In this document: piece after piece, positions 1 to 64,000 of the stretch
Numbering within the stretch: the first letter of the stretch is position 1
How the letters are laid out: each line of letters begins with the position of its first letter
Virus record (IMG/VR): IMGVR_UViG_3300037116_000299
Span: 62,001 to 126,000 of that record
DNA length: 64,000 bases
Reading direction: 5' to 3' (one strand)
Program-made: the position numbers and the translations under genes
The notes under the pieces: generated by a model
The model's input: the letters and a program-made list of their open reading frames with translations, nothing else
Database searches by the model: none
Told to the model about the DNA's origin: nothing

Positions 1-1562
1 TGGCCGGTCCGGATCTTATGAGCGTTCCGGATGATCAGCGAGTTCTCCGCCTGGCGGAAGATCGTCTCCAGCTTGGTCACGTGGACCCGGTTGGAGTTGA
101 TCAGGTCCCGCAGGACCATGCCAGGGCCGACTGAAGGCAGTTGGTCGATATCACCGACAAAGACTACCGAGCAGGCGTCCGAGACAGCATCCATCAGGGA
201 GTCCGCCAGCTGAATGTCCAGCATGGAGGCTTCGTCCACAACCAACAGGTCGCAGTGGAGCGGATTGCTGCGATCCCGCAGGAAGTCGCCCATCTCCGGA
301 TCCCATTCCAGCAGCTTGTGGATGGTCTGGGCTTCCTGTTCGGTCACCTCGGACATCCGCTTGGCCGCGCGGCCGGTAGGCGCGCACAGCTCCACCCTCA
401 GACCCAGGCGAGCGGCGGTGCGCAGGAGCATCTTCAGCGTCGTGGTCTTGCCGGTTCCAGGACCTCCCGTCAGAATCGACAGGTTGTTCAGGAGGGCGGC
501 GATGACCGCATCCCGCTGCTGTTCATTGGGGATTTGACCCAGGTCGGCTTCAACACGCTCCAGGGTCTCCTCGATGCCCCGAGGGGCAACGTGCAGGAAA
601 CTCTGCAGCTCGCCAATGCGGCGGGCCAGACGTACCTCCGCCTCATGAATGTGAGGCAGATAGTAGAAGACCCAGGGCTTTCCATTGACCTGAATCTCTT
701 CCTTCATCAAACGCTTGCGATCGACAGACCGGGTAATGGCGGCAATCGCCTCCAACTCCGGCAACTGCATCTCCTCGTCCTCGGTAACGCCGCGCCGGCT
801 GCTGGCAATCTTGCGGACTGCCGTAATCAGGTCCGCGGCGGGAAGGAAGCAGTGACCGTGACCGGTACCTTCGGTCACCACATGGGTCACAGCTGCCTCC
901 GTACGCTCCGGACAACGCTCAGGCCATCCCATGCGCTTGGCGAGGTCGTCGGCCTTCCTGAAGCCAATCCCGTCCACGGCCATGGCCTTGTACGGGTTCT
1001 TCTGGAGGGTCTCGGTGACCTTGTTGCCGAAGATGGCGATAAACCGCTTGGCCCATACATCGCCGATGCCGAACTGCGCCAGCCACAGACCCACCTGCCG
1101 AAGCAACGGATCGTGGTTCTCCAGCCAGGAGGCAGCAATCTTGTCGGCCTTTGCCTGGGTGATCCCCGGACATTCCGCCAACCGCATCGGCTGCTTGTCC
1201 AGGATCTCGATGATGTCGTGGCCGAAGTGAGCAGTCAGTTGTGCCGCTGTCTTCGGACCCACACCCTCGACCCAGCGTTCGAGAAAGCGTTGCTTGCCGA
1301 CCAGGCTGGTCGGGATTAGCTTCACGGCCTGGGACGCAACGAAGGTTGCGCCGTACTTCGGATCGTCCACGACTTTGCCGTAGAACTCGAACAGATCCTC
1401 TGGATCCCAGTCTGGAATCTCTCCTTTGACGGAGAGGTCGGGTCCTGGCTGTTCTGGATGAACACTCACGATCCGGAAGATGTTGCCTTCGGAGCTGGTG
1501 CCCTGGCGCGGATAGCGCTGCCACATGATGTTGCCCCGGAACTTCTGCAGATCGTCTTCCAC
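1..1562 (-). CDS. recD2: RecD2-type SF1B ATP-dependent DNA helicase (3' part runs off the window; absent from ORF track)
   Basis: Manual translation from GTG at 1562 gives DDPKYGATF, HhH motifs VEGVGPKTA and VDGIGFRKAD, Walker A LTGGPGTGKTT (~441-473) and VDEASML (~215-240). Confidence 0.9.
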   Translation of the reverse strand, partial: MEDDLQKFRGNIMWQRYPRQGTSSEGNIFRIVSVHPEQPGPDLSVKGEIPDWDPEDLFEFYGKVVDDPKYGATFVASQAVKLIPTSLVGKQRFLERWVEGVGPKTAAQLTAHFGHDIIEILDKQPMRLAECPGITQAKADKIAASWLENHDPLLRQVGLWLAQFGIGDVWAKRFIAIFGNKVTETLQKNPYKAMAVDGIGFRKADDLAKRMGWPERCPERTEAAVTHVVTEGTGHGHCFLPAADLITAVRKIASSRRGVTEDEEMQLPELEAIAAITRSVDRKRLMKEEIQVNGKPWVFYYLPHIHEAEVRLARRIGELQSFLHVAPRGIEETLERVEADLGQIPNEQQRDAVIAALLNNLSILTGGPGTGKTTTLKMLLRTAARLGLRVELCAPTGRAAKRMSEVTEQEAQTIHKLLEWDPEMGDFLRDRSNPLHCDLLVVDEASMLDIQLADSLMDAVSDACSVVFVGDIDQLPSVGPGMVLRDLINSNRVHVTKLETIFRQAENSLIIRNAHKIRTG

Positions 1563-1655
1563 TGATACCCCTGAACCTGACTAACAGTCAGTATGTCTTG
1601 CGGACGGTTATTTCCCTATAAGGGGAACTGCCTATATCCGTGTGAAATGCTGGTT

Positions 1656-1985
1656 CTATGCTGCTTTAGTGGTAGCGATCACACGCCCATGGCGCCGGAT
1701 CGGCGTAACCACAGCGAACTCGAGATCGAGCTGGCCTTCAGAGAAACTCTTGATGGGCACGGCACTGATCAGGTTCGCTTCACAGATCTGTTCGAGATCG
1801 ATGATCAACTTACCGGACAGGCCCCAGTCCAACTCGACCGTGAACAGTTCCTCGGCATCGAATTGCTCCCGCAGCTGGGCTCTTCCCAGCCGGATCGCGT
1901 CGGTTACAAGATCCGCACCGACACTAAAGTGCAGTTCAAGACCGGTCTTAGTCCGGTCGCCCAGACGAAACGTATATCGGTTCAT
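1656..1985 (-). CDS. hypothetical protein
   Basis: ORF MNRYTFRLG...TKAA, divergent from the XRE regulator. Confidence 0.55.
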   Translation of the reverse strand: MNRYTFRLGDRTKTGLELHFSVGADLVTDAIRLGRAQLREQFDAEELFTVELDWGLSGKLIIDLEQICEANLISAVPIKSFSEGQLDLEFAVVTPIRRHGRVIATTKAA

Positions 1986-2057
1986 ACTGTCCTTTCCCAA
2001 ACAGACTGTCAGTTGACAGGCGGTTCCATACCGTCCAACAATTGATGCAGAGGTTTC

Positions 2058-2486
2058 TTGATGCCGAAGGCAATGGGGCAGCGCACCAACACGCTCGGAG
2101 CACATATTCTGAAGCGCCGAACCGCCCTGGGGCTTACCCAGCGTGATGTTGCCCAGGCCTTAGGGCTTCGTACAGACGAGTTCGTCGGCCTGATGGAGCG
2201 AGGTCAGCGTCAGCCAAACTACGAACGGCTGCCGGAACTGGCGACTGCTCTCCAGACTCCGGTGTTTGTCCTCTTTCGCCTAGCGATCCGGGACGTCTAT
2301 CCCGGGCTGGCTCAGATCCTGTTCCGGAAAACCGTCGGCTTTCGCAAGTCCTCTCGGCCTCCGAAGACTTATGACCTCATGGACCGGCTGGACTCCTTAT
2401 CCCCGAACGTCCGGCGGACAATCATCGAGATGATCAACCGGCTGCACCAGGAACAGGATGCTCGGGCGGTGAAGAAGCGGGCGTAG
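2058..2486 (+). CDS. XRE-family helix-turn-helix transcriptional regulator
   Basis: RRTALGLTQRDVAQALG...VGLMERGQRQP HTH_3 pattern; one of very few plus-strand genes. Confidence 0.85.
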   Translation: MMPKAMGQRTNTLGAHILKRRTALGLTQRDVAQALGLRTDEFVGLMERGQRQPNYERLPELATALQTPVFVLFRLAIRDVYPGLAQILFRKTVGFRKSSRPPKTYDLMDRLDSLSPNVRRTIIEMINRLHQEQDARAVKKRA

Positions 2487-2602
2487 CGCCTGGGCAGGTG
2501 TCCAGATGATCCAGGAACTGTGAAGAAGGCACTGCGGCGCCGCATTCACACACGATCGGGCAGATGCACTTATAGCGCCGACATTCAAAACACATCGCTC
2601 CG

Positions 2603-3154
2603 TCACTCATGGAAATACGTCTCCTCGATCGTGCGATCAATCATTCCCTGCAGCTCACGGCCGATTCCAATCGAACGAAACTCCCAGTCTTGCAGGCTGG
2701 GATACGCTCGCGATTCCTTCAACTTGGTGGTCTGCACCGCCTGGCGGACCTTGAGCCCTCTCAGCATAAGCACCACAAACTGGCCATAGCTGACGGGTTC
2801 ACAAGGTAGCTTGAAGCGAATCCGGTTCACTCGTTCCAGCATGTCCGCCAGTTCCCGCGTCTCACGACCATTGGTCAGCTCATGGATGTTGGCCATTCGG
2901 AGCTGCTGGGCGTATACCCCTTTGATCTGCTGATTCCGCTCCCACTGACCCCGGAACTGAAGGTGACGAAACATCCGGGAAATAGGACGAAAGTCGTTGA
3001 GCGACTCGAGCGATTCCCGTCTCGCGTCCACCGCAACAAACCCAAACGTCAGAACTCCAAAAGGTGTATCCCCAGAAAAGGTGCAATCCAAGCCCGTCTT
3101 CGGCTCATAAAGCAGCGCGATATGCGACGGGTCATACGGCTCCCGCTTAGACAT
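2603..3154 (-). CDS. hypothetical phage protein
   Basis: ORF from MSKREPYD, coupled to neighbours. Confidence 0.6.
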   Translation of the reverse strand: MSKREPYDPSHIALLYEPKTGLDCTFSGDTPFGVLTFGFVAVDARRESLESLNDFRPISRMFRHLQFRGQWERNQQIKGVYAQQLRMANIHELTNGRETRELADMLERVNRIRFKLPCEPVSYGQFVVLMLRGLKVRQAVQTTKLKESRAYPSLQDWEFRSIGIGRELQGMIDRTIEETYFHE

Positions 3155-3407
3155 TGGGGAACATCGAACGGGTGGTAGGCTCCCGCTTCTCAACGACCGA
3201 CTGCACAAAGGTGATCTTGGCCGTGGTGATCTTGCGGCCGCGAATGGCAGGATGCTTGCGGATCTCTTTCCAGGCGCGGTTCAGCGCCAGGCCGGCGTTG
3301 CTGGCCTTGACGGTGGTGCTCTGGTAGATCCCGCCGCCCTTCAGCTCGGGGAACATGAAGTTCACGGCGAAGATGTGTTCGTTCTCTTCGTTCTTAGCTT
3401 TTGGCAC
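3147..3407 (-). CDS. hypothetical protein
   Basis: ORF in overlapping gene train with phage-like codon use. Confidence 0.6.
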   Translation of the reverse strand: MPKAKNEENEHIFAVNFMFPELKGGGIYQSTTVKASNAGLALNRAWKEIRKHPAIRGRKITTAKITFVQSVVEKREPTTRSMFPNV

Positions 3408-3810
3408 GTTTCACCTCGTAAGTATCTTGGGGCTTCCAGGCAATGATGATGTGCTTGAACTCCCACTTATCGCAGTCGTACCGGGAGACATCGACGAATG
3501 GGCCCTGAATGTTGGGACTCTCGTCGGCTGTCAGGATGAATGCCACCTGCACCCGGCCACCATGCTTCGGCGGCGTGGCGGCGCTGGTCCAACCATCTGG
3601 TGTTTCGCGCAGTTCGGCGATCTTCATGAAGACGTCGCGACTAACTCTCTTGTAATCGTCACGAAGATCATGCGAGCATGGCGGAATACGAATAGCGCTG
3701 GATAAGCTGTACGGCACGTAGTCGTGAACTGCGATCTGACAGCAACGCTTGCACACCAGGTAGTCACGGTGATAACCCTCGATCAACTCAGGTTCTTTGA
3801 GTGCCATCAC
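3394..3810 (-). CDS. hypothetical protein (CxxC)
   Basis: ORF overlapping both neighbours. Confidence 0.55.
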   Translation of the reverse strand: MMALKEPELIEGYHRDYLVCKRCCQIAVHDYVPYSLSSAIRIPPCSHDLRDDYKRVSRDVFMKIAELRETPDGWTSAATPPKHGGRVQVAFILTADESPNIQGPFVDVSRYDCDKWEFKHIIIAWKPQDTYEVKRAKS

Positions 3811-4307
3811 ACTTTCCTTTCGGGTATGCCACGGAGCGGCGCGCAGAGCGCTGCCAGCTCGCCCTTGCAGAAGAAGCCGACTGGGTCAGTCTCCCGCCAG
3901 GTGGTCTTGACTTCGTCGTACTGGATGAGGTGCTGTAACAGACGGCCATAATCGGCCAGCATGGGAACCATCTTGCGGGCGCCGGAACGAATCCAGAGTA
4001 CGTCGTAAAGGTGTTTGTCGACACCCAGGGCGGCGGTCTCGACGGCCCAACCTAGTTCAAGCGCTGGCTGCCAGTTTGATCCGATCATGATATCGACCAG
4101 GTTCTCGGCAGCCTGCAACGTGTGCTGACCCTTGACCCTGCGTGTGAACAACTTCTCAGCGATCTGAATCATGGGCCCGATGACGTACTCCATCGAGATC
4201 AGCAGTTTGCCATCGCTGGCCAGGTAGCTGTCCTTGATGACACTTCCCTGCCAGCAGGTCAGGTCGACCGGCCGGGCACTAAGCAGCTTCAGTTTGTTGC
4301 GTCCCAA
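3807..4307 (-). CDS. hypothetical protein
   Basis: ORF overlapping both neighbours. Confidence 0.55.
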   Translation of the reverse strand: MGRNKLKLLSARPVDLTCWQGSVIKDSYLASDGKLLISMEYVIGPMIQIAEKLFTRRVKGQHTLQAAENLVDIMIGSNWQPALELGWAVETAALGVDKHLYDVLWIRSGARKMVPMLADYGRLLQHLIQYDEVKTTWRETDPVGFFCKGELAALCAPLRGIPERKV

Positions 4308-5028
4308 GAGAGTCCTCCTGTCCTATCCAGGCATCTGCCAATTGCTTGCAGACGCCCAGACATTGCAATGCCACTGGATCGAGCGCGATCGGATTCGCTA
4401 ACGCAAAGTCCTTCAGGCGCTGGACAAGTCGCGGGTACTCCGCGACGTATTCTTCAGCGGTACCTCCGGTCCAGGAGTTGGGGTATCTCCAGAGATTGCC
4501 TGGGAACTCCTGATCGAGCCGGGCTTCCAGCTCGTTCATCTCCGGCACCTTGCCGCCGATCTGGTTGCGCCGGATCCTGAAGCCGCTCCCGCGGAAACGC
4601 GGGTGCACCTCGTGCATCTTCACGTAACGTGGTTTGCAGCCGGGCAAGATGACCCAGTCACCGATTTTGAGCCCCTGGTGCTTGCGGGCATGCGCGATCA
4701 CTTCGCTGCGCCACTGCCGGGCATGCTCGTTGGGAGGTTCGGGCACATCCTTGAAGAAGGTCAGCGGGCAGGTGTAATACCCGGGTCCTCCTGATTCACT
4801 GACGTCCTTGTAGCCCCACTCGTCCTTAGCAAAGCGCTTCATCATGATGCACACGATGAACCGTTCGGACTCAGTCGACCCGTCCGCTGTCCGCTCCAGA
4901 ACGACCCATAAGTTGTTGCCTTTGGTCACCTTCTTGAGGCACCGCGTCGTGTTTGCGCCCGATGTCCAGGACTTTGTCAGCTCCTCGATGAGACTCTTGC
5001 GATCGTAGTAGCCTGAACTCCATCCCAT
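4279..5028 (-). CDS. DUF6927-like phage/plasmid protein
   Basis: MGW start with SD; WGYKDVSESGGPGYYTCP...WR motif. Confidence 0.6.
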   Translation of the reverse strand: MGWSSGYYDRKSLIEELTKSWTSGANTTRCLKKVTKGNNLWVVLERTADGSTESERFIVCIMMKRFAKDEWGYKDVSESGGPGYYTCPLTFFKDVPEPPNEHARQWRSEVIAHARKHQGLKIGDWVILPGCKPRYVKMHEVHPRFRGSGFRIRRNQIGGKVPEMNELEARLDQEFPGNLWRYPNSWTGGTAEEYVAEYPRLVQRLKDFALANPIALDPVALQCLGVCKQLADAWIGQEDSLGTQQTEAA

Positions 5029-5038
5029 CACGTTCTCC

Positions 5039-5674
5039 TTAGGCTGCGACCTGGACGGCCGCGGCAATCTCGACCTCCAACAGAGGACACTTGCAGGCGA
5101 GTAGTTTGGCTTTACAGCCGTTGCAGAGGGCGAAGCCTTCCTTGTCGACCCGAAGCGGCTTGGGCTCGTCGAGCAGGCCAATCCGGAACAACTGACCGGC
5201 GGTGACCTTGCCTTTCGCGCCTGGCTTGGTCGGCATGGGAGCAAAGATATCGGCGATAATCCGGCCGTTGAGCGCCTCGTGGCACAGGAAATCAGCTTCC
5301 TTGTTGGTCTCGCGGTGATCCCAGTGCACCTTCATCGGCATCGGAATCCGCCGGCGCAGTTCCCACGCAGTCTCGCGCAGCTCATTCAACCGCGCATCCT
5401 TGCATTCGAACTTGCCCATCAGCTGGTTTGAAACCAGCTGCGAGTCCAGGTTGAACTGGAGCGCGTCGACGTCCGGATACTTGTCGAGGATTGTGGGTAA
5501 CGCATGCATGGCCAGGACTACACCCTGCCACTCCGCTACGTTGCTGGTGCCTTCAAGTATGCGGTTCTGAGCCGCAACGAAGGTGCCGTCTTCGAGCCGG
5601 GCTACGAAGGCGGCCGCGGCTTTGCGTTCGGCAGTGGTCCCGCCACCGCCGTCGGTATTGATGAATAGCTTCAT
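5039..5674 (-). CDS. rnhA: ribonuclease HI (archaeal-like type) with C-terminal Cys-rich tail
   Basis: TDGG, SNVAEW, LDSQLV and RETNKEADFL catalytic motifs. Confidence 0.85.
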   Translation of the reverse strand: MKLFINTDGGGGTTAERKAAAAFVARLEDGTFVAAQNRILEGTSNVAEWQGVVLAMHALPTILDKYPDVDALQFNLDSQLVSNQLMGKFECKDARLNELRETAWELRRRIPMPMKVHWDHRETNKEADFLCHEALNGRIIADIFAPMPTKPGAKGKVTAGQLFRIGLLDEPKPLRVDKEGFALCNGCKAKLLACKCPLLEVEIAAAVQVAA

Positions 5675-6207
5675 GCTGCTTTCAACATCGCAATCTCGCG
5701 GCGGGCGTACTGCTTCCGCGTCTTCAGGAACTTGTCGAAGGCAAGCTTGCGGGTGATTCCCTTCAGCGAGTCGATGATGCACTTGCCGGCCAGGTGATCG
5801 ACCTCGTGCTGGATAGTCCGAGCTTCCAGACCCTCGGCGATGATCGTGATGACCTCGCCATCCAGATTGTTGGCAGTAACCTCGATCTCATCGGAGCGCA
5901 ACATGCGGATCTCCATCCCAGGCATGCTCAGGCAACCTTCTTTGCCCCAGGTGCGCTCGGTGCTGAAGTCGATGATTACTGGGTTGATCAGGGCCTGCAG
6001 GGCGCCGCCGGATGTCTCGCGGTAGACAATGACCTGGGCATTGATGCCCAACTGATTGGCAGCCAAACCGTAGGCCTTGTGCTTCTCGCAGACAGCTTTC
6101 ATGTTCTCGACCAGCTCGGCGATGATGGGCATATCTTCGGGCACATCCACAGGAGCACAACGGGTCAGAAGCATGGGATCGGGGTACTCGATCAGCGAAT
6201 AGTTCAT
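5671..6207 (-). CDS. def: peptide deformylase
   Basis: Motifs GLAANQLG, EGCLS and QHEVDHL. Confidence 0.95.
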   Translation of the reverse strand: MNYSLIEYPDPMLLTRCAPVDVPEDMPIIAELVENMKAVCEKHKAYGLAANQLGINAQVIVYRETSGGALQALINPVIIDFSTERTWGKEGCLSMPGMEIRMLRSDEIEVTANNLDGEVITIIAEGLEARTIQHEVDHLAGKCIIDSLKGITRKLAFDKFLKTRKQYARREIAMLKAA

Positions 6208-6512
6208 TTCTTCTCCAGGGTGTCAACCAGATTCTCGAAGACGTTCTCTACAGCGCGCACACCTGCGAAGAAGTGCGGAGCCTTTTCTGGCGGGGTTCGA
6301 TCGCTATCAGGGCCTGCGCCCACGTGCAGGGTGTCCATCAGGCCGATGCGGATCTTGGTGGCGGCATAGTAGTCCAATGCTCTTTGAAGGCGGGCTCTCA
6401 CGGCAGAGACATCCTTGATGTCAGAAGCCGGTCCGCGCAACATCTCCTTGAACTGTTCCGGTCGACTCTCGATCAACGCGATGACCGCGTTCAGTGCAGT
6501 GTTCAAACTCAT
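6204..6512 (-). CDS. hypothetical protein
   Basis: ORF with ATGA overlap to def. Confidence 0.6.
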   Translation of the reverse strand: MSLNTALNAVIALIESRPEQFKEMLRGPASDIKDVSAVRARLQRALDYYAATKIRIGLMDTLHVGAGPDSDRTPPEKAPHFFAGVRAVENVFENLVDTLEKK

Positions 6513-6525
6513 GGGAATCCTTTCG

Positions 6526-6837
6526 TTACTCGCCGCGGCGAATCTTGTGAAACGCTTCGGAGGATACTTCCTTCACAAAGCGGTCTTCTTTGTCGCCCAG
6601 GACTTCGGGCTTCTTGAATCCCTTGCGGTTCCAGCGATCGAGTCCGCACCACCAGCTGCCTTCTTCTTCCACTCCACACTCCAGACAAATCCGGATGGGG
6701 TGAGCGACGAAGGGCTCTGAATGCGTGTAGTGGCCGACGTGCAGGTGCGGACAGGCGGCTTGCGCCGCTGTCAGGCGCTCTGCGTACTCTTTCCGAGCCG
6801 CCGCGGCACAGACTGTGATCTCTTGCAATACCGTCAT
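6526..6837 (-). CDS. hypothetical protein (CPH...CLECG, possible Zn-binding)
   Basis: ORF with Cys/His motifs. Confidence 0.55.
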   Translation of the reverse strand: MTVLQEITVCAAAARKEYAERLTAAQAACPHLHVGHYTHSEPFVAHPIRICLECGVEEEGSWWCGLDRWNRKGFKKPEVLGDKEDRFVKEVSSEAFHKIRRGE

Positions 6838-7434
6838 TTACATCACCCAATGAAGCTGTGGTTCAACTGGTTCGTGGAACAGAAGGTCGTACTGCGCCAG
6901 GATGCCCAAATTCAGAGGCGCCAGGCCGGGATGAAATACCTGCTCAGAGTCGTTCTGATACCGCAAGCGTTCGGGAACAAGGTCCCGCGGGCAAAGCACG
7001 GTCGGGATCGTGTCCGCTGCCAGGGACATGCCCAACAGGAAAGGATTCACCAGCTCGGGGCCGGCGAGGTGCTCGAACGAAGTACGAAAGATCTTGTCCT
7101 TCTGCACTGAGGTGCCGATCTGCTGGCAATAGAGATTGGGAACTTCGCGGCCAGGAGGATACACATCCAGGTGCCAGCGCCACAGTTGGTAGGGCATGCG
7201 GTCCAGCTCCGCCCATTCCATGTAGCGACTGACGAAGGTGTGGCTCACCATCAAGTGCATGCTGGCCTCCTGGGTCTCCTGCACCTTGACGGTGTACGGA
7301 GACTCCTTCGGATCCAGGACAAAGCTGATCAGCTCGCCGCGCTTGTTGAAGCACGTAATGCCGACCCGGCTCATGTACACGTACTCGAGGCTGCCTTCGA
7401 TCATGATGCGTGCTGCTGCAATTACTTCAGACAT
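6838..7434 (-). CDS. hypothetical protein
   Basis: 198-aa ORF abutting the next gene. Confidence 0.6.
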   Translation of the reverse strand: MSEVIAAARIMIEGSLEYVYMSRVGITCFNKRGELISFVLDPKESPYTVKVQETQEASMHLMVSHTFVSRYMEWAELDRMPYQLWRWHLDVYPPGREVPNLYCQQIGTSVQKDKIFRTSFEHLAGPELVNPFLLGMSLAADTIPTVLCPRDLVPERLRYQNDSEQVFHPGLAPLNLGILAQYDLLFHEPVEPQLHWVM

Positions 7435-7489
7435 ATAAACCTCAGACTCGCAAGCGGAACTTTACGTTCCGCTTGCAAGTCATTGATTC

Positions 7490-8080
7490 CTAGAATGGAA
7501 TGTCGTCATCGACCATGGTAGCGGCCTGTGACTGCACGGGCGCCGAACGCTGGGCCGGAGCCGAGCGCTGCTGCGTCTGAGCCGCCGGACGGGAAGCCTG
7601 CTGGGCAGGAGCCTGGCGGCTGTTCCCATTGCTGTTCCCGTTGCCGTTGCCGTTGGAGGACTGCTGACCGTTCCCGTTGGACTGCTGGCCGTTGCCGGTC
7701 TTCGGAGCCACGCGGTAAGGACCGGTGACGTCGCGACAAATCGCGCGAACTCCGAGGGCCTGGGAGTCGATGATATTGCCCGACTCTTTGTCCTTCTTCT
7801 CGTAGTTCTTCATCTCGAGTTCGGCTTCGAGAACGACGATGGTGTCGCCGACCGCAAACCGATCACAGATGTACTGCGCCTGCCGCCCGAAGGACACGCA
7901 ATTCACCCAGGTCGTGTGGTACGCCGTGGGCTGATCGCTGCCGGGCCTCATGTCACCCTTGCCTTCGCCAACGTACTTGTCGGTGGCGACGCTAAAGGAG
8001 GTCCAGGCTTTGTCGCCCTCGCCGTTGAGTATCGGCTGCTTGCCGATCTTGCCTTCGAACTGTGTCTTGATTGCTGCCAT
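7490..8080 (-). CDS. ssb: single-stranded DNA-binding protein
   Basis: OB-fold motifs FSVAT and TTWVNCVSFGRQA, Gly/Asn/Gln linker, C-terminal DDDIPF. Confidence 0.92.
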   Translation of the reverse strand: MAAIKTQFEGKIGKQPILNGEGDKAWTSFSVATDKYVGEGKGDMRPGSDQPTAYHTTWVNCVSFGRQAQYICDRFAVGDTIVVLEAELEMKNYEKKDKESGNIIDSQALGVRAICRDVTGPYRVAPKTGNGQQSNGNGQQSSNGNGNGNSNGNSRQAPAQQASRPAAQTQQRSAPAQRSAPVQSQAATMVDDDIPF

Positions 8081-8203
8081 GATTCTTGTCCTCTTTCATC
8101 CGGCTAGCACCGGGCTTAGTTACATTGCACAACATCCATGCTGACTACCAAACACCAACTGACAGTAAGTCATGGAATCTCGTAAAGCTCTAAGCGGAAG
8201 CGC

Positions 8204-8389
8204 TTAGACCTCAATCTCTATGCCGTCTTCGACAATCGAAGTGATCTCCTCACCCTTGAGGGTCTCTTCGTTTACGGGAGCGATCGTGCGATCCTTCTCC
8301 CATAGAGCTTTGGCTTCAGCGCCCGACTTTGCTTTGATCTCGTAGGTGCGCTCGATGACTCGCTGCGCGTAGATGGTGTAGGTCTTCAT
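8204..8389 (-). CDS. small hypothetical protein
   Basis: ORF with SD, coupled to upstream gene. Confidence 0.55.
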   Translation of the reverse strand: MKTYTIYAQRVIERTYEIKAKSGAEAKALWEKDRTIAPVNEETLKGEEITSIVEDGIEIEV

Positions 8390-9507
8390 CAGCCCTCCTT
8401 GGCCGTTTCCCGCTGATAGCGGAACTCACATGTGGCCGCACTTCCCTGCTCGATCTCGGACCACTTGAAGAGGCACGGATCGGTCAGATAATTGGCGTAG
8501 GGATTGATCTCGAGCAGACGGGTCTTGAGGCGGTAGTACACTCCTCCGCTACCGCTGATCCAGGGATCGATCGTGCACGGGTTCACCGGATCCCGCTCTT
8601 CGCGCTCCAGGAACACGTCGAAGACCACCGAATCCACATGACACGCGTCACGGAACTCCAGGTCAAAGAATCGAGTAATCGCCTGCCGGATCTGAGCAGC
8701 GTACTTGCTGACCTCAGGATGAGTCGCCCGGTAGTTGTACTGACTGATGCCGACCAGTTCCCGATCCTTCATAAAGCAACGGAACTCGCACCAGTCCGGC
8801 ATCGCGATGCCCTTGCGGACAAAGATGTGAGGCGCATACTTCATGGCCAGCTGAGTCTGCAGATCCTCATAGATCCGCTCCGTGCCGGCCGTGAGCAGCT
8901 CGAAGGCCTGCTTGCCACTGGTGATCTGGCCATTAGGCACCTGGCCCCTGGCGTCGATACCCCAGTACATCGCGTCCTTGGGACTGCGCGAACCCAGGCG
9001 GATGAACGCCTTGTCGTAATGCCGGATCATGTGATCCAAGTGGTCGATCATCAGGTCCTTGATCGTCTCGTGGTTTTCCGGCGCGCTGAAGGCTTCACCC
9101 AGCTCGGCGTTGTAACTGCCCAGGGTCTCGGCTTGCCCCCGACTGAGCTTCAGATACATTGACGGAATCGAGAGATCCCGCAACGCCTTCGGCCAGTTCT
9201 CAAGGTAGGTCGGAAGCGACAGCTCCCACATCGAAGGCTTGGGCGCATACTTCTCATCCCGCGGCTTCTTCGACCACTCGTCGAACGCGGCCGCGTGCGC
9301 TGCCATCAGTGCCTTGGCGACCAGGATCCGTAAAGGGGACCCGGGTTCCAGAGTGTGGGGATTGATCTCGTGTAGCGGGACGCCGGCAACGCGGTTGCAG
9401 CCCTCACAAGGATGGGTGATGTGGCTGAGGCAGCCTGCGTGATCGCAGGGCTGTCCACGTTCCAGAACGGGCATAGCGTCTCCTAAAACAGCAATGGCTC
9501 GCGTCAT
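8389..9507 (-). CDS. Cdc123/D123-like (R2K clade) ATP-grasp protein
   Basis: FIRLGSRSPKDA, EFRCFMKDRELVGISQY, VVFDV and LLEINPY motifs. Confidence 0.75.
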   Translation of the reverse strand: MTRAIAVLGDAMPVLERGQPCDHAGCLSHITHPCEGCNRVAGVPLHEINPHTLEPGSPLRILVAKALMAAHAAAFDEWSKKPRDEKYAPKPSMWELSLPTYLENWPKALRDLSIPSMYLKLSRGQAETLGSYNAELGEAFSAPENHETIKDLMIDHLDHMIRHYDKAFIRLGSRSPKDAMYWGIDARGQVPNGQITSGKQAFELLTAGTERIYEDLQTQLAMKYAPHIFVRKGIAMPDWCEFRCFMKDRELVGISQYNYRATHPEVSKYAAQIRQAITRFFDLEFRDACHVDSVVFDVFLEREERDPVNPCTIDPWISGSGGVYYRLKTRLLEINPYANYLTDPCLFKWSEIEQGSAATCEFRYQRETAKEG

Positions 9508-9986
9508 GAGGCGCGAGCCTGGGGTACGACCCCTAACTTGTTGAGCATCGAGATGTCGAGTGTCCACACGTGCAGGCTCCGTTGAGCCCACAGTTCGAAC
9601 GCACCCTCAGCGTAGTAACGAGCGTCCGCCAAGGACCATTCGTTGACCTTCGCCAGGTGAGCCAAAGCTTCATTGACGCGGCCGCGGCTTTCCGCCAGGC
9701 CGATGTGCTTCACCTCGTGGCAGGACGGACACAGCGCCAGCATGTCGGTAAGCGCCTGGATTCGTTTCTGGTCGTGATACTGCCATTTCTCGTGGCATTC
9801 GACCGGCCACTTGGGCCCCACACCGTTGCAGATCTCGCAGCGATAGTGCGCCTTGCGATAGGCCATCCGCTTGATCCGGGTCCACATCTCGGCCGTGACT
9901 TCCGATCGCACGTTCGAGAACCAACACGTGGATGGCACTAGTTCGATCGTGAGTCTGGGCGGTGTTAGTCCGTCAATACCTGGCAT
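9504..9986 (-). CDS. HNH endonuclease-family protein
   Basis: IELVPSTCWFSNVRS, CEIC, ECHEKW, LCPSCHEVKH. Confidence 0.85.
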   Translation of the reverse strand: MPGIDGLTPPRLTIELVPSTCWFSNVRSEVTAEMWTRIKRMAYRKAHYRCEICNGVGPKWPVECHEKWQYHDQKRIQALTDMLALCPSCHEVKHIGLAESRGRVNEALAHLAKVNEWSLADARYYAEGAFELWAQRSLHVWTLDISMLNKLGVVPQARAS

Positions 9987-10181
9987 GAATTCCTTTCACA
10001 ACGATCAAGCCTTCCCTTCCCACTCATAGAAGCGTCCGTATCGATCCGGCAGCAGCTACAGGTCTAAGTGCGGGTCTAATCTCCAAGGGAAGACCTGACC
10101 CGAGCAGGAGCCGAGGTTCTGTAGGCTGGTCCTGCTCGTTTCCGGGGTTTCCTGATGTAAGGACCGCCGGGAGATCAATCT

Positions 10182-10589
10182 CTAATCCAACGTCACTTCA
10201 AAGGCCAGTAGCGGCACCTTGTCGTGGTGGCTCTGGAGCGTAAACTCCTGACAGCCCATCAGCTCGGCTTCCCGCCGGCTGGTTGCGTAGGGGAACACGT
10301 TCCTCCACGGCATCTTGAGCAACAGGTCGTTGATGCTGGATATCTCCCAGACCGACTTCACTGTGCCCCAACGGGACGGCCCGCTGTAGCCGCGGCGCAA
10401 CTCGACGCGGCGGCCAACCCGAACATGCTTGAACTGGAAAGAACCTAGGCGCCGGCGGACCTCGATGGTCTTGCCACAGCTGAACTGCTCAAAGCAGAAG
10501 GCGGCAAGCGGTACGAACACACGATCAAGGGGTGTCTTCAAGTTCGACCTCGATCCCGTCGAAGATCTCTCGCGCGTCTTCATACTCAC
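10182..10589 (-). CDS. ASCH/PUA-like domain protein (start uncertain, possibly GTG at 10520)
   Basis: GKTIEVRR motif followed by VRVGRRVEL. Confidence 0.55.
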   Translation of the reverse strand: MSMKTRERSSTGSRSNLKTPLDRVFVPLAAFCFEQFSCGKTIEVRRRLGSFQFKHVRVGRRVELRRGYSGPSRWGTVKSVWEISSINDLLLKMPWRNVFPYATSRREAELMGCQEFTLQSHHDKVPLLAFEVTLD

Positions 10590-10701
10590 CCTCGACGTGC
10601 GTCTTTGATGTAACGGTGTTCTGCTTCATTTTGAAGCCGCGACGTTCCAGTTCCTGCAGGACCAGGCGTTCTAACTCTTCCTTGGTGACAACGATCTTCA
10701 T
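10525..10701 (-). CDS. small hypothetical protein
   Basis: MKIVVTKEELERLV ORF with GAGGGAG SD. Confidence 0.55.
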   Translation of the reverse strand: MKIVVTKEELERLVLQELERRGFKMKQNTVTSKTHVEGEYEDAREIFDGIEVELEDTP

Positions 10702-11010
10702 GACTCCCTCGCGACAGGCCCGCGACCCACCTGCGCAACCTTGTTGCATGGAAAGCAGATGTAGAAGCTGGGATCCATAAATGGATCGTTCTTCTTGCAT
10801 AACAGCGTCACAGTTCCGCGGCAGTCAGGGCAGGAGGTACCTTGGGCAAGTTGCAGAATGAACTTCGATTTCGCCATCTAACGTCTCCTCAACTGATTCT
10901 TCTACCCGATCGCGAGTTCGCCTATAAGGCGAACACCGCAGATGGTTGATCACCGCGGCGGCAGCGGTTACCACGCCTGTTGCTACTTCGGCACAGATGA
11001 TGCACATGGT

Positions 11011-11379
11011 TTACTCCGGTTCCACTCGCACGCGGTCGAGCCCGCGCGAGATCATGCCCAGCGCACGCGCCGCGGCCGTCGACAGGTCGATGACTCGATC
11101 CCTCTTCACAGGTCCGCGATCGGTGATTTGAACTTCTACAGATTTCCCAGTCCGCAGGGATGTCACCCTGGCCCAGGAGCCGAGGCGCAATGTCCTCGAT
11201 GCAGCTGTCAGCTTGTTCTCGTCAAAGACCTGCCCGTTCGCCATGCGGCGCCCAGGCTTGTACTTGCCGTAGTAGGTGGCAATCCCGACCACGGAACGAG
11301 TCACTCTTTGAGCGGCTACCGTCGTGACCAGGGCAAGAACCAGGAGAAAGCTGCAGATCGTCTTGCGTACAGCGATCAT
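11011..11379 (-). CDS. rlpA: RlpA-like (DPBB) lytic transglycosylase with signal peptide
   Basis: GIATYY, MANGQVFD, LTAAS, ITDRGP, RVIDLSTAAA. Confidence 0.9.
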   Translation of the reverse strand: MIAVRKTICSFLLVLALVTTVAAQRVTRSVVGIATYYGKYKPGRRMANGQVFDENKLTAASRTLRLGSWARVTSLRTGKSVEVQITDRGPVKRDRVIDLSTAAARALGMISRGLDRVRVEPE

Positions 11380-11719
11380 GCAATTCTCCTTGTGAGTTAG
11401 TTCCTCTGCAGGATGACGCACTGCGGATGAGGTTTCAGCGTTTCCGGGATCGGGTCATTGACCGTCTTGTACCAGGCGCCGCGGCGGAGATCCACCATGG
11501 TTTGTTTCGACAACATTCCCATGATGTCCTCGATGGAATTGGTTCCGGGTACTCTCCCCCGGAGTCACACCACTTCAGGCTTGCGCCCGCCCAGGTGTCG
11601 GGTACATCATCCGCTACGCTTTATACCCTGTCTCTGCATGGGGACTGGCAAGCCAGCCGGTCGAACGAGGAGATGGATTTCTCCATGCGCGGTTCATCCC
11701 GTCCTGTTAGGCTTGATGT

Positions 11720-11793
11720 TGGTTGGGGAGCAGGGATTCGAACCCCGATCGAGCGCGTCAGAGGCGCTTGTCCTACCGTTGAACGACTCCCCA
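11720..11793 (-). tRNA. tRNA-Gln(CTG)
   Basis: Cloverleaf TGGGGAG/CTCCCCA, anticodon arm AGCGC-CTCTGAC-GCGCT, GTTCGAATC, encoded CCA. Confidence 0.92.
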
Positions 11794-11802
11794 ATGTGCT
11801 AC

Positions 11803-12264
11803 TTAGCGGATGATTCCGTACAGGTCGAGATGACCGATCGCAGGATCTACCTGCGCAAAGGTCGTCGGCACCGTGCAGATCGCTGTCATGACGCGGCCCT
11901 TCGTTCCATAGAACTCTGGGTTGACATCGGAGAAGGTGAAAACCGTAACCAATTCACCAAGCTCCTTGAGGACCTTGGCCAATTCCCGACTATTCCGAAC
12001 CGACAGGACGATGGTAGTCATCTCCCGATAGCCTTCATGCCAGTTCTCGTTGCGGAGGAGCAACCTGGGTTCAGCCGGAGTGCAGGAAAGATGCTCGTTC
12101 TCCATCTTGCGGGCGACATGCGCAACCTGAGCCATCAAACGGCCAGGTTCCATCGGGATACGGGTGGTGACGGTGGCCTTGCGTTCCTTGGTCGTAACGA
12201 GCACCGATTCAGGCACGATCACATAAATGCGCGGGGGCTCCGGCAGTAACTTCTTCTTCTTCAT
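11803..12264 (-). CDS. pth2: peptidyl-tRNA hydrolase, Pth2 family
   Basis: MEPGRLMAQVAH, TIVLSV, D...EF..T..TAIC pattern. Confidence 0.8.
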   Translation of the reverse strand: MKKKKLLPEPPRIYVIVPESVLVTTKERKATVTTRIPMEPGRLMAQVAHVARKMENEHLSCTPAEPRLLLRNENWHEGYREMTTIVLSVRNSRELAKVLKELGELVTVFTFSDVNPEFYGTKGRVMTAICTVPTTFAQVDPAIGHLDLYGIIR

Positions 12265-12282
12265 ATTGTCCTTTGTTGCCGC

Positions 12283-13011
12283 TTAGGATGCGCGGCCTTC
12301 ACAGGCTGGCTGGCCACAACAGCAGGTGGTCTCGCCACACGCTGTACGTCCCTTGCTCTGTACGGGCAGAATGGAGGATGCAAACACGACCCGACGTGCG
12401 ATCGCGTACATCACCAACTGCGCTTTGTTGTGGACGCCCAGTTTCTGGTACGTGTTGAACTTGTGAACTTCCACCGTCTTCACACTGATGCCCAGCATGA
12501 TGGCGATCTCCTTCACCGTGTTGCCTTCGGCCAGGAGCTTGAAGACCTCGCGCTCGCGCGGGGTCAGCTGATCGATCTTTGAGACCATAGCAGGGTTGCC
12601 GATGAACCGATCCGCCGCCGGCATGTACTTCGTCCCGCGGTGAACCCGTTCAATGGCAACCTGCAGCTCGGCGCAACTAGCTGTCAGCTCGACGACTCCG
12701 TCGGCGCCGGCCTTGACGGCCTCGATGACATGTTCTTCCTCGCCGTTCGCGGCCAGGAAGATCACCCGAAGCGTCCGATGTTGCTGGCGAGCCCACCGGG
12801 CTGCGTCATACGGATTTGGACCCGGGATCGTTGCGTCGAGAATCAGGATATCTACACCCAGGTTCACCGCCTCTTCGGCTGCCTCCCTGGCATCCCCGAA
12901 GTCGGCGAGGACGCGAATCGCGTCACTCTTGGTGAGGGTTTCCCGTACACACTCCCGCAGGAGGGTATGCTTATCGGCGATCACACAACGAATCACTAAA
13001 ACTCCAGACAA
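12283..13011 (-). CDS. NarL/LuxR-family response regulator (orphan)
   Basis: REC domain with ILILD; LTPREREVFKLLAEG...KEIA..LGISVKTVEVH. Confidence 0.9.
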   Translation of the reverse strand: MSGVLVIRCVIADKHTLLRECVRETLTKSDAIRVLADFGDAREAAEEAVNLGVDILILDATIPGPNPYDAARWARQQHRTLRVIFLAANGEEEHVIEAVKAGADGVVELTASCAELQVAIERVHRGTKYMPAADRFIGNPAMVSKIDQLTPREREVFKLLAEGNTVKEIAIMLGISVKTVEVHKFNTYQKLGVHNKAQLVMYAIARRVVFASSILPVQSKGRTACGETTCCCGQPACEGRAS

Positions 13012-13089
13012 CTCAACGTGAGCCGGGTATAGGTGTCAGCAACTCAAACAATCTAACCCGGTTGTCAAGAACAATCCAATCCCACTAAG

Positions 13090-13580
13090 GCGTGAGGTCG
13101 CTAATCGACCACCACGAGGGAGGAAGGCTCCCGGGCTTTCACCGGGATGCAGGCGACTGAGTATTCAAGTTCAACCCTTACTTGATGCCTTGTTAGGCAG
13201 CAGCGAGATACGCTGCCTCGAATGCCGCGGCCGGAGCCGGGAAAGCGAGGACTTCTGCGGTCTTGCTGGCGAGGTAACCCGTGGTGTTGGCAGTTATTCG
13301 TCGTGGTCTCCCATATCGCGGGCGGCCGACTCGGCGCGTCACCATCTTGTTCCGTATCCCGTCGAAGCCGTGACGGGCCCACCTCAAAGCTCTTGTCCTA
13401 TTGGGACAGTGGTTCAAAAGAGCGTCGAGGTGGACCCGGCGGGAGTCGAACCCGCGTCCGAAACGAAGAAGAAGATGTGTGTCTTTTCACGAGCGTTTTA
13501 GTCCATCCGTTTCCAGCGGACCAAACCCCATTGCTGGGGAAACTTGTTATGTCCACCTCCAGAGAATCGCATCGGGAAAG
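13090..13580 (-). ncRNA. ssrA: tmRNA, circularly permuted two-piece gene (acceptor piece ~13580-13431, spacer 13428-13381, coding piece 13380 to ~13090; outer ends approximate)
   Basis: 3' tmRNA end GGACGCGGGTTCGACTCCCGCCGGGTCCA lies upstream of the 5' end GGGCCCGTCACGGCTTCGACGGG; G3-U70 pair; ATAACT-GCC resume site; tag ends in YLAAA*. Confidence 0.9.
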
Positions 13581-13604
13581 ACATTGAGGTATAGGGCGAA
13601 CCCC

Positions 13605-13901
13605 TTAGACTTCGAGGTGCGTAAGCAGCTCAGTCCGTATCGTGCAACTGGCCGGCACGCCGTGACGGCCGCTGCCCCACTGCACTTGAACCTGGCCGTG
13701 AAACCCGCTCTGCCAGTTCGGACTGATCTTCAGGTCCACTGTGTGGCAACCCGCGTCCTTGCAGAGCTGCAGCACCTGGCGGCATAGCTCGGCGATGGTC
13801 GCAGGAAGCACGGGAGTCTGAAGCACCTGCAGATCGCAGGTAAGGCACTTCAGGGTGTCGCCCGCCGGGCGCGGATGTTGACAGATACAAAACTCGCTCA
13901 T
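13605..13901 (-). CDS. hypothetical protein (CxC...CxxC)
   Basis: ORF with GGAGG SD. Confidence 0.55.
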   Translation of the reverse strand: MSEFCICQHPRPAGDTLKCLTCDLQVLQTPVLPATIAELCRQVLQLCKDAGCHTVDLKISPNWQSGFHGQVQVQWGSGRHGVPASCTIRTELLTHLEV

Positions 13902-14050
13902 GATCCTCCTGCGGCTACTTCAGCTGTCACTTCCAACTGGCCTTCAAGGTCGGAGTCGCATTGACGTGCATCCTGTGCCCATTCCCAATAGCCAGCTCGA
14001 GTGTCGCCGTTGGCAACCTCATACTGCCAATCCTTGACTGGGTACAGAGA
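13898..14050 (-). pseudogene. phage protein, probably 5'-truncated at the island boundary
   Basis: Phage-like [22 protein letters not shown] segment; upstream sequence switches to island composition. Confidence 0.4.
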
Positions 14051-14113
14051 AATCTCGATCAGCGGGCCCGCGATGCCATCCTTAGCGCAGCTGCAACTAA
14101 CAGGAGCAAACCC

Positions 14114-14326
14114 CTGAATGCAGCGCAGATACAAAAGCGCTTTGGGGATAAAGTTCGCGCAGCCAGGCTTGAGAAGGGCATTTCACAAGAGTCTCTCGCG
14201 TTTGTGTCTGACCTGGACCGGGCTTATATCGGCGGAGTTGAAAGAGGCGAAAGAAACATTAGCCTGTTCAATATCTAAAAGATAGCTCGTAGCCTTAATG
14301 TTCCAGCGAAGGACCTGCTGTCTTAG
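14114..14326 (+). pseudogene. XRE/C-protein-like HTH regulator with in-frame TAA
   Basis: [20 protein letters not shown]...[27 protein letters not shown]; stop at 14276-14278. Confidence 0.75.
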
Positions 14327-14529
14327 TTGGCGCCGCGAGAACTGAACGGAAATGTGGTCATGTCCGCGGCATCTTCGTTGGGTTCAATTCCAGAATGATT
14401 TGACCGGATTCGAATCCCCGCAGCGCATCCTTTAGGCTGTTCTTTGACCCCTGACACCGGATTGGGGCGGCGAGCCCCTCCTGTACATTCGATTGCACTA
14501 TGAGCGATCTACATCCGATATTCCAGCAC

Positions 14530-15426
14530 CTATCGTAGAACCCACCATGGATTCTCCGTGATTCCGTCAGGAAGGTGCTTCAGGCTGTGGATGGCGATCC
14601 TGAAAAGGATATTGGAGACTGGGCCGCCTCCTAGGATTAACGTGCCCAGGAGAAAGGATCCCACTCTTTTTCCGGTGCTTATGCCCGCGCTTTGCGTAAG
14701 GGATACGTTCTTTAGGGACATCTCAACTCCATACATCAGGGCCGCTACTCCTCCAAAGCCAAAGCTTATAGTCCATCCCTCTGTCCACGCATCAGAAAAC
14801 CAGAGGCTTGGATGGATGAGCACATATCCTGTGCTTATCAACTCCAACCAAATGTAATAGACCCCTGTAGGCACAATCGAAATCCATGCGTACAGCGCCA
14901 GCCACAGCCACAACCAATGGCGATGACGGATTCCAGTGAGCACGTCCATAAACTCAGCGTCTGTTCGCGCGTTCTTTCCCAATGCAGTTCCAATAAGCCC
15001 AGACAGTAACGTCAACGCCGCCATTCCGAGAATGAACTGCCCCGTCGTTGGAACATAGCCGAATATTGAGACCGAAGAGGAGACATCACTCGGAACGAAG
15101 TGAAGTAGTGAGAGCATACCTCCCGAGAGGATTAGGGACGAGACAATGCCCACGACCCACGGGCCCCTTTTTACAAGAGTTACCGCAACAGCAACTCCGA
15201 TGCTTATTCCGACAGCCCACATCAGATTGGTCACGGCCTCATAGTCGTCTGGGCTACCTTCATGCAGAAACCTAAAGCCCATCGTCATTGCCCCAGCTGC
15301 CGCCATGCCGTACCAGATGGCAATCAGCAATGAGGCGATAGGATGTAAGCCTTCGGGCTCAGCGCGCGAGGGATCCTGAAAGATAGGAGCGGATTCGACT
15401 GCGGATGTATCGCCCGTTCTGTCCAT
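14530..15426 (-). CDS. multi-pass membrane protein
   Basis: About seven hydrophobic segments; start MDRTG with GGAG SD. Confidence 0.7.
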   Translation of the reverse strand: MDRTGDTSAVESAPIFQDPSRAEPEGLHPIASLLIAIWYGMAAAGAMTMGFRFLHEGSPDDYEAVTNLMWAVGISIGVAVAVTLVKRGPWVVGIVSSLILSGGMLSLLHFVPSDVSSSVSIFGYVPTTGQFILGMAALTLLSGLIGTALGKNARTDAEFMDVLTGIRHRHWLWLWLALYAWISIVPTGVYYIWLELISTGYVLIHPSLWFSDAWTEGWTISFGFGGVAALMYGVEMSLKNVSLTQSAGISTGKRVGSFLLGTLILGGGPVSNILFRIAIHSLKHLPDGITENPWWVLR

Positions 15427-15437
15427 TAAGGAATCTC

Positions 15438-15800
15438 CTATGACAAGTCCAGCTTCTTCGGCACTATTAAGCTGTATATGACCCAAACAACAAAGAAAGC
15501 CCCTGTCAATACATTGACAATCTCCCAATCCGATCTCGACATGCGGACTGGTAACAGAGGATTGAACAGAACGGCGATCGCACCAAATACCCAGACCCAA
15601 AGAAGGTTTCCTTCTGCGTGGCGCTTGGTTGCGGCGAATGCTGAGGCCATGCAGATTAGAAGCCTCAGAAGGACATAAAACGCGTAGGGCCACCGAGTAG
15701 CCGCCGCGGTGAACAGAACAAGGGCACAGATTCCCAGCAATGCGGTCTCGCCTTTGATGAGGCTATCCCCTGGCGCGCCTTGTTTATCCGATCCTGTCAT
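15438..15800 (-). CDS. DUF6804-like small membrane protein
   Basis: WPYAFYVLLR...LFNPLLPV...RSDW pattern. Confidence 0.65.
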   Translation of the reverse strand: MTGSDKQGAPGDSLIKGETALLGICALVLFTAAATRWPYAFYVLLRLLICMASAFAATKRHAEGNLLWVWVFGAIAVLFNPLLPVRMSRSDWEIVNVLTGAFFVVWVIYSLIVPKKLDLS

Positions 15801-15896
15801 CTTCAGGGCCTATCCTCTTCTACGAAGATTCGCACAGATTGTAGCGCGCTCCTCGATCTCGCGACATCTCGACCTGCTATTGTCCTGGTCGGCTGA

Positions 15897-16154
15897 TTAA
15901 TCGTCACTCGATGCTCGCGATCCGGCGCCCAATATCACGAGAATGCATACGACCAAGTGAACCCAGAACCACGCACTAAGACCCTGGTCGGAATAGATCA
16001 TCACCAGGATTATCAATCGGGGGAAGAACATCCAGCTAAGTGCTGCCCACGGCTGGCCGAATGGCATCGGCATATTCTGCCACCATTCAATGAAGAGGCT
16101 GATCCTTGGCAGAAAGAGGCTGACAATCAGGAACCAAATCGGCAGATCGTACAT
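15897..16154 (-). CDS. small membrane protein
   Basis: Three hydrophobic helices with LPRI/FPRL repeats. Confidence 0.65.
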   Translation of the reverse strand: MYDLPIWFLIVSLFLPRISLFIEWWQNMPMPFGQPWAALSWMFFPRLIILVMIYSDQGLSAWFWVHLVVCILVILGAGSRASSDD

Positions 16155-16417
16155 TGGTCGCTCACTATTCGACTATTCTGGTGCGCGGAGCCTAGCCGAG
16201 GGGTTCAAATCCCCAGCATTAGGCTGATTTTGAACTCTTTGCCTCTTAGAGAATTGATGATGTCGACAACCATTAGTTACTTCCTTCCTTGTGGGATGCC
16301 GAGATCAGGCCGTATTCCATCATCACGTTGCGACGAATGCGCGCGCAATCCCATCCGCTATTAGCGGATGGATGCCCTCATTGTGATCAACGTATATAGT
16401 GCTTACTGCGCTGGCAA

Positions 16418-18205
16418 TCAAGCTCGGGCCTCAAGTGACTTGGCTAGTATCTCTAACTGTCTGATGAAGACCCGCCGACCTTTCTTCTCTTGCAATCCTG
16501 CGCGTATTTCACGCTGAGTCGCAGCGTAGTCGCCTTGCTCGAAGTGGTATCGGGCCAATTCTAGATGCATTTTCTGCCTTACTTGTCGAGCTAGATCTCG
16601 TCTTGAAGTCTTGGCCGCCATATTCTCAGCACGTTTGTACAACCGGCGGCCTGCCTCATAATCTCCTTCCCTCAGGTGCAGAAGACCTATAGTCGCAATC
16701 AACTCAACATGGTCATCAACGTTCCTTGGCCTGGAGTCTAGAACATGTTTGGCCTGAGCAGTCTGACCTTCCATTAGCAAGAAATAGGATAAGTTGTTGA
16801 TGATGGAGAAAGACTTGGGATATTGAGCATATCCCTCCATCAACAGTTGGATCGCCTTCTCTCCAAAACCAGCTTCACCGTAATAGCTTCCGAGCGATGC
16901 ATAGTTGTCAGCAGAAAGCGGGCCGAACGTTCGTAGTGCTTCAATCTGCAAGATTGCTTCTGGGTAATTATCTTGTTCAGCATAAAAGATGCTTAAGAGT
17001 GAGCGCGTTTCTCGACTAGAAGGGAACAGTTCGACCGCGTGCTCCAATACCTTTATAGCGAGAGGCTTTCTGCTCGTTAGCCCATACACGCGAGCCAAAT
17101 TGTCATACGGGATATGAGAGTTTCTCGGCGCTTTCTCAATTGCAAGCTTCAGTTCGACAACGGCTCTATCAAAAGACTTCTCATGTACGAAAGTTACCGC
17201 GATGTTTGAATGGGCGCGCCCAACCTCATCGCTGGAAAGCGTATCCCCTCCCAACTCGAGAATTCTTACGATTTGCGATCTTGCCATCGAATGCCGCTTC
17301 GATTGCATGTAGGCAGCAGCCAACTGATCACGCGCTTGTATATCCGCTGGATGCCGTTCTACGAAATCTTGCAACATTTCAATCGCTTGATCAGATTTAT
17401 CAAACGTGAGCAAAGTTCCGGCGAGGCTGATCACGGTTGTCGCTGAGTCAGGCGCCAAAGCGAGGGCCGTCTTGAATGCCTTTTCAGCACGAGAATGATC
17501 ACCCTGAAGAGCGTACGCGACTCCCATTGAGTGGTAGAGCTGCGGGCTGCGAAAGTCCAAATGTGAGGCGGCACGAAACTCATTCAATGCACGGCGAAGG
17601 TCCGACCTCTGGAGACACATGATGCCTAAGAGGAAGCGCACATACGGATCGCGTGGACTAAGAGTTGCCGCCTTTGAGAGATGTGTGTTTGCATCTTCGA
17701 AGCGTCCTGCCTGAATTAGGACGTTTGATAATCCGACTTCGACAGCTGGGTTATCAGGGTAGGTAGCAAGCAATTTCTCATACCAGCGTTCCGCCTCAAC
17801 CGTACGTCCCGCTTCGAAATGTAACCGAGCGAGAGTTATGCTGGCCAGGTAGTTTCCTGGGTCAAGTTCCAAGGCGGTTTCTAATTCCTTCAAGGCCTCA
17901 TCGGGTTGACCCTGCTTCAAGAGAGCAATCCCAAGATTTGCATGTGCGCGACCACTACGTGGGAAGCGATCGCTGTGCCGACGCACCGATCGCTCAATAC
18001 CCGCGAGAATATTCTCTGCCGAAGGCGTAGTAGCGCCCACACCCTCTTTCGGCCAATCGATTTCGACAGACTGATCGCCTCTCCGGCTAACCGAGGCGGC
18101 TGTCCCGGGCAGCAACACATTTGTCGAAGGAGCGCTTAGGTCAAATCGCTCGGGGATCGTGCTCTTCTCAAATTCTCGAAGTTCGTCTTTGGAAGCTGTA
18201 TTCAT
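16418..18205 (-). CDS. tetratricopeptide-repeat protein
   Basis: Many TPR units (AHANLGIALLKQGQPDEA; YHSMGVAYALQGDHSRAEKAFKTALALAP); ATGA overlap with kinase. Confidence 0.9.
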   Translation of the reverse strand: MNTASKDELREFEKSTIPERFDLSAPSTNVLLPGTAASVSRRGDQSVEIDWPKEGVGATTPSAENILAGIERSVRRHSDRFPRSGRAHANLGIALLKQGQPDEALKELETALELDPGNYLASITLARLHFEAGRTVEAERWYEKLLATYPDNPAVEVGLSNVLIQAGRFEDANTHLSKAATLSPRDPYVRFLLGIMCLQRSDLRRALNEFRAASHLDFRSPQLYHSMGVAYALQGDHSRAEKAFKTALALAPDSATTVISLAGTLLTFDKSDQAIEMLQDFVERHPADIQARDQLAAAYMQSKRHSMARSQIVRILELGGDTLSSDEVGRAHSNIAVTFVHEKSFDRAVVELKLAIEKAPRNSHIPYDNLARVYGLTSRKPLAIKVLEHAVELFPSSRETRSLLSIFYAEQDNYPEAILQIEALRTFGPLSADNYASLGSYYGEAGFGEKAIQLLMEGYAQYPKSFSIINNLSYFLLMEGQTAQAKHVLDSRPRNVDDHVELIATIGLLHLREGDYEAGRRLYKRAENMAAKTSRRDLARQVRQKMHLELARYHFEQGDYAATQREIRAGLQEKKGRRVFIRQLEILAKSLEARA

Positions 18206-19332
18206 GAATTTGCTCCAGTCGTCAGAGTATTTTGCAGTCGCGACTGCTTCAACTCCGGAACTTTCCGATATGCTTTCTTGCGTTCGATCCAGCGAGCATA
18301 TGCGGCTTGATTCTTGAGGACCACCAGGCACTGATTAATCTGCAGGAACGTGGACGTGCAGTCTTTGGCACGTTGGCGGTAATCCAGTGCAGCAAGCGCC
18401 CTATACATACGATTAAGAATTGGAGCGATTGAGCGCGGCACAGCGGCACCGAAGTCCCGCACATCAGGGAGAGGAAATCGATTGGATATTGACCCAACCC
18501 CCTTATGGAATTCGTTCACTTTGTCGCCAGGAAGAATCGATCCTATAACCATATTGAGATCCATCAACATGTTTCTGCTAAACAGATGAAGGTTCAACGG
18601 AGTACCTGTGAACATCTCGAACAGTACAGCTCCCAAGGCGAACATGTCTCCGGCATATGCAATGTCTGGCAAAATGTCGTGGAGCGACGCCACCATCTCT
18701 AAGGGTGCGTACGTCCAGTCGCCTGGAGGTCCCGTGTACCGCTTTAATGGCCCCCTCGAGTCTGTCAATGAACGGGCTGTACCGAAGTCGGACAACCGTA
18801 GAGTGCCGTCCGTCATGACGAGAAAGTTTGACGGCTTAATGTCGCGATGGACGATTCCTTGCCGATGTATCCTCTGGACCGCTCTGCAAATCGTCCGAAA
18901 GTGAAGAAGTTTATCCGCAGGGTCAATGTCATATGTGTCTAAGACTGTTCCGAGATCGCAAGAAGCCAATTCCATTGCATAGAACCTGAGCGTAACCGGA
19001 AGAATCATCCCCAAAGGATGTTGGAATGGTTCAACTATCTGCTGCATATCCGAATATCGCCGTAAGATGTCTGGCTGATCTTCTAAACCACCCAAAACCT
19101 CGACTTCCCTCGTGAATGATTCGAGCCGATAGGGATCAATAACGGAAGGATCGAAGAACTTGAGCGCCACCTTCTGTCCAGTTACTTGGTCGTGTGCTTC
19201 GAAAAGCAAGGAAAAGGTACCGCCACCGCCGGTGACCCCCAACCGTTTCATGTTGGTGAATCGACCGCAGAGTTCGGTCTTGCTTTCGATCAAACTAAGA
19301 AACGGCTCAGGGTTTGAGCTCGGATTTGCCAT
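18202..19332 (-). CDS. Hanks-type Ser/Thr protein kinase
   Basis: GGGGTFS, VALK, HRDIKPSN, DFG, YAPLE, DMFALG. Confidence 0.93.
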   Translation of the reverse strand: MANPSSNPEPFLSLIESKTELCGRFTNMKRLGVTGGGGTFSLLFEAHDQVTGQKVALKFFDPSVIDPYRLESFTREVEVLGGLEDQPDILRRYSDMQQIVEPFQHPLGMILPVTLRFYAMELASCDLGTVLDTYDIDPADKLLHFRTICRAVQRIHRQGIVHRDIKPSNFLVMTDGTLRLSDFGTARSLTDSRGPLKRYTGPPGDWTYAPLEMVASLHDILPDIAYAGDMFALGAVLFEMFTGTPLNLHLFSRNMLMDLNMVIGSILPGDKVNEFHKGVGSISNRFPLPDVRDFGAAVPRSIAPILNRMYRALAALDYRQRAKDCTSTFLQINQCLVVLKNQAAYARWIERKKAYRKVPELKQSRLQNTLTTGANS

Positions 19333-19615
19333 CCGTCTCTCCAAATTGCCTTCTCAGAAATGCAACGGCATCGTCCGGATGATCTCGAAGAATTCGGAGT
19401 ATATCCTCCGGCACCTTTCCTGCCGATAACAGGAGTGCATCCCGGTCAAACCCAAAATACTCCGAAACTCGATCAACAAGATCCTCTGAGGGGCTGATAG
19501 TCTCGTTTTCCAATTTGCTCAGGTAGGTATAGTTCACCCTCAATTCTGGGGCCAGAGACTTAATGCCTAGCCCACTCTCCAACCGCAATTGGCGCAGAAT
19601 CTTCCCGAACTTCAT
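19307..19615 (-). CDS. XRE-family HTH regulator
   Basis: FGKILRQLR...LA....NYTYLSKLEN...PS...L...AGKVP. Confidence 0.85.
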   Translation of the reverse strand: MKFGKILRQLRLESGLGIKSLAPELRVNYTYLSKLENETISPSEDLVDRVSEYFGFDRDALLLSAGKVPEDILRILRDHPDDAVAFLRRQFGETDGKSELKP

Positions 19616-19782
19616 GGGCTAAAGATACACTGGGTTGATATAAATGTCAACCCAGATTGTATGCCCTCGATACAAGGCCCCGTACCTCGGTTCGAGTCGG
19701 GCTTGCGAACTCCTTTGGGTTCAGATTCGGGGGTTCAATTCCAGTCCTTTGAGCTTGATTGGAAACGTCTTGTAATGCTCTC

Positions 19783-19858
19783 CGAATCCCTGGAGAGGAT
19801 CGAACTCTCGACCACCGACGCCACAGGTCGGCGCTCTACCAGCTGAGCTACGGGCAAC
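19783..19858 (-). pseudogene. tRNA-His(GTG) with destroyed 3' acceptor strand
   Basis: G-1, D, anticodon (CCGAC-CTGTGGC-GTCGG) and T arms intact; 3' strand is CAGGGAT instead of CGGGCAA; no CCA. Confidence 0.75.
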
Positions 19859-19865
19859 ACATTTG

Positions 19866-20186
19866 TTAGAGAGGGATGATTGGCAACCCTGCTCCGAAGT
19901 TGTTCTCCTGGTACCCACCGCCGGCGCGATCGCCTTCGCTCTGGATACCGCCAGGCACCGCAATAGCGACTGGGTCGGGTTCGGCGACTGCTGTCGCGGC
20001 CGCCATACGCGCCAGGATGTTGGCGCCCAGATCGTCCTGCTCGCCCTGCTCGAAGGTGTTGGGGAAGTTCTGCAGCGATTCGTGGAACTTCTGCTGTGCG
20101 TACTCCCACTCAAGATCCGTAAAGGTTACCTGTCGTCCCATGATGCTCCTTCTTTCAAATCGAATTGCAGCGGTAAGGTCTTCCAC
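19866..20186 (-). CDS. hypothetical protein (likely start MGRQVT)
   Basis: ORF with AGGAG SD before MGRQ. Confidence 0.5.
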   Translation of the reverse strand: MEDLTAAIRFERRSIMGRQVTFTDLEWEYAQQKFHESLQNFPNTFEQGEQDDLGANILARMAAATAVAEPDPVAIAVPGGIQSEGDRAGGGYQENNFGAGLPIIPL

Positions 20187-20310
20187 CCTGTACGCCGGTT
20201 TGCTCCCACCGTGTAGGGATCACAAAGCCATTGTTGGCAAGGTAGCCACGGCATTACACGCATAGTCTTGACCAGACCGGGATTCGGGCTATGCGCGTCC
20301 GCTGCAAACT

Positions 20311-20385
20311 TGGTGTCGCCACCGGGACTTGAACCCGGATTACCGCCGTGAAAGGGCAGCCTCCTAACCATTGGAGGATGGCGAC
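20311..20385 (-). tRNA. tRNA-Glu(TTC)
   Basis: GTCGCCA/TGGCGAC acceptor, CTGCC-CTTTCAC-GGCGG, GGTTCAAGTCC, CCA. Confidence 0.92.
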
Positions 20386-20554
20386 AAACTTCAATGCTTG
20401 ACCGTTCCCGTGTGGAACGTAACGATCACATCGGCAATGAGCATTTCCTTGATCTGGCTCTCGATCGTTCCCGCCAGACACTTCAGCCACACATCTTCGC
20501 TCATCAGCTTCGGCGGCTCACCGTTGACTTCGATGGTTGCAACGAATAGGGCCT

Positions 20555-21094
20555 TCATGCGGCAAGCTCCTGGGGCACCGCGGCTCCTTGCCGCGCTGCC
20601 TTCTTGACCGAACTCACATCGGCCCGGGTGATGCGATACCGCTTCACCAACTTCTGGGTCCAGTGCTTATTCTTGTCCAGAACCAGTTTGTACGCACAAG
20701 CAATGATGTGCTCTGGCGTAATGCTGGTGCAAACGACTTTCTGACCATTCCAGTCGAAGCGATAACAAACGAAGACACGCTTGTTGTCGATGATGAAAGG
20801 CTTCCGCTCTTGCCAATGCTCATAAGCATGGCAAGCGGTCATGTTCCCTACCTCGACTGCTGCCTTGTAGAACATCTCGTGGCTACAGCCAATCCAATAT
20901 CCGGCCCGGAAGTCATCAAAGAATCGGTTGAAGTCAGTCAGGCCGAATCGCATGCCGCTGGTGACTGCTAGCCGAACCGCCGTATTCATCGACTGATTGA
21001 TCCGGATGTAGGCGAAGTCTGTGGCCTGCTGGCTCTTCTGCCATACGTGCAGGCATAAGCTGTACGCCGCGCTGTTTCTCTTGCAAGTCTTCAT
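20555..21094 (-). CDS. hypothetical phage protein
   Basis: ORF MKTCKRNS...QELAA with AGGAG SD. Confidence 0.6.
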   Translation of the reverse strand: MKTCKRNSAAYSLCLHVWQKSQQATDFAYIRINQSMNTAVRLAVTSGMRFGLTDFNRFFDDFRAGYWIGCSHEMFYKAAVEVGNMTACHAYEHWQERKPFIIDNKRVFVCYRFDWNGQKVVCTSITPEHIIACAYKLVLDKNKHWTQKLVKRYRITRADVSSVKKAARQGAAVPQELAA

Positions 21095-21108
21095 GATTCT
21101 CCTAAAAG

Positions 21109-21186
21109 TGGTCAGTGTGGAAGGATTTGAACCCCCGACCTCGCTCTCCAAATGAGCGCGCTCTAACCGGACCGAGCTACACACTG
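21109..21186 (-). tRNA. tRNA with Pro-type body; loop ATTTGGA reads TTG (Gln) in the standard register
   Basis: CAGTGTG/CACACTG acceptor, A73, CCA; arm CGCTC-ATTTGGA-GAGCG. Confidence 0.8.
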
Positions 21187-21193
21187 ATGTTTG

Positions 21194-21481
21194 TTACTGC
21201 TGCGAACCCCAGCGTTCTTCGCCGGCATTCTTGTCGACGGCACCTTCGCCGTGATAGCGTTCGACCTCTTCCTGCAGGGCGTCGACGAACTCCTGAATCC
21301 GGTTCAGCGGGATCTGCATGTAGCAGGTTGCAACCCCACCGGTTCCATTGAGTGGCCGGATCTCAACAAAGGGCGGATCACCGGCGGACTGAAACGTCCG
21401 AAAGTCCAAACCTGTGGTCTTTCCTTTACCACCGCCACCATAGCAAGTATGCCGGGGTCTACCAAAGTGAACTCGCCTCAT
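21194..21481 (-). CDS. hypothetical protein
   Basis: ORF coupled to neighbour. Confidence 0.5.
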   Translation of the reverse strand: MRRVHFGRPRHTCYGGGGKGKTTGLDFRTFQSAGDPPFVEIRPLNGTGGVATCYMQIPLNRIQEFVDALQEEVERYHGEGAVDKNAGEERWGSQQ

Positions 21482-21684
21482 TTGAGCGCCTTTGCAAATG
21501 CCATATCGTCGGCATTGGCTTTCTCGGTAAGGACAATGCCCCAGTCGTCGCGGATCTCGCGGATCACGTGTTCAGGAGTTATATTGGCTCGAACGCACTC
21601 CTCGACGATGTCGTAGATGCGGTCCTCAAGACCGCTCGGCCGGACAACCTGAAAGCTTGCGGTCATTCCTAACGGTTTACTCAT
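21478..21684 (-). CDS. hypothetical protein
   Basis: ORF with GGAGG SD. Confidence 0.55.
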   Translation of the reverse strand: MSKPLGMTASFQVVRPSGLEDRIYDIVEECVRANITPEHVIREIRDDWGIVLTEKANADDMAFAKALK

Positions 21685-21803
21685 TTAGAACGATCCTCCC
21701 CAGAAGTATGCCCAGGCCCGGCCACGCGTGACTCTCACGCACAACGAGTTGCGAAACCCTCCAGCGCGATACCAATTGCGCTTGGCTATCCTCATGTACC
21801 CCA

Positions 21804-22157
21804 TCATGGCTTCGGCTCAACCTTCGTGGATGCGTTGTACGCATCCTCGAGCAGCTTCCACTGTGCTGGCTTGGTGTGGTGTTCGCGACAAGGTGCTTGG
21901 TATAAGACCGTGCCGTAGTTCGCGCCGATCGCGACCAGGGTTGTGATATCTGCGTTGTGAGTCTCGATCACGGTAGCGGCATTCACATGATTGCCGGCCT
22001 TGACATAGGAGCTGATTGAGCACTTACGGCCGCTCACGATCTTCTCTAAGAGCGCACGTTCCCGGATCACCTTGACTAACTTCCTGCCGAACTCTGGATC
22101 ACCCTCGATCTGGGTCAAAGCGTCATTCAGAATCAGAACTGTGGTGTTCAATCCCAT
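21804..22157 (-). CDS. hypothetical phage protein
   Basis: MGLNTTVLILNDAL..IE.DPEFG...HNAD pattern; SD present. Confidence 0.6.
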   Translation of the reverse strand: MGLNTTVLILNDALTQIEGDPEFGRKLVKVIRERALLEKIVSGRKCSISSYVKAGNHVNAATVIETHNADITTLVAIGANYGTVLYQAPCREHHTKPAQWKLLEDAYNASTKVEPKP

Positions 22158-22370
22158 CGGACTCCTTTTTCTTGTCTTCTAAGCTGTCGACATACGCATC
22201 CATCGCTGACCAGTCAACAGCCAGTGGATCGTGACAAAGCGCCGCGATGCCTCCGAAGAGCACGGCAATGATGGCAAGGAACTCAAGTAACTCGCGCATG
22301 ACGATGCCTTTCTGGGATCACCTTGGCTACGGTAACGCACATAGCCAGGGCAAACCCTAAGTTGAAACTC

Positions 22371-22739
22371 TTACCACCAGACACTCACCTTGACGATGGA
22401 GGTCTGGGGATTGAAGTGATGCTTACGGAGGAACTGCTTGTACTCCTCGATCGCTTCTTCGACGGTGGGCTTGACACCCTTGCGCGCTTCGATGAACTTG
22501 GTGACGGCTGCATGGTCGCCGCCTCCGAAGGTAGTGCCCAGTGAGAAGATGCGCTCTTCGAAGAAGGCGCGCTGTTCGGCCGTGACCTTCGCCGGATCGA
22601 TGTCATCGATGCTGATGCTGTGGGTCAGGTCATTACCGGTGCCCCGCGTCAGCATGAACATCAGGTGATAAATCGGTGGGGTCACATCGTCGTCGTACAC
22701 GTCAAAGCAGGGTTCAGCCTTCATTACTTTCCGTCCCAT
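22371..22739 (-). CDS. hypothetical protein
   Basis: ORF overlapping the SpoU gene. Confidence 0.55.
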   Translation of the reverse strand: MGRKVMKAEPCFDVYDDDVTPPIYHLMFMLTRGTGNDLTHSISIDDIDPAKVTAEQRAFFEERIFSLGTTFGGGDHAAVTKFIEARKGVKPTVEEAIEEYKQFLRKHHFNPQTSIVKVSVWW

Positions 22740-23317
22740 CCAAGTACATCAATCTCGCTGGTATAGCCACGCGTCTCGTGCAGCATCTGACTCAGCGGAA
22801 CAATCTCTTCCACGCCGGAAAGCTGGCGTTTCATACGACGATCACCCAGGATCAGGTTCACAGCCTGCGACAGATTGAGGCAATGGTGTGTCGGGATGTG
22901 AACGAACTGATGGCAGAAGCGGCGAATCACCTGCTTCACGCTTCCATCTTCCGGCCCGAACACGTACACCGCATTCTCAGGATGCTCGAAGGTAGTCAAT
23001 GGCACGCTGTTCTCGACCAACTCGATGCACACCGGGATCACTCCCTCGGGAAGCAGATCGAACGGACGCTCCGTTCGCTGCCAGTGCACGTCCTTGTAGC
23101 CCTTCATGCGTTCTTCCCGCGGCAGACGATCCATCTGCTCAGGAACAACGCGGCTTCCGGTCCATAGCAAAGTCGGAACACCCCAGCAGGAGCAAGCTCG
23201 GATCACACCGGCCATGTTGTGCGAGTATTTCGGGTTGTTGAGGATCACGGCAGGCACGTCGACACGCGTCTTGGCCTTGGGGATGTTCGGGTTCACTGCA
23301 TTCGCTAACATGTTCAC
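22724..23317 (-). CDS. SpoU/TrmH-family (SPOUT) RNA methyltransferase
   Basis: NPKYSHNMAGVIRAC, YVFGPEDGS, IP...CLNLSQAV. Confidence 0.88.
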   Translation of the reverse strand: MNMLANAVNPNIPKAKTRVDVPAVILNNPKYSHNMAGVIRACSCWGVPTLLWTGSRVVPEQMDRLPREERMKGYKDVHWQRTERPFDLLPEGVIPVCIELVENSVPLTTFEHPENAVYVFGPEDGSVKQVIRRFCHQFVHIPTHHCLNLSQAVNLILGDRRMKRQLSGVEEIVPLSQMLHETRGYTSEIDVLGWDGK

Positions 23318-24045
23318 TCCGGGTAACAGACGGTGTTGTAGGACTTCAGGATCAGTTTGTGGCTGTTCCCTCCGGCCGTATAGTGCGTGATCGAACAGTT
23401 CTTGACGTCGTCGTTGGCATCAACATCGAGATACTGTTCCTCGGTCCAGCGCTCCAGCAGCTTGCGGAGCACCAGCACCACAACGCTGTGGGTGACCACC
23501 AGGACCTTCTCGCCGGCGTAGTCGCGGCTCAGGGTGCCCAGAATGCTGTGAAGCCGCATGCCGACGTCCGGGCGCGACTCCCCGCCAGGTGGGCGATACC
23601 AATACTTGCCCTCTTTGTTCCGCCGGGTGACTTCCTCCGGATACTTCGCCTGCAGACCCTCACGGGTCAGCCCGTCGAAGATGCCGAACTCGATCTCGCG
23701 CAGCCGTTCGTCCTCGACGACCTTGATGCCCGGCCGAAAGCGCTCGAGGCCCGCCTTGTTCTCTACGCCCAGGCCCTTGAGGATCTGGTCAGTTGTCTGC
23801 TTGGTGCGCAGATAGGGCGAGGTGAGCACGACGTCGAACGGGTAGAGGTTGCGCAGCTCCACACCTACGTGGAGCGCCTGGCCGAAGCCCAGGGGCGTCA
23901 GGGGTGTGTCCTGGTCCCGGATGTCGCCCACGTAGGACTTCAGCAGGCCTTTGGCCTTCGCCTGTTCCTTCTCTACGTTGCGCTGGGACTGGCCGTGGCG
24001 AACAATCACCAGGTCGGTGGGCCATTTCATGTCGGTAGGTAACAT
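23314..24045 (-). CDS. histidine phosphatase (phosphoglycerate mutase family)
   Basis: IVRHGQS, SPYLRT, LREIEFG, PPGGES, VVTH. Confidence 0.92.
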   Translation of the reverse strand: MLPTDMKWPTDLVIVRHGQSQRNVEKEQAKAKGLLKSYVGDIRDQDTPLTPLGFGQALHVGVELRNLYPFDVVLTSPYLRTKQTTDQILKGLGVENKAGLERFRPGIKVVEDERLREIEFGIFDGLTREGLQAKYPEEVTRRNKEGKYWYRPPGGESRPDVGMRLHSILGTLSRDYAGEKVLVVTHSVVVLVLRKLLERWTEEQYLDVDANDDVKNCSITHYTAGGNSHKLILKSYNTVCYPE

Positions 24046-24067
24046 TCAATTCCTCGGGTAAAGCGGT

Positions 24068-24153
24068 TGGCAGGGGTGACAGGATTCGAACCTGCAGTGA
24101 CTTGCGTCGGCGGTTTTGGAGACCGCTGGGCCGAACCGTTGCCCCTCACCCCT
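24068..24153 (-). tRNA. tRNA-Trp(CCA) with long variable arm
   Basis: AGGGGTG/CACCCCT, G73, CCA; GCGGT-CTCCAAA-ACCGC; variable arm GAC-GCAA-GTC. Confidence 0.82.
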
Positions 24154-24402
24154 GTGGGTTGGTGACCGATACTTGATACCGCGCCTCGGATCAGGACGCC
24201 ATTCACCATTACTGCCATTTTCAACACATGCTGAAACAGAACAATCGGGTGAAACACCTAAGAAGGGAGGCGGGAGTTGCGCCCGCCGGTCGCGCCAACC
24301 CGTTCTGCTCAACGGACAGCCTGTAGCAACCATCGGAGTAGCAGCTCCGGTTGCATGCGTTGGACCGATACTTAGAGTCGCCTCGGTCTCCAGGGCGCTG
24401 CT

Positions 24403-24479
24403 TGGTGGCGGTGCGTGGACTTGAACCACGGACCTCGACGTTATGAGTGTCGCGCTCTAACCAGCTGAGCTACACCGCC
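24403..24479 (-). tRNA. tRNA(CAT), Met or Ile2
   Basis: GGCGGTG/CACCGCC acceptor, loop CTCATAA, CCA. Confidence 0.9.
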
Positions 24480-24681
24480 GAACTTGGTGGAGCCTGTTGC
24501 CATCCTCCCGCAGGTGACGGCCCGCGCGGCCCCATGGAGGTTCAAAGAGGTGCAGGGAGGGGTGTTCTCACGTCCCAAGGGATCTACACCGTGCGAGCGT
24601 CAAAGACGTGAGTGTGTCACGACTCGAACAGAAAGATCCTTACCCTGCGTGATGTGAGCACCACTCAGTGCTCACTAAGAT

Positions 24682-24757
24682 TGGCTGACGAGGCAGGGGT
24701 CGAACCTGCGACCAACGCCTTAACAGGGCGCCGCTCTACCAACTGAGCTACTCGTCA
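24682..24757 (-). tRNA. tRNA-Asn(GTT)
   Basis: TGACGAG/CTCGTCA, G73, GCGCC-CTGTTAA-GGCGT, CCA. Confidence 0.92.
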
Positions 24758-24767
24758 TCGTGGTGCT

Positions 24768-24800
24768 AAAACGACAAAACCCTCGGGGTTAGCCGAGGGT
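24768..24800 (-). terminator. intrinsic terminator/attenuator upstream of the tRNA cluster
   Basis: CCCTCGG-CTAACC-CCGAGGG followed by TTTTGTCGTTTT. Confidence 0.65.
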
Positions 24801-24933
24801 GCGTAGTCACGATCTTGCGATCGACTACGGATCCCCGGCGTCACCATTCATCGGATTCCACTGCGCGGATTGGGTCACGGGGATCATCTTCACTGTCTAG
24901 TATAGAAGATCACAGCCCCATCGCATAATCCAG

Positions 24934-25194
24934 CTAGCTCGGACGTTCCTTGAGCGTCTTGACCGTCGCCTCCAGGGCGTAGCCGAAGCGACGATCGTTC
25001 ATGTCCAGACCCTGATCGGCCAGGTTCATGAGGAACCACTCCAGCGTGTCCGCAGACTCGTAGCTGATCTCGGTGTCCAGGTTCGACGAGATGGTGGCCA
25101 CCTTGTTCGGCGTGCCCGGCTCGTGATCCTTGGTTCGGTCGTTGACACCGATCTTGACTCCGAACGGCAGGTCGTAACTGATCAACTCACTCAT
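24934..25194 (-). CDS. hypothetical protein
   Basis: ORF in gene train. Confidence 0.55.
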   Translation of the reverse strand: MSELISYDLPFGVKIGVNDRTKDHEPGTPNKVATISSNLDTEISYESADTLEWFLMNLADQGLDMNDRRFGYALEATVKTLKERPS

Positions 25195-25823
25195 TTGCTG
25201 ACTTGCTCCTTCATTCCGATTTCATCCTGCCAGTCCGGTCCGGAAAGGTAGTCTTCGAGCCAGGTCCGCTGATCCCCACGAGCCTGCGGGGATGCCATCG
25301 CGGTAACCCGAAGAATGCACCAATTGGGATGGTCAGCGTAATGCTGCGTTCCCACGCCAATGGCCATGCTCTCGGAGTAAACTCCAGTTTCCCGGGTCAC
25401 CTTCGATTGAAAGAACACCAGCTTGTTATTGGCGATGTCCCGCTTGATCAGCCAGGTCTGGGGATCCGGGTAATTGACGACCAGCGCCTGCTTGGCCGCT
25501 TTCTCGATCGCATACTGTAGGGCATCCGAGAACTGTTCGTGCAGGGTCTCCCTGTTCGATGGGAAGTCCACACGAGATCCGGTGGGATCGTACAGATCGA
25601 CTCCGCCGCCTTCACGCTCGATCTCGAGTGTGATGCCCCAGTCTTCAGGCAGGCACTGAGCGCATCCCTGAATGATGGCATGCAAGCGGTCTGGGTCGCC
25701 GCTCTGGCGGACCAGGCGGCCGTGCTTGGAATGCGGCGCCGGAATGACTGTTGGCCATCCGTCGGCGATACCGGGAGCGAACGCACGTTCTTCAGTCCTA
25801 TACCAGGTTTGTTCTGACATCAT
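25191..25823 (-). CDS. hypothetical protein
   Basis: ORF in gene train. Confidence 0.55.
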   Translation of the reverse strand: MMSEQTWYRTEERAFAPGIADGWPTVIPAPHSKHGRLVRQSGDPDRLHAIIQGCAQCLPEDWGITLEIEREGGGVDLYDPTGSRVDFPSNRETLHEQFSDALQYAIEKAAKQALVVNYPDPQTWLIKRDIANNKLVFFQSKVTRETGVYSESMAIGVGTQHYADHPNWCILRVTAMASPQARGDQRTWLEDYLSGPDWQDEIGMKEQVSK

Positions 25824-26071
25824 TTCCTCGATCCGCCCAACGGTTTGCCATCACGGCCAAGCGGCGCCGGATAAGGCATTTCCATGTAATAGTTGATCTC
25901 GTCAAACAGCACGCCGAGATCGGAACCGTCCACATCAGAGATCAGGGCACTATCCTCGCCGTCGATCGTGATGTGCTTGATGGTCAGAACCCGGCTGCAC
26001 AGTTCCTCATCCGGGTCATGCCAGAACACCTTGTCGCCAGGCTTCAGCTTTGCCACTTGGTCTGCGGTCAT
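25820..26071 (-). CDS. hypothetical phage protein
   Basis: LKPGDKVFWHDPDEELCSR motif. Confidence 0.55.
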   Translation of the reverse strand: MTADQVAKLKPGDKVFWHDPDEELCSRVLTIKHITIDGEDSALISDVDGSDLGVLFDEINYYMEMPYPAPLGRDGKPLGGSRK

Positions 26072-26073
26072 GG

Positions 26074-26298
26074 CTACTCTTCCTCGTCTTCCTCGACGTC
26101 TTCGTCGAGGGTGGTGCCAAAGCTGTCCACCAGATCGGTCAGGTCCACGTTGTTGATGGCCTCGGACCGAAGGTAGGTGATCGCGGCATTCTGCATCTCG
26201 ACGCCGGCATCGTGCTCGGCATCGCCGGAGTCGCCATTCTTGACCCGGTTGTATACGACGATCGCTTCGAGCAGGTCCTTCGCTAACTCGTTACTCAT
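26074..26298 (-). CDS. small acidic protein
   Basis: ORF with SD and acidic tail. Confidence 0.55.
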   Translation of the reverse strand: MSNELAKDLLEAIVVYNRVKNGDSGDAEHDAGVEMQNAAITYLRSEAINNVDLTDLVDSFGTTLDEDVEEDEEE

Positions 26299-26312
26299 CT
26301 CATTCTCCTAGT

Positions 26313-26436
26313 GGGGCCGGGCAGGATTCGAACCTGCGACCTACGGGTTTGCTCGGCTTTAGCCAGTTGCTGGTTGACCCAACGTGTGGATTGCCTTCAG
26401 TTGGCCCGCTGTTCTAACCGCTGAACTACCGGCCCC
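26313..26436 (-). ncRNA. tRNA-like RNA with a 57-nt structured insert replacing the anticodon loop
   Basis: Intact acceptor, D, anticodon-stem and T arms; insert at 26348-26404; no encoded CCA. Confidence 0.8.
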
Positions 26437-26441
26437 ATGAA

Positions 26442-28783
26442 CTACTTGATCTCCAAGACTCGCGGAGACCATTTCCCTTTCAGTCTCTGCAACTCGTTGA
26501 TCACTTGAATCTGTTCGAAGATGTATCCCAGCCTCGCGTCGGTAAACGTCGAGCAAGGACGGTCAGTGTTGTGAACATAGTCGGCCAATTCCTTGATCGA
26601 CTCCACTGTGTGGGCACGCATGAGTTGAACAGCACGTTCCATCTAGGTTCGCCCCAGAAGCTCAGCAAGGCTGAGTACATGGATCATGCCCACTTGATAG
26701 ACCCGGCCGCAGCGTTCGCAGCTGCAATGCAGGCTGGCGTGGATCCGATTGGTTCCGTCCACGGCAACGAACTTGGTGCTGAAGTAGCCTTTGCCTTCCT
26801 GATGGCCGTAGCCGAACGCCGGACGATGGCCGACTACAGAACAGATCAACTTGTCGATCATGAGTGCGTGTACCCGTCTTTCTCGATACCGATGAACATC
26901 CCGTTTACCCAGGTCAGTCCGCAGTAGTCTCCGTATGATTGAACGCGGCCAAAGAATGCATGGCGATCAACAGACCCATCCGGATTGCGATCGAATAACT
27001 TGCCGATTGCCTCGACTTGCTCAGGCGTCATCCACTCCGGGATGACGATGTGCGGTTCAGATGCCATTAGTCCTCCAGGATGTAGCGTTCGACTGGGAAA
27101 GGTTTGCGCACCGGTCCCTGCCGGATTACAGGAGCCAGCGCCCGGCTCAGCGGCTTGCAGCGGTCCGTGGTGCGGACCTGCGTGTTATGCATATTCAGCA
27201 ACCACTTTCCGACCGCGCTGGACCACAGTATCAGCCAGTACCAGGCCAGCCCGATGCCCAGGATCCACGCGATCGCGTAGGCGTCATTACGAATCTCATT
27301 CATGCGGCCCTCCTCGGCGGCAATGGAAATACCTGATCTTCTTCCACCAGGCCGGATGGGATCTGGCGCTTCACGCACTCCGCGTGATAGGCCACAACCA
27401 TCTCTTTGAACTCGGGCGTGAACGGCCCTCCGTCTCGATACGTGTCAGCGATGCCGCCGCGACCGTTGAACAGCGCCTGCAACTGCTTCGTGGATCGATT
27501 GGACATCGAGCTGAGGACTGCCACGCTATTCTCCTTGAGTCCCGAGGGGCCCACCGCCCTTGACGTGTTCGCTGGCCATTGGAGGCCAGCTAGCCTTGCT
27601 TGCGGTGGGCGCGACGGAGACGGTTGCAAGATCATCAGCCCCAAAGGACCTCATAGCTCTTGCGGGCTATCTTGTGTGGGTTGCAACGTAGGTACTGCCC
27701 AGCATGAGCCCGATTACCAACAGCAGACCCCAGCGGCCGCGCAGCTCCCGGTTGCCGTTATCGTTGATGAAGAACACCTGTCGGTCATACCAGGCGTCCG
27801 GCCCGCGATAGCGGATCGGTGCAATCCAGTTCCAGAGCTTCATGTCTCCTACTTCCCGAAGATGAACCAGGCGATTACGAAACCGACCAGGCATCCACTT
27901 CCCCAGATGTTCCAGAACCTACTCATTCTTCCTCCCACTTCCACACGCTAGCCGGTGCTTCCGGCGGATTTGTAGCCTGATCCAGAGCGTCGGCGATCTG
28001 CGCCCAGCGCTCGTCTGACGCGGGCGGCGTGTTGGTTGCCCGGATCAGCAGCTCCTGCGCAACCTTGAGCGCAGCGATCAACTTAGGTGTTGCGGCAATC
28101 GCATGGCAGTCCGCCCACTTAGTGGGATAGTTCTCATCGGCGCCGATGTCGAAGTTCCGCGTGTGGTTCAGGTGCGGATGCCCTTCGTATGGTTTGGCCG
28201 CTACGAAGAACTTGCCGGCGCCGGGAACGCCGTCCGGGATGATCAGGACGTACCAGTCGCCCGGGGTAATGCCTTCGATCTTCTCTTTAGCCGGCATGGA
28301 CTGCTCCACAGGGGTTCGACTCGGCGGTGAGTGCTGTCTTCTCGGTGAACTCTGTCTGCCCGAGTTTGTAAAGACCCACCGTGTCTGTGCTGTAGCCGAC
28401 GATCTGGGTCAGCCAGTCGGTCAGGGCGCGCAACACCGGGCCATTGCCATGCTCGAGATACCAGTCGCGCATGGCCTTCAACACAACGGCGGGATTGGTC
28501 GGCGGATAGTCCTTGAACAGGACAGTCCAGATCACCTTGATGGTCTCGTCTTCGAGCTTCACTGCTTTTGCTTCTGCTACCTCTGACATCTCATCTCCCA
28601 GGGTCAGATCAACTGAACCAGTTGCACCAGAAACGCTGTGGCGCTGATAAACAATGTCGTGAACAACAGCAGGAACAGAAACAGCAGCTCCCGCGTCGGC
28701 GCTTTGTCGGCGACCCAGCACAATCCCGCCAGACAGAGGATCGCTATCACGAACGATCCGATGATTCCAAGTGCCTGCTTCAT
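26442..28783 (-). other. train of about nine short hypothetical genes (26442-26642, 26643-26861, 26858-27067, 27067-27303, 27300-27644, 27667-27843, 27923-28309, 28287-28589, 28604-28783)
   Basis: Abutting or overlapping start-stop junctions, many with SD sequences. Confidence 0.5.
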
Positions 28784-29002
28784 CTCGATCTCCTGATGCG
28801 GTACAGGACAGCGGGCAGCCTAACGGCCACCCGAAGTCCCTCCGCAGACGGTTCCCTTCTCTGGGTCCCCGACAACCCGTCATGCGCCCATTTCGCCGAT
28901 TAGCTGCGTGCCCGCAGGTCCGTACAGGCCCTTGTGCGAGGTCCACGGCTGGTGAGGGTACATTCCCACCTCTGCTTCACTGGCTGCTTGCGCTGCCGAG
29001 CT

Positions 29003-29224
29003 TTACGCCGCTGCGGCTTCCGCTGCATCGGTGGTCGCGGCCGGAGCTGCGGTGTTCTTGGAGCCGCGGGTCGACTTCGCCTTGGTCGTCGTCGTGATCG
29101 TGGTGGTCGCGGTCTTCGCGTTCACCAGGGCCGTGACGAAGTTCTTGGTCGTGGTCGCCTGCTCGTTGGTTTGGGCGTTGATTGCCGTCACCAGGAAGGA
29201 TTCGAAACTGATCTTCTTTGCCAT
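29003..29224 (-). CDS. small Thr/Ala/Lys-rich protein
   Basis: MAKKISFESF...AAEAAAA; strong codon bias. Confidence 0.55.
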   Translation of the reverse strand: MAKKISFESFLVTAINAQTNEQATTTKNFVTALVNAKTATTTITTTTKAKSTRGSKNTAAPAATTDAAEAAAA

Positions 29225-29749
29225 TGTGTTTGTCCCTTTCAAGGAGAACTGCTGCGCGTTTTGTTAGCCGGGTTCGCGCCCACCGGTCAAATTGGGGACG
29301 CCATGGCTTCTTGCAAAGTCATAGCGCACCTCCACCACCAGCAGTAAAGGCTACTGGTCCTGTTCCCCGATTGTTACGGATCGGGGACCGTGCAGACATC
29401 GGGTAAAACCCTTAGCTGCTTGCATACATCTGAGGTCCTGCTGCTCAAGATCCATACTGGCCCCTGAGCAGCAACTACCAAAGCTATGCGGCCTTCTTTG
29501 CTGCGTGAACGCATTCTTGTGCGATCACCTTCAGCAAATTCGATGTTGCCGTCTGACCCAGGACTTCGCCCTGGAGTTCTCGGATCTTCGACCCGAGACT
29601 GGTTACCATCTGGTTGTGACACTTCAGACACACGGCTCGCTTCATCCGCTGAGTTGTGCATGCGGTACAAGTAAGCGCTGACATTTGCAGTTTCGATTTC
29701 CTGCTTCTGGGAGAATCCATTGGTTGACCCTCGGTGCTTCACAGCATCG

Positions 29750-30847
29750 TTACGGGGAGGACTTGAAGAATTGGGAGAGAGGAGTCCACGTTCGAGAGAC
29801 AGTGGCTCTGCAGAACTCCAGGATGCGAACAATACTCCACCTCTGTCTGAGGACGTCGGAGTAGAAATAACCCAACCAGCCAAGGAGCCAGACTTCCAGA
29901 TCCAATTGCAGCTCTGGTGTAAGTTCTGGTAACTCCGAGATGCCACGCATTCCTTCGAGTGTGGCCAGACTGGTTTCAATCTGGGTTAGTACCTGCTGAT
30001 AGGGGATCTCCCCGAGTCTCACTTGGCGCAGGTAAGTGCGCAGCGGGTCAGGAAGCGGAAACGTCAGTTTCCCGGTCGCGAGTAGGGTGATTCCCTCGTT
30101 CACGATACGGAGAGCATGAGACGTGGCCTTCCAGTCCACGTTGCTCTCTGACGCCTGCTTAGCGCGGCTGCCAAACTTGGCGAGCAGAGCCTCTGCAGTT
30201 TGCAGGTTGTAGCGGAAGCTCGACGTATAGGGCAGGATCTTGTCGAGCAGTTTGATGCAGGGGCGCATGGCGCCCTTACCGGAGGCATCGTACTCCGTAA
30301 CGTGGAAGTATTCCGGAAACTCCTTCTCAATCAACCGCGCCTTCTCTTCAAGGAACGGCTGGACCATGAACAAACGCTCATCGGCCCGGAAGCCTTTGAG
30401 CAGTTCGATGGTGGCGAGCACAGCATTCAGCCGCTCGCCCTTCAAGGAGTACAAACCAGCCTGATCCGCACAGTACCGGGCAATCGCCCGGATCTGTGAG
30501 GTCAGAAAGCGCTCGCGCAGTTCATGACAGAACTGGCGGAACCGTGGATCGTAGATCGTCTGCTCGGCCCCATTGAAGTCGACAGCGAACACCAACTCCA
30601 GGGCATAGCTCTGACCGCCCATGAAGTCCCGCGCCAGGATGTGGAGCGGGATGTTCTCGACATCAATGTGCTCGGCCGAGTTCTTTCCGGTGCCGGTCTT
30701 GGTGGACCGGTACTTGTTCTTGGGCGCACGGCCCAGCAGGAGATCCGAGAACTTCGGCAGGATCACGTGCTTGATGTCACGGTCAGAGGTAGGAATGGTC
30801 GTGCCGTACAGGCTCGACCCGTACAGGCAACTAAAGAGGGTTCGCAA
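29750..30847 (-). CDS. DNA polymerase beta-superfamily nucleotidyltransferase
   Basis: YGSSLYGT...SDRDIK and DWKATSHALR motifs. Confidence 0.82.
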   Translation of the reverse strand: MRTLFSCLYGSSLYGTTIPTSDRDIKHVILPKFSDLLLGRAPKNKYRSTKTGTGKNSAEHIDVENIPLHILARDFMGGQSYALELVFAVDFNGAEQTIYDPRFRQFCHELRERFLTSQIRAIARYCADQAGLYSLKGERLNAVLATIELLKGFRADERLFMVQPFLEEKARLIEKEFPEYFHVTEYDASGKGAMRPCIKLLDKILPYTSSFRYNLQTAEALLAKFGSRAKQASESNVDWKATSHALRIVNEGITLLATGKLTFPLPDPLRTYLRQVRLGEIPYQQVLTQIETSLATLEGMRGISELPELTPELQLDLEVWLLGWLGYFYSDVLRQRWSIVRILEFCRATVSRTWTPLSQFFKSSP

Positions 30848-31190
30848 CGACAACCTCCTGGGAAAGATGGGAGTCAATCCCCTTCTGGATATTGGCGACG
30901 GGCTGCATCCCGGTCAGAGTAGCCAGCTTGTTCTCGCCGTCGAACAGGATCAGGGTAGGAACCCCGCGGACGTTGTAGGAAGCTGCCCGGTGATTGGTCA
31001 GGTCGACGTCGTAATAAAGCACGTTGACCACGCCGGCGTTCTGCTTGGCGATGACCTCGACATTCACTCGGATCTGCTCGCACGGGCCACACCACGCCGC
31101 TCCGAAAAGCACCAGGGTAAGGCCATCCGCTTTGCCTACGGCGTCCGACCAGGTGGTGTCGGTCACGCTTCCAATCAGGCTCTTCGCCAT
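30831..31190 (-). CDS. trxA: thioredoxin
   Basis: WCGPC active site, VRGVPTL. Confidence 0.92.
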   Translation of the reverse strand: MAKSLIGSVTDTTWSDAVGKADGLTLVLFGAAWCGPCEQIRVNVEVIAKQNAGVVNVLYYDVDLTNHRAASYNVRGVPTLILFDGENKLATLTGMQPVANIQKGIDSHLSQEVVVANPL

Positions 31191-31198
31191 GGTTCTCC

Positions 31199-31546
31199 TT
31201 AGTACCCGAGCACCGTCAGTTCCTTCAGGAACCGGTTGATGCAAGTCTGTTTCAGATCGCGTTCCACGCTCTGGTTGGTGGTGCAATAGACGGCCGCCAG
31301 CAGATCGACGAACGCCTTCCGTAGCGACTTGGTCCTGGGATCCGGCTCATTGCTGAGCAGGCCGGAGACAATGCCACCTTGTTCCGGCGTCAGTTCGTCG
31401 CCGAAAAGACGACGGACTTCGCGGCACACTGGAATCAGACCTGGATCGCTGCTCCCGAAATGCTGGATGCGTAACTGCTCTGCCAGGGCCAGCAGACGGA
31501 TAGATTTCACCCGCCGCCTATAACTCGTCTTCGCCACGCTTCTCAT
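31199..31546 (-). CDS. hypothetical protein
   Basis: ORF in gene train. Confidence 0.5.
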   Translation of the reverse strand: MRSVAKTSYRRRVKSIRLLALAEQLRIQHFGSSDPGLIPVCREVRRLFGDELTPEQGGIVSGLLSNEPDPRTKSLRKAFVDLLAAVYCTTNQSVERDLKQTCINRFLKELTVLGY

Positions 31547-32050
31547 TTACCCTCCGACACGGTGTTGCACGATGATCTCGTTGTTGCCGAATGCTGTATG
31601 CCAGCCGCGTTTATCGCCAGAACAACAGGGTAAACAGAACGTCCGTTCGCCATCTTCGTTCGGCTCAGCCTCCACCAGAGAGGGATACTTGCGCCGAACG
31701 GCTGCGAGCTTTTCCTCATCCGTCATAGACGGACTTCCGATCGGGATGAACTGACCGAACAAAGTTGCCATCGTCCAGTGCATGTTGTCCTGAAACCCGA
31801 AACCGAAGCTGTAACTACTCTTCCGCCTACGAATCTCGAAGTGCCCATTGTGGGCCAGATTGGCCACACCCTCTGGGTCTGCACCGGTACCAGGCTTGTA
31901 AGCGCGGTACATGGACCCGGCGACGAACGTCGGATCCATCTTGCGAACAAACTGGGAGAAGGACGAGCTGTAACTATCGCCTAGAGACTGCACCGCCATT
32001 GCCCCACTTGGCTTGAAGTAAGCCCGTACTTCTCCCGATTTGCGTCGCAC
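31547..32050 (-). CDS. hypothetical protein
   Basis: ORF in gene train. Confidence 0.5.
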   Translation of the reverse strand: MRRKSGEVRAYFKPSGAMAVQSLGDSYSSSFSQFVRKMDPTFVAGSMYRAYKPGTGADPEGVANLAHNGHFEIRRRKSSYSFGFGFQDNMHWTMATLFGQFIPIGSPSMTDEEKLAAVRRKYPSLVEAEPNEDGERTFCLPCCSGDKRGWHTAFGNNEIIVQHRVGG

Positions 32051-32052
32051 GT

Positions 32053-32991
32053 TTAGACCTTTCCTGAAGCGAGCTTCTTCTGCCTACCAGCAGACAAACC
32101 CTTCTTGCCGGCCAGCTTGAGTGCTTCCATTGCTGCGTCGAACTGCGCCTTGACGTCACCGGAGATCCTGACTTCGTCCTTCTCGAACGTCTTCAGCATT
32201 TCCATGGCAGCTTCGCTGTCGCCGAACTGTACCTGCTCCGCCACACGGCGGTTCAGAGCCGAGAAGCCAGCCGAGCGCTCCACATATTCCTTGACCACCT
32301 TGATGACCGCGTCCGACAGGCCAGGAAGGCCGTCGTAGAGGAACTTGTCGATCTTGGTGTCCAGGCTGCGACCTTCGTCTCCGATGTCGTCCAGCTTGCT
32401 CAGCAGGGCAAGCTTCTGCTTCTCGCGGAGTTTGACGTTCTCGCGGAACGTCGCCAGGGTCATCGTCTGATCCAGGTCGTCCATGTCCAGCGGGCCGGTC
32501 AGGCCTTCGGACTCCTCGAAGAGTTCCTTGCCGCGCTTGAGCAGCTTGGAACGCTTCTCGATCATCAGAGCCACTTCCGGGCTGATGATGCGAACCGCCT
32601 CATTCAGACCAGGCAACTGGTTGATGATGTCGGACGCACGCAGGGCAGCGATCGCCTCCAGCTCCGTGGTCGGCCGGCCGCCCACGAACTTGCGGTAGTT
32701 CTGATAGCTCGGGGTCCCGTACGCGCCTTGGGGCTCGAACAGATCCTCTGGTGTGGAGCACCACGAATCCTTGAGCGGCTTGATGTGCTTGTCGGAGATG
32801 AAATGCCTGTCCTTGGCCTTGTTCACGATCTGCCTGGCGGTCGCGAGGAGAATGAAACGCGCGACACGGATGCGGTCGTTGAAGGTCTTGACGAACGTGG
32901 CCTTCTTGTCCTCGCTCCAGGTCGACAGCTGGTCATTGCTCAGCTGCGCGGTGAGCGCGGTTATATCGTTGGCTTGAGTATCCTGTGACAT
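32053..32991 (-). CDS. hypothetical coiled-coil protein
   Basis: 312-aa ORF from MSQDTQ with strong codon bias. Confidence 0.7.
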   Translation of the reverse strand: MSQDTQANDITALTAQLSNDQLSTWSEDKKATFVKTFNDRIRVARFILLATARQIVNKAKDRHFISDKHIKPLKDSWCSTPEDLFEPQGAYGTPSYQNYRKFVGGRPTTELEAIAALRASDIINQLPGLNEAVRIISPEVALMIEKRSKLLKRGKELFEESEGLTGPLDMDDLDQTMTLATFRENVKLREKQKLALLSKLDDIGDEGRSLDTKIDKFLYDGLPGLSDAVIKVVKEYVERSAGFSALNRRVAEQVQFGDSEAAMEMLKTFEKDEVRISGDVKAQFDAAMEALKLAGKKGLSAGRQKKLASGKV

Positions 32992-33004
32992 GTATTCCTT
33001 TCGG

Positions 33005-34213
33005 TTATGCTGCGATGAGGTGAGTGGGCTTGTCCTCGCCCTGGCCATCGATGTAGAAGACGTCCCGGCCGTGAGGCCGAACGATCTTCCAGAGAGCCTC
33101 ATGGGCCTCCCAGATCCGGTTGTCCATCATCATCATGGCGATCGGGCCCAGGACCATGTCCCGTTCGATCACCAGGCGATAGAACTCCCGGTCATCCTTG
33201 ACCTCGGCGCGCAATGGTGTAATCCAGGCCAGAACATCCAGCGCCTTACAGATCTGGAAGTGAAAAGCCTGATAGAGTCTCCTCTGCCATTCCTCGATCC
33301 AGGTCTTGAAGTGAGGCGGCAACTGCGACTGCAGGTGCGTCGGCCTCAACCATGGCTTGAGCGGATCGCCCATCTGTTCCCAGATCATCTGGGGCGTCAC
33401 ATTGGTGACCAGGCGATGCAGCCGGAGATACTCCTCGAGCTTGATCTTCACCTTGAGCGGGGGTTGTCCGCCGCGGCGGACTGAGACCACATAACCCTCA
33501 CGGGTCAGGTCCTTATCCTGCCTGCAGGCCATCAGAGTCTTACCCGAGAAGGCAGGCACTACGCGGCACCATGGTTTCCCCTTGGCGCCTGCGTTCAGCT
33601 CCTTCCAGAGGCCTTCCAGTTGCCAGTGGCGCAACTCGTCACCGGTGTCGTTCATGACGGTCGTCAAAAGCACCAGGGCCTCGTAGTCGTAAGGAATCAC
33701 GATGCGGAGATGCTTGGCGACGATCTCAACGATCAAGGTCAATCCCTTGGGGATGCACTCGACCATGCCATACTTGACGAACTTCTGGAACTTGGCAGTC
33801 GCCCAGATCGCGCCGTCCGAGGTGAACGACCCGCGGGTGGCCACACCCCAGTGCTCCTTGTAGTTCCAGACGATGCCCATCTGGCCATCGATTTTGTCGG
33901 TGAACTCCAGCTCGTTGCCGTAGGCCCGGGCAATGCCCAGGACGAACTCCTCTGAGAATTCCAATAGTCCTTGGCCAACGATGTCGACCGTCTGGCCCAG
34001 GTTGAAGAACTTCGGTTGCGGACGCGCGATGACCTCATCGGTATCATCGATGATCAGACCGCGGCAGAAGCAGATCTCCGTGCTCCAACGCTCATCGATC
34101 GTAGCCTTATGGGTATAGTTGAAGATCCGTAACGGCAGAGTCGGGTGGTGTTGAATACCGATGTAACCATTGGCGATCTCCTGCTTGAGTGCGTCCGTCC
34201 AAATCATCTTCAT
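33005..34213 (-). CDS. T4 Rnl1-like RNA ligase
   Basis: CRGLIID, ARPQPKFFN, motif I KIDG, ATRGSFTS, EGYVV, KVKIK..EY.RLH. Confidence 0.9.
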   Translation of the reverse strand: MKMIWTDALKQEIANGYIGIQHHPTLPLRIFNYTHKATIDERWSTEICFCRGLIIDDTDEVIARPQPKFFNLGQTVDIVGQGLLEFSEEFVLGIARAYGNELEFTDKIDGQMGIVWNYKEHWGVATRGSFTSDGAIWATAKFQKFVKYGMVECIPKGLTLIVEIVAKHLRIVIPYDYEALVLLTTVMNDTGDELRHWQLEGLWKELNAGAKGKPWCRVVPAFSGKTLMACRQDKDLTREGYVVSVRRGGQPPLKVKIKLEEYLRLHRLVTNVTPQMIWEQMGDPLKPWLRPTHLQSQLPPHFKTWIEEWQRRLYQAFHFQICKALDVLAWITPLRAEVKDDREFYRLVIERDMVLGPIAMMMMDNRIWEAHEALWKIVRPHGRDVFYIDGQGEDKPTHLIAA

Positions 34214-34977
34214 ATTCGTGTCTGCCCCTTTGCGTGGCGAATGACCTTGTTCCCGTACGGGCTCATCTTCTGTTCCTGAGCTGTCAGGTCGTACTTGTGA
34301 TCCTTCCAGGCCTCGCATGCATGAACAGTTTCAGCATGAACATGGCCATCCGGGATGTCGCCAAACCAACGCCTCACGTGGCACCCACAGGCCAGTCGGG
34401 CCTCAATGCACATCGTCACGACTCGGCGAGTGGCCTTGATCTTGAGCTTGGGACGACGCGGACACTTGTTCAAATGCTTGAACAGAGGTGTCCTGTCTAA
34501 GACCGCACCGCAGTGCGGGCAGTGCTCTCGGCAGCCCTTCATCAGGCGGCCGCGGGTGTGGTGTTGATGGTGTCCAGCATGCCGCCGAACCGCTCCATCA
34601 GCGTCTGGGGACGCGTGCCGCGGGATGCAGCTGCTACCAGTCGGAGTTCGATTGCACCCTGGTCAAAGGTCACGATCTCGTCAGCAGACGAGGGTTGGGG
34701 TGCCATGTTGTGTTCGAGATACTCTTCACGAGCCTCCGCAGAGGCGAATCCAGCGAAACTACGGTTGTCCATGTTGCTCCTTCGGTCGTCGGTGCCAGAG
34801 CCTCAATATCCATGCAGGAATGAAGGCTCCTTTCTTGTGTGCAGATACGCGAAGCGGTATGTGCAGGTCATCGGCGATCGCTCGGATCGCCGCGTAAGCG
34901 GGATGCTCCCGGAATTCCTTGATCGCCGATTCTTCGCTATCGGCGATGCCCTCGATGAGGATCATGCGGATCTCCAT
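34210..34977 (-). other. three short hypothetical genes (34210-34542 Zn-finger-like, 34542-34772, 34759-34977)
   Basis: Coupled ORFs between RNA ligase and CCA enzyme. Confidence 0.5.
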
Positions 34978-36266
34978 TAGGAGACCGCCATTGGCGAGTT
35001 CCGAAGCTGTGTCGTTACAAACGCCACGGCTTCCTCACGCGTTTTGATCTTCTCTTCGAGCTGTTCGTCCTCGAGATTGTGCAGAACGAAGCCGAACGCA
35101 GGACTGGGCTTATAACCCAGGGCAATCAAGTCATCGCCGTTGAGCAGTACCTTGGGATAAGTCCCAGGCAAACCCGCCGCGCTCATGAACTGATCCACAC
35201 GATGAAATGCCCGTTGGCCCCCGGTGTAAGCCGGCCGCGCGAAGTAATCGTGCAGCGCCACCTGACGAATCAGGTCATAGTCCGCATCGCGGCGATAGCG
35301 CCGCTGTGCTGCCAGGTTCCAGTCCGGGATGCAGCTCCAAACCTGTGCCTTGGTGATGATGTTAGTGATCTGGGCAGCATCCGCCGTCGAGAACTTCAGA
35401 CCCAGCAGCGCGTTCTTCCGTGCCGTGGTGCCGAGATCCAGGAACAGCAGAGACAATGCGATCAGGACGTGATCCTTGACGGCCTGACCGTAGGCGCTGG
35501 ACCAGGAGATTGCAGGCATCTGGTTGAGGCGACGCAGAACCCTTCCGAAGTCGGTATCTAGCTCCGGCAGCAGGTAGTCCAGCAGGTTCGAGAGCAGAAG
35601 CAGTTCCAGGGCGCGTACGGCCCGGGGCTGGCTCAGCATCGCGATCAGCTCCTCGCGCTTCCGTTCTCCGCTGATCTCAGCGAGTAAGGGAGCATTGACG
35701 CGCATCGCGCCCCAGGTGGGCTCGTCAATCTGGAAGTCCAGCCGGGCGGCAAATCGGATTGCCCGGAGTAAACGCAGGGCGTCTTCTTCAAAGCGCCGGT
35801 TGGGATCCCCGATGCAGCGGATCTTCTTGTGCGCGATGTCCATGACTCCGCCGGTGAGATCCACCAGCTCACCGGTCTCGATGTCCAGGGCCAGGGCATT
35901 GATGGTGAAGTCCCGCCGCTGAACGTCCTCGGCCAGGGTCTTGCTGTAGACCACAGCGTCAGGGTGACGGTGGTCAGAATAGGCGTCCTCGGCGCGGAAG
36001 GTGGCGACCTCGAAACTCTCCTCATTGATCGTGACGAGAACGACGCCAAACTTAGCGCCTACGGGCTTGGAGCAATCTGGGAAGATTGCCATGACCTCGT
36101 CAGGCACTGCGTTGGTGACGATGTCATAGTCTTTGGGGAGATTGGCCAGGATACGATCTCGAACGCAACCGCCGATCAGGTAGGCTTCTTTGCCGGCCTT
36201 GCGTAGGTGGTAGATCAGCTTCTCGACCGCGACCATACGGACGGTCGGTTGCATTCTGAGGATCAT
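34977..36266 (-). CDS. cca: CCA-adding tRNA nucleotidyltransferase (class II)
   Basis: GGCVRD, KDYDI, EVATFR, RRDFTINA, EDALRLLRAIRF. Confidence 0.92.
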   Translation of the reverse strand: MILRMQPTVRMVAVEKLIYHLRKAGKEAYLIGGCVRDRILANLPKDYDIVTNAVPDEVMAIFPDCSKPVGAKFGVVLVTINEESFEVATFRAEDAYSDHRHPDAVVYSKTLAEDVQRRDFTINALALDIETGELVDLTGGVMDIAHKKIRCIGDPNRRFEEDALRLLRAIRFAARLDFQIDEPTWGAMRVNAPLLAEISGERKREELIAMLSQPRAVRALELLLLSNLLDYLLPELDTDFGRVLRRLNQMPAISWSSAYGQAVKDHVLIALSLLFLDLGTTARKNALLGLKFSTADAAQITNIITKAQVWSCIPDWNLAAQRRYRRDADYDLIRQVALHDYFARPAYTGGQRAFHRVDQFMSAAGLPGTYPKVLLNGDDLIALGYKPSPAFGFVLHNLEDEQLEEKIKTREEAVAFVTTQLRNSPMAVS

Positions 36267-36561
36267 GATTGTTTCACTTTCGGACGAGACATCATCGTTC
36301 GCCGGCAGGGACCGATGAACCAGGACCGGTCGAGTTTGTAGATCAACATGCCGTTTTCACGACAGCATAACTTACGCTCCACAATGGCTCCGTACCCGAG
36401 GCTTCGCGCGAGCCGCTTGGCTCGCTGAATCGTTCGGACTGTACGGAGAGGCGCGTTAGCGCCAGGTGAGAAGACGTCATAACGAAGGGAGCGTTTTGAT
36501 TCTCTGGACAATTCAACTTCCCTAACTGGCGCCGGGGATTAGCCGACGCCTTGGATTTGAC

Positions 36562-37776
36562 CTACTCGAGGTCGGTATCGGAGCAGCGGACGGGAATGAC
36601 CCGTACGCCATGTTCACGCCACATCTGAACCACACAGAGCCTGTCGTCAATCGCAAATGCGATCTCCGCTTTGCAGGCCAGCATCTGTTCGAGGATCGTG
36701 GCTTTCACATCGACATCGGTGATGTGGGCCGGTTCTTTGCGCATGAACAAGTGGTCGAACGGCACCATGTGTTTGTCCAGCGACTCCAGGGTCTCGCGAC
36801 CACAGCAGTTCATGTCGCGGCCGCTGACCAGGATGATCATGAAGCCCAGGGCACTGAGAGAGTGCAGCCAGTTCAGGATGATCTCGACCGGTTCGTCGTT
36901 GATGCACTCCTGCAGGAACTTGTAGTGATCCTTCTTGGCTTTGCCTGTGCCCTGGCAGATCCCGCATGGCATAGCGCCCGGGTCGTCCAATGCCTTCCCG
37001 GTGCCATAACATGGAGTGCAGATCCCGCTCACCAGGTGCTTCCGGTGATCCAGGTTGAACAGCGTGCCGTCGAGGTCACAGACCACAGCCGGATGGCCGC
37101 TCAGATCCAGGCGCCCGCTCAGAAGGTACTGCCGCTCGATCACCGGGCGGCCGACCTGTCTGCCTTCGAAGCGCATGGCGTCGCGGGCAATGCAATCCGC
37201 GATCGGGGTGTCGATGAACTTCACCTCGGCCTTGCGGAAGCACAGCTCTTCGGCGTAATCGAGCCACATCTGCCGGTGACCCGGGGTCAGGTTGGTGTCG
37301 TCGATGATGACATCCCTACCCTGTTCCCGCGCCGCACGGACAATGGCCTTCTCAGCCTCGATGATGAACTTCTCCTTCGAGGCAGCCCAACGAGGGATGG
37401 TCATCCGACGGATGTCGTCCCGGTTGATCCGGACCGCATGCCCGTTGTCCTGGATGTGCTTGAACGCAACCGTGGACTTGCCGCTCCCGGAAGGGCCGGA
37501 CAGGATGGTCATTCGGCCAATTGGAGTCGTGCCGACCTTCAGGAAGATCGCCTTCTCTGCCTCATGTGTCAGCTCACCGCCAACCAGTCTAAGACCAGTC
37601 GCACCATCGGGTAACACGTGACGGATGCCTTCCGGCGTCATCACGTATTCGTACGCCCCGTAGGGCTCGCCGATGGCTTTTACGTCGAGGAACGTGCCGC
37701 CAAAGTAGTCCGGGATCTCGATCCGGCCGGTCTTGAATGTTGCTGGTCTCATTACTCGTACCTCGTTGCTGTTCAT
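36562..37776 (-). CDS. pseT: polynucleotide 5'-kinase/3'-phosphatase (T4 PseT-like) with inserted Zn finger
   Basis: GPSGSGKST, NRDDIR, IIDDTNL; HAD motifs DLDGT, SGR and IDDR. Confidence 0.88.
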   Translation of the reverse strand: MNSNEVRVMRPATFKTGRIEIPDYFGGTFLDVKAIGEPYGAYEYVMTPEGIRHVLPDGATGLRLVGGELTHEAEKAIFLKVGTTPIGRMTILSGPSGSGKSTVAFKHIQDNGHAVRINRDDIRRMTIPRWAASKEKFIIEAEKAIVRAAREQGRDVIIDDTNLTPGHRQMWLDYAEELCFRKAEVKFIDTPIADCIARDAMRFEGRQVGRPVIERQYLLSGRLDLSGHPAVVCDLDGTLFNLDHRKHLVSGICTPCYGTGKALDDPGAMPCGICQGTGKAKKDHYKFLQECINDEPVEIILNWLHSLSALGFMIILVSGRDMNCCGRETLESLDKHMVPFDHLFMRKEPAHITDVDVKATILEQMLACKAEIAFAIDDRLCVVQMWREHGVRVIPVRCSDTDLE

Positions 37777-38501
37777 CGGGCCATCTGCATGTTCTTGGCG
37801 AAGTCGCCGCTGTGCGGGATGTCGTCAAAGATGATGGGAAACGTCGCCTTGAACTGATCCAGCAGACTGTTGCGCAGGATCTCGCCGCTCTCTGAGATCG
37901 CGTCGTTGTTGGTGACATCCAGCATCTTCGGATGGCACTGAGTCGTTGTCCTGGTCAGCAGGAAGTGACGCCAGGCCTGGAAGTTGCCGATGCAGGTGAG
38001 CAGACTGGCCGTCGCCCGCGGCAGAAGATCTGCCGCGATCTGAGGCTTGGCATCGGCCTTCAGCATGTCGAAGTAATAGGTCTCGGCATACGTCATGCCC
38101 ATCGTCCAGATCTGATCCTGCAGCGTGGTCAGGTTGCGCGGCTTGATGAAGCCGACGCTGCTGCCGAACTTGTCCTTGACGTAATTGCAATAACGCTGCG
38201 ACTCGTGCTGGAAGTCCAGCGTCTTGCCATGACGGGTGATCTCCTGGGCGACGCCGCGGTCGACCATAAAGTCGACCACCACTGCCGAGAAGCGCAGCAT
38301 GGACGTGTGCCGGCTGGCCAGCGCGTGCTGACCAACGAACTGCTTGTAGGAGTCCAGCGTGCTCGCGCCTTCGGAGCGATAGCACTTGCGGCCCGTCTCT
38401 TCGATGAAACGAACAGCTTGAACGCCTGCGTCTGCTTCGGCGGGGAACGATTCTTCGCCCATGAAGCGAATGATCTTCGCGTAGGGAGTGACAATATGCA
38501 T
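37773..38501 (-). CDS. thyX: flavin-dependent thymidylate synthase
   Basis: GRKCYRS, DRGVAQEITRH, ESQRY, A..LLP, N...WRHF...R...HP.M. Confidence 0.85.
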   Translation of the reverse strand: MHIVTPYAKIIRFMGEESFPAEADAGVQAVRFIEETGRKCYRSEGASTLDSYKQFVGQHALASRHTSMLRFSAVVVDFMVDRGVAQEITRHGKTLDFQHESQRYCNYVKDKFGSSVGFIKPRNLTTLQDQIWTMGMTYAETYYFDMLKADAKPQIAADLLPRATASLLTCIGNFQAWRHFLLTRTTTQCHPKMLDVTNNDAISESGEILRNSLLDQFKATFPIIFDDIPHSGDFAKNMQMAR

Positions 38502-38549
38502 GTGTTTACCTTAGAAACTTAGGAGGGATTTGGGACTAGGGTGAACTAC

Positions 38550-39104
38550 TTAGGCAGCTGCCAGGATGGCCTTCTGCTTGTCGCTGTAGAAAGCGATCAG
38601 CTTCTGCATGACATCCTGTGCAGACTGGACCGTCAGGGTGCCTTTGCTGTGGACTCCGATTGGAGTGCCGATGCCACGGCAGATCCGAATTCCCTGCCCT
38701 GTTCCGCCGCCGCCGTCGCGGCCGGGCAGAGCCAGGCACGCTGTCGCGCCGTCCACGATCCCATAGTTGCGGGCATGCAAGGCAAAGGGGCCGCGCGACA
38801 AAGCCGCAGGATTGGGATGGTACTTGGTGACCGACTCAGTCCAGAGCGGATGGTGCTTCGGGTCATAGACCGTGCAGGCCGCCAGCGACGGAATCTTGTT
38901 CCGGTTGTAGCTGCCCCAGGGAAGAAATACGTCCAGCAGTCCGGGCTTGGCGCCCATCATGGCCAGGTAATCGATGCCGTCGGCACCGCCGGTACGGATC
39001 CTGACGCCTAACTGCGTGCTCAACGTCCAGGCAACCTCCTGGGCCAGGTCGATCTGAAACAAGTCCGGTTCGCGCGTGCCAATGATTGCCAGGCTCAGGT
39101 CCAT
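38550..39104 (-). CDS. SLOG/DprA-like Rossmann-fold protein
   Basis: AIIGTRE, RTGGADGID, FLPW, HARN, GGTGQGIR. Confidence 0.75.
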   Translation of the reverse strand: MDLSLAIIGTREPDLFQIDLAQEVAWTLSTQLGVRIRTGGADGIDYLAMMGAKPGLLDVFLPWGSYNRNKIPSLAACTVYDPKHHPLWTESVTKYHPNPAALSRGPFALHARNYGIVDGATACLALPGRDGGGGTGQGIRICRGIGTPIGVHSKGTLTVQSAQDVMQKLIAFYSDKQKAILAAA

Positions 39105-39971
39105 CAGTCTTCGTCCTCGTCTTCTTCGTCCAATGGAGAATCAGGCAGGTCCAGGAAGGTGGTATCCGCCCCGAGAGCCTCACAGATCTTCGTGGCTTCT
39201 GCTGTCGTACAACCATCTTCGAAACGTACGACCTCGTCGTTCTCGCCCATGACTTCGAACTGTTCCACCAGGCATGGGCCGCCGTCGGTTGTCCCGACCG
39301 CGCGTGCCAGGACGTCGCCCCAGGCGAAGTATTTCCCCTTCTCAACTTGCACGGTTACTCCTTTGCTATCCCGATCGCCCCAACCTCAGCGATTCCATGG
39401 TGAAACACCAGGCGTGGTTGCTCTTGCACACGTTTACAGCCCCAGCCGTTGTTGCACTTGTGATCGCAGCCGCTGCACTTCCGAAGCCAATACAACAGCC
39501 AGACCATGAACGCCAGGTACAACCCGGCGCCCACAGTCAGCAGAGATTTGGCCAGTAACACGAAGGTGTCCATGGCTACAGAACATCGGCGCGTGCCGGA
39601 TTGTCCTCGTCGTCGTCATCGTCATCGTCTTCCGGCTCGGCTGCTTCATCCTCGATGATGGTGAACTCGCGGCAGCCAATCCCGGTGACCTTACGAAAGG
39701 CATCGTCGAGACTGTCCATCGTGGCCTGGGTGTTGCTGTCGTCTGCGATGACGTTGCCGTTCAGCAGCATCTGGCAGTCGTTGAAAGCATGCTCGACCGC
39801 GTCGAGCAGGATGTCCAGTTTCTTCAACCGGGGCACACCAGCCAGCAGCGTCTCGGCATCAAAGCCGACGATCGTTGCACCTTGCGAGTCTTCAACCCAC
39901 TGGATGATCTCCTCAGCCAGCTTGTCCGAGATGGTCCGGGGCTCCGGGGTAGTGATTTCCAACTTCGACAT
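39104..39971 (-). other. three short hypothetical genes, two with acidic tails (39104-39352, 39355-39573, 39576-39971)
   Basis: Coupled ORFs. Confidence 0.5.
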
Positions 39972-39982
39972 TCCGTTTCTCC

Positions 39983-40375
39983 TCAGGGCTTTTCAACCCA
40001 GCTCTTCAAACCCCACGGCGCCCACTCTGGGTCGAACTCGCAGTTATTTGGCGCGCCCTCAAACATGGGCGCAATCTGCTCATTCTTATACCCGGCAAGT
40101 CCACAACCAATGCGCGTGATGGCGTAGGTGTCATACGGGCTTTGCCGCGCCTCGTCCAGCATTACCCGAATGGAAGCCGCGATCACCGGCAGTGGCAGGA
40201 TAGGATATTTCTCCCGCAATGCCTCGTTGCGTGCACCCTTGGTGGGAATCGCATACGACTGGCCCTGAAAGCCAGATGGGTTGTGCTGCCGGGCACCATA
40301 GTGCTCCTTGGCGTAAAGCGCTGCGCCCTTACCATGGTGGCCACTCAGGTTCGAGCCGAAGACAATGATCTTCAT
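39983..40375 (-). CDS. macro-domain-like phage protein (A1S_2505-type)
   Basis: VFGSNLSGHHGKGAA, GQSYAIPTK, TRIGCGLAG. Confidence 0.7.
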   Translation of the reverse strand: MKIIVFGSNLSGHHGKGAALYAKEHYGARQHNPSGFQGQSYAIPTKGARNEALREKYPILPLPVIAASIRVMLDEARQSPYDTYAITRIGCGLAGYKNEQIAPMFEGAPNNCEFDPEWAPWGLKSWVEKP

Positions 40376-41374
40376 GAAGCAATCTCCTCAGTTACGGTGA
40401 CGGTCGTAACCCTCACCAAGCGCTTGGGCAAAGAGTCCTCGCGCTTCCAGCGTTTCAGCCACAAGTGACCTTCCTTCAAGGTCTCCGGCCGATCGCGCAG
40501 CAGTTCCATTGGACCGTTCGACGTGATCACCTGGATCTCAAGGTGCTCCTTCAGTTCAATCTTCGGATTCACTGATCCTCCTTGGGGCGATCTTCAGCTT
40601 GGCACGCTGTCTTACCACCGACTGCTCATGCGCAGCCTGTGCTGCTGCCGCTGTACGTGCCGCTCTACAGTCCGGACAGGGTTGCCACTTGTCGTGCTTC
40701 CGACAACGCTCTTCTTCATCGCGTGAGTAAAGTCCATACATTCAGCGCACTCTCGCATATTGCCCGCAACCAGGACAGTAGACGCCGGTCCAATCAGTCA
40801 ACGCGGTCTTGAAATGGACCTGGGCGCCGCAGCACGGTGTTGCTGTCTCATAGGGAACGGATTTAGGCACAAGTGCAGCTTCAACAACCAGGTTCAATAG
40901 GGTCACGATGTTCTCTTTCTGCACAGTAAAGCCGCGACCATGGCCGCGGCGATAAGGGGAACCACTTAGACTGGGCTAGCGCAGACCGATGAGGAACGGC
41001 ATTCGAGCCTCAGCATCAGCCTTAGTGCGCGACGTAGTCGCCTCCATGGCGCGGCCATTGTCATCCAGCAACATGTACCGATAGCTCGGCATGTACTCGC
41101 TGGTGAGAGCTGAAAGGTTGAGGGCCGCTCGCTGGGTCGACCCTTTCGGATGGTTCAGCGCTTCAAACGTGCGCCTCACTGCCATCATGATGTAGCCACC
41201 ATTTCCTCTTCTGCCGGAGCACTAGCCCCGCTTCGTGATCGCTTTCCCGATGATCAGCACGGCAATGATGGCTACCGGGATGCTGATGACCGACGCAGCG
41301 CACATTAGGGCAGGAATGATGATCCAACCCAGGCACACAAGGACGATGAATCCCAGGAAAACCCTGCCCATGCT

Positions 41375-42343
41375 TCACCTCTCTGTGAGTACCTGGCGAT
41401 GCGCAGTGCGTGCGCACTTCACCACCAGGCCTCCGAATTTGACTACGACATACTTCGACGCCAGCGAACCAGGCACGCCCATCTGGAAGATGCGCGGACT
41501 GGGATCCGAGAGCCAGTGATACTCGATCAGGTCTTCGGTCACGATGTAAGCCGGCAGGATTGCCGAACCAGAGCCAGGCGTTCCGGTATAAGACAGCGTC
41601 CAATCCGGAATCAAAGGCAGCTTACCCGCCTGCGTTGTCAGAACCTTGACGCTAAAACCTGACTCCAGCTGCACGGGCTCGAGGACGACATTCAACTCCG
41701 TCTTCAGCTCCCGGTCGATCAGATCGAGCAGGACCGGGTTGCCGTAGATAGCCGTCGGCCGCGTGCCCATTGATGCCCCGTTTGCCATCATCTCCGCCAC
41801 AGCATGCTTGATGCCGTCGACGATGCCCTGGGTCGTTCCGATGGTGGTCGTATTGCCGCCAGCTGCAATCTGCGCGGCCGCCCCGTAATACTCGGCAGTG
41901 GTAGGCGCGGTGAGACTGGTGTCGCTGCCGTTCCAGAGAGCAACGTCATGCGTGCGCATGACTCCGTCGACCGTATCAGCCAGGTCCTTGGCCTGCAGAT
42001 ACGCGAATTGGGATTGCTGCTTGCCCAGCTCCATATCGAACAGGTTGTAGTTGATCTCGGCCACTATTGCCTTCAAAGGCACCGACCGCTCCCGGCGAGC
42101 CGGGTTGTACCGCACGCGGCCAATACCCGGCATCCCTTCTTTATTGGCCGGGATGTCTTCATACGGGGTGTCCTCGAAGAAACGCGAGGGATGCCCCGTA
42201 GCCGGCACACACTTGATCCTCTGACCGAACATGCCGCGGCGGCGGACGATGTCGGTGATCTCCGACTGATACAGTGGGACTTCGATGGCGCCAGGCCCGA
42301 TGTACTCGGCCGCTGCGTGGATCTCGATGAACTTTCCTTGCAT
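41375..42343 (-). CDS. HK97-fold major-capsid-like protein (orphan)
   Basis: 322 aa; GAIEVP...EITDIVRR, ATGHPSRFFE, RPTAIYGNP, TQAGKLPLIPD, PRIFQMG resemble a capsid family recalled from prophages. Confidence 0.6.
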   Translation of the reverse strand: MQGKFIEIHAAAEYIGPGAIEVPLYQSEITDIVRRRGMFGQRIKCVPATGHPSRFFEDTPYEDIPANKEGMPGIGRVRYNPARRERSVPLKAIVAEINYNLFDMELGKQQSQFAYLQAKDLADTVDGVMRTHDVALWNGSDTSLTAPTTAEYYGAAAQIAAGGNTTTIGTTQGIVDGIKHAVAEMMANGASMGTRPTAIYGNPVLLDLIDRELKTELNVVLEPVQLESGFSVKVLTTQAGKLPLIPDWTLSYTGTPGSGSAILPAYIVTEDLIEYHWLSDPSPRIFQMGVPGSLASKYVVVKFGGLVVKCARTAHRQVLTER

Positions 42344-42355
42344 GACTGCTCCCTG

Positions 42356-42568
42356 TTACGTGTGGAATCCTGTTGTGCGGCTGTTCTCTACTTTGACCAG
42401 GCGCGTCTCCTCGATCCACACGCTGCCGATGATGACACCGTCGGTGGAAAGGGTCTGCGGATGGATACGGATCTGGGTAGCTTCGTGCAGCGCGGTCATG
42501 CGTGCGAGCGCGACGCCCTGAAAGCTGGTGACTGTGTCCTTTACGACGTCGCCGAATTCGATTGTCAT
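42356..42568 (-). CDS. small SH3-like phage protein
   Basis: IEFGDVVKDTVTSFQGV...W.EE.RL pattern. Confidence 0.55.
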   Translation of the reverse strand: MTIEFGDVVKDTVTSFQGVALARMTALHEATQIRIHPQTLSTDGVIIGSVWIEETRLVKVENSRTTGFHT

Positions 42569-42580
42569 GCGTCTACTTCC

Positions 42581-43273
42581 CTACGTTCTGTGACGAAAAG
42601 ACTGCTTCAGATCGAAGCCGGCTTTCACTATACGTTCCTTCTCACTGAGCACAGCAGGAGGGTTGATGTCCGGAGTGTTGTGCATCAGGTTGCCCATGAA
42701 GTAGGACAAGTCCTGGTACATGGCCTCGGGGCGCACAATCGAAGCCATGCCCAGATCCTTGAGGATCGGGCACTGACCAGCGATGCGAACCGTTGCATGG
42801 TCTCCCTTGAGGTTCCAGCTGATGCTTTCGATCAGGAAGACAGGCGCTTTGGCCAGCCGAGAAAGCTCAATCAGGAACGGATGCTCCGTGCGGCACTCGA
42901 TGCCGAATGATGTGGCCCTACTGGACCATGGATTCAACTTGAACAGCTCATCAGTCTCATCCGCGAGAACGAAACCCTCAGTTGCCGATTGGCAACTATC
43001 AGCCGGCCGGGAAACCAGGTAGAGCTTGCCAGCAGCCACCAGGTAGGCCACCTGAATGTCAGCCTGACGCTGAGCATACCGGTGGTTGAATGACGTAGGC
43101 GAGATCAGCGGACACTTGCTGACTTCGACCGTCAGATGGCTCTCGATGAAACCACCATCCAGAGTGCCCAAGGGAGCGAGACGAGTCCTCGCATACACCA
43201 CCCTCGGATCGCCGCCGCCGTACATGCCGGCGACGTAGTCGTAGTAGTCCTTGAACTTCGATTTGATGATCAT
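42581..43273 (-). CDS. conserved phage protein
   Basis: MIIKSKFKDYYD start and GFDLKQSFR end. Confidence 0.65.
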   Translation of the reverse strand: MIIKSKFKDYYDYVAGMYGGGDPRVVYARTRLAPLGTLDGGFIESHLTVEVSKCPLISPTSFNHRYAQRQADIQVAYLVAAGKLYLVSRPADSCQSATEGFVLADETDELFKLNPWSSRATSFGIECRTEHPFLIELSRLAKAPVFLIESISWNLKGDHATVRIAGQCPILKDLGMASIVRPEAMYQDLSYFMGNLMHNTPDINPPAVLSEKERIVKAGFDLKQSFRHRT

Positions 43274-43858
43274 GGGCGGAACTCGATGCCTTCCGACTCA
43301 GCCCAGGCTTTGGCCTCCGGATGCGCTGCCTCTGACGTCGCGAAGCTCCCGAAGCCCGAGTTCCAAGGTGTATGGCAACCACACTCCTCGTCCCAGGTCA
43401 GCAACACGGCAAAGTAGCCGCGCATGCCGTGGGTGATGGACACGTAGGCACGCTTGTCCTCGGCTTCGACCTCGACTGCAGGTCGAACCGAAGCGCGTTC
43501 CCGCGCGATCTGAGCGGCATACTGCTCGCCGGTTTCCGGTAGCAACTGACCATTGCCGTTGCAGAAGTTCCCGTCCACGTCTCTCATCGATCTCTCCAAT
43601 CCGATATCCACATGCGAACCCGAAGCCACGCCCATTCGAACCAGCCAGGCTCGTAAGGTACTTCCCAGCCATCCTGCGCCAGTAGCTGCGGGCGCCAGGA
43701 CTCTTCCACATCTTCGAACCAGGGATCGCCGGTTGGATCATCGCTGATCACGTGACGCAGCATTGTTCCGTTGGCCTCGTTGTACATAATCAGGCCGCGA
43801 GCGTCGTGGGTAATGACCGTGCCGCCCTTAGCGGCAGCCACGGCCTGAGCAGCGTTCA

Positions 43859-45466
43859 TCAGCGTCTCCAGCCCTGTGCGGCTATCAGGGCATACTTCGT
43901 TCGCATCATCTCTTCTTGATCGCCGCCAGCCAGGCTTTCGGCGTACATGTACAGGCCCGCTTCGGTGTTGCCCTTGCCCTCATGGAATCCCATGAAGACG
44001 CCGGCGCGTGGTGCACCGCGCGCAGTCAGCTCCTGCACCTGGATCTTGACCGTGGATCCCTGGACCAGCTCTCGATGGTTCCAGATCCACTCCCGTTGCT
44101 GATCCGGTATGGCGAATGAGCCAACCTCACCGATCGCACCGTTCGCGGGGTTCTGGACTACCAGCTTGCCGACAGAATCGGCATACTTCCCGGAGCCGGG
44201 CAGAACTTCCACCAGCACCAGGTCAGCAAAGTCCACCTGCTTGACCTTGAACCAGGTCTCGCCGGTGGGATCGCCGGCATCCTTGATCACGACGCCTTCG
44301 CCGAATGGCAGAGGCAGACGCACGATTGAGTTGTAGAACGCGACTGGGTCATCACCTGCATCCATCTTCTGGACCATGTCCCAGTTCCGGTTGTAAAACC
44401 GGATCTCACGAACTACTTTCTCAGCCAGGGCCCGGCGTTGGGCATAGGGTAAACCGCTTACGTCACGTCCTTTGTATTTGACCAGGTCCCAGCAGTGGGC
44501 CTGCACGGGACCGCGCTGAAGCTGCACATCTTGTGCGCGTCCGGGAAGCGCGTTGAGAATTCCCGCAACACGATGCACGCCGTCTGGGTGGACAAGTTCA
44601 ACCTTGCCGACAGTGCCGTCAAGATCGGGGTATGGCATGAGTTTGCGTGAGGACCAGTAGCGTGAGGTGTTGTGGAGATCTTCGAGTGCGGGAATTCGAT
44701 CATAGTAGGTCTGACCACCCTCCCGGTGGCTGTGAAATACTGCCTTGCCCTTGCCGATCTTGAAGTTGCCGAGCGATCCATCTTCCTTCTGCTCGACAAT
44801 CCAGCGCTCGCCGTTCGCATTGTCCAGGCGGACCTGATCCAGGAACGCCGCGGGCTTGAGCGAGTACGATGGCTTCTCGATCACCGGGCCTTCGTCTTTC
44901 AGCATCAGGGATAGAAATCCCTTGGCAGTCTTGACGATGGCGTAGCGGCCTTTGAAATCCCCGTTGGGGATGTTCAGCTCGAACTGCTCTGTTCCAGGCG
45001 GCAGGCCGGCAACTGCGAGGTCATAATGCAAGCCAGCAACGTCCGCGTCGTGGACGTGATATTCAACCCTTCGGAGCGATGTTTGTGCTCCGACTTTGAC
45101 AGGTATTCGGCCAGTAAAGAGAAGGCTCTTTCTTCCCTTACCGTAGCCGGACTCGATGACTCCATTGAATCCCTCCAGGGTATGCGGGCCATTCTCGATG
45201 ACCAGGTGGCGCTCGCCGGCCTTGGGCAGGCCCTTGGGCAGCGTGTACTTGGCGCCGGCCTCTGGGGGCCTAACACCGCCCAGAATACCGCCATCGACCG
45301 TACGGGCTGCCCAGAGGTTGCTGGTGGCCCATCGGCTGGCCTCCCGGCCCAGCGTGCGCGTAACGACGCGGCTGGTGCCCGGGAGCACGACAGCGCTCAG
45401 AAGATCAAGCGCATTCTCTTTGCCCCACAGAATCGCCGCGCGGGTGAGTGTTCGTACGAATCCCAT
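43859..45466 (-). CDS. ATP-dependent DNA ligase with N-terminal LigD-type 3'-phosphoesterase elements
   Basis: KEDG, WDL, EGVVIK, WFKVK, OB domain; HVHDA..LHYDL, LPKG and GYGKG. Confidence 0.82.
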   Translation of the reverse strand: MGFVRTLTRAAILWGKENALDLLSAVVLPGTSRVVTRTLGREASRWATSNLWAARTVDGGILGGVRPPEAGAKYTLPKGLPKAGERHLVIENGPHTLEGFNGVIESGYGKGRKSLLFTGRIPVKVGAQTSLRRVEYHVHDADVAGLHYDLAVAGLPPGTEQFELNIPNGDFKGRYAIVKTAKGFLSLMLKDEGPVIEKPSYSLKPAAFLDQVRLDNANGERWIVEQKEDGSLGNFKIGKGKAVFHSHREGGQTYYDRIPALEDLHNTSRYWSSRKLMPYPDLDGTVGKVELVHPDGVHRVAGILNALPGRAQDVQLQRGPVQAHCWDLVKYKGRDVSGLPYAQRRALAEKVVREIRFYNRNWDMVQKMDAGDDPVAFYNSIVRLPLPFGEGVVIKDAGDPTGETWFKVKQVDFADLVLVEVLPGSGKYADSVGKLVVQNPANGAIGEVGSFAIPDQQREWIWNHRELVQGSTVKIQVQELTARGAPRAGVFMGFHEGKGNTEAGLYMYAESLAGGDQEEMMRTKYALIAAQGWRR

Positions 45467-45654
45467 GCGGTCCTCCTTCTGGGTGCTTTCGTTCCAAAGT
45501 GGAACGATTCTGACAACGTCGGAAGACTTTGCCGATCTCGGAGCGCAGCACGCTCCAGCTCATCTGGCGTAGCCGACGACGGTATGAATGTCTATGAATC
45601 ATGTCTGCTTTCTGGTTGTGCGGAGGCCGCCTCTCGACGGCCTCCACGGGTGGA

Positions 45655-46044
45655 TTACAGAGCGTCGAGCATCTTCTGGAGGTCCGCCAGAGACGTACCC
45701 TTCAGCTCTTCGTTCTGCTTGTCTGCGATCAGCGCCATGATCTGCTGCTTCTTCGCGCGAGTGTCGGCTGCCTTGGCTGCCTGCTCGGCTTCGGCCTTGC
45801 GTACGCCAATGACGTGCTTGACGATGTCGAACTTGAGCTGCGTGACCTCGTCGGTCTTCGGCGTGTCGATCACGAAGCTCTCGGTGTCGGTGTCCTTGAT
45901 CTGACGGTTCAAGCTCTTGGCGATGTTGTCCAGGCTGGCGCCGCCGTTGCGCACGGTGAGCGGTAGCGGCCAGAGATCCTCAACGGTGAGGAGACCCTTG
46001 GGCGAATCGAAACGGATTGCGAGGCGGGATGCTTTCTCGAACAT
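45655..46044 (-). CDS. conserved phage protein (coiled coil)
   Basis: MFEKASRLAIRFDSPKGLLTVEDLW.LPL pattern. Confidence 0.7.
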   Translation of the reverse strand: MFEKASRLAIRFDSPKGLLTVEDLWPLPLTVRNGGASLDNIAKSLNRQIKDTDTESFVIDTPKTDEVTQLKFDIVKHVIGVRKAEAEQAAKAADTRAKKQQIMALIADKQNEELKGTSLADLQKMLDAL

Positions 46045-46218
46045 GTGATTGCGCCCTCCTGAGGCGCGGGTTAGTAATCCAAACGACGATGTTCCAAAGC
46101 AGCAAGTTTGCGGTCTAGCTTGGACAGCAGCCGACGAACATGCCTTCGGATCGTTGAGGTAGTTGAGATCTCCTTGTCGAGCAGCGCACGCCGATGGCGC
46201 GCTGCCCGAGTCAGAGCC

Positions 46219-48252
46219 TTAGAAGTTGATCTTGACGACACGGTTGAAGCTCCCCTTCACCCGGCACAGCAGTGAGTTGCGTTGGGTCGATGAGAATCCC
46301 AGCCCGCTGAGTTGGTTGGTCGACTCCTCGGTCTTCATCTTGGTGCCGACCATCTCGAACACCTTGCGGTGTTCGTCGAGAGCCTGCGTCAGGAACTCGT
46401 TGAAGAAGCCACGAGCCTTGCCGTCGTTGAGGCAGCGATCGAGCATGAAGAAGTAGTGCAAGTTGCCATTCTTCTGCAGATCCCAGCAGTTGGGCGAGAG
46501 CATGACGACGTTGACCTTCTGGAAGGTCTGAGTCGGCAGGCCCCACACCTCCTTGCTGGCCTGGGTGGACGGCAGCGAGCTGATGATCTCGAACGAGCCA
46601 TCGAGCGCGCATTGGATACGGGCCACTTCGATGGTTGCTCCCGTGGGAACGACCTTCTCGTAGACCATGTGGTGGATCTTGCCGCCGAACTCGACCTCGA
46701 CTTCGAAGCCAACGCCGGAGCTGCGTCGACTGTAGTTGTGAACCTTCAGGACGTAGATACCCGACTTCATGGTGCGACGGTTGGCATAGAAGATGTTCTC
46801 GACCGGATGAGGTACCATCCCATCGGCGCCGTTGGCGTCAACGTCCAGCATGCCGCCGGACGGGGAAAGCGACCGGCGATTCTGGAACATGATCTCGTAG
46901 GTACTGCCGCGGCCCTTGAAGCCAGTAACTGGCTCTTCCATGTGGAAGTCCAGATCATCGGTGTACTCCCATGCCAGACGGCAGCAGAGATCACCGGTGA
47001 TGCTTCCACCAGCCTTCTTCACACGTTCCTTGATGGAGTCAGCCATCTCTCCTGCATACGACCAGGAGAAGTTGTTGCCCCACTTGAACATGTTCTTCGC
47101 GCCGGGATCAACCGGAGCGATCAGGCTGACCAGGTTCGAGGCATGCCCGTTCTCGAACATAACCTCGAGCGAGTCCGCCTTGGGCAGGATCTTCTCCAGA
47201 AAGTCGACGATGCTGACTTCCTCGACGCGATCCAGGTTCTGGGCCTTGACCACAACCCGGTCGGACAGCTCGTCGAAGACATTCATGGCCCTACGGGCCG
47301 TGCGGTCGGCGAACAGGATGTTGTTGATGGTGATGTCAGGCAGTGCAGCATAGCGACGCTCCAGAGCTGAGGTGAACCCCATCTCTTCGATCGTCTCCTG
47401 CGCTTTCTTGATCTGGGCCTTGGTGACCAGAGCAGTCGGCCGCTTGTAGTTGGCCGGCGCCACCTTGGACTCGAAGCCCTTGACGGCGTAATCGAGATCC
47501 TTGCCTTCCGACAGGTCAACCAGCAGCGTGCCGATGACTGTCCCGCGGATCTTCGTAACCGCGGCCGCGGTGGAGCGCGAGCGCTGCCAGGCGAAAAGGT
47601 CCTGATCCTGTGACAGATGCTGAAGTCCGGCAAACTGCCGCTTCAGCTTGAGGAAGGATTCGAGGACGAAGGTATGTTCCTCGCCACGATAGAGCGAGTT
47701 CTGGCCGATCAATTCCAGCACGGTGTTGATAGAGTCTTCGGTGATCTCCTTGAGTCCGCGGAGGAATACGTCATGCGTGGTGCGCGCCTCGTTGGAACGC
47801 GGCCCGATGGCCTCACCGTTGACCACAACATCTGCGGGCAGGGACAGATGGAAATGCTGCCAGGTGGTGACACCTTCAAGCACGGCAGCGAAGCTCTTCT
47901 CGGTGCCGACTGTCTTCTCGGTTGCCAGGAAGATGTTGTCGATCGGCAGGCCGTGAACGATCGCGGCAAGCGCATCGACCACAGGCTGATAGCCGTCGCC
48001 AACCGCGATGTCCCACAAGCTGACGAGGCTGCCGTTGACGATGCTGACCATGCCGCCGACAGCGCGGATGAAGCTCTTGCAGCAGTTACAATCGTGCTGC
48101 GTGCGCTCCTTGTAGATGGGATCCATGCCAGCCGGGAAGCTGGCGAGATAGGTTGCCCAGAAGGCATCCTTGTCGATCTCGACACGGTATAACCCGTTTG
48201 CCTTCATGATCTCGAATTGCTTGGCGACTGCGATCTTGAGTGTACTGAACAC
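46219..48252 (-). CDS. large conserved phage protein with C-terminal YfaP/DUF2135-like motifs
   Basis: GTG start with GGAGG; HDCNCCKSF, KVAPANYKRP, DDLDFH, GMLDVDAN, PVENI. Confidence 0.7.
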   Translation of the reverse strand: MFSTLKIAVAKQFEIMKANGLYRVEIDKDAFWATYLASFPAGMDPIYKERTQHDCNCCKSFIRAVGGMVSIVNGSLVSLWDIAVGDGYQPVVDALAAIVHGLPIDNIFLATEKTVGTEKSFAAVLEGVTTWQHFHLSLPADVVVNGEAIGPRSNEARTTHDVFLRGLKEITEDSINTVLELIGQNSLYRGEEHTFVLESFLKLKRQFAGLQHLSQDQDLFAWQRSRSTAAAVTKIRGTVIGTLLVDLSEGKDLDYAVKGFESKVAPANYKRPTALVTKAQIKKAQETIEEMGFTSALERRYAALPDITINNILFADRTARRAMNVFDELSDRVVVKAQNLDRVEEVSIVDFLEKILPKADSLEVMFENGHASNLVSLIAPVDPGAKNMFKWGNNFSWSYAGEMADSIKERVKKAGGSITGDLCCRLAWEYTDDLDFHMEEPVTGFKGRGSTYEIMFQNRRSLSPSGGMLDVDANGADGMVPHPVENIFYANRRTMKSGIYVLKVHNYSRRSSGVGFEVEVEFGGKIHHMVYEKVVPTGATIEVARIQCALDGSFEIISSLPSTQASKEVWGLPTQTFQKVNVVMLSPNCWDLQKNGNLHYFFMLDRCLNDGKARGFFNEFLTQALDEHRKVFEMVGTKMKTEESTNQLSGLGFSSTQRNSLLCRVKGSFNRVVKINF

Positions 48253-48283
48253 GGATGATCCTCCTTGGATCAGTTGCGACTGG

Positions 48284-51201
48284 TTATGGCTCGAGAGCGA
48301 ACATGAAGCGCTGGGAGTTCTGGTCCACGTTCCACTTGTTGACCAGCTGGTACGCTTCCAGGATCGGCATGCCACTCATGGTGGACATGCCGACTTCTCT
48401 GAAGTGAGATTCATCGAATGGCAGCCGTTCCACAGAATCGGTGGCCAGAAGCTTTCGCAGATAGTGAGTGAATCGCATTAGACTCGGTCCTCGAACATGC
48501 TGTCGAACGTGCCGCTCCCGAATTCAACATCGGTAGCCAGCTGGTGCAGCTCATCGGCCGTGAATGGACGGAATGTAGGTGCTGCCGGCCGCGCGACGGT
48601 GAAGCTCTTGTCCTGAATGGCGGCGTTCCTACCGCGCTGAGAAACCAGCACGCTGGGTACGCTAACCACACCACCGCCGATCAGTCTGCCGTTCATACGG
48701 AAGGTGACGTAGCGGATGTTGGTGTCAGCCAAGTTGGTGTGAACTCGCAGGCCTACCACGCTGCGCGGGAAAGCCTTGCAATCGTAATCCCGCTCCCAGC
48801 CGTTGGAAATGCGACGGCGGACCCGGCGGACCCAGGAATCGGCTCCGCGAATCTCGCGAGTGAACACGTCCTTGGATCGTGGTAAGAACGATGCTGAGTT
48901 GGATGTTGCCACAGCGAGCGGGGCGTTGGCAGCCCAGAGTTGATCGATGATGTCGGGAGTGATCCACTCACGAATGGCGCCTCGAACGGCGTCAGAGATT
49001 CCTTTGCCTTGGCTCATGCTGCTTTCACCTCCGGGTGAATTCCTGTGGGCTTGGACGGCGTAATCAAATACATCCAGCCTCCGATCTTCGAGGTAGGCCG
49101 GTAATGCTTGGAACCGAAGGTGTCCAGCACAAACCACTGGCCAACACCCTTCGCATCGTGGCCGCCGACCATCCACCCGGCGACGACAATGTCGTCGCCC
49201 GTGTACCAGATCCAGGCTAGCCGGTCCGGCATCGATGGCTTGAGCGGGCTTTGCAGGATGACATCGACCAGGCCCGCCTGGCGCTTGAATTCCTGCAGCT
49301 CCTGCTGATCGCAGTGATAACAGCCACGCTGAGGTACCGCGCTGGCCGTGGTGTAGTGGTGATCGGCGCTGTGCTCGCAGCCGTTGGTCCGGCCCAGCTC
49401 CTGGAGTTCATTCATGACGCGGCTGCGATTGGTATCGAGCCCGCGGTACTCAAGGCGCTTCGCCTCGGACTGTTGATTCACTTCCGTCCAGTTCATGATT
49501 TCCTTCCTTGGTTCAATTCGAGGAGCTAGGGCACCCTTTGCACAAGGCGCCCGAGAGGGTTGAGCCGATCACGGATCTCCGCTTCGTGGCTGTCTCTCTT
49601 GTCGCTCCAACACGGCCTGACATCTACGCGCATGCGCTATGCGCTCCGCCGACCGTGCATTCTCAATCTCGCGGCAGGGCTGGTTTTCACCAGCCCCACC
49701 TTGATGTCTGAAGACCCCGGGCAGTCCACGATCGGGATAGTTGTCCGGCACTCAATGTCCGGACTCCCTACGGTGAAGACTGTGGTTCCCTTCGCTTCAG
49801 ACTGCCGTGTTTATGGGCGTCTCGTTGAGCTGTTTTCGTGCCAGGGCAACCACAGCACGATACAGCGCATACTTCTCGTTGCAAGTCATGACCATGAGGC
49901 TGTGAGCTACCTTGCCTCGGGCGTACTCGGTGTCCTGTACCTCAGCCATAACGTCCGAGTCGTCGAACCAGAAGCGTTCGGACGGCAACGGGGGCAGGAT
50001 ACTCGCCGAAGGACTGGGCTGCAGCTTCCTGATCGCCTCGTCGTATCCCTCAAGCCGGGCAACACGTTGTCCGTTCTCGGAATCGGTGACCAGGGCTGTG
50101 AATTCTTCCAGACTGATGAGCTTCGCTTCGAACAGCTCGTGCCGCTGGTAGCGAACGAGGTCAGTCAGGCGCTGGGTCTGTTGCGCGAGATGCTCGATCG
50201 CGATGCCCATGTCCATACGCGGAGCCGTCTTCCACTCCTTTGCTAGCTGCAGATACTTGTCCAATTGGGTCGCCCTTTCAGTTGAGTGCCTGGTATACGA
50301 GGCAGAAGCCTGTGCGGCAGACCAACTGCCTCGTATATCAGGTCGTGTGCTTGGAGGTCCTGAGACATCTGCGCACCAGGATGGAAGCCGCGCGTCTCGA
50401 TCAGGACAGGTTGGGCGGGTGACTCCAAGCTGTGATCACCATATCGGTTGGCCGAAGCCAATCGAATAAGGTGAAACTACTAGACCCGTTGGAGATAGGA
50501 GTCACGAATCTCGTCGAGGGTGAACATGGTGCCACACCCTGTCTCGTCATCCCCACACACGAAGGGTGGAAAGAACTTCGCCGCACGCAGGTCAGTCATG
50601 TCGTCGAATCCGCATGCAGGGCATTGGAGCGTGTATTCGTAGGACTTCAGTTCCCGGCCGTCTTCCGGCGCGGGATAGACCATATTGAGGTCCTGGTTGT
50701 AGATCAGCTTGGCCATGATGTCCTTACGCTGCTGCTGCTGCTGGTGGTTGAGCGGCAAACAGCGGCCGCCGGGTGGTAATAAGCTCTGCCTTCAGGGCGC
50801 GGGAGCGCTTGACTTCAAAGTCAGCAGCTTCGTCACCCTTCAGCAAGATCGTCGTGGTGGGCGTGCCCACTCTTACAGTGTCCGGCGATCGAGCGATGTG
50901 CGAGCACATGTCCAGGTTGATGTCGACGTCGTGGCCATCGCTGCGACGCACCGTGATCCAGTTAGCCATGCAGGCCTCCTCAGGCTTTCAGCTCGGCCTT
51001 CAGCTCTGGCACCTTGGCCAGCTCCGCAGGGTCATTGGTCGCCAGCGTTCCAGCTGACTCCCAGGTGGACTTGTAGTTCTGGCTGGATTTCACCAGCAAG
51101 TGGATGCTGTCAGAACTGACCGCCAGCGAGCCCAGCCGCTGATTCGCATCGTTAGCGATCAGTTGCTTGATCTCGCGTTCGGTGTAGGTGATGGTGACCA
51201 C
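48284..51201 (-). other. train of hypothetical genes (48284-48478, 48478-49017, 49014-49496, 49797-50264, 50480-50716, 50724-50969, 50980-51201)
   Basis: Coupled ORFs, many with SD sequences. Confidence 0.5.
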
Positions 51202-51211
51202 GGTGTTCTCC

Positions 51212-51619
51212 TCATGCCGCCATTGGCATGTCTGTCGATTGTTCGGACTTGGCTTGCTTCCAGCAATGCAGGAAGCCGCCCTCGTGTTCGCCGGTCTTCA
51301 TGTCGATGGCAAAGATGCCCATGAAGATGAGAGCCTCCAGCGCGAAGCTAGACATGAAGGCGAAGCTGATGCCACTGAGCACGCCGATAACGGTGCGCAC
51401 CCAGGGGGTTTTGATCGGCCTGGTGATCCAGACCAAGAGCCACACGATAAGCAGGGCAGGCAGTACCGAGGCTGTCAGGAGTAAAACTAGCAGTTCCGTG
51501 ACGCTCTTCGATATAAGCCAAACCACTGACTTCTTCATGTAGCGCTTCCGATTGCGCCAGTACAGCCAGCCGCCGGCGAAGGCCAGCACGGCAGCCCAGA
51601 AGGCGATGACTGTTTTCAT
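51212..51619 (-). CDS. membrane protein
   Basis: Hydrophobic helices. Confidence 0.6.
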   Translation of the reverse strand: MKTVIAFWAAVLAFAGGWLYWRNRKRYMKKSVVWLISKSVTELLVLLLTASVLPALLIVWLLVWITRPIKTPWVRTVIGVLSGISFAFMSSFALEALIFMGIFAIDMKTGEHEGGFLHCWKQAKSEQSTDMPMAA

Positions 51620-51904
51620 GCCGCGACCTTCATAGTTTTCTCGTAGGCACGCACCCTCAGGCTGGTGGCCACAGACTGGATGCCAGCTGAGAACAGATTG
51701 ACCAGGCCGGCCAGGATCTGCACGCTGAGCAAGCCCACGATAACGACGCCGATCCAGAACAGGACGGTTTTCATACGTTCTCCGGGTTGGGGAAAGGGAT
51801 GAGGACGCCGAGCACCTGCTTGCGCAGGCTCACGGACATCCTGAGAGAGATGCACACGGCGGCGCCGAGTGCAATGATGAGGGTGAACAGGAAGATGAAG
51901 GCTT

Positions 51905-52249
51905 TCAAGGGATAATGAATGTTCCTGCACGATACTCGGCATGCAGCACAGCGATGATATCGCCGTGGCACTCGTGCATCGGCCTGCAAAAGCAGCCCAG
52001 CACGTCAGTCTCCCGAAGCGTCTTCAGCTTGGCCAGGAACTTGGTGCGGACTGCAGGTGGGATGACATGATCCCACGTAGTGCTCCCGCGTGCCCAGTTC
52101 TCGCAATAGGACACAGCGTCAGCAACGCAAAGGACCTGGACGTAGGCCTTAGTCTTGGACAGGGGCAGATGGGTGAACGGATTGCCCATGTCGGAGCCAC
52201 GACCGATGTAGACGGTGGATGGCTCACGTTTGCAGTGGACTACTTGCAT
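51905..52249 (-). CDS. DUF4326-family protein
   Basis: VVHCKRE...VYIGRGSDMGNPF...LGCFCRP..CHGD. Confidence 0.82.
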   Translation of the reverse strand: MQVVHCKREPSTVYIGRGSDMGNPFTHLPLSKTKAYVQVLCVADAVSYCENWARGSTTWDHVIPPAVRTKFLAKLKTLRETDVLGCFCRPMHECHGDIIAVLHAEYRAGTFIIP

Positions 52250-52552
52250 AGGTTCTCCTTCCGCTTGCACTTTGGACACTGACAGTTCGTTGGATGAATC
52301 TTGCGCATGACTCTCCTACTGCAGGTACAGCCGAATGGCTGATCGCTTGACTACTGAATCCGTGGGCTCATTGAGCAACTTGAATGCGATCTCTGCGTCT
52401 TTGGCGAGATCAAACGTGGCGATGGACGTGGTGACGGCGGGAACATTCCGGCCCGTGATGATGAACGTGGTGATGAGCAACTGAAACATGTGGTTCTCCA
52501 GATGGGCCCTGCTCGCACCACCTGATGCGAGCAGGTTATTCAGGGATGCGGA

Positions 52553-54655
52553 CTACGCTGCTTGAGCGGTGTCCGCTGCAGGCTTCGACGCGAACAGCGA
52601 GGTCAGATACTGACCGAACTTGGCCGCGGTGGCCTTGGCTTTGGTGGGGATGGCCTTGAACATGGCCAGGTCAGACTTCTTGCCTTCGTCCTTGCGAACG
52701 AAGAGGTAGATGCCGCCCGTGAGAACAACTGCGAGGACCAGCGTGATGAATCCGAAGATCAGTTTCATGGTGATGCTCCTGGTGTTGGATTTGTGGTGCT
52801 AAGCCGCGCGCTGTTTGCGCCCCGGGTGACGAAACGTGCAAAGTAATTCGTAGGTGGTGTATCCAAAGAACAGGATGCAGAAGCAGGCAGCGATGAACTG
52901 CGCCAGTCTGACCGTCCCAATGAAGATCAGGCCGAGAATGGCCAGGATCGTTAGTTTCATGCCGCTCCTCTCAGAATGGTCTTGGTGTGCTCCTTGCTGA
53001 TCTTCCGCTGGCGTAGCGGCAGATACGCAAACAACATGGCCACATTGAAGATGGTGTTGCCCAGTGCGAAGATCACAGCGTTGGCTGAGGTGATGCCGTG
53101 GATCGCAAAGTTGATGGCCTCCAGCCCGAGCAGGCTGAGGCTCTTGTTCTTGTTCATCCAGGCGAGGGTCTGCTCCTTGCGCTTAGTGGGAACGAACCGT
53201 TTGAGGATCGGGATCTTGTCGATCTTGAGAAAGGCCGACCAGGCGAAGGCTCCGACGCCGACGCCGGCGATGGCAGAGCCTGAGTTGGATGGAGTGAGGA
53301 TCATGCAGCCACCTGCTTGCTTGGGATCCAGCTGGCACGCAAGCGTGCCTTCCGTTCCCTGTACTTGGTCTTGGCATAGCTGACCAGCCACTCGCCGGTA
53401 TAGAACCCGACGACGTAGCAGATGCCCCAGGCAAAGCCCAGGCCCATGAAGTACAGAATTGCGAGGACTTTACTCATCATGCGGGTGTCGCCTCCTGACG
53501 TTTGCGTTCTTCGTAGCGGTTCATCTCGCCACGCGTTTTGAACCAGAGACTGGCTCGTTCACCGTTGACCATGCAGATCTGGGTGTGCTCGAGCATCTTG
53601 ACGATGAACTCGGCGCGCCAGACCAGCCAGAGCAGGACAGCGCCTGCAGCCAGCGCACATGCAGCCATGATCTTGGTCATGACGCATCCTCCTGAAGCTG
53701 GCGATCGAAGTAACTATCGATCCAGCCAGCCACAATGGAGGTGATTTTCAGAGTCGTCCAGTAGATGACGTAGATCACACATCCTACCGGCAGCGCGATC
53801 ATGCAATAGAGCCTGAGGAAGTCGATCATGTGAACAACCTCACGGTCGAGCTAATCGGTTTCTGGCCAGGCCAGCGCTTGCGGATGGCGATGAGTGCCAG
53901 GTGCTCGAACGCCTTCGAGTTCACCAGCCAGCGTGAGCACGAGACCGTCCAGCTTGCCACGCGTGCCTGCCACTTGGTGGCCGAGCCCGCTTGCCTGCGC
54001 AGCCGTTCATCCACGATCGGGATGTGATGTTGAGCACCACCTGCACCGTAGATCAAGATCTCCCGGTCCCGTTTGGGATTGTGAGACTTGCGACGGAGCA
54101 GGATGGCGCTCCAGAAGCCGACCTCATACGAAGGGATCAGCCATAGCAGCCAGAGTGGCATAAGCCCTCCTTTCAGGCCTAGTGAAGCGGTGTGTGGGTC
54201 AGGATGTGAACCATCCAGCTGTGGCTGGCGCTGATGACGCCTGAAGCCATACCGATGATGGTCAGGAACAGACCACCACCAATTAGCGTGCCCAGGATCT
54301 TGAGACCCGGGGACATGGGCCTGGCGGAGATGGTGAGAGCGTGCAGCTCCGCGAGCGCGGGCGCCTGCGCCTCCACCTCTGCACGGGTAACCCCGTACTT
54401 GGTGCAATACTTGTCGATGCGTTCGAAGGCCTTCTTCTCCAGCTCCGCGAATACGGGATTGCCGGCGGCCTTGCCCTTGGCCTTGTGACCGTTGGCGGTC
54501 TCGATGATCTTGGCCAGCTCGGCCTCGAGAGACTCCTTGGCGTTGTTCTGACGCCAGCCTTTGAGACTGGTGCCAATACCACGCACGCTCAGCTTGAGCT
54601 TGCCGGACAGCTTGTCGCCCCAGTATGTGGGCTCAACGTAGGTGTTTTCTGCCAT
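52553..54655 (-). other. cluster of small membrane-anchored proteins (52553-52768, 52957-53304, 53477-53680, 53826-54161, 54179-54655 and smaller ORFs)
   Basis: Short ORFs, each with a hydrophobic segment. Confidence 0.5.
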
Positions 54656-54678
54656 GAGAATATCTCCTTGTTCCAAAC

Positions 54679-54704
54679 TAAAAGCCCCGGGGTTAGCCGG
54701 GGCT
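54679..54704 (-). terminator. intrinsic terminator
   Basis: AGCCCCGG-CTAACC-CCGGGGCT followed by TTT. Confidence 0.65.
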
Positions 54705-54726
54705 CAGGTGAACTACTTAGGCCTGG

Positions 54727-54999
54727 TCACCCAGGCTCAGTAGTAGGTGGCAGGATCCTTGGCGATGGTTGGCGCTTGGATGCTGCCTTGTCGGTCGTGC
54801 CTGCCTCTTTGTAGGCCTTGCACTGTTGGACAAACTCAATGATGGATCGAATGTTGGCCTGCGTACAGCGCACGCTCCCCATCACGTAAGACTCGATGTT
54901 GGTCATGCGGTCCATCGAACCCATCTCAGCGAGCGCCCCTTCCAAACGAAGGGACGCTGCTTCAAGCTCTTCAGACATCTTGACCAGGTTGACTGCCAT
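54727..54999 (-). CDS. hypothetical protein
   Basis: TAATG overlap with upstream gene. Confidence 0.55.
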   Translation of the reverse strand: MAVNLVKMSEELEAASLRLEGALAEMGSMDRMTNIESYVMGSVRCTQANIRSIIEFVQQCKAYKEAGTTDKAASKRQPSPRILPPTTEPG

Positions 55000-55622
55000 T
55001 AGGCCGCAACCTCTTCTGGCATCAGCTCAGACGCCGGTGCGCTCTTGCCACAGCACGCATCGCCGCAGCCCTCGGAGCAGCCACCGTCACCGCAACACGG
55101 TTTGGGGCAGTCCTCGGAGCTGGCGGTGAACGCGCCGGCAAACTCACCTTCGAGATCCAGGGCCTGATCCTCGGGCACGATTGTGCTCGGATCGATGCCG
55201 CGTTCCTTGAGCTTCTCGACTTCCATCAATGCCTGCTGTTCGAGAGCAAACTCTCCGATCAGGGCGGTGACGGCATTGTTGAACTCTTCCTCGGACTCGG
55301 GCTTGGCCGGGTCCAGGTTGACCAGGCGGGTGCAAGCGGACTTGAGCGCGCGGATGATCATGTTGGTCTGCTGTTCCAGGCCATTGATCTGGTTGAGAAT
55401 GGCATCGCTGACCACCTCGTGAGCCTCGGGCTCGACCGTTACCTTGCAGCCAACGAACCGGCCATCAGTTGCGGTGATGTTCTCAAGCATCTCGTTCGCT
55501 GCCTTGCGGGCCGCTGCACGGTTGCCAATGGTCAGAGCGGGCGGCTGAAAGGTGCTCACCTTGCCGTCCTTGACAACCTTGGCAATGAATGTCCAACGGC
55601 GAATCTTGTTCTGTACTGACAT
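54999..55622 (-). CDS. hypothetical protein with Cys-rich C-terminus
   Basis: GGAGG SD; CPKPCCGDGGCSEGCGDACCG tail. Confidence 0.6.
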   Translation of the reverse strand: MSVQNKIRRWTFIAKVVKDGKVSTFQPPALTIGNRAAARKAANEMLENITATDGRFVGCKVTVEPEAHEVVSDAILNQINGLEQQTNMIIRALKSACTRLVNLDPAKPESEEEFNNAVTALIGEFALEQQALMEVEKLKERGIDPSTIVPEDQALDLEGEFAGAFTASSEDCPKPCCGDGGCSEGCGDACCGKSAPASELMPEEVAA

Positions 55623-55651
55623 GAATCCTCCTGAGGCGTGCTCAGATCTGG

Positions 55652-56110
55652 TTAGGCCTTATCAGGCGGGCAATTGGTGAGAAACAGGACGACTTCAGTG
55701 CAGCGTCGCTTCAGCAGGCCGCGTATAACCTTGAGGCCGGCATGGCACCAGCTGTGCATCTCATACGCTGCTTCAGTAAAGCGTCCCGCCTTCAGCAGGC
55801 GCAGCAGCGTTGAGGTAGCGAAGGCCTCCGTGCCATCGTTGTAGATCCAGTCCACCAGAGAGTCATACTGCTCCTGGTGAATGGATACAGAGGTCAGAAC
55901 CAAGGTGTCGACGGCGTGCTCTGCATAGCCAACGTCCGTGACCAGTAGCTCCGCACCCTCGGGCTGTTCAATTCCATTCGGGTAAGATTCACCGGGAAGT
56001 AGGTCGTGACCGTAGCCAATGGACATCTTGCCCTTGGCGTCCGGTGTAGCGAAGCGCTTGAATCCTTCGTTGCCTTGGATCAGTGCGAATCCTGCAGGTG
56101 ACGTTTTCAT
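55652..56110 (-). CDS. GH24 phage lysozyme
   Basis: MKTSPAGFALIQGNEG, SIGYGH, YNDG, STLLRLL, GLLKRR..E..LF. Confidence 0.88.
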   Translation of the reverse strand: MKTSPAGFALIQGNEGFKRFATPDAKGKMSIGYGHDLLPGESYPNGIEQPEGAELLVTDVGYAEHAVDTLVLTSVSIHQEQYDSLVDWIYNDGTEAFATSTLLRLLKAGRFTEAAYEMHSWCHAGLKVIRGLLKRRCTEVVLFLTNCPPDKA

Positions 56111-57106
56111 GGTCCCAGCATGCAGCGCCAGGTGAATGTACCAAAGGCCGGGGCTTTCACCCCGGCTCCTGGCTGAGGAGTTCATTAGCGGCTCTTCATA
56201 AGCGTACCTCCGTTGGCAAGCGTGCCAACTACCGGTTTCATGGACGGGACCGGCTCCCGACCTGCACTCGTGATCTCTCGTCCGAACATGCAGGGTGATT
56301 CCACACAGACTGGTGGCGATGAAACTGAATGCGGTCGACACGCTATCCGTGATGCGACCAGTCCGCTTACTCTTTGTTACCTGTGTCTCCACTTGCTTCG
56401 CTGGTCATCATTTGAAGTGGCGACCAGGGTCCAATTCCCTGTGCCAAATCTTCGATGCGAAGGGCATACGGCCAGTGTGGCCGTAACAGGTTCCGAACGA
56501 AGCGTAACCGGAACCGTCCCCAACTTCATTGTGTCCGTGATGTCCCACCGGTCCCACACCGCGAGTGCGAGTGCGAGCAGGAACCACAGACAGAGATCAA
56601 TCAGGCGCATGAATACCCCGATCCACCAGTTAGGCCTTGCGGTGAGCCTTGTTCGCAGCCTTGCGGCGGTTGCCGCGCGAGCGTTGCGAAACCTTGGACT
56701 TGCCGTTGGTGCATTTGAACTGACGTGGACGGCCGCCGCCGCCGGACGGCGTTGCAGCCTCGATGGATGGCATGCCGGCGCCAAGCGAACTGGCGAGGGC
56801 GGTGAGTACAGCAGCTGAGTTCATGTCGTCTTCTTTCTTGAGTTCGATGACGCGTTGAGATGCTTCCAGAATGCCTGGCAGGAGGGTGCCAACCAAAGCT
56901 GCATTGGTAGCCACCAGGACGCGCCGTTTGGTATCCAAAATGACCCTTCCTGACCCGCTGGTTACCGGGTTGAGACAAGTTTGCCTATACTAGAGCGGGA
57001 AAACAGTAGGGTGAAAACCGTAGTTCCACTCCAAAAGCTCCAGTGGAGGGTAGGGGAACATGCCATTCCCCACCCTCCGCATGGACAAAGTCGAACCTTA
57101 GCTCGA

Positions 57107-57502
57107 CTACGCTGCCTGCTCACCCGAATTGGATGACGCCGCAGCCACCGCAACAGGTCCCTGAGGGGCCTTGCTGATGACTGTGATCGACTCCAGCCGG
57201 ATGTTGCTGCCGTTGCCGCGCTTGCTGCTCTGCAGCACGCCCTTCGCACGCACAACGTCGCCCTTCGCAAGGGAGAGGAGCTGCTCGTGGATCAGCGGAT
57301 CTGCGGACTGCACGTAACGGTCGAAACCAGGCTCGGCCTCGATCGGGATGCCAACGTACAGGCGGTCGAAGCGGTCCTTCACCGGCTCGCCGGCTGCCAT
57401 CAGCACGCGGCCTTCGACAGTGGCCTCGACGTGCTTGTCCATCCCGATGCTGGTGCCCGATGAATCCTTCTGCTCGCGGTACACGGTCTTCGTTCCATAC
57501 AT
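57107..57502 (-). CDS. OB-fold-like protein
   Basis: ATVEGRV...LAKGDVVRAKGVL pattern; GGAGG SD. Confidence 0.5.
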   Translation of the reverse strand: MYGTKTVYREQKDSSGTSIGMDKHVEATVEGRVLMAAGEPVKDRFDRLYVGIPIEAEPGFDRYVQSADPLIHEQLLSLAKGDVVRAKGVLQSSKRGNGSNIRLESITVISKAPQGPVAVAAASSNSGEQAA

Positions 57503-57836
57503 AGAAAAGGCCCTCCTTGGGCCGGTTGTGTTCTCGTCAGTTGTGGGAATACCGCGTTGAAGCGGTCTCAGTTAGAGCTGAGCTGGATCGGGCTCGTGAA
57601 TCTCGCCCAGGAACAGCATGGAGGCGCTGAATTGGCCTACCGTGCATTCCGAACAGTTACGGCCGCGATAGGCACGGCCGGTTTCTTCCCCGGAGCGACA
57701 CAGAATGTCGTCGGTGTGAGACATCTTGTAGTGAGGGCAGGCCTTCTGGATGAAGTCTCTGGTCTTGCCCGCTACGGCGCGGCGAAGCTGGGTGCCGGCG
57801 GTGAGATCACCCGTCAGTACAACCAGCCGGCCAAGG

Positions 57837-58199
57837 TCAGTCTGTGGATCCGTCAGCTCCCGAGGGAGCGTTTGGCGTGGCAGACGTGGCATTCCGTTCA
57901 TTCGATACCTCTTCGTGGCTCTTCAGTTTCACTGCGTGAGGTTCGGTCCATGCAATCATCCGCATGTCCAACTCAGAGAGGTCAAGGCAGCGCCCTTCGA
58001 AGGTCACATCGAAGATCACCAGGTCAGCAATGTCCTGCAGCTCTGGCTTCTTGATCCGGATGGTGACGTCGAGGTTGGCTGCGCACTCCACGATGGAGAG
58101 AGGCAGGGGAAAGTCCGGATTGCACAGCAGCTGGATAGTGATCCGGCCAGGTTGATCCGGATCACCACCGAGAAGAGCACTGGCATCCCAGGTCTTCAT
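57837..58199 (-). CDS. hypothetical protein
   Basis: TGATG overlap with upstream gene. Confidence 0.5.
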   Translation of the reverse strand: MKTWDASALLGGDPDQPGRITIQLLCNPDFPLPLSIVECAANLDVTIRIKKPELQDIADLVIFDVTFEGRCLDLSELDMRMIAWTEPHAVKLKSHEEVSNERNATSATPNAPSGADGSTD

Positions 58200-58678
58200 C
58201 AGGCTGCCTTATCCAGGGGCTCGAGGTACGACAGGCTGATGCGGAAAGCATCGGCGATCTTGGTGAACGATCCCGGCTTGCTTTCCAGCACATCCGGGTC
58301 CGCCATTAGGTCGGTCCAGACGATCTCGAGAGCCTCCTTGTTGGAGTGAATCCGCTTGGCCAGGGCCAGCATGGGGAATGGCGACAGCAGGTCGTTGACT
58401 TCGGTCTTGGCCTGCTCCATGGCGGTGTTGAAGCCGAGGTTCCGGGTGGAGACGAACAGTTCGTTCGCCCTGAACTGGATCAGGTACATCGAGACGATTG
58501 CCTTGGCCCGAGGGTCGATGATGATCTGCATGATGGCCGCCTTGATGGCGTCTTCGAAGTTGTCGGGATTGGCCTTGAGACGTTCAATGGTCTCGGTGAT
58601 GACTTCCCCGATGTAACAGCTGCCGGTCACAACGCGGTCGACGGACTCGAAGATTCCGAGGGCTGAGGGTTTCGACAT
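58199..58678 (-). CDS. hypothetical protein
   Basis: ORF with strong codon bias. Confidence 0.6.
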   Translation of the reverse strand: MSKPSALGIFESVDRVVTGSCYIGEVITETIERLKANPDNFEDAIKAAIMQIIIDPRAKAIVSMYLIQFRANELFVSTRNLGFNTAMEQAKTEVNDLLSPFPMLALAKRIHSNKEALEIVWTDLMADPDVLESKPGSFTKIADAFRISLSYLEPLDKAA

Positions 58679-58894
58679 GATGAAGCTCCATGACCTGTTC
58701 GAGGTCAGTGCTGCAGGTTAGTAAACCGAGGTGGCGGAGACGGCCGCGTTGGTCGCGGTGTTGTTGGACTTCAGGAAGGCGGCGAGGATAAGCGCAGTGA
58801 TGACCCCGGCGATTATCCGAACAAGGATCGAGGCGATGAACGTAGCCATGGACTGCTCCAGCTTGGATTTGACAACCGATGAATCTGAAACGGG

Positions 58895-58912
58895 ATAGGG
58901 TGAAACACTTAG
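58895..58912 (-). promoter_or_regulatory. representative copy of recurrent 18-bp intergenic motif CTAAGTGTTTCACCCTAT
   Basis: About 13 same-orientation copies across the window (see findings). Confidence 0.7.
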
Positions 58913-58984
58913 AGACCCGACGCCGGGACAGGAAGGAGAATGGACCCATCCCGGCGCTCCAGCACACTGAGTGCGCTGGAAAAC

Positions 58985-59236
58985 TTAGCGCCGCTTGGCC
59001 TGCCGCTTCTGCGGCTTGCCGAACAGCACCTCGGAGACCGCCGCGTCGAAAGCGCGCGTGAAGGGCATGGTCTTGAGGGTGTGCTGCAGCTTGGGAGCCA
59101 AGCCTGGCAGCGCAGTGTGCGCGGAACGAACCACGGTGTTGCGACCAACATCGGTGGTAGCCGCCGCAAGGTTGTGGACAAAGCCGTCACGAATCAGCTG
59201 ACGGCCATCGGGGTTGAGGGTGGCAACATTGAGCAT
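58985..59236 (-). CDS. hypothetical protein
   Basis: GGAGG SD. Confidence 0.55.
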   Translation of the reverse strand: MLNVATLNPDGRQLIRDGFVHNLAAATTDVGRNTVVRSAHTALPGLAPKLQHTLKTMPFTRAFDAAVSEVLFGKPQKRQAKRR

Positions 59237-59955
59237 GGAACTACCTCCGTGGGATAAACAACATCAGGTGAGTGGAGCAGGGCTCAACACTCAGAACTAT
59301 GCGGCGTCAACACTAGGCTCGTAAGACAGTCGGCCAGCCCCGAAGGGCCCCGTAATGTCCGGAGAGGGTTTGCGTATGTAGCCGCTTCACATGCTGAATC
59401 TGACATCTTGCCGTGCCGTACCAGATCGGTAGTCCCGCCACAAGAACCGGCTCAAGTCCGGGTTATGACGGCCGCCTGGGCAGCGCTGTCGCTAGTCAAG
59501 ATTCGAGGGACATATCTCGCCCTCATTGCAGGTGGAAAGGGTCGGGGTGATTGGCTCACCCCTTGAAGCCTTACAGCTTGGCCGGCGGCGTGGAACGCAC
59601 CGGATTGACCACAACAGGCTTGGGGCCTGTGTAGTCCGTCCCGTACTCACGACGGAACGAGGTTGGCATACAGCCAGCCAGCATGGTGCGCTGACTGGTC
59701 TCAAGCCGCCGCGCAAAACCTGCGGTGGCGCAACGGGGCGTAACTGCATGACGAACAGCTGCCATGGCAATCTCCTTGAAGCGTTGAATTGTGGGTGGGC
59801 GTTACAGGATTGAAACTACCGGCTCTGCCAGGGCAGGACCGGGATGTCGGGGAAGTCGTTGATCAGCTCTTCGATTGAGCCAACGTAGCGATGAAGCCGG
59901 CCGCCACAGAGGACGGCCAGCTCACCAGCAGGCGACATGAATGCCGCGGTGGCCA

Positions 59956-60378
59956 CTAGAACCGAACCCAGTGAGGACGGATCGTGCTGTCAGCACTGAG
60001 GAATTCCTCATGGAATGAACCACCGAAGCGGCAGGTGATGGCATAGTCCACGAACTCCTTGGCCTCTCGAAGCGAGGCTGTCGGAACGATCCGGCGAACG
60101 TGCTTGATAGCCACGATCTTGTTATGCCGCATACTGTCGAAGGTCTGGATGAAGATGGCCAGGCTCTTCTGCGCATCCGAGGTCAGCGCTTCCAGCGGAT
60201 TGCCGGGAAAGACGGCAGGCGGAGGAGTGGGAAAGCCGAGCATGAGGTTCTGAGCGAACGCCATGGTGGAACGAGCTTGGGGCTCGTCGAGACCCTCGAC
60301 TGTGAGGTCGAAGTGCGAGGGCGCACCGGCCGGAGCGAAAGGCGCTTCCGACCGAGAGAGGTGAATTGAACCGAGCAT
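59956..60378 (-). CDS. ribosomal protein L7/L12 C-terminal-domain-like protein
   Basis: NKIVAIKHVRRIVPTASLREAKEFVD. Confidence 0.65.
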   Translation of the reverse strand: MLGSIHLSRSEAPFAPAGAPSHFDLTVEGLDEPQARSTMAFAQNLMLGFPTPPPAVFPGNPLEALTSDAQKSLAIFIQTFDSMRHNKIVAIKHVRRIVPTASLREAKEFVDYAITCRFGGSFHEEFLSADSTIRPHWVRF

Positions 60379-60584
60379 GGATGCTCTCCTTGTTGCAGGG
60401 TGTTGAAACAAACGGTGGTGCAGTGAGCGGAGCCAGGCTCAACGCTCGAAACTTGCGGCCCTGTACCCGACAGGGCCTGCAGTGGTGCGACCGCGGGCGT
60501 CAGAGATACACCCAGGGTTTGCTACGTGGAGAATCAGTAGAAAGGTTGGAGGATGGGGGTAGAGAAACCCATCGGGTGAAACTC

Positions 60585-60872
60585 TTAGGCGTGGGCACAC
60601 TGTACGGCTTGAACGCCGTACTGCGTAATCACGAAGGCAGTCCAGGGCTTGACACGATCAAGAAGAGCCTGCAGCTGATCCCGGACAGCGAGATAGAAGG
60701 GGCCCATGCACAGCCTGAGTCCTTCAACAGCGGTGGCCTGAGCGTTGAGATAATCTCCAAGCGCTTCATACTTCAGAGCTTCCTCGAAGTACAGCTCACC
60801 ACGGGTCTTGGCCATCGACTTGATGGCCCTGCTAACGCAGAGCATGTGCTCTTCGGTTGGGGTGCGGTACAT
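60585..60872 (-). CDS. hypothetical protein
   Basis: GGAGG SD before MYRTP. Confidence 0.55.
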   Translation of the reverse strand: MYRTPTEEHMLCVSRAIKSMAKTRGELYFEEALKYEALGDYLNAQATAVEGLRLCMGPFYLAVRDQLQALLDRVKPWTAFVITQYGVQAVQCAHA

Positions 60873-61694
60873 AGTCCCTCCTTTCAAGGGTGTAAACGCA
60901 AAAGTTCGGCGGCGTCAGAGATCAAACGGAAGGAGCGAGGATCTCGTCTACAAGAGCACGAAGCTCAGCTAAACGATCCTGGTTATTGTTCAACCAGGCA
61001 ATGAAGACCTCTTCCTTCCACTGAGGGTCAGTCAGAGAACTGACTGGACCCTGAGTCGCTGATTCCGGTATACCCAACTGCTCGTTGGTGGGTTCGATCT
61101 GCATACTGCCTCCGTTCAAAGCTTGAGTGGGGCTGTGAGTACAGCCCATAAGGGATAGCCCTTAGGGTGATTGCTATATATAGATAGGCACTGAATCCAC
61201 AACGGACTATCTGCAGGTTGTCTTACACCATGCATGTGATAGCTGTAATTGGGCTTACACTGCCTTTATGGGCACAGACCAGGTCTCTCCGTCCTATCAG
61301 ACATCAGGAAGCTCACGCGTGCGCGCGCTCCAAAGCTCTGCTAAGCAGGCTAACCTGCTGATCTGGCTATGGTTATGCTGTGATCCTGTGGAGTGGGCTC
61401 TGAATGCCTGTTGCGCTAGCACTACTGCATAGCTGAGCATGCTCCAAAGAGCCCGCCTCTCGGCATCCGCCTGTGCGGATGCGAGATGCTGGCGGAGGAG
61501 CGACCCCCGGAGGGGTGGCGACTACATGTCAGTGCGACCTGTGAGTTCACGTTGGACGCCCAGGTTTCCCCGGTCAACGCCCAGCGCTACTGTCACAGAC
61601 ACTGCGCTTGGAGCGGTATGCGCTCCCTCAGCCACAGGATTGTCCTGCAGCTGAGGCAGAGCGTACTGCTCTGCCCTTGAATCAGGTGGTGCGA

Positions 61695-64000
61695 TTAGAA
61701 CACTACGTCGGCGAGTTCTCCGGCTGAGACTGCTTCGGCCAGGTTGGCCTTGAAGTCGGAGCGGAGTTCAGGGATGGCCTCGGCGATGACGATGACGCCG
61801 CCGGCAGACATCGAGTAATAGCCATCCGGCAATGTCGGATGAGCGGTTACTGACAGCTGCGAGTCGTTGTCCACATCATGCACGTGGCCATTGGTTGCGC
61901 GTACCAGGCGATGGACGGAGGTGCCCTTGAGCATCTCCTTCACCTTGTACTTGAGGTGGATGAACGCGACCTGACCGGTCAGGCCCAGTTCCTCCATGCA
62001 GTCCATCAGCTCGTTGAGCATCCAGTTGGGGACGCCGTCACCTACGCTGATGGTCTTGCCGTCCTCGGACACCAGGGCCTCGGACTCCATCGAGTACACC
62101 TTGTTGAGCCACTCGACTGCGATCGAGCGACGCACTTCAGGCGACCAGGCGCCGCCGCTGATGGAGAGCTTGACGCCCTCCCCTTCGGAGGTGAACTGGT
62201 TGAGGTAGAAGTCCCTGAGACCGAGGTGATGCAGTGTGGTGCTGCTCACGATACGGCCTTCGGCATCCTTCACATCGATCGGCTCATCCCAGCCATTGGC
62301 GATGTTGTCATACGCATCCTCAGACAGCTCGCCCGTGAGGGACTTGGCTGCTTCGAACTGCGCACGCCACCAGACGCGCAACGCTTTGACGACGTCGGTG
62401 ATGACATCGCTGCCGGGATAGGCCATGAGCAGCTGCAGAGGCAGCGGCTTCTTGAAGCTGTGCTCGAGCTGACGGGATTCCTCCATGATTCCCTCATAGT
62501 GGTCCTTCAGCTCTTCCAGAGCAGCGCAGACCTCGGTACGGACCAGCAGGTAGTTGCCTGCTTCGATCCGGTCCTTGGGTGCACGGCCCTGGCGGACGTA
62601 GGATGCCGGGAAGATGAGAGTCTTCTCCGACAGCTTGGCCTCCTGGCACAGTTCGGTCACCATCTTCTTGTTGCCCTTACCCTGCTGCAGGTAGTCGATG
62701 ACCATGTCCGAGTTGCTCGCTGCGCGCTTGCACAGGAAGGGCTGGCGCACCTTCATGAACGTGATGCACAGCTGGACGAAGTCCTCCACCTCCGGCTTGT
62801 AGTCCACGGGGATGAATTCCCAGAACCACTCCGGGCTGTTGATCTTGACGTCTTCCAACGACATGGCATGGAAGCCCTTCGGCACGATGTATGTGCCGTT
62901 GATGAGGGAGTCCAGGATCACGACCACGTTGTCGCCCGACAGCATGTTGTCGAGCGTGAGGCGGTTGATGAAGGTACCCAAGCTCTCACGATACTGCGTG
63001 AAGTGCTTGAGGTCCCGACGGAAGCAGTTCCAGTTCCACTCGTCCCCGATACCCTCATGGGTGAGGCGGTTACGTGCGGCCCAGTGGCTGTCCTTCTTCT
63101 CTTCAACCGAGATCTTCGGCTGCTTCGGATACTCCTGGATCTTGGCTGCAACTCGGAGGACATACACCGAGTTCCAGAAGACCCAGATCGAGTCATCCAT
63201 ATCACCACCGTTGAGATAGCTCAGCTGTTCAGCGATCCGTTCGAGCAGGAAGCAACGGCCTTGGCCCTTGTACTTCTTCAGCTCTGCCGGGATGTAGTTG
63301 AGGAATACTAATGCTTCTGCACTGCAGGCATTGGGATTACGACCTGCTGTCACCAACACACCGTCTGGTGCATCCGGCATGCAGTTGACGAAGACAGGAA
63401 TGCCCAAGCGATCCGAGCACATCTGAGCACGTGCCATGATGTGATCCGGAACCTTGGACAGGGTGAGATCCACGATGCGCTCATCGTCGACGAATACGGT
63501 CGGCGGTGGTGCGACGTAGACACGACGCGCCCACTCATGAGGCATGGGCACACGGCCCCGACGTAAGTCGAGGATGTTGTCGAACAGGTGACGAGTGACG
63601 CGACGGAAGCCCACAGGCATAGCCTTGGTTCCGATCCCGTCCTCCGCCATGCGCACCAGCGCCCAGCGGTTCTCGCTCTCATCGTTGCAGGAGTTGACGA
63701 ATGCACTGATCTCATCGAGCAGCTTGCCTTCGTCGCTGCCGAACAGGATAGCCGCCGCACGGTCCATATACTTGATACCAGTGGTGGCTGCCAAGCCCTT
63801 GGCACCCAGGCCCATGTTGCCCATGGTCTGGTTGTCGAGGGTGAGGTCATGCTCCTCAGCATCCGAGAGTGCACCCAGGAAGACGCGGTCATCCACGAAG
63901 CGAACCTCCTTCTTCGAACCGAAGAGATAGAGGTCGTAGCTGCGCATGTGCGGCATCTTCCAGTAAATGCCCTTGCCTTCGCCGAACTCGCCGACGAGGG
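61695..64000 (-). CDS. probable single-subunit double-psi beta-barrel RNA polymerase (YonO/eukaryotic RdRP-like), 5' end beyond window
   Basis: Frame stays open to the window edge (LVGEFGEGKG...); GRNPN followed ~45 aa later by LNGGDMDDSIWV, echoing the RxP and DxDxD motifs of DPBB polymerases. Confidence 0.6.
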   Translation of the reverse strand, partial: LVGEFGEGKGIYWKMPHMRSYDLYLFGSKKEVRFVDDRVFLGALSDAEEHDLTLDNQTMGNMGLGAKGLAATTGIKYMDRAAAILFGSDEGKLLDEISAFVNSCNDESENRWALVRMAEDGIGTKAMPVGFRRVTRHLFDNILDLRRGRVPMPHEWARRVYVAPPPTVFVDDERIVDLTLSKVPDHIMARAQMCSDRLGIPVFVNCMPDAPDGVLVTAGRNPNACSAEALVFLNYIPAELKKYKGQGRCFLLERIAEQLSYLNGGDMDDSIWVFWNSVYVLRVAAKIQEYPKQPKISVEEKKDSHWAARNRLTHEGIGDEWNWNCFRRDLKHFTQYRESLGTFINRLTLDNMLSGDNVVVILDSLINGTYIVPKGFHAMSLEDVKINSPEWFWEFIPVDYKPEVEDFVQLCITFMKVRQPFLCKRAASNSDMVIDYLQQGKGNKKMVTELCQEAKLSEKTLIFPASYVRQGRAPKDRIEAGNYLLVRTEVCAALEELKDHYEGIMEESRQLEHSFKKPLPLQLLMAYPGSDVITDVVKALRVWWRAQFEAAKSLTGELSEDAYDNIANGWDEPIDVKDAEGRIVSSTTLHHLGLRDFYLNQFTSEGEGVKLSISGGAWSPEVRRSIAVEWLNKVYSMESEALVSEDGKTISVGDGVPNWMLNELMDCMEELGLTGQVAFIHLKYKVKEMLKGTSVHRLVRATNGHVHDVDNDSQLSVTAHPTLPDGYYSMSAGGVIVIAEAIPELRSDFKANLAEAVSAGELADVVF

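What the first reader, a model, noticed from the sequence alone, without database searches (positions are those of the whole stretch)
1618..60588. Recurrent asymmetric 18-bp motif: candidate promoter for the phage RNA polymerase
Seen (minus-strand reading): 1618 ATAGGCAGTTCCCCTTAT; 8190 CTAAGCGCTTCCGCTTAG; 13591 CTAAGGGGTTCGCCCTAT; 22345 CTTAGGGTTTGCCCTGG; 24244 CTTAGGTGTTTCACCCGAT; 29398 CTAAGGGTTTTACCCGAT; 38536 CTAAGTAGTTCACCCTAG; 40952 CTAAGTGGTTCCCCTTAT; 50466 CTAGTAGTTTCACCTTAT; 54703 CTAAGTAGTTCACCTGAG; 57006 CTACGGTTTTCACCCTAC; 58895 CTAAGTGTTTCACCCTAT; 60571 CTAAGAGTTTCACCCGAT. All are intergenic or overlap an upstream stop codon, and all point with transcription. They lie ahead of recD2, ssb, tmRNA, tRNA-Trp, thyX and others. 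None was seen in the foreign island. Inference: a directional, non-sigma70, essentially non-palindromic element fits a promoter for the encoded YonO-like polymerase, or an activator site.
Basis: partly seen in the sequence, partly recalled or inferred. Interest (0 to 1): 0.8.

Follow-up and report, generated by a model that had tools for sequence, protein, structure and literature searches.

The report
Two-part phage promoter with 18-bp box
The repeated 18-base motif is real and is the upstream half of about sixteen two-part promoters in a large phage related to Caulobacter phages. A second element that looks like a bacterial -10 box sits 22 bases downstream, so the motif is more likely a docking site for a phage activator of the host RNA polymerase than the phage polymerase's own promoter.

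Summary
Observation confirmed. All 13 sites exist. The consensus CTAAGnGkTTCACCyTAT (about 20 bits) gives 12 hits against 0.55 expected, all on the gene strand. I count 16 sites in the window; 15 are intergenic or overlap a stop codon.

The box is kept in syntenic relatives: 13 gene-strand hits in 56.6 kb of one (RNAP 37% identical), some at orthologous gene junctions. It is absent from an RNAP-less Caulobacter phage module. It shows no hairpin covariation.

New: 27 of 30 sites carry A-N3-T 23-25 nt downstream (chance 0.13 per site, P about 3e-21), then purines 7-8 nt later. This matches the bacterial -10/+1 pattern. It puts the box at about -52 to -35 (centre -43.5), with no -35 hexamer.

The encoded polymerase is confirmed as a two-barrel (QDE-1/YonO-class) enzyme of 1032 aa.

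- Favoured (0.5): the box, a quasi-dyad TAAG-N8-CYTA, binds a phage activator that recruits host sigma70-type RNAP. The conserved phage REC+GerE regulator at 12283-12996 is a candidate.
- Main rival (0.3): the same promoter is read by the phage two-barrel RNAP.

No transcription start site was mapped.

The parts
61120..61165 (-). Promoter unit: box CTAAGGGCTATCCCTTAT (61148-61165), 22-nt spacer holding a hairpin, hexamer CAAGCT (61120-61125). Predicted +1 at about 61113. First unit downstream of the RNAP gene.
   Evidence: PWM 18-19 bits; A-N3-T at offset 24
60543..60588 (-). Promoter unit: box CTAAGAGTTTCACCCGAT, whose TAA is the stop codon of gene 60585-60872; hexamer CAACCT.
   Evidence: Metatranscriptome depth rises from about 2 to about 12 just downstream.
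58867..58912 (-). Promoter unit: best-scoring box CTAAGTGTTTCACCCTAT; hexamer TCAAAT (C in place of the usual A).
   Evidence: The orthologous gene junction in the relative also has a box (rel 12250).
56978..57023 (-). Promoter unit: box CTACGGTTTTCACCCTAC; hexamer CAAACT. Overlaps the single-copy conserved element CCGCTCTAGTATAGGCA (56982-56998).
54675..54720 (-). Promoter unit: box CTAAGTAGTTCACCTGAG. A terminator-like hairpin fills the spacer. Hexamer TAGTTT overlaps its U-tract.
   Evidence: The orthologous junction in the relative keeps box, hairpin (with compensatory changes) and hexamer.
50438..50483 (-). Promoter unit: box CTAGTAGTTTCACCTTAT, whose TAG is the stop codon of gene 50480-50758; hexamer TATGGT.
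44415..44461 (-). Box GTAAGCGGTTTACCCTAT plus hexamer GAAAGT, inside the ligase-like ORF 43859-45466. Either an internal promoter or a look-alike kept by the protein code.
   Evidence: The same place in the orthologous ORF of the relative also scores 18 bits; the differences fall mostly at codon third positions.
40923..40969 (-). Promoter unit: box CTAAGTGGTTCCCCTTAT. A terminator-like hairpin fills the spacer. Hexamer TACTGT.
38508..38553 (-). Promoter unit: box CTAAGTAGTTCACCCTAG, whose TAA is the stop codon of gene 38550-39104; hexamer TAAGGT. Predicted +1 is the A of the thyX ATG (38501), so the mRNA may be leaderless.
29370..29415 (-). Promoter unit: box CTAAGGGTTTTACCCGAT; hexamer AACAAT.
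24217..24261 (-). Promoter unit between tRNA-Met and tRNA-Trp: box TTAGGTGTTTCACCCGAT; hexamer GAAAAT (spacer 21).
22329..22374 (-). Promoter unit: box GTAAGAGTTTCAACTTAG, whose TAA is the stop codon of gene 22371-22724; hexamer TACCGT.
13563..13608 (-). Promoter unit ahead of the permuted tmRNA gene: box CTAAGGGGTTCGCCCTAT, whose TAA is the stop codon of gene 13605-13901; hexamer GATTCT.
10896..10941 (-). Weaker probable unit: box CTGCGGTGTTCGCCTTAT; hexamer AAGAAT.
   Evidence: PWM 13-16 bits; intergenic; A-N3-T at offset 24
8162..8207 (-). Promoter unit: fully palindromic box CTAAGCGCTTCCGCTTAG, whose TAA is the stop codon of gene 8204-8389; hexamer TACTGT.
1590..1635 (-). Promoter unit ahead of recD2: box ATAGGCAGTTCCCCTTAT; hexamer CATACT.
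12283..12996 (-). Phage response regulator (REC + GerE/LuxR-type helix-turn-helix). Candidate box-binding activator; this is inferred and was not tested.
   Evidence: Pfam GerE 2.7e-21, Response_reg 2.4e-14. A 47% identical ortholog sits at the same place in the relative.
61695..64000 (-). C-terminal 768 codons of a 1032-aa two-barrel, single-chain RNA polymerase; the gene runs off the window end. Rival candidate reader of the promoters.

Best explanation
The 18-bp box is the upstream half of a two-part promoter that recurs about every 4 kb along the gene strand of the phage's DNA-metabolism, tRNA and small-ORF arm.

Anatomy, shown from sequence:
- box CTAAGnGkTTCACCyTAT;
- a spacer of 22 +/- 1 bp with no conserved sequence, in some copies filled exactly by a terminator-like hairpin that serves the upstream gene;
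- a hexamer nAnnnT;
- purines 7-8 nt after the T.

Inference: the hexamer is a -10 element (A-11, T-7) read by a sigma70-type holoenzyme, presumably the host's. There is no -35 hexamer. The box lies at about -52 to -35 (centre about -43.5). It is a pseudo-palindromic site (TAAG-N8-CYTA) for a phage-encoded dimeric activator that stands in for the -35 contact. The geometry is that which I recall for phage Mu Mor/C and LuxR-type class II activators. The result would be a phage 'middle' regulon that switches on once the activator is made.

The best candidate activator is the conserved phage REC+GerE response regulator at 12283-12996. This step is the least supported.
For: 1. The box is real, strand-specific and intergenic. 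Beyond the window end the gene strand flips, and the one box found there flips with it (L001:4364).
2. The downstream element: A-N3-T at offsets 23-25 in 27 of 30 sites from three or four phages. Background is 0.129, binomial P about 3e-21. 19 sites have it at exactly offset 24 (background 0.044). 78% purines at each of the two positions 7 and 8 nt after the T, and 63% pyrimidines just before.
3. Nothing is conserved where a -35 hexamer would lie. Complete sigma70-type promoters are not enriched in the window: 5 against about 16.5 expected, and none on the gene strand.
4. No start codon lies closer to a box than the predicted +1. The thyX ATG is exactly at it, and one ATG in the relative is 1 nt from it. 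An apparent exception disappears once the start codon is corrected.
5. At 54703, 40952 and the ortholog in the relative, a terminator-like hairpin fills the spacer and its U-tract overlaps the hexamer. If transcription starts after the hairpin, the tightly following gene can be expressed.
6. The best conserved box positions form the dyad T2A3A4G5 / C14Y15T16A17. The half-sites match the RcsB box TN(G/A)GA-N4-TC(T/C)NA of a GerE-type regulator (PMC7913699).
7. A REC+GerE regulator is encoded in both box-bearing phages at the same syntenic place. tblastn found no Caulobacter-phage record carrying a homolog, and the Caulobacter phage module scanned has no box.
8. The box is nearly unchanged between phages whose RNAPs are only 33-37% identical. 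It is missing from L004, whose RNAP is the sister of a box-bearing phage's RNAP.
9. The element spans 46 bp (156 Angstrom). From general knowledge, that fits a holoenzyme plus activator better than one 115-kDa chain.
Against: - No transcription start site was mapped. The only transcript data are low-depth metatranscriptome contigs. Their ends lie within 20 nt of all four boxes tested, but with mixed polarity.
- Hexamer position 1 is T in only 9 of 27 sites and position 5 is mostly C or G, so apart from A and T the match to a -10 element is weak.
- In two short-leader cases the hexamer could instead be a ribosome-binding site (TAAGGT; AGGAG).
- The strongly conserved asymmetric centre (TTCAC) is not what a simple symmetric dimer site predicts.
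- The regulator's binding was not tested, and other phage DNA-binding proteins are equally possible.
- The host and its sigma70 consensus are unknown.
- A two-barrel RNAP encoded in the same arm, just upstream of the first box, remains an obvious alternative reader.
Confidence: 0.5

Rival explanations
1. The same two-part element is the promoter of the phage's own two-barrel (YonO/QDE-1-class) RNA polymerase, acting alone or with a phage specificity factor. Host RNAP would make the polymerase from the early operon at the divergent region. The polymerase would then transcribe the box-bearing arm.
For: - The polymerase is real and conserved.
- Its gene is the third gene after a divergent intergenic region and has no box upstream. 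The first box follows it in the window, in the relative and in L032, where the box overlaps the RNAP stop codon.
- Box-bearing genomes all encode this RNAP. The RNAP-less Caulobacter phage CcrBL10 module has no hit of 12 bits or more in 50 kb.
- Precedent: the two-barrel RNAPs of phage P23-45 each have a recurrent promoter motif, and the non-virion enzyme transcribes early and middle genes (PMC10770324).
- Two exact box patterns give four hits in the 214-kb contig, all inside the window, so this is a regulon local to the polymerase's arm.
Against: - The A-11/T-7-like hexamer with a purine start 7 nt later is the hallmark of sigma70-family recognition. Nothing known predicts it for a sigma-less single-chain enzyme.
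- The element spans 46 bp.
- RNAP-bearing L004 and L007 have no box in about 10 kb downstream of the gene, and the RNAP tree does not group the box-bearing lineages.
- The box is unchanged across RNAPs that are 33-37% identical. T7-type polymerases that far apart differ in promoter (my own knowledge).
Confidence: 0.3
2. The box is a roadblock or repressor site of the 'stoperator' kind: an asymmetric site bound by a phage repressor that stops elongating polymerase. It may also be a negative operator overlapping promoters.
For: The box is asymmetric, co-oriented with transcription, scattered through short intergenic spaces and often overlaps stop codons. From my own knowledge, this is the distribution described for Cluster A mycobacteriophage stoperators.
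Against: - A roadblock site does not explain the fixed-distance -10-like hexamer and purine start.
- The boxes sit ahead of genes that must be expressed, including tRNA and tmRNA genes.
- I did not see an integrase or immunity repressor in the window or in the relative's 56.6 kb. The list was truncated.
Confidence: 0.07
3. The box acts in RNA, as a sequence-specific termination signal, a processing site or a stability element at the 3' ends of upstream genes.
For: - The box hugs upstream gene ends: the gap is -4 nt in six cases and 6-20 nt in three.
- Metatranscriptome contigs end inside or just after the box at 57006 and 61148.
- Hairpins often follow the box.
Against: - There is no base-pair covariation in either hairpin register: 57.7% of cells paired against 57.6% in shuffles.
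- Folding propensity is the same on both flanks, with mean z about -1.1 each.
- At 54703 and 38536 there is no room for another promoter before a gene that must be expressed.
- An RNA role does not explain a conserved A-N3-T 24 nt away with a non-conserved spacer.
Confidence: 0.06

Closest known systems
Activator-dependent phage middle and late promoters read by host sigma70 RNAP (Mu Mor at Pm and C at the late promoters; T4 MotA box). Recalled from my own knowledge, not checked in a paper here.
   Same: A good -10 element, no -35 hexamer, and a phage-specific box replacing or abutting the -35 position. For Mu, an imperfect dyad centred near -43.5. Many copies define a temporal gene class.
   Different: The box sequence is unrelated. 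Here there are 16 or more copies in 64 kb of a phage with a 214-kb contig. The candidate activator is a REC+GerE response regulator, not a Mor/C or MotA-type protein. No transcription start or binding data exist.
RcsB box, TN(G/A)GA-N4-TC(T/C)NA, of the GerE/NarL-family response regulator RcsB (PMC7913699)
   Same: A pseudo-palindrome with half-sites TNRG...CYNA, bound by a dimer of a REC+GerE regulator and commonly placed in promoter regions.
   Different: The half-sites are 2 bp further apart here (TAAG-N8-CYTA). The centre, TTCAC, is strongly conserved and asymmetric. The phage regulator is only a generic family member (about 30% identity to bacterial response regulators).
Promoters of phage two-barrel single-chain RNAPs (P23-45 gp96 virion and gp64 non-virion enzymes, PMC10770324; SPbeta YonO, PMC5467207)
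   Same: The phage encodes a two-barrel RNAP of the same structural class. A recurrent motif marks a gene class. Relatives without the enzyme lack the motif.
   Different: The P23-45 motifs were sought within -30 to +1 of mapped starts. Here the box would lie at -52 to -35 with a sigma70-like -10. The YonO promoter sequence is still undefined and only one start is known. Box presence here does not track the RNAP tree.
Stoperators of Cluster A mycobacteriophages (my own knowledge)
   Same: Asymmetric, co-oriented with transcription, dispersed in short intergenic gaps and often overlapping stop codons.
   Different: Those sites are 13-14 bp repressor sites of temperate phages and have no associated -10 element. 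Here a -10-like hexamer sits at a fixed distance, and I saw no integrase or immunity repressor.

Membership tests
Class II activator-dependent sigma70-type promoter | -10 hexamer with conserved A at position 2 and T at position 6, at a fixed distance from the activator box | tested here: met
   A-N3-T at offsets 23-25 in 27 of 30 sites, P about 3e-21. Plus-strand and most weak PWM hits lack it.
Class II activator-dependent sigma70-type promoter | Purine start about 7 nt after the hexamer, confirmed by a mapped transcription start | tested here: inconclusive
   78% purines at each of the two positions 7 and 8 nt after the T. The thyX ATG lies exactly at the predicted +1. No 5' ends were mapped, and the metatranscriptome contigs are too sparse.
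Class II activator-dependent sigma70-type promoter | No -35 hexamer; the activator site abuts or overlaps -35 (centre about -41 to -44) | tested here: met
   Nothing is conserved at the positions 17 bp upstream of the hexamer. The box centre is 32.5 nt upstream of the conserved A, which gives -43.5 if that A is -11.
Class II activator-dependent sigma70-type promoter | A sequence-specific activator that binds the box and contacts host RNAP | not testable with these tools
   A candidate REC+GerE regulator is present and conserved. Binding and activation need EMSA or in vitro transcription.
Promoter of a phage-encoded RNAP (T7-type or two-barrel type) | The genome encodes the polymerase | tested here: met
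   1032-aa two-barrel RNAP. No other large polymerase-like ORF is in the window. The rest of the 214-kb contig was not read.
Promoter of a phage-encoded RNAP (T7-type or two-barrel type) | The motif co-occurs with the polymerase across relatives and follows its divergence | tested here: not met
   Present in the window phage, the relative and L032, and weakly in L033. Absent from L004, L007 and L008, which all carry the RNAP. The tree puts L004 (no box) as sister to the relative (box). The sequence available for the negatives is only 1-10 kb downstream of the gene.
Promoter of a phage-encoded RNAP (T7-type or two-barrel type) | Initiation at or just after the motif by that enzyme, independent of host RNAP | not testable with these tools
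   Needs start-site mapping with rifampicin, or in vitro transcription.
Two-barrel (double-psi beta-barrel) RNAP, YonO/QDE-1 class (for the protein) | Two-barrel fold and an invariant metal-binding acidic motif | tested here: met
   AlphaFold model pLDDT 91.9. Foldseek: QDE-1 2e-13, RDR2 4e-11, P74-26 gp62 3e-5, phi14:2 gp66 1e-3. GGDMDD with D531, D533 and D534, plus K191 and K274, are invariant in 74 family members.
Two-barrel (double-psi beta-barrel) RNAP, YonO/QDE-1 class (for the protein) | Sequence-level match to Pfam RdRP (PF05183) | tested here: inconclusive
   The window protein has no Pfam or PHROG hit. Three of 41 distant family members match PF05183, best E 1.5e-10. The protein atlas's nearest clusters are PF05183.
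Intrinsic terminator or hairpin element (including N4-type hairpin promoter) | A stem kept by compensatory changes | tested here: not met
   Two registers tested on 24 sites. The fraction paired and the covariation do not exceed shuffles.
RcsB/NarL-type pseudo-palindromic box | Half-sites TNRG and CYNA in inverted orientation with 6 bp between them | tested here: not met
   The half-sites are present: T2 and A3 24/24, G5 19/24, C14 23/24, A17 24/24. The spacing is 8 bp, not 6, so this is a resemblance, not membership.
CtrA box (TTAA-N7-TTAA) of alphaproteobacterial phages | Two TTAA half-sites 7 bp apart | tested here: not met
   By inspection of the box alignment A6. The second half-site position reads ACCC.

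The most novel reading that the evidence does not exclude
The two-part element is read by the phage's single-chain two-barrel RNA polymerase. If so, this phage group would supply the first multi-copy promoter consensus for a YonO/QDE-1-class DNA-dependent RNAP, with more than 30 aligned sites. It would also show that such an enzyme uses an upstream box plus a -10-like A...T melting element and a purine start. That is the geometry of cellular multisubunit RNAPs, achieved without a known sigma factor.
Probability: 0.3. Interest if true: 0.85.

Novelty: new variant of a known kind. Interest (0 to 1): 0.6.

Why it matters
- It defines a regulon of 16 or more promoters, and its exact architecture, in an uncultured 214-kb relative of the Caulobacter phiCbK-like phages. 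These phages carry a two-barrel RNA polymerase that tblastn did not find in any of the 50,697 GenBank phage records searched.
- Either outcome is useful. If a phage response regulator redirects host RNAP through a -43.5 box, that is a new kind of phage middle-gene switch. If the two-barrel polymerase reads the promoters, the long-open question of how YonO-class enzymes find promoters becomes directly testable, with a ready-made consensus of more than 30 sites.
- The box-spacer-hexamer design also shows how this phage packs a terminator for one gene inside the promoter of the next.

Tried and rejected
- **Hairpin or terminator reading of the box:** two registers show no covariation. Both flanks fold equally well.
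- **CtrA box** (raised by PMC9437464): the half-sites do not fit.
- **Sigma70 -35 reading of TTCACC:** it lies 26 bp from the hexamer, which is too far.
- **Fixed -10 immediately after the box:** none. The conserved element is 22 bp away.
- **L007's repeated CTAAGTAATTGAA** (five exact copies, three of them in tandem paralogs): it resembles the 5' half of the box but lies only 14-20 nt from start codons and has no hexamer at the right distance. I did not count it as support.
- **L004:** only weak partial matches.
- **De novo 12-mer neighbour counts on the relatives:** uninformative.
Contig ends lie near all four boxes but with mixed polarity, so no start site can be called.
- **RNAP protein against solved-structure sequences:** nothing.
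- **RNAP protein against GenBank phages:** nothing.
- **Response regulator against GenBank phages:** only generic hits of about 30% identity, none in Caulobacter phages.
- **Whole-genome scan of the 214-kb contig:** not possible. It was replaced by two exact-pattern scans of IMG/VR.
rejected in favour of 22357.

Full report
**1. The observation**

The consensus CTAAGNNNTTCACCCTAT with up to three mismatches matches 12 times, always on the minus strand, against 0.55 expected from shuffles.

A matrix trained only on the sites above 40 kb recovers 10 minus-strand and 2 plus-strand hits in the other 40 kb. The Markov null gives 1.08 for both strands. The motif carries about 20 bits. T2, A3, T9, C14 and A17 are invariant among the window sites.

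Nearly all genes in the window run on the minus strand: 116 of 121 in my own codon-usage gene caller. The boxes are intergenic or overlap a stop codon. In six boxes the box's own TAA or TAG is the stop codon of the upstream gene.

I add sites at 61148, 44444 (inside the ligase-like ORF) and, more weakly, 10924. I move the '22345' site to 22357-22374.

**2. What the genome is**

The window is part of a 214,300-bp IMG/VR contig. Only one gene shows nucleotide similarity (about 70%) to Caulobacter phiCbK-like phages. The window carries:
- RecD2, a ligase-like protein, an RNA ligase, polynucleotide kinase (PNK) and a CCA-adding enzyme;
- ThyX, peptide deformylase and thioredoxin;
- eight tRNA genes found by ARAGORN, a ninth tRNA-like match in Rfam at 26313-26435, and a permuted tmRNA gene;
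- a low-coding-score island with a Ser/Thr kinase gene, with TPR repeats also found in this batch of ORFs.

**3. The polymerase**

The ORF at 61695 runs off the window. The full protein has 1032 aa. It has no Pfam or PHROG hit.

A profile of it and three homologs finds 163 cluster representatives. In 74 full-length members, K191, K274 and the GGDxDD aspartates D531, D533 and D534 are invariant. Three of 41 distant members match Pfam RdRP PF05183.

The AlphaFold model is confident (pLDDT 91.9, pTM 0.87). Foldseek places it with QDE-1 (E 2e-13), plant RDR2, the non-virion RNAP gp62 of Thermus phage P74-26 (3e-5) and the crAss-like phi14:2 virion RNAP (1e-3). tblastn found no match to it in the GenBank phage collection.

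Beyond the window end, the gene is the third of a unit that starts at a divergent intergenic region. No box lies upstream of it. The other arm, on the opposite strand, holds one box, and that box is co-oriented with the genes there.

**4. Conservation**

A Logan contig (called 'rel' here; loci L030, L031, L096, L097 and L098; 56.6 kb read) is syntenic with the window. Its RNAP is 37% identical to the window's, and other proteins are 24-67% identical.

A matrix built from window-phage sites alone finds 13 hits of 12 bits or more in rel, all on the gene strand. Ten are intergenic or overlap a stop codon.

Boxes sit at orthologous gene junctions:
- 58895 corresponds to rel 12250;
- 54703 corresponds to rel 15985;
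- 60571 corresponds to rel 11231;
- 44444 corresponds to rel 22750, inside the ligase ORF.

The surrounding intergenic DNA has otherwise diverged.

L032 (RNAP 33% identical) has a 20-bit box overlapping the RNAP stop codon. L033 has a weak one.

The homologous 50-kb module of Caulobacter phage CcrBL10, which lacks the RNAP, has no hit of 12 bits or more. Across 658 kb of unrelated IMG/VR loci, only about three hits occur beyond the one match by which each locus was selected.

In the 214-kb contig, two exact box patterns match four times, all inside the window. About nine further hits would be expected outside it at equal density.

**5. It is not a hairpin**

On 24 aligned sites, neither plausible stem register pairs more often than shuffled columns (57.7% against 57.6%). 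Both flanks show the same mild folding propensity. Selection therefore acts on the primary sequence.

**6. The key new finding**

Aligning 20 nt upstream and 30 nt downstream of the boxes showed two more conserved columns: an A 24 nt and a T 28 nt after the box.

Allowing a shift of one position either way, 27 of 30 sites from the window phage, rel and L032 have A-N3-T there. The background frequency is 0.129 and P is about 3e-21. Nineteen sites have it at exactly offset 24.

The hexamers include TACTGT, GATACT, CATACT, GACACT, TACCGT, TAACGT, TATTCT, TATGGT and TAGTTT. The positions 7 and 8 nt after the T are each 78% purine, and the position before them is 63% pyrimidine.

None of the four plus-strand hits has the A-N3-T, and only three of the seven weaker minus-strand hits checked do.

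This is the pattern of a sigma70-family -10 element (A-11, T-7) with a purine start. On that reading the box spans about -52 to -35 (centre -43.5). Nothing is conserved where a -35 hexamer would sit.

**7. Consequences that fit**

- No start codon lies nearer to a box than the predicted +1. The thyX ATG (38501) is exactly at it, and one ATG in rel is 1 nt from it. The single apparent violation, PNK in rel, disappears when the start is moved to the GTG that aligns with the window ortholog and has its own ribosome-binding site.
- At 54703, 40952 and rel 15985, a terminator-like hairpin exactly fills the 22-nt spacer, and its U-tract overlaps the hexamer. This solves a puzzle: a terminator placed between the motif and a closely following gene makes sense if the hairpin ends the upstream transcript and the new transcript starts after it.
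- Complete sigma70-type promoters are scarce in the window, and none is on the gene strand.

**8. Who reads it?**

The box's best conserved positions form the quasi-dyad TAAG-N8-CYTA around an asymmetric centre. A dyad abutting the -35 position with a good -10 element is the geometry of class II activators; from memory, these include Mu Mor/C at -43.5 and the lux box at -42.5.

The window encodes a REC+GerE response regulator just after the tmRNA gene. Rel has a 47% identical ortholog at the same place. tblastn found no homolog in any Caulobacter-phage record. The RcsB box of a GerE-type regulator has the same half-sites, 2 bp closer together (PMC7913699).

Against the phage polymerase as reader:
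- the sigma-type hexamer;
- the 46-bp span;
- an unchanged box across polymerases that are 33-37% identical;
- no box in L004 and L007 despite their RNAPs, with L004's RNAP sister to rel's in the tree.

For the phage polymerase as reader:
- the gene sits at the head of the box-bearing arm;
- box and RNAP co-occur in three or four lineages;
- there is the P23-45 precedent of two-barrel RNAPs with their own recurrent promoters for early and middle genes (PMC10770324);
- the YonO promoter is still undefined (PMC5467207).

I put host sigma70-type RNAP plus a phage activator at 0.5, the phage RNAP at 0.3, a roadblock or repressor site at 0.07, and an RNA-level signal at 0.06.

**9. Transcript evidence**

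Metatranscriptomes from permafrost and soil hold this phage, but only as low-depth contigs. Depth rises from about 2 to about 12 just downstream of the 60571 box. Contig ends lie within 20 nt of all four boxes examined (60551, 58913, 61133, 57012). Two look like 3' ends and two like 5' ends, and none coincides with the predicted +1. I treat this as weak support for transcript boundaries at these units and nothing more.

**10. Verdict**

The element is a conserved two-part promoter, not a bare 18-mer. In kind it is a new variant of activator-dependent phage promoters. If the rival holds, it is a new variant of phage-RNAP promoters.

Noticed in passing
L030:9270-9385, L004:13061-13190, L007:11832-11945, L033:3505-3630, L008:8016-8140; window counterpart about 61166-61694: A structured non-coding element directly follows the two-barrel RNAP gene in five divergent lineages. 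It has four hairpins, an invariant CCUGAUGA, and 11 base pairs kept by compensatory changes. It has no Rfam family. The window's 530-nt gap after the RNAP gene is transcribed in a metatranscriptome (depth about 9) but lacks the CCUGAUGA string.
   Followed up: partly
L001:8140-8245 and L030:5090-5195 (divergent region upstream of the RNAP operon): About 70 nt of non-coding sequence ahead of the first gene of the RNAP operon is nearly identical between two phages whose proteins are only about 40% identical (GGAGACACCAGGTAATCAGT...CCACCCGGTCCTAAT). Part of it resembles a tRNA T-arm. It could be an early promoter or leader, or a tRNA-like element.
   Followed up: no
window 56982-56998 (-); L030 about 14500; L004 about 15120: A single-copy element, CCGCTCTAGTATAGGCA (core TAGTATAGG), is conserved in three phages, with a conserved stretch downstream (GGTAAYTCACGATT in two of them). 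It may be a strong stand-alone promoter or a small RNA gene. In the window it overlaps the spacer of the 57006 unit.
   Followed up: partly
window 12283-12996 (-); L098:11601-12212: A phage-encoded REC+GerE (LuxR/NarL-type) response regulator is conserved at the same place after the tmRNA region. By eye, the receiver domain keeps the phospho-acceptor Asp, but I could not find the usual conserved Lys motif, so it may act without phosphorylation.
   Followed up: partly
window 13102-13521 (-) and 26313-26435 (-): There is a permuted (two-piece type) tmRNA gene (Rfam RF04321, 68.7 bits). A 123-nt tRNA match in Rfam was missed by ARAGORN, which suggests a tRNA with an insertion or intron.
   Followed up: no
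window about 14200-19800: A stretch with low coding score relative to the rest of the phage holds a Ser/Thr protein kinase gene (18202-19344); Pfam TPR-repeat hits from the same batch of ORFs probably belong to a neighbouring ORF.
   Followed up: partly
L007:13135-15066: Five exact copies of CTAAGTAATTGAA lie 14-28 nt upstream of small genes; three precede tandem paralogs. The string resembles the 5' half of the box but has a different geometry. An ATGGCT hexanucleotide repeat also runs through these genes.
   Followed up: partly
window 59532 and 60159: Metatranscriptome contigs carry Illumina adaptor sequence directly abutting these positions. That implies many cDNA fragments ended there, so these may be discrete RNA ends inside or next to the gene-poor stretch 59237-59570.
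   Followed up: no
window 32053-38501 (-): An RNA-repair and nucleotide cluster is conserved in order with the relative: ThyX, PNK (kinase-phosphatase), CCA-adding enzyme and an Rnl1-type RNA ligase. It lies alongside the tRNA set and may be a counter-measure to host tRNA-cleaving defences.
   Followed up: no

What the first reader, a model, noticed from the sequence alone, without database searches (positions are those of the whole stretch)
1656..58678. About 20 proteins end in -AA: hard-wired ssrA-like degrons?
Seen C-termini (by ORF low coordinate): TKAA 1656, TEAA 4279, QVAA 5039, LKAA 5671, ELAA 20555, RRAA 27300, AAAA 29003, KKAA 29484, LIAA 33005, PAAA 34542, LAAA 38550, VKAA 49014, AAAA 50724, PMAA 51212, KVAA 51616, AQAA 52553, RGAA 52957, EVAA 54999, EQAA 57107, DKAA 58199. 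Some can be explained by GC-ATGA start/stop overlaps, but many end GCN-TAA or GCN-TAG with no overlap. Known: ClpX recognises C-terminal AA. Inference: programmed turnover of early proteins, or saturation of host ClpXP, matching the phage tmRNA tag (LAAA).
Basis: partly seen in the sequence, partly recalled or inferred. Interest (0 to 1): 0.6.

Follow-up and report, generated by a model that had tools for sequence, protein, structure and literature searches.

The report
Phage early proteins ending in Ala-Ala
About one in six genes in this stretch of a large temperate phage genome encodes a protein ending in Ala-Ala, the two residues the bacterial ClpXP protease reads on its best-known destruction tag. 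The excess is real, is confined to non-structural genes, and recurs in lambda, P22 and several other phages, which suggests built-in instability of early proteins, though that is untested.

Summary
My own codon-model gene caller puts 102 genes with a stop in the window, and 18 end in Ala-Ala (17.6%), against 1.2% for the Ala-Ala dipeptide inside the same proteins (p 5e-16). Without ATGA stop/start overlaps the count is 13 of 82 (p 2e-11). In the whole 214-kb genome it is 32 of 267.

- **Position:** only the last two residues are Ala-rich. All four Ala codons are used, and no wider nucleotide motif exists.
- **Control frames:** non-coding open frames end in AA 1.3% of the time.
- **Gene class:** AA ends sit in replication, nucleotide-metabolism, transcription and small early-type genes (31 of 209). 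They are nearly absent from the virion block (1 of 58).
- **Other phages:** the excess also occurs in unrelated phages: lambda, P22, Rhizobium 16-3, Lacusarx and phiCbK. It does not occur in phiRSL1, Bxz1, Cr30, phiKMV or P2, nor in a 200-kb E. coli sample (0 of 172).

The best reading is a hard-wired ssrA-like C-terminal degron that makes early and middle proteins short-lived. This is inference only. The residue before AA is mostly polar, so by E. coli rules many tails would be weak degrons. I found no published description in the searched library.

The parts
1656..2000 (-). 114-aa protein of unknown function ending KAA. The stop is at the low coordinate.
   Evidence: Coding score 22; no Pfam or PHROG hit.
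4279..5031 (-). 250-aa protein ending EAA.
   Evidence: phrog_21047, function unknown.
5039..5674 (-). RNase H-like protein (RVT_3 domain, residues 13-134 of 211) ending VAA. A 77-residue tail follows the domain.
5671..6207 (-). Peptide deformylase ending KAA. Its stop overlaps the next start (ATGA).
   Evidence: Pfam PF01327, 7e-39; sequence.
20555..21184 (-). 209-aa protein of unknown function ending LAA (ATGA overlap).
   Evidence: identical in the 97% relative.
29003..29242 (-). 79-aa protein ending AAAA.
   Evidence: The 97% relative keeps AA through a synonymous change in the last Ala codon.
33005..34318 (-). T4 Rnl1-type RNA ligase ending IAA. Homologues align only up to about residue 418 of 437.
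34542..34772 (-). 76-aa protein ending AAA.
38550..39104 (-). DprA-like protein (domain residues 4-148 of 184) ending LAAA, the tail most like ssrA.
49014..49496 (-). 160-aa protein of unknown function ending KAA.
   Evidence: It is only 56% identical to its counterpart in the otherwise 97% identical relative, yet both end KAA.
50724..50969 (-). 81-aa protein ending in five alanines.
   Evidence: modest coding score of 11.
51212..51619 (-). 135-aa protein ending MAA (ATGA overlap).
52553..52768 (-). 71-aa protein ending QAA.
52799..52960 (-).
52957..53391 (-). 144-aa protein ending GAA (ATGA overlap).
54999..55622 (-). 207-aa protein of unknown function ending VAA.
   Evidence: In the 97% relative the tail differs upstream but keeps VAA, with a synonymous change in the -2 Ala codon. 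No homologue in the phage collection.
57107..57502 (-). 131-aa protein ending QAA.
58199..58678 (-). 159-aa protein ending KAA.
27300..27644 (-). Doubtful as a gene.
   Evidence: Coding score 0.014 per codon against a median of 0.265; no family hit.
29484..29720 (-). Doubtful as a gene.
   Evidence: Coding score -0.02 per codon; no family hit.
51616..51942 (-). Doubtful: a better-scoring ORF in another frame overlaps it.
13102..13521 (-). Phage-encoded permuted (two-piece) tmRNA. Its tag reading frame ends YLAAA and then a stop.
   Evidence: ARAGORN; Rfam RF04321, 68.7 bits; sequence read directly.

Best explanation
The Ala-Ala ends are selected at the protein level. They most likely act as hard-wired C-terminal degrons of the ssrA type (ClpX 'C-motif 1').

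**Proposed mechanism (inferred):** the free Ala-Ala carboxylate on a flexible tail is bound in the axial pore of the host ClpX, or of another AAA+ protease that reads non-polar C-termini. The protein is then unfolded and degraded. This would give replication, nucleotide-metabolism, transcription and small host-takeover proteins a short, tunable half-life, while virion proteins, which lack the tail, stay stable. The variable residue before AA would set the strength of each tag.

For a temperate phage such as this one (it has an integrase), this would also clear lytic-programme proteins after commitment to lysogeny and buffer leaky expression in lysogens.

**Shown here:** the enrichment, its positional and amino-acid specificity, its gene-class bias, and its recurrence in unrelated phages.

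**Inferred:** recognition by ClpX, degradation itself, and the biological purpose.
For: 1. **Size and specificity.** AA ends run at 10 times expectation, only positions -1 and -2 are affected, and AA is by far the commonest terminal dipeptide (32, next 6).
2. **Protein level, not nucleotide level.** All four Ala codons occur at both positions. There is no conserved sequence before or after, all three stop codons are used, and non-coding frames end in AA 1.3% of the time.
3. **Not stop/start overlap.** Pooled AA frequency is 7.6% where the next start is far, 8.5-11.7% with short gaps, and 12% with 1- or 4-base overlaps.
4. **Not base composition.** phiRSL1 has the same GC and Ala content and 1.1% AA ends; Bxz1 (65% GC) has 1.0%.
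5. **Class bias.** In this genome the virion block, which holds the terminase, portal, capsid and sheath genes, has 1 of 58 against 31 of 209 elsewhere (p 0.005). Pooled over five phages the figures are 6 of 190 against 81 of 580 (p 9e-6).
6. **Recurrence in unrelated genomes.** These genomes share at most 9 reciprocal best hits with this one.
   - Lambda has 7 (B, lambdap35, bet, ea10, ral, NinC, NinG).
   - P22 has 7, all early genes (kil, 17, cro, ninB, ninG, ninY, ninZ).
   - 16-3 has 16 of 88, Lacusarx 16 of 167 and phiCbK 25 of 293.
7. **Host contrast.** A 200-kb E. coli K-12 sample has 0 of 172. Bacterial C-termini in general are depleted of hydrophobic residues, Ala included, and of pairs of hydrophobic residues (PMC7246954).
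8. **Purifying selection on AA.** All 14 shared AA ends are kept in the 97% relative. Two synonymous and no non-synonymous changes fall in the AA codons, and AA survives in a pair only 56% identical.
9. **Tail character.** Tails are richer in disorder-promoting residues (0.60 against 0.50, p 4e-4). Pfam domains end 10-80 residues before the C-terminus.
10. **Published support.** Terminal Ala-Ala is the critical ClpX determinant (PMC10862746). Individual temperate-phage proteins with C-terminal degradation tags are known: the BPs repressor and integrase (PMC3694055).
11. **The phage's own tmRNA** appends a tag ending in AA.
Against: - No degradation was measured for any of these proteins.
- The antepenultimate residue is Lys, Glu, Asp, Gln or similar in 20 of 32 tails and Leu in 2. 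In E. coli many AA-ending tags are weak.
- AA ends are evolutionarily labile: across phiCbK/Colossus orthologues, 3 are kept and 12 are present in only one of the two. This fits a generic or weak pressure better than gene-specific regulation.
- Constitutively destabilising replication enzymes is costly.
- To my knowledge lambda Bet, Ral, NinC and NinG have never been reported as ClpXP substrates, despite decades of work.
- P2 (temperate) has 0 of 42. Caulobacter phages Cr30 and Cd1 have essentially none. The trait is therefore neither lifestyle-wide nor host-wide.
- The host of this phage is unknown.
Confidence: 0.45

Rival explanations
1. Decoy or saturation. The tails serve to occupy ClpXP rather than to regulate their bearers. 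Many abundant AA-ended early proteins would compete with host substrates and ssrA-tagged chains, stabilising whatever the protease would otherwise remove.
For: Which orthologue carries AA changes freely while the overall frequency stays high, as expected if only the total load matters. The tails sit on proteins of unrelated function. The phage tmRNA adds further AA-tagged chains.
Against: Weak tags with polar residues before AA make poor competitors. The most abundant phage proteins, the virion proteins, lack the tail. In the close relative, AA is conserved gene by gene. Nothing here measures protease load.
Confidence: 0.12
2. A translation-level effect. Ala-Ala, or its GCN-GCN codons, before the stop improves termination, avoids stalling and tmRNA tagging, or favours re-initiation on the next gene in tightly packed early operons.
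For: AA ends are somewhat more frequent at 1- and 4-base stop/start overlaps (12%) than at distant junctions (7.6%). GCA is over-used at both positions, 38-41% against 16% internally. NNA codons are generally favoured before stops (PMC7246954). In P22, 5 of 7 AA ends sit in ATGA overlaps.
Against: The excess remains about six-fold at junctions with no nearby start. The most highly expressed genes, the structural ones, lack it. No stop-codon preference exists. Bacteria as a whole do not favour AA ends. Similar phages with equally packed genomes show no excess.
Confidence: 0.15
3. The Ala-Ala carboxylate is a handle for something other than host ClpX. Candidates are another protease (ClpAP, FtsH, Lon) or one of the phage's own AAA+ proteins. 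One of these is a Clp/Hsp100 D2-type module with an LGF loop at the position of the ClpP-docking loop of ClpC1-type proteins.
For: The genome encodes a 356-aa Clp D2-like ATPase and a 698-aa Cdc48/FtsH-like AAA protein. It encodes no ClpP and no SspB.
Against: Lambda and P22 (small genomes I know to lack one) and 16-3, phiCbK and Lacusarx (no AAA_2 match) show the same excess without such an ATPase. The Clp-like gene sits among virion genes and may be an assembly chaperone. The function of the LGF loop is inferred from position only.
Confidence: 0.12
4. No function: an artefact of gene calling or composition, or neutral drift.
For: Gene calls came from a crude home-made caller.
Against: For lambda the seven AA-ending ORFs, and for P22 the seven stop coordinates, match annotated CDSs; the P2 count was made directly on the annotated coordinates. 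The excess grows with coding score. Non-coding frames, phages of matched composition and E. coli show none. p values range from 1e-11 to 1e-22.
Confidence: 0.03

Closest known systems
ssrA (tmRNA) tag and ClpX 'C-motif 1' degrons (E. coli; Flynn et al. 2003, cited from PMC10862746)
   Same: A free C-terminal Ala-Ala on an exposed tail. The phage's own tmRNA tag ends YLAAA.
   Different: The tails are encoded in the genes rather than added by trans-translation. They are found on about 12% of the proteome. The residue before AA is usually polar rather than Leu. No SspB-type upstream element is evident.
Integration-dependent immunity of mycobacteriophages BPs and Brujita (PMC3694055)
   Same: Temperate-phage proteins (repressor, integrase) carry hard-wired C-terminal degradation tags read by host proteases such as ClpXP, and these set the lysis/lysogeny outcome.
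   Different: There it is two regulatory proteins, with tag removal by integration. Here it is dozens of enzymes and small proteins. The integrase of this phage does not end in AA, and no tag-removal mechanism is seen.
Caulobacter CtrA and other ClpXP cell-cycle substrates ending in AA (own knowledge: Domian, Quon and Shapiro 1997, where AA-to-DD stabilises CtrA)
   Same: A native C-terminal AA is needed for ClpXP proteolysis. phiCbK-type Caulobacter phages share the AA excess.
   Different: CtrA also needs an N-terminal determinant and adaptors. The host of this phage is unknown. Caulobacter phages Cr30 and Cd1 lack the excess.
Classical unstable phage proteins: lambda O (ClpXP), MuA (ClpX), lambda N, Xis, CII and CIII (Lon/FtsH) (own knowledge)
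   Same: Early and regulatory phage proteins are kept short-lived by host AAA+ proteases.
   Different: Those proteins use N-terminal or other signals. None is an Ala-Ala tail, and none represents a genome-wide pattern.

Membership tests
ssrA-like C-terminal degron (ClpX C-motif 1) | Protein ends in Ala-Ala with a free carboxylate | tested here: met
   18 well-supported genes in the window and 32 in the genome.
ssrA-like C-terminal degron (ClpX C-motif 1) | Favourable upstream residues: a non-polar, ideally Leu, antepenultimate residue, and no Pro, Gly or short polar residue there | tested here: inconclusive
   The residue at -3 is L, I, M, V or A in 12 of 32 tails and K, E, D, Q, R, S, T or G in 20 of 32. 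The rules come from E. coli, and the host here is unknown.
ssrA-like C-terminal degron (ClpX C-motif 1) | Tail is exposed or unstructured, so that it can enter the ClpX pore | tested here: inconclusive
   Only composition was tested: disorder-promoting residues make up 0.60 of the tail against 0.50 in other proteins, p 4e-4. Pfam domains end well before the C-terminus. No structure was predicted.
ssrA-like C-terminal degron (ClpX C-motif 1) | ClpX-dependent degradation that AA-to-DD abolishes | not testable with these tools
   Needs reporter or in vitro assays.
Permuted (two-piece) tmRNA | Match to the covariance model, with a tag reading frame ending in a proteolysis signal | tested here: met
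   RF04321 at 68.7 bits against a gathering score of 47. ARAGORN gives a tag ending YLAAA. The predicted 32-residue tag is unusually long, and its resume codon is not verified.
ClpP-partner Clp ATPase (for the 356-aa phage protein outside the window) | Hsp100 D2 AAA+ module with a pore loop, plus an [LIV]-G-[FL] ClpP-docking loop | tested here: inconclusive
   The AAA_2 and D2-small domains are met. An LGF tripeptide aligns with the LGF of a ClpC1-type chain, at a place where ClpB has a gap. Docking itself was not tested.

The most novel reading that the evidence does not exclude
A whole class of phages makes its early and middle proteome short-lived by ending those proteins in the minimal ClpX recognition dipeptide. 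The class includes lambdoid phages, Rhizobium 16-3, phiCbK-like and Lacusarx-like phages and this jumbo temperate myophage. This would be a generic, evolvable timing device, with gains and losses of AA tuning each protein.

This phage would go further than the others. It adds its own AA-ending tmRNA tag and its own Clp-type unfoldase with a ClpP-docking loop, so taking over host ClpP proteolysis.
Probability: 0.25. Interest if true: 0.8.

Novelty: new variant of a known kind. Interest (0 to 1): 0.66.

Why it matters
If the tails are degrons, protein lifetime is written into the last two codons of a large share of phage early genes. That would be a simple layer of temporal control, visible from sequence alone. 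It would help to:
- sort phage genes of unknown function into early and late classes;
- explain why some phages carry a tmRNA;
- predict which phages depend on host Clp proteolysis.

It is directly testable in lambda and P22, where seven proteins each carry the tail. It would also give synthetic biology a natural series of graded C-terminal tags.

Tried and rejected
- **Stop/start overlap.** ATGA overlaps account for only 7 of the 32 AA ends. AA frequency is similar across junction types.
- **Nucleotide motif or repeat at gene ends.** None was found beyond the two GCN codons.
- **GC or Ala composition.** Rejected using phiRSL1, Bxz1, PaBG and phiKMV.
- **Shared ancestry with phiCbK.** Rejected, with only 4 reciprocal best hits.
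- **'All Caulobacter phages'.** Rejected: Cr30 has 0 of 259 and Cd1 has 1 of 43.
- **'Only phages with a tmRNA'.** Rejected by lambda, P22 and 16-3.
- **'All temperate phages'.** Not supported: P2 has 0 of 42, although P2 has few early genes.
- **Host identification.** Scanning bacterial genomes with the 718-aa protein found nothing. With the deformylase it gave only distant, uninformative hits. There is no GcrA homologue. The permuted tmRNA points to Alphaproteobacteria or a few other lineages, but that is inference.
- **Host background for an alphaproteobacterium.** Could not be fetched.
- **Bhat et al. 2013 (Caulobacter ClpP trapping).** Not held in the library.


Full report
**What the window is**

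The 64-kb window is bases 62001-126000 of a single 214,300-base virus record with 58.9% GC. IMG/VR classes the record as a provirus. It encodes a tyrosine integrase at genome 210504-211661, so the phage is temperate.

The plus-strand block from about 140 to 210 kb holds the virion genes: terminase, portal, major head protein, tail sheath and a large lytic tail protein. The phage is therefore a jumbo myophage.

The window lies in the long minus-strand block. This block holds replication, nucleotide-metabolism, RNA-repair and many small unknown genes, seven tRNA genes and a permuted tmRNA.

No record in the phage collection matches at the DNA level. Two near-identical IMG/VR contigs exist, and one is a 97% relative. 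Against every other phage compared, the genome shares between one and nine reciprocal best hits.

**Checking the observation**

No gene finder was on hand, so I wrote a codon log-odds caller. It trains on the longest ORFs, iterates, and then picks non-overlapping ORFs greedily. A C-terminus depends only on which stop codon belongs to a real gene, so errors in start choice do not matter.

| Set | AA ends | p |
|---|---|---|
| Window, all genes | 18 of 102 | 4.6e-16 |
| Window, without NNATGA genes | 13 of 82 | 2.2e-11 |
| Whole genome | 32 of 267 | 5e-22 |

The Ala-Ala dipeptide has an internal frequency of 1.2%.

- Ala makes up 22% of residues at position -1 and 20% at -2, but 7.5% at -3. Single terminal Ala is at background once the AA genes are removed.
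- AA is the commonest terminal dipeptide by a factor of five.
- The fraction rises with coding score, from 12% to 16%. The 2,792 open frames that were not called end in AA 1.3% of the time.
Three have near-zero coding scores, and one AA-ended gene (52799-52960) was missed.

**Is it a nucleotide-level or a protein-level signal?**

- All four Ala codons occur at both positions, and all three stop codons are used.
- Aligning the 36 bases on each side of the stops shows nothing conserved beyond GCN-GCN.
- GCA is over-used. This is partly forced by ATGA overlaps and partly follows the general preference for NNA before stops.
- Across six AA-rich phages, AA ends make up 7.6% of genes whose downstream start is far, 8.5-11.7% with short gaps, and 12% with 1- or 4-base overlaps. 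Overlaps add a little but do not create the effect.
- In the 97% relative all 14 shared AA ends are kept. Two synonymous and no non-synonymous changes fall in the AA codons. One gene that has diverged to 56% identity still ends KAA.

**Which genes carry the tail**

The AA-ended proteins include:
- a sigma-like protein and a RecA-like protein;
- a 698-aa Cdc48/FtsH-like AAA protein;
- the exonuclease part of a family-A DNA polymerase and a clamp-loader subunit;
- a RecD2-like helicase and a DnaQ-like exonuclease;
- a nucleoside deoxyribosyltransferase and a dTMP kinase;
- a peptide deformylase, an RNase H-like protein, an Rnl1-type RNA ligase and a DprA-like protein;
- an Mre11/SbcD-like phosphoesterase;
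- many small proteins without homologues.

The virion block has 1 of 58 against 31 of 209 elsewhere (p 0.005). Pfam domains end 10-80 residues before the C-terminus. The last 15 residues are richer in disorder-promoting residues than in other proteins (p 4e-4).

**Other phages**

I ran the same caller on other complete genomes. P2 was counted from its annotated coordinates.

| Phage | AA ends |
|---|---|
| Rhizobium 16-3 | 18% |
| Lambda | 11.5% |
| P22 | 11.5% |
| Lacusarx | 9.6% |
| phiCbK | 8.5% |
| CcrColossus | 5.9% |
| Eleven others (phiRSL1, Bxz1, Cr30, Cd1, 7-7-1, phiM12, PaBG, S13, Delta, phiKMV, a 281-kb IMG/VR phage) | 0-3.8% |
| P2 | 0 of 42 |

- A 200-kb sample of E. coli K-12 has 0 of 172.
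- In lambda the seven proteins are B, lambdap35, Bet, Ea10, Ral, NinC and NinG. All are annotated CDSs.
- In P22 the seven are Kil, gp17, Cro, NinB, NinG, NinY and NinZ, all early genes.
- Pooled over five phages, late genes have 6 of 190 and the rest 81 of 580 (p 9e-6). The module boundaries for 16-3 and phiCbK were assumed.
- The trait does not follow GC content, the presence of a tmRNA, the host (Cr30 and Cd1 infect Caulobacter) or lifestyle alone (P2).
- Between phiCbK and Colossus orthologues (median identity 47%), AA is kept in 3 pairs and present in only one partner in 12.

**Interpretation**

The only well-established consequence of a C-terminal Ala-Ala in bacteria is recognition by ClpX, and to a lesser degree by other AAA+ proteases. 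A random-tag screen in E. coli found terminal Ala-Ala necessary but not sufficient, with upstream residues setting tag strength (PMC10862746). Bacterial proteomes are depleted of hydrophobic residues at their C-termini, Ala included, and of pairs of hydrophobic residues (PMC7246954). Temperate mycobacteriophages are known to tag their repressor and integrase for proteolysis (PMC3694055).

The gene-class bias argues against a termination-efficiency explanation, because such an effect should be strongest in the most highly expressed genes. I therefore favour built-in instability of early and middle proteins, with graded strength.

The caveats are the mostly polar residue before AA, the lability between orthologues, the cost of destabilising replication enzymes, and the complete absence of measurements. 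A decoy role, a translational role and a different reader of the tail remain open.

**Literature**

Seven full-text searches found no description of a genome-wide Ala-Ala excess in phage proteins. The library does not hold most subscription journals, so this does not prove novelty.

**Limits**

- Gene calls are my own except for P2; the AA-ended genes of lambda and P22 were checked against their annotation.
- Only 19 phage genomes and one host sample were examined, and they were chosen by hand.
- The host is unknown.

Noticed in passing
Outside the window: genome 178401-179471 (+), L167:18401-19471: A 356-aa stand-alone Hsp100/Clp D2-type AAA+ module sits among the virion genes. It has AAA_2 and ClpB_D2-small domains, and its best matches are the D2 halves of ClpB, ClpC and ClpA. 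An LGF tripeptide lies where ClpC1-type proteins carry their ClpP-docking loop and where ClpB has a gap. The genome has no ClpP and no SspB. phiCbK, Colossus, Lacusarx, 16-3 and phiRSL1 lack such a gene.
   Followed up: partly
Outside the window: genome 32221-34317 (-), L162:12221-14317: A 698-aa protein with a classic AAA domain (Cdc48/FtsH/PAN-like) and a 430-residue N-terminal part of unknown function. It ends in AA itself.
   Followed up: partly
window 14530-19344 (-): A low-GC island (about 51% GC, atypical codon usage, rejected by the codon model). It holds three long ORFs:
- a 637-aa TPR-repeat protein;
- a 380-aa Ser/Thr protein kinase;
- a 387-aa protein with a weak pilin-like hit.

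The island looks horizontally acquired.
   Followed up: partly
window 13102-13521 (-): ARAGORN predicts an unusually long 32-residue tag for the permuted tmRNA. It lacks the ANDN start typical of alphaproteobacterial tags, which the phiCbK tmRNA has. The resume codon may be mis-assigned.
   Followed up: no
window 33005-34318 and 36562-37776 (-): An Rnl1-type RNA ligase and a polynucleotide kinase-phosphatase lie close together. This is the T4-style tRNA repair pair and suggests a defence against host anticodon nucleases.
   Followed up: no
window 8389-9591 (-): A 400-aa protein with a D123 (Cdc123-like ATP-grasp) domain (PF07065; a family I know mainly from eukaryotes).
   Followed up: no
window 49014-49496 (-): This gene is only 56% identical between the phage and its otherwise 97% identical relative. 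That suggests a hot spot of diversification or gene replacement.
   Followed up: no
Outside the window: genome 1401-5610 (-) and 210504-211661 (-): The left end carries a T5orf172/ResIII helicase-like protein and an Eco57I-type methylase. The right end carries a tyrosine integrase. A temperate lifestyle is unusual for a 214-kb myophage.
   Followed up: partly
Lambda NC_001416 and P22 NC_002371 (loci L184-L186, L199, L204): Seven proteins in each of these model phages end in Ala-Ala. Almost all are early genes, including Bet, Ral, NinC, NinG, P22 Cro and Kil. The hypothesis can therefore be tested in standard laboratory systems.
   Followed up: partly

What the first reader, a model, noticed from the sequence alone, without database searches (positions are those of the whole stretch)
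5671..37776. Integrated translation-rescue and tRNA-repair system paired with non-canonical CCA RNAs
Seen in one region: def, Pth2, permuted tmRNA, SpoU methylase, ASCH-like protein, histidine phosphatase, Pol-beta nucleotidyltransferase, Rnl1, CCA enzyme, PNK/phosphatase, six intact tRNAs and several tRNA-like RNAs. Known: T4 Pnk plus Rnl1 heals tRNAs cut by anticodon nucleases, and tmRNA and Pth recycle stalled ribosomes. Inference: a system that keeps translation running against tRNA- and mRNA-cleaving host defences by combining repair enzymes with decoy or mimic RNAs. The decoy-RNA part appears undescribed.
Basis: inference. Interest (0 to 1): 0.72.

Follow-up and report, generated by a model that had tools for sequence, protein, structure and literature searches.

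The report
Prophage tRNA-repair genes, tRNAs and two-piece tmRNA
A roughly 210-kb prophage of a soil Acidobacteriaceae bacterium carries the already-described jumbo-phage toolkit for mending cut tRNAs and freeing stalled ribosomes, loosely gathered rather than one integrated system, and nothing supports the proposed decoy RNAs.

Summary
The peptide deformylase, PTH2, permuted tmRNA, SpoU methylase, histidine phosphatase, Pol-beta nucleotidyltransferase (T4 NrdC.11/RlaP type), Rnl1, CCA-adding enzyme and Pnkp all match their families. Six tRNAs with encoded CCA are present. The ASCH protein was not found. "Several tRNA-like RNAs" comes down to two: a tRNA-His-like gene with 3 of 7 acceptor pairs broken, and a 124-nt tRNA-like gene with a 57-nt anticodon "loop".

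The repair-plus-rescue idea is already published for jumbo phages (Iyer et al. 2021). Only Pnkp, CCA enzyme, Rnl1 and RlaP form a tight 8-kb cassette. The rest of the 32 kb is mixed with unrelated genes and a 5.4-kb low-GC island that matches a candidate defence system. In other phages these parts lie scattered or occur alone.

No evidence supports decoy RNAs. The 124-nt RNA has no relatives, and only its unspliced form was found in metatranscriptome contigs.

New context:
- The element is a prophage integrated next to a tRNA-Arg gene in an Acidobacteriaceae host.
- Its two-piece tmRNA belongs to an unannotated group in Acidobacteria and soil phages with 27-33-residue tags, while the hosts have one-piece tmRNA.

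Verdict: a new member of a known kind, of modest interest.

The parts
5671..6207 (-). Peptide deformylase (def)
   Evidence: Pfam PF01327 133 bits; NCBIfam TIGR00079 108 bits, above its cut-off
11720..11793 (-). tRNA-Gln(CUG), CCA encoded
   Evidence: ARAGORN; Rfam 58 bits; 3' end ACCA
11803..12264 (-). PTH2-type peptidyl-tRNA hydrolase
   Evidence: Pfam PF01981 27.9 bits against a cut-off of 23; NCBIfam equivalog well below its cut-off
13102..13521 (-). Circularly permuted (two-piece) tmRNA gene. Tag is ANTTGYLASKTAEVLAFPAPAAAFEAAYLAAA. The acceptor piece ends ...GGGUCCACC, with the last A of CCA not encoded.
   Evidence: ARAGORN calls it permuted; Rfam RF04321 68.7 bits against 47; homologues in Tunturi_5, Tunturi_4 and IMG/VR contigs; acceptor stem with G3:U70 and compensatory changes
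14380..19744 (.). Low-GC (about 51-53%) inserted island: 387-aa protein, TPR protein, Ser/Thr kinase and HTH regulator. It is flanked by an exact 14-nt direct repeat, GGGTTCAATTCCAG. It is not part of the repair set.
   Evidence: Composition; codon-usage scores; direct repeat D9; Pfam; PADLOC PDC-M71A/B and PD-T4-6
19784..19857 (-). tRNA-His(GUG)-like gene with 3 of 7 acceptor pairs mismatched and no encoded CCA; probably a decaying tRNA
   Evidence: Rfam 48.9 bits with three non-pairs marked; sequence
20311..20385 (-). tRNA-Glu(UUC), CCA encoded
21109..21186 (-). tRNA-Gln(UUG), CCA encoded
22724..23317 (-). SpoU-class RNA 2'-O-methyltransferase, target unknown
   Evidence: Pfam PF00588 54 bits; only weak TrmJ/RlmB similarity
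23314..24045 (-). Histidine phosphatase (branch 1), overlapping the SpoU gene by 4 nt
   Evidence: Pfam PF00300 118 bits; NCBIfam hits all below their cut-offs
24068..24153 (-). tRNA-Trp(CCA) with an unusually long (about 13-nt) variable arm, CCA encoded
24403..24479 (-). tRNA-Met(CAU), elongator-like, CCA encoded
24682..24757 (-). tRNA-Asn(GUU), CCA encoded
26311..26436 (-). 124-nt tRNA-like RNA gene. The acceptor stem (8 bp, G-1:C73), D arm and T arm are canonical, but the anticodon stem closes a 57-nt loop (a 50-nt insertion). No CCA is encoded.
   Evidence: Rfam tRNA 55.8 bits with 56 inserted nt; ARAGORN intron mode; fold; no homologue elsewhere; unspliced in a metatranscriptome contig
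29750..30877 (-). Pol-beta nucleotidyltransferase of the T4 NrdC.11 / RlaP type
   Evidence: phrog_388 E=3e-52; tblastn to nrdC.11 of Vibrio phage nt-1, 35% identity, and to Tunturi_5 gp36, 45%; PF10127 only 13 bits; T4 NrdC.11 is listed as an RlaP (PMC12776372)
32053..32991 (-). 312-aa all-helical protein of unknown function next to Rnl1
   Evidence: 176 representative clusters, no Pfam/PHROG/NCBIfam match; AlphaFold pLDDT 85.5; no structural match
33005..34318 (-). Rnl1-family RNA ligase
   Evidence: Pfam PF09511 34 bits; phrog_562 E=3e-42; motifs KIDGQ, EGYVV and KVKIK aligned to T4 Rnl1
34977..36266 (-). Class II tRNA nucleotidyltransferase, probably CCA-adding
   Evidence: Pfam PolyA_pol 132 bits; NCBIfam CCA model 270.6 bits against 290; best PDB matches are CCA-adding enzymes, E=2e-50, with motifs GGCVRD, DYD, RRDFTINA and EDALRLLRAIRF
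36562..37776 (-). Pnkp: polynucleotide 5'-kinase / 3'-phosphatase
   Evidence: Pfam AAA_33 plus HAD_PNKP; aligned to T4 Pnkp and Pnkp1 with GPSGSGKST, RDD and DLDGTL

Best explanation
The window is the early or auxiliary arm of a roughly 210-kb temperate myovirus-like prophage of an Acidobacteriaceae (Granulicella-like) soil bacterium. Within it, an 8-kb same-strand cassette encodes a T4-style RNA repair pathway.

Inferred pathway:
- Pnkp removes the 2',3'-cyclic or 3'-phosphate and phosphorylates the 5'-OH of a cut tRNA.
- The NrdC.11/RlaP-type nucleotidyltransferase can put back one or two lost 3' nucleotides.
- Rnl1 seals the break.
- The class II nucleotidyltransferase rebuilds damaged or missing CCA ends. 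These include the three phage RNAs whose CCA is not, or not fully, encoded.

Separately, and 5-25 kb away:
- Six canonical tRNAs top up or replace the host pools.
- A two-piece tmRNA, working with the host SmpB, together with a PTH2 hydrolase, frees stalled ribosomes and recycles peptidyl-tRNA.
- A deformylase supports protein maturation.

These are independent, mobile modules that have accumulated in one arm of the genome. They are not one co-evolving system. The two odd tRNA-like genes are most likely a decaying tRNA-His and an insertion-disrupted or specialised tRNA, not decoys.

Shown: the gene identities, intact motifs, arrangement, prophage status, host lineage, and distribution in other phages. 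Inferred: all activities, the substrates, and the link to host tRNA- or mRNA-cleaving defences.
For: Family matches and intact catalytic motifs. Cassette genes are contiguous on one strand with no terminator-like site between them. The published framework for jumbo phages names the same parts: tRNAs, Rnl1, PNK-HAD, RlaP, CCA enzyme and PTH2 (PMC7824862), and there is RlaP biochemistry (PMC12776372). Each part is widespread in phages: Pnkp in 1891 records, NTase in 1500, Rnl1 in 440, CCA enzyme in 382. Prophage status and host: integrase beside tRNA-Arg, and a flank protein 99% identical to a Granulicella MAG. The tmRNA is real and conserved. Modularity: the parts are scattered in Tunturi_5, the tmRNA lies beside packaging genes elsewhere, and the CCA-enzyme relatives L003-L005 share no other gene. 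An inserted island that matches a candidate defence system interrupts the span.
Against: No experiment or expression data exists; the RNA-library contigs may come from DNA. No close full-length relative of this phage was available, so conservation of the cassette order could not be tested. The RlaP Pfam model scores below its cut-off. The CCA versus A-adding or poly(A) specificity is unresolved. The roles of SpoU, the histidine phosphatase and the 312-aa helical protein are unknown. T4 Rnl1 also acts in tail-fibre attachment, so ligase function alone does not prove tRNA repair. The 124-nt RNA is intact in a strain variant about 99% identical, so it may be functional.
Confidence: 0.7

Rival explanations
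1. Supply model: the six tRNAs mainly serve translation efficiency by topping up amino acids or codons that the phage uses more than its host. The nearby enzymes are tRNA maturation helpers rather than counter-defence.
For: Phage ORFs use more Glu (54 against 40 per 1000), Trp (14.4 against 10.8), Met (23.4 against 16.6) and Asn-AAC (30 against 25) than a sample of host-lineage ORFs. His is used less, which fits a decaying tRNA-His.
Against: The most enriched codon, Lys-AAG (41 against 23), has no phage tRNA, and Gln-CAA is rarer in the phage. The host sample is small (13,083 codons from mixed MAG loci). Pnkp and Rnl1 have no role in normal bacterial tRNA maturation (established knowledge of the T4 pathway).
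Confidence: 0.35
2. One reading: one integrated system in which the odd tRNA-like RNAs act as decoys or mimics that soak up host tRNA- or mRNA-cleaving toxins while the enzymes repair the real targets.
For: Two aberrant tRNA-like genes and the tmRNA lack a complete encoded CCA while a CCA enzyme is encoded. The 124-nt RNA keeps perfect acceptor, D and T arms and is unchanged in a strain variant.
Against: No homologue of the 124-nt RNA was found in IMG/VR, host-lineage genomes or Tunturi phages. The His-like gene has a broken acceptor stem, typical of decay. Synteny of the 'system' is not conserved. No TROVE/Ro partner exists. The absence of substitutions in the variant is not significant: about 1 was expected.
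Confidence: 0.07
3. The 124-nt RNA is a precursor tRNA. Its 50-nt anticodon-loop insertion is cut out by a nuclease and the halves are rejoined by phage Pnkp and Rnl1, which would be protein-catalysed tRNA splicing in a bacterial virus.
For: Removing 50 nt after loop position 33 would leave the loop CCGCAAA with the Cys anticodon GCA (read from the sequence). Heal-and-seal enzymes of the kind used in yeast tRNA splicing are encoded 7-11 kb away.
Against: No spliced joint was seen; a 731-nt metatranscriptome contig carries the unspliced form. The resulting loop would have C33 instead of the near-universal U33. The acceptor end looks His-like (G-1:C73), not Cys-like. There is no bulge-helix-bulge motif or ribozyme match, no splicing endonuclease was identified, and the insertion folds weakly (z = -2.1).
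Confidence: 0.04

Closest known systems
Phage T4 tRNA repair (Pnkp + Rnl1, with NrdC.11/RlaP) countering the PrrC anticodon nuclease
   Same: It has a bifunctional kinase/HAD-phosphatase with P-loop, RDD and DxDGT motifs, an Rnl1 ligase with KxDG, EGYV and KxK motifs, and an NrdC.11-type NTase.
   Different: Here the genes are clustered with a CCA-adding enzyme. The host is an Acidobacteriaceae bacterium, no cognate host nuclease is known, and identities to T4 proteins are low (E about 0.003 for Rnl1 against 2c5u).
Jumbo-phage RNA-repair and ribosome-rescue repertoire (Iyer, Anantharaman, Krishnan, Burroughs, Aravind 2021, Viruses 13:63)
   Same: The same inventory appears: phage tRNAs, Rnl1, PNK-HAD, RlaP, CCA enzyme and PTH2, interpreted as a response to host attacks on translation.
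   Different: This element is a temperate prophage. It adds a two-piece tmRNA, def and a SpoU/histidine-phosphatase pair. No Ro/TROVE, RtcB-type or Thg1 component was detected by the searches run (the RtcB and Thg1 models were not searched).
Phage-encoded two-piece tmRNAs (e.g. methylophage Melnitz; 53 unique two-piece tmRNA structures among the 133 found in 402 of 18,146 phage genomes, Buchholz et al. 2022)
   Same: The ssrA gene is circularly permuted in a phage and differs in form from the host tmRNA.
   Different: It is a soil or Acidobacteria-phage group with unusually long tags (27-33 aa) that share a (V/L)L(A/T)F(P/A) core. Known permuted lineages are alpha-, beta-proteobacterial and cyanobacterial (PMC11915505). 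These genes are unannotated in Tunturi_4 and Tunturi_5, and tmRNA is not mentioned in their paper.
Phage tRNAs that bypass tRNA-targeting defences (van den Berg et al. 2023, eLife, listed; PARIS-neutralising T5 tRNA-Lys, from my own knowledge)
   Same: The phage carries its own Gln, Glu, Trp, Met and Asn tRNAs. From my own knowledge, these isoacceptors are frequent tRNase targets.
   Different: No nuclease-resistant anticodon-loop variants were demonstrated here. The decoy idea goes beyond what those papers show and is untested.

Membership tests
T4-type Pnkp | N-terminal P-loop kinase (GxxGxGKS/T, catalytic Asp) fused to a C-terminal HAD phosphatase (DxDxT) | tested here: met
   AAA_33 plus HAD_PNKP domains; GPSGSGKST, NRDD and DLDGTL aligned to 1ltq and 4xrp
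Rnl1 RNA ligase | Covalent nucleotidyltransferase motifs I (KxDG), IV (EGxV) and V (KxK) | tested here: met
   KIDGQ, EGYVV and KVKIK aligned to T4 Rnl1 2c5u/5tt6; Pfam above its cut-off; phrog_562 E=3e-42
Rnl1 RNA ligase | C-terminal domain that gives tRNA anticodon-loop specificity | tested here: inconclusive
   The alignment to T4 Rnl1 ends near residue 313 of 437. The C-terminal part was not modelled.
RlaP (PF10127) nucleotidyltransferase | Match to PF10127 at the gathering score | tested here: not met
   13.1 bits against a cut-off of 23, N-terminal motif only; no Pfam hit at E<=0.01
RlaP (PF10127) nucleotidyltransferase | Homology to the T4 NrdC.11 clade, which is counted as RlaP cluster 5 | tested here: met
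   phrog_388 E=3e-52; 35% identity, E=3e-52, to nrdC.11 of Vibrio phage nt-1; PMC12776372
Class II CCA-adding enzyme | Head-domain motifs A (GGxVRD, DxD), B (RRD) and D (EDxxR) | tested here: met
   GGCVRD, DYD, RRDFTINA and EDALRLLRAIRF
Class II CCA-adding enzyme | CCA-adding rather than A-adding or poly(A) polymerase specificity | tested here: inconclusive
   NCBIfam CCA equivalog 270.6 bits, below its cut-off of 290; PcnB model 212 bits; PDB CCA enzymes E=2e-50 against poly(A) polymerase 2e-36
Two-piece (permuted) tmRNA | Gene order 3' acceptor piece, then intervening sequence, then 5' piece plus tag ORF; Rfam RF04321 at or above the gathering score | tested here: met
   68.7 bits against 47; ARAGORN permuted, 3' domain at 55-93 and 5' domain at 142-171
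Two-piece (permuted) tmRNA | Alanine identity (G3:U70) and a tag ORF that resumes at GCC and ends in a hydrophobic Ala-rich tail | tested here: met
   Acceptor GGGCCCG/CGGGUCC with G3:U, and compensatory changes against Tunturi_4; tag ends ...AAYLAAA
Two-piece (permuted) tmRNA | Processing into two base-paired RNAs and SmpB-dependent trans-translation | not testable with these tools
   No SmpB in the phage record; the host lineage has standard tmRNA, so host SmpB is presumed
PTH2 peptidyl-tRNA hydrolase | Pfam PF01981 at the gathering score | tested here: met
   27.9 bits against 23; NCBIfam equivalog only 17.5 bits against 126
Single integrated (co-inherited) system over 5671-37776 | Gene set and order conserved in other phages | tested here: not met
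   CCA-enzyme relatives share nothing else. In Tunturi_5, def, RlaP, CCA enzyme and tmRNA lie 13 to about 195 kb apart. Related tmRNAs lie beside packaging genes. A foreign island splits the span.
Ro/TROVE with Y RNA (YrlA) tRNA-like partner | TROVE protein present and a YrlA match at the gathering score | tested here: not met
   No PF05731 hit at E<=1; YrlA 17.3 bits against 69
ASCH domain protein | Match to PF04266 | tested here: not met
   No hit in six frames of the whole record at E<=1

The most novel reading that the evidence does not exclude
The 124-nt tRNA-like RNA (26311-26436) is functional. One possibility is that it is a pre-tRNA whose 50-nt anticodon-loop insertion is removed by a cut-and-rejoin route that uses the phage's own Pnkp and Rnl1, which would be enzyme-catalysed tRNA splicing in a bacterial virus. 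The other is that it is a purpose-built bait for a host anticodon nuclease. Its canonical acceptor, D and T arms, its tight intergenic placement and its identity in a strain variant do not exclude either reading.
Probability: 0.06. Interest if true: 0.85.

Novelty: new member of a known kind. Interest (0 to 1): 0.38.

Why it matters
The main claim adds no new principle. RNA repair plus ribosome rescue in large phages is already a published concept, and this locus is a clear, compact example (Pnkp, CCA enzyme, Rnl1, RlaP) in a little-studied host phylum.

Three side results add value:
- The element is a roughly 210-kb temperate prophage in Acidobacteriaceae, the dominant bacteria of peat and tundra soils.
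- Phages of these hosts repeatedly carry two-piece tmRNAs with long tags that share a common core, although the hosts use one-piece tmRNA. This raises the question of what a phage-specified tag does.
- One tRNA-like gene with a 50-nt anticodon-loop insertion remains unexplained.

The enzymes could be tested directly as an RNA-repair set.

Tried and rejected
- Close relatives: megablast of 8 kb against the phage collection found nothing. Portal-protein relatives in IMG/VR (46-63% identity) are fragments without Rnl1, Pnkp or tmRNA, so synteny in true relatives could not be judged.
- Homologues of the 124-nt RNA: a gapped D-arm/T-arm pattern in IMG/VR returned only this phage and two false hits that span neighbouring tRNAs. 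Host-lineage genomes and Tunturi phages matched only the T arm.
- Splicing of the 124-nt RNA: contigs from four runs showed no joint that removes the insertion. The joints listed are short matches to other organisms' tRNAs.
- Ribozyme or Y-RNA reading of the insertion: no Rfam match.
- The 312-aa protein beside Rnl1: a confident helical model, but no PDB fold match, an uninformative context contig, and no Atlas lead.
- ASCH: not found.
- SmpB, RF-1/ArfB and TROVE: absent from the record.
- Host-derived origin of the tmRNA: rejected as unproven, because the T-arm identity to the host (94%) is matched by similar identity to enterobacterial ssrA fragments (91-97%).
- RF04321 hits above the cut-off in 4 of 121 Acidobacteriota genomes are cross-hits. 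Two of the three checked show tRNA-Asp followed directly by a standard tmRNA; the third is simply a standard tmRNA. The sample included one unpublished genome (G037, a sub-threshold hit). No claim here rests on it.
- Island inserted into the tRNA-His-like gene: rejected, because the direct repeat lies 40 nt outside that gene.
- Structured intergenic RNAs: the best z-score, at 19616-19725, is a palindromic operator and promoter of the island's HTH gene.

Full report
WHAT THE WINDOW IS. The window is bases 62001-126000 of a single 214.3-kb record. The record has a terminase, a portal protein, a major head protein and a tail sheath on a plus-strand late arm. A long minus-strand arm contains the finding. 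A tyrosine integrase (genome 210504-211529) lies beside a tRNA-Arg(CCG) gene (211731-211807). It is followed by cell-like genes, and the ACT-domain protein there is 99% identical to one from a Granulicella MAG and 98% to one from an Acidobacteriaceae MAG. IMG/VR classes the record as a provirus, 99% complete. So this is a roughly 210-kb temperate myovirus-like prophage of an Acidobacteriaceae soil bacterium. Identical or near-identical contigs occur in several metagenomes and in permafrost and soil RNA libraries. No close relative exists in the isolate-phage collection. The portal protein is about 30% identical to those of Bacillus phage 0305phi8-36 and Acinetobacter phage ME3.

CHECK OF THE OBSERVATION. 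All genes from 2.6 to 41 kb are on the minus strand.
- peptide deformylase 5671-6207, PTH2 11803-12264;
- permuted tmRNA 13102-13521;
- SpoU methylase 22724-23317 and histidine phosphatase 23314-24045;
- a Pol-beta nucleotidyltransferase 29750-30877 (phrog_388);
- Rnl1 33005-34318, a class II tRNA nucleotidyltransferase 34977-36266 and Pnkp 36562-37776.

Catalytic motifs are intact. Rnl1 has KIDGQ, EGYVV and KVKIK. Pnkp has GPSGSGKST, RDD and DLDGTL. The CCA enzyme has GGCVRD, DYD, RRDFTINA and EDALRLLRAIRF. Six tRNAs (Gln-CUG, Glu-UUC, Gln-UUG, Trp-CCA, Met-CAU, Asn-GUU) are canonical enough and encode CCA. An ASCH protein was not found anywhere in the record, and the 117-aa ORF beside SpoU is an orphan.

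THE ODD RNAS. Besides the tmRNA there are two.

(a) 19784-19857 is a tRNA-His(GUG)-like gene. Its D, anticodon and T arms are normal, but 3 of 7 acceptor pairs are mismatched and no CCA is encoded. The phage uses His less than its host lineage does. The simplest reading is a decaying tRNA gene.

(b) 26311-26436 is a 124-nt tRNA-like gene. It has a perfect 8-bp acceptor stem (G-1:C73) and canonical D and T arms. Its 5-bp anticodon stem closes a 57-nt loop, which amounts to a 50-nt insertion, and no CCA is encoded. It fills a 143-nt gap between two ORFs.
- The insertion has no copy elsewhere in the genome and no ribozyme or Y-RNA match. It folds only weakly (z = -2.1).
- No homologue was found in IMG/VR, host-lineage genomes or Tunturi phages.
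- A 731-nt contig from a permafrost RNA library carries it unspliced, and no joint removes the insertion. A variant strain with 18 substitutions across 24143-26500 has none in this gene, but only about one was expected.

Its function therefore remains open. Nothing supports a decoy role.

THE REPAIR CASSETTE. Pnkp, an 82-aa ORF, the CCA enzyme, three small ORFs, Rnl1, the 312-aa helical protein, three more ORFs (one a thioredoxin) and the NTase occupy 37776 down to 29750. They lie on one strand with no terminator-like site between them. The NTase is homologous to NrdC.11 of T4-like phages. T4 NrdC.11 is counted in the RlaP family, whose members add one or two nucleotides to damaged RNA 3' ends (PMC12776372). 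The Pfam RlaP model itself scores below its cut-off here.

The inferred mechanism is the T4 scheme extended. Pnkp heals the ends, the RlaP-type enzyme restores lost nucleotides, Rnl1 seals the break, and the CCA enzyme rebuilds 3' ends. The last step is also needed for three phage RNAs. The tmRNA acceptor piece ends ...CCACC followed by T, whereas its relatives encode CCA, and both odd tRNA-like genes lack CCA. The host-lineage tRNA genes that were examined encode CCA.

WHY IT IS NOT ONE INTEGRATED SYSTEM. The 32-kb span also holds an SSB, a D123-type ATP-grasp protein, a DPBB lytic transglycosylase, a LuxR-type response regulator, a thioredoxin and many orphan ORFs. It is interrupted at 14380-19744 by a low-GC island with foreign codon usage, flanked by an exact 14-nt direct repeat. 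The Ser/Thr kinase and TPR protein of that island match the candidate defence pair PDC-M71A/B, and the kinase also matches PD-T4-6.

Comparison with other phages points the same way:
- The three IMG/VR relatives of the CCA enzyme share no other gene with the window.
- In the Acidobacteria jumbo phage Tunturi_5, def (about 52 kb), the RlaP-type NTase (about 38 kb), the tmRNA (about 158 kb) and the CCA enzyme (about 234 kb) are scattered.
- In other soil viral contigs the related tmRNA lies beside small-terminase, portal, Mu-F and ferritin-like genes.

Each enzyme is individually common in phages. The concept itself is set out in Iyer et al. 2021, section 3.4.9: phage tRNAs, Rnl1, PNK-HAD, RlaP, CCA enzyme and PTH2 as answers to host attacks on translation.

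THE TMRNA. ARAGORN and Rfam both call a permuted gene. The 3' acceptor piece is followed by a 48-nt intervening sequence, then the 5' piece with a tag ORF of 32 residues. Host-lineage genomes have standard one-piece tmRNAs with 9-residue tags. Four of 121 sampled Acidobacteriota genomes gave permuted-model hits above the cut-off. The three whose loci showed a tmRNA all carry a standard one-piece gene, two of them directly after a tRNA-Asp gene. The sample includes one unpublished genome, G037, on which nothing here depends.

Tunturi_5 and Tunturi_4 carry permuted tmRNAs (86.4 and 79.2 bits) in unannotated gaps. Their paper does not mention tmRNA. A pattern scan of IMG/VR found more:
- AKNTDSAKNAKVLAFPARPAVALQMAA
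- ASKTDSPKMGKLLAFAAKSAPALQMAA
- ATLKSVGTKFAKLLTFPVSEPVALPMAA

These share a (V/L)L(A/T)F(P/A) core with this phage's TAEVLAFPAP. The acceptor stems keep G3:U70 and show compensatory changes. Phage two-piece tmRNAs are known (PMC9004378), and the permuted lineages recorded so far are alpha-, beta-proteobacterial and cyanobacterial (PMC11915505). The origin of this group cannot be settled, because the tRNA-like domain is nearly universal.

ALTERNATIVES. A supply role for the tRNAs has partial support from codon and amino-acid usage. It does not explain Pnkp and Rnl1. The decoy and splicing readings are not excluded but have no positive evidence.

VERDICT. The locus is a new member of a known kind. 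It comes with an unexplained tRNA-like gene and a modestly interesting phage tmRNA group.

Noticed in passing
genome 210504-214300 (outside the window; locus L034): A tyrosine integrase lies next to tRNA-Arg(CCG), followed by host-like genes. The ACT protein there is 99% identical to one in a Granulicella MAG. The roughly 210-kb phage is therefore an integrated prophage of an Acidobacteriaceae bacterium, a rare case of a temperate jumbo-size phage.
   Followed up: partly
window 14380-19744: A low-GC island with foreign codon usage is flanked by the exact 14-nt direct repeat GGGTTCAATTCCAG. It encodes a Ser/Thr kinase and a TPR protein that match the PADLOC candidate defence pair PDC-M71A/B (the kinase also matches PD-T4-6), an HTH regulator with a palindromic operator, and a 387-aa unknown protein. 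It is probably a prophage-borne defence or exclusion module.
   Followed up: partly
L138 6004-6300 (Tunturi_5), L139 2971-3380 (Tunturi_4), L145, L162, L164 and others: Unannotated permuted tmRNA genes with 27-33-residue tags that share a (V/L)L(A/T)F(P/A) core occur in isolated Acidobacteria phages and soil viral contigs. In Tunturi_4 the gene lies directly after an RF-1-domain (ArfB-like) gene.
   Followed up: partly
window 24068-24153: The tRNA-Trp(CCA) has a roughly 13-nt variable arm with a small hairpin, which is unusual for a Trp tRNA. Its T arm is identical over 16 nt to that of the 124-nt tRNA-like gene.
   Followed up: no
window 8389-9591: A D123/Cdc123-type ATP-grasp protein (Pfam 82.8 bits) lies in the same arm. 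Its role in a phage is unknown.
   Followed up: no
window 32053-32991: A 312-aa all-helical protein beside Rnl1 belongs to a family of about 176 sequence clusters with no annotation and no structural match.
   Followed up: partly
window 12283-13011 and 5039-5782: A complete LuxR-type response regulator (receiver plus GerE domains) lies immediately downstream of the tmRNA on the coding strand. An RNase H-like (RVT_3) protein lies immediately downstream of def, overlapping its end.
   Followed up: no
genome 1401-6263 (locus L016): At the left end of the record there is a restriction-modification-like set: a T5orf172/ResIII helicase and Eco57I/MmeI-type methyltransferases.
   Followed up: no
window 26104-26188: In run X4 a strain variant shows 10 substitutions within 85 nt of the 74-aa ORF just downstream of the 124-nt RNA. 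The tRNA cluster carries only one 1-nt deletion, in a spacer at 24528.
   Followed up: no
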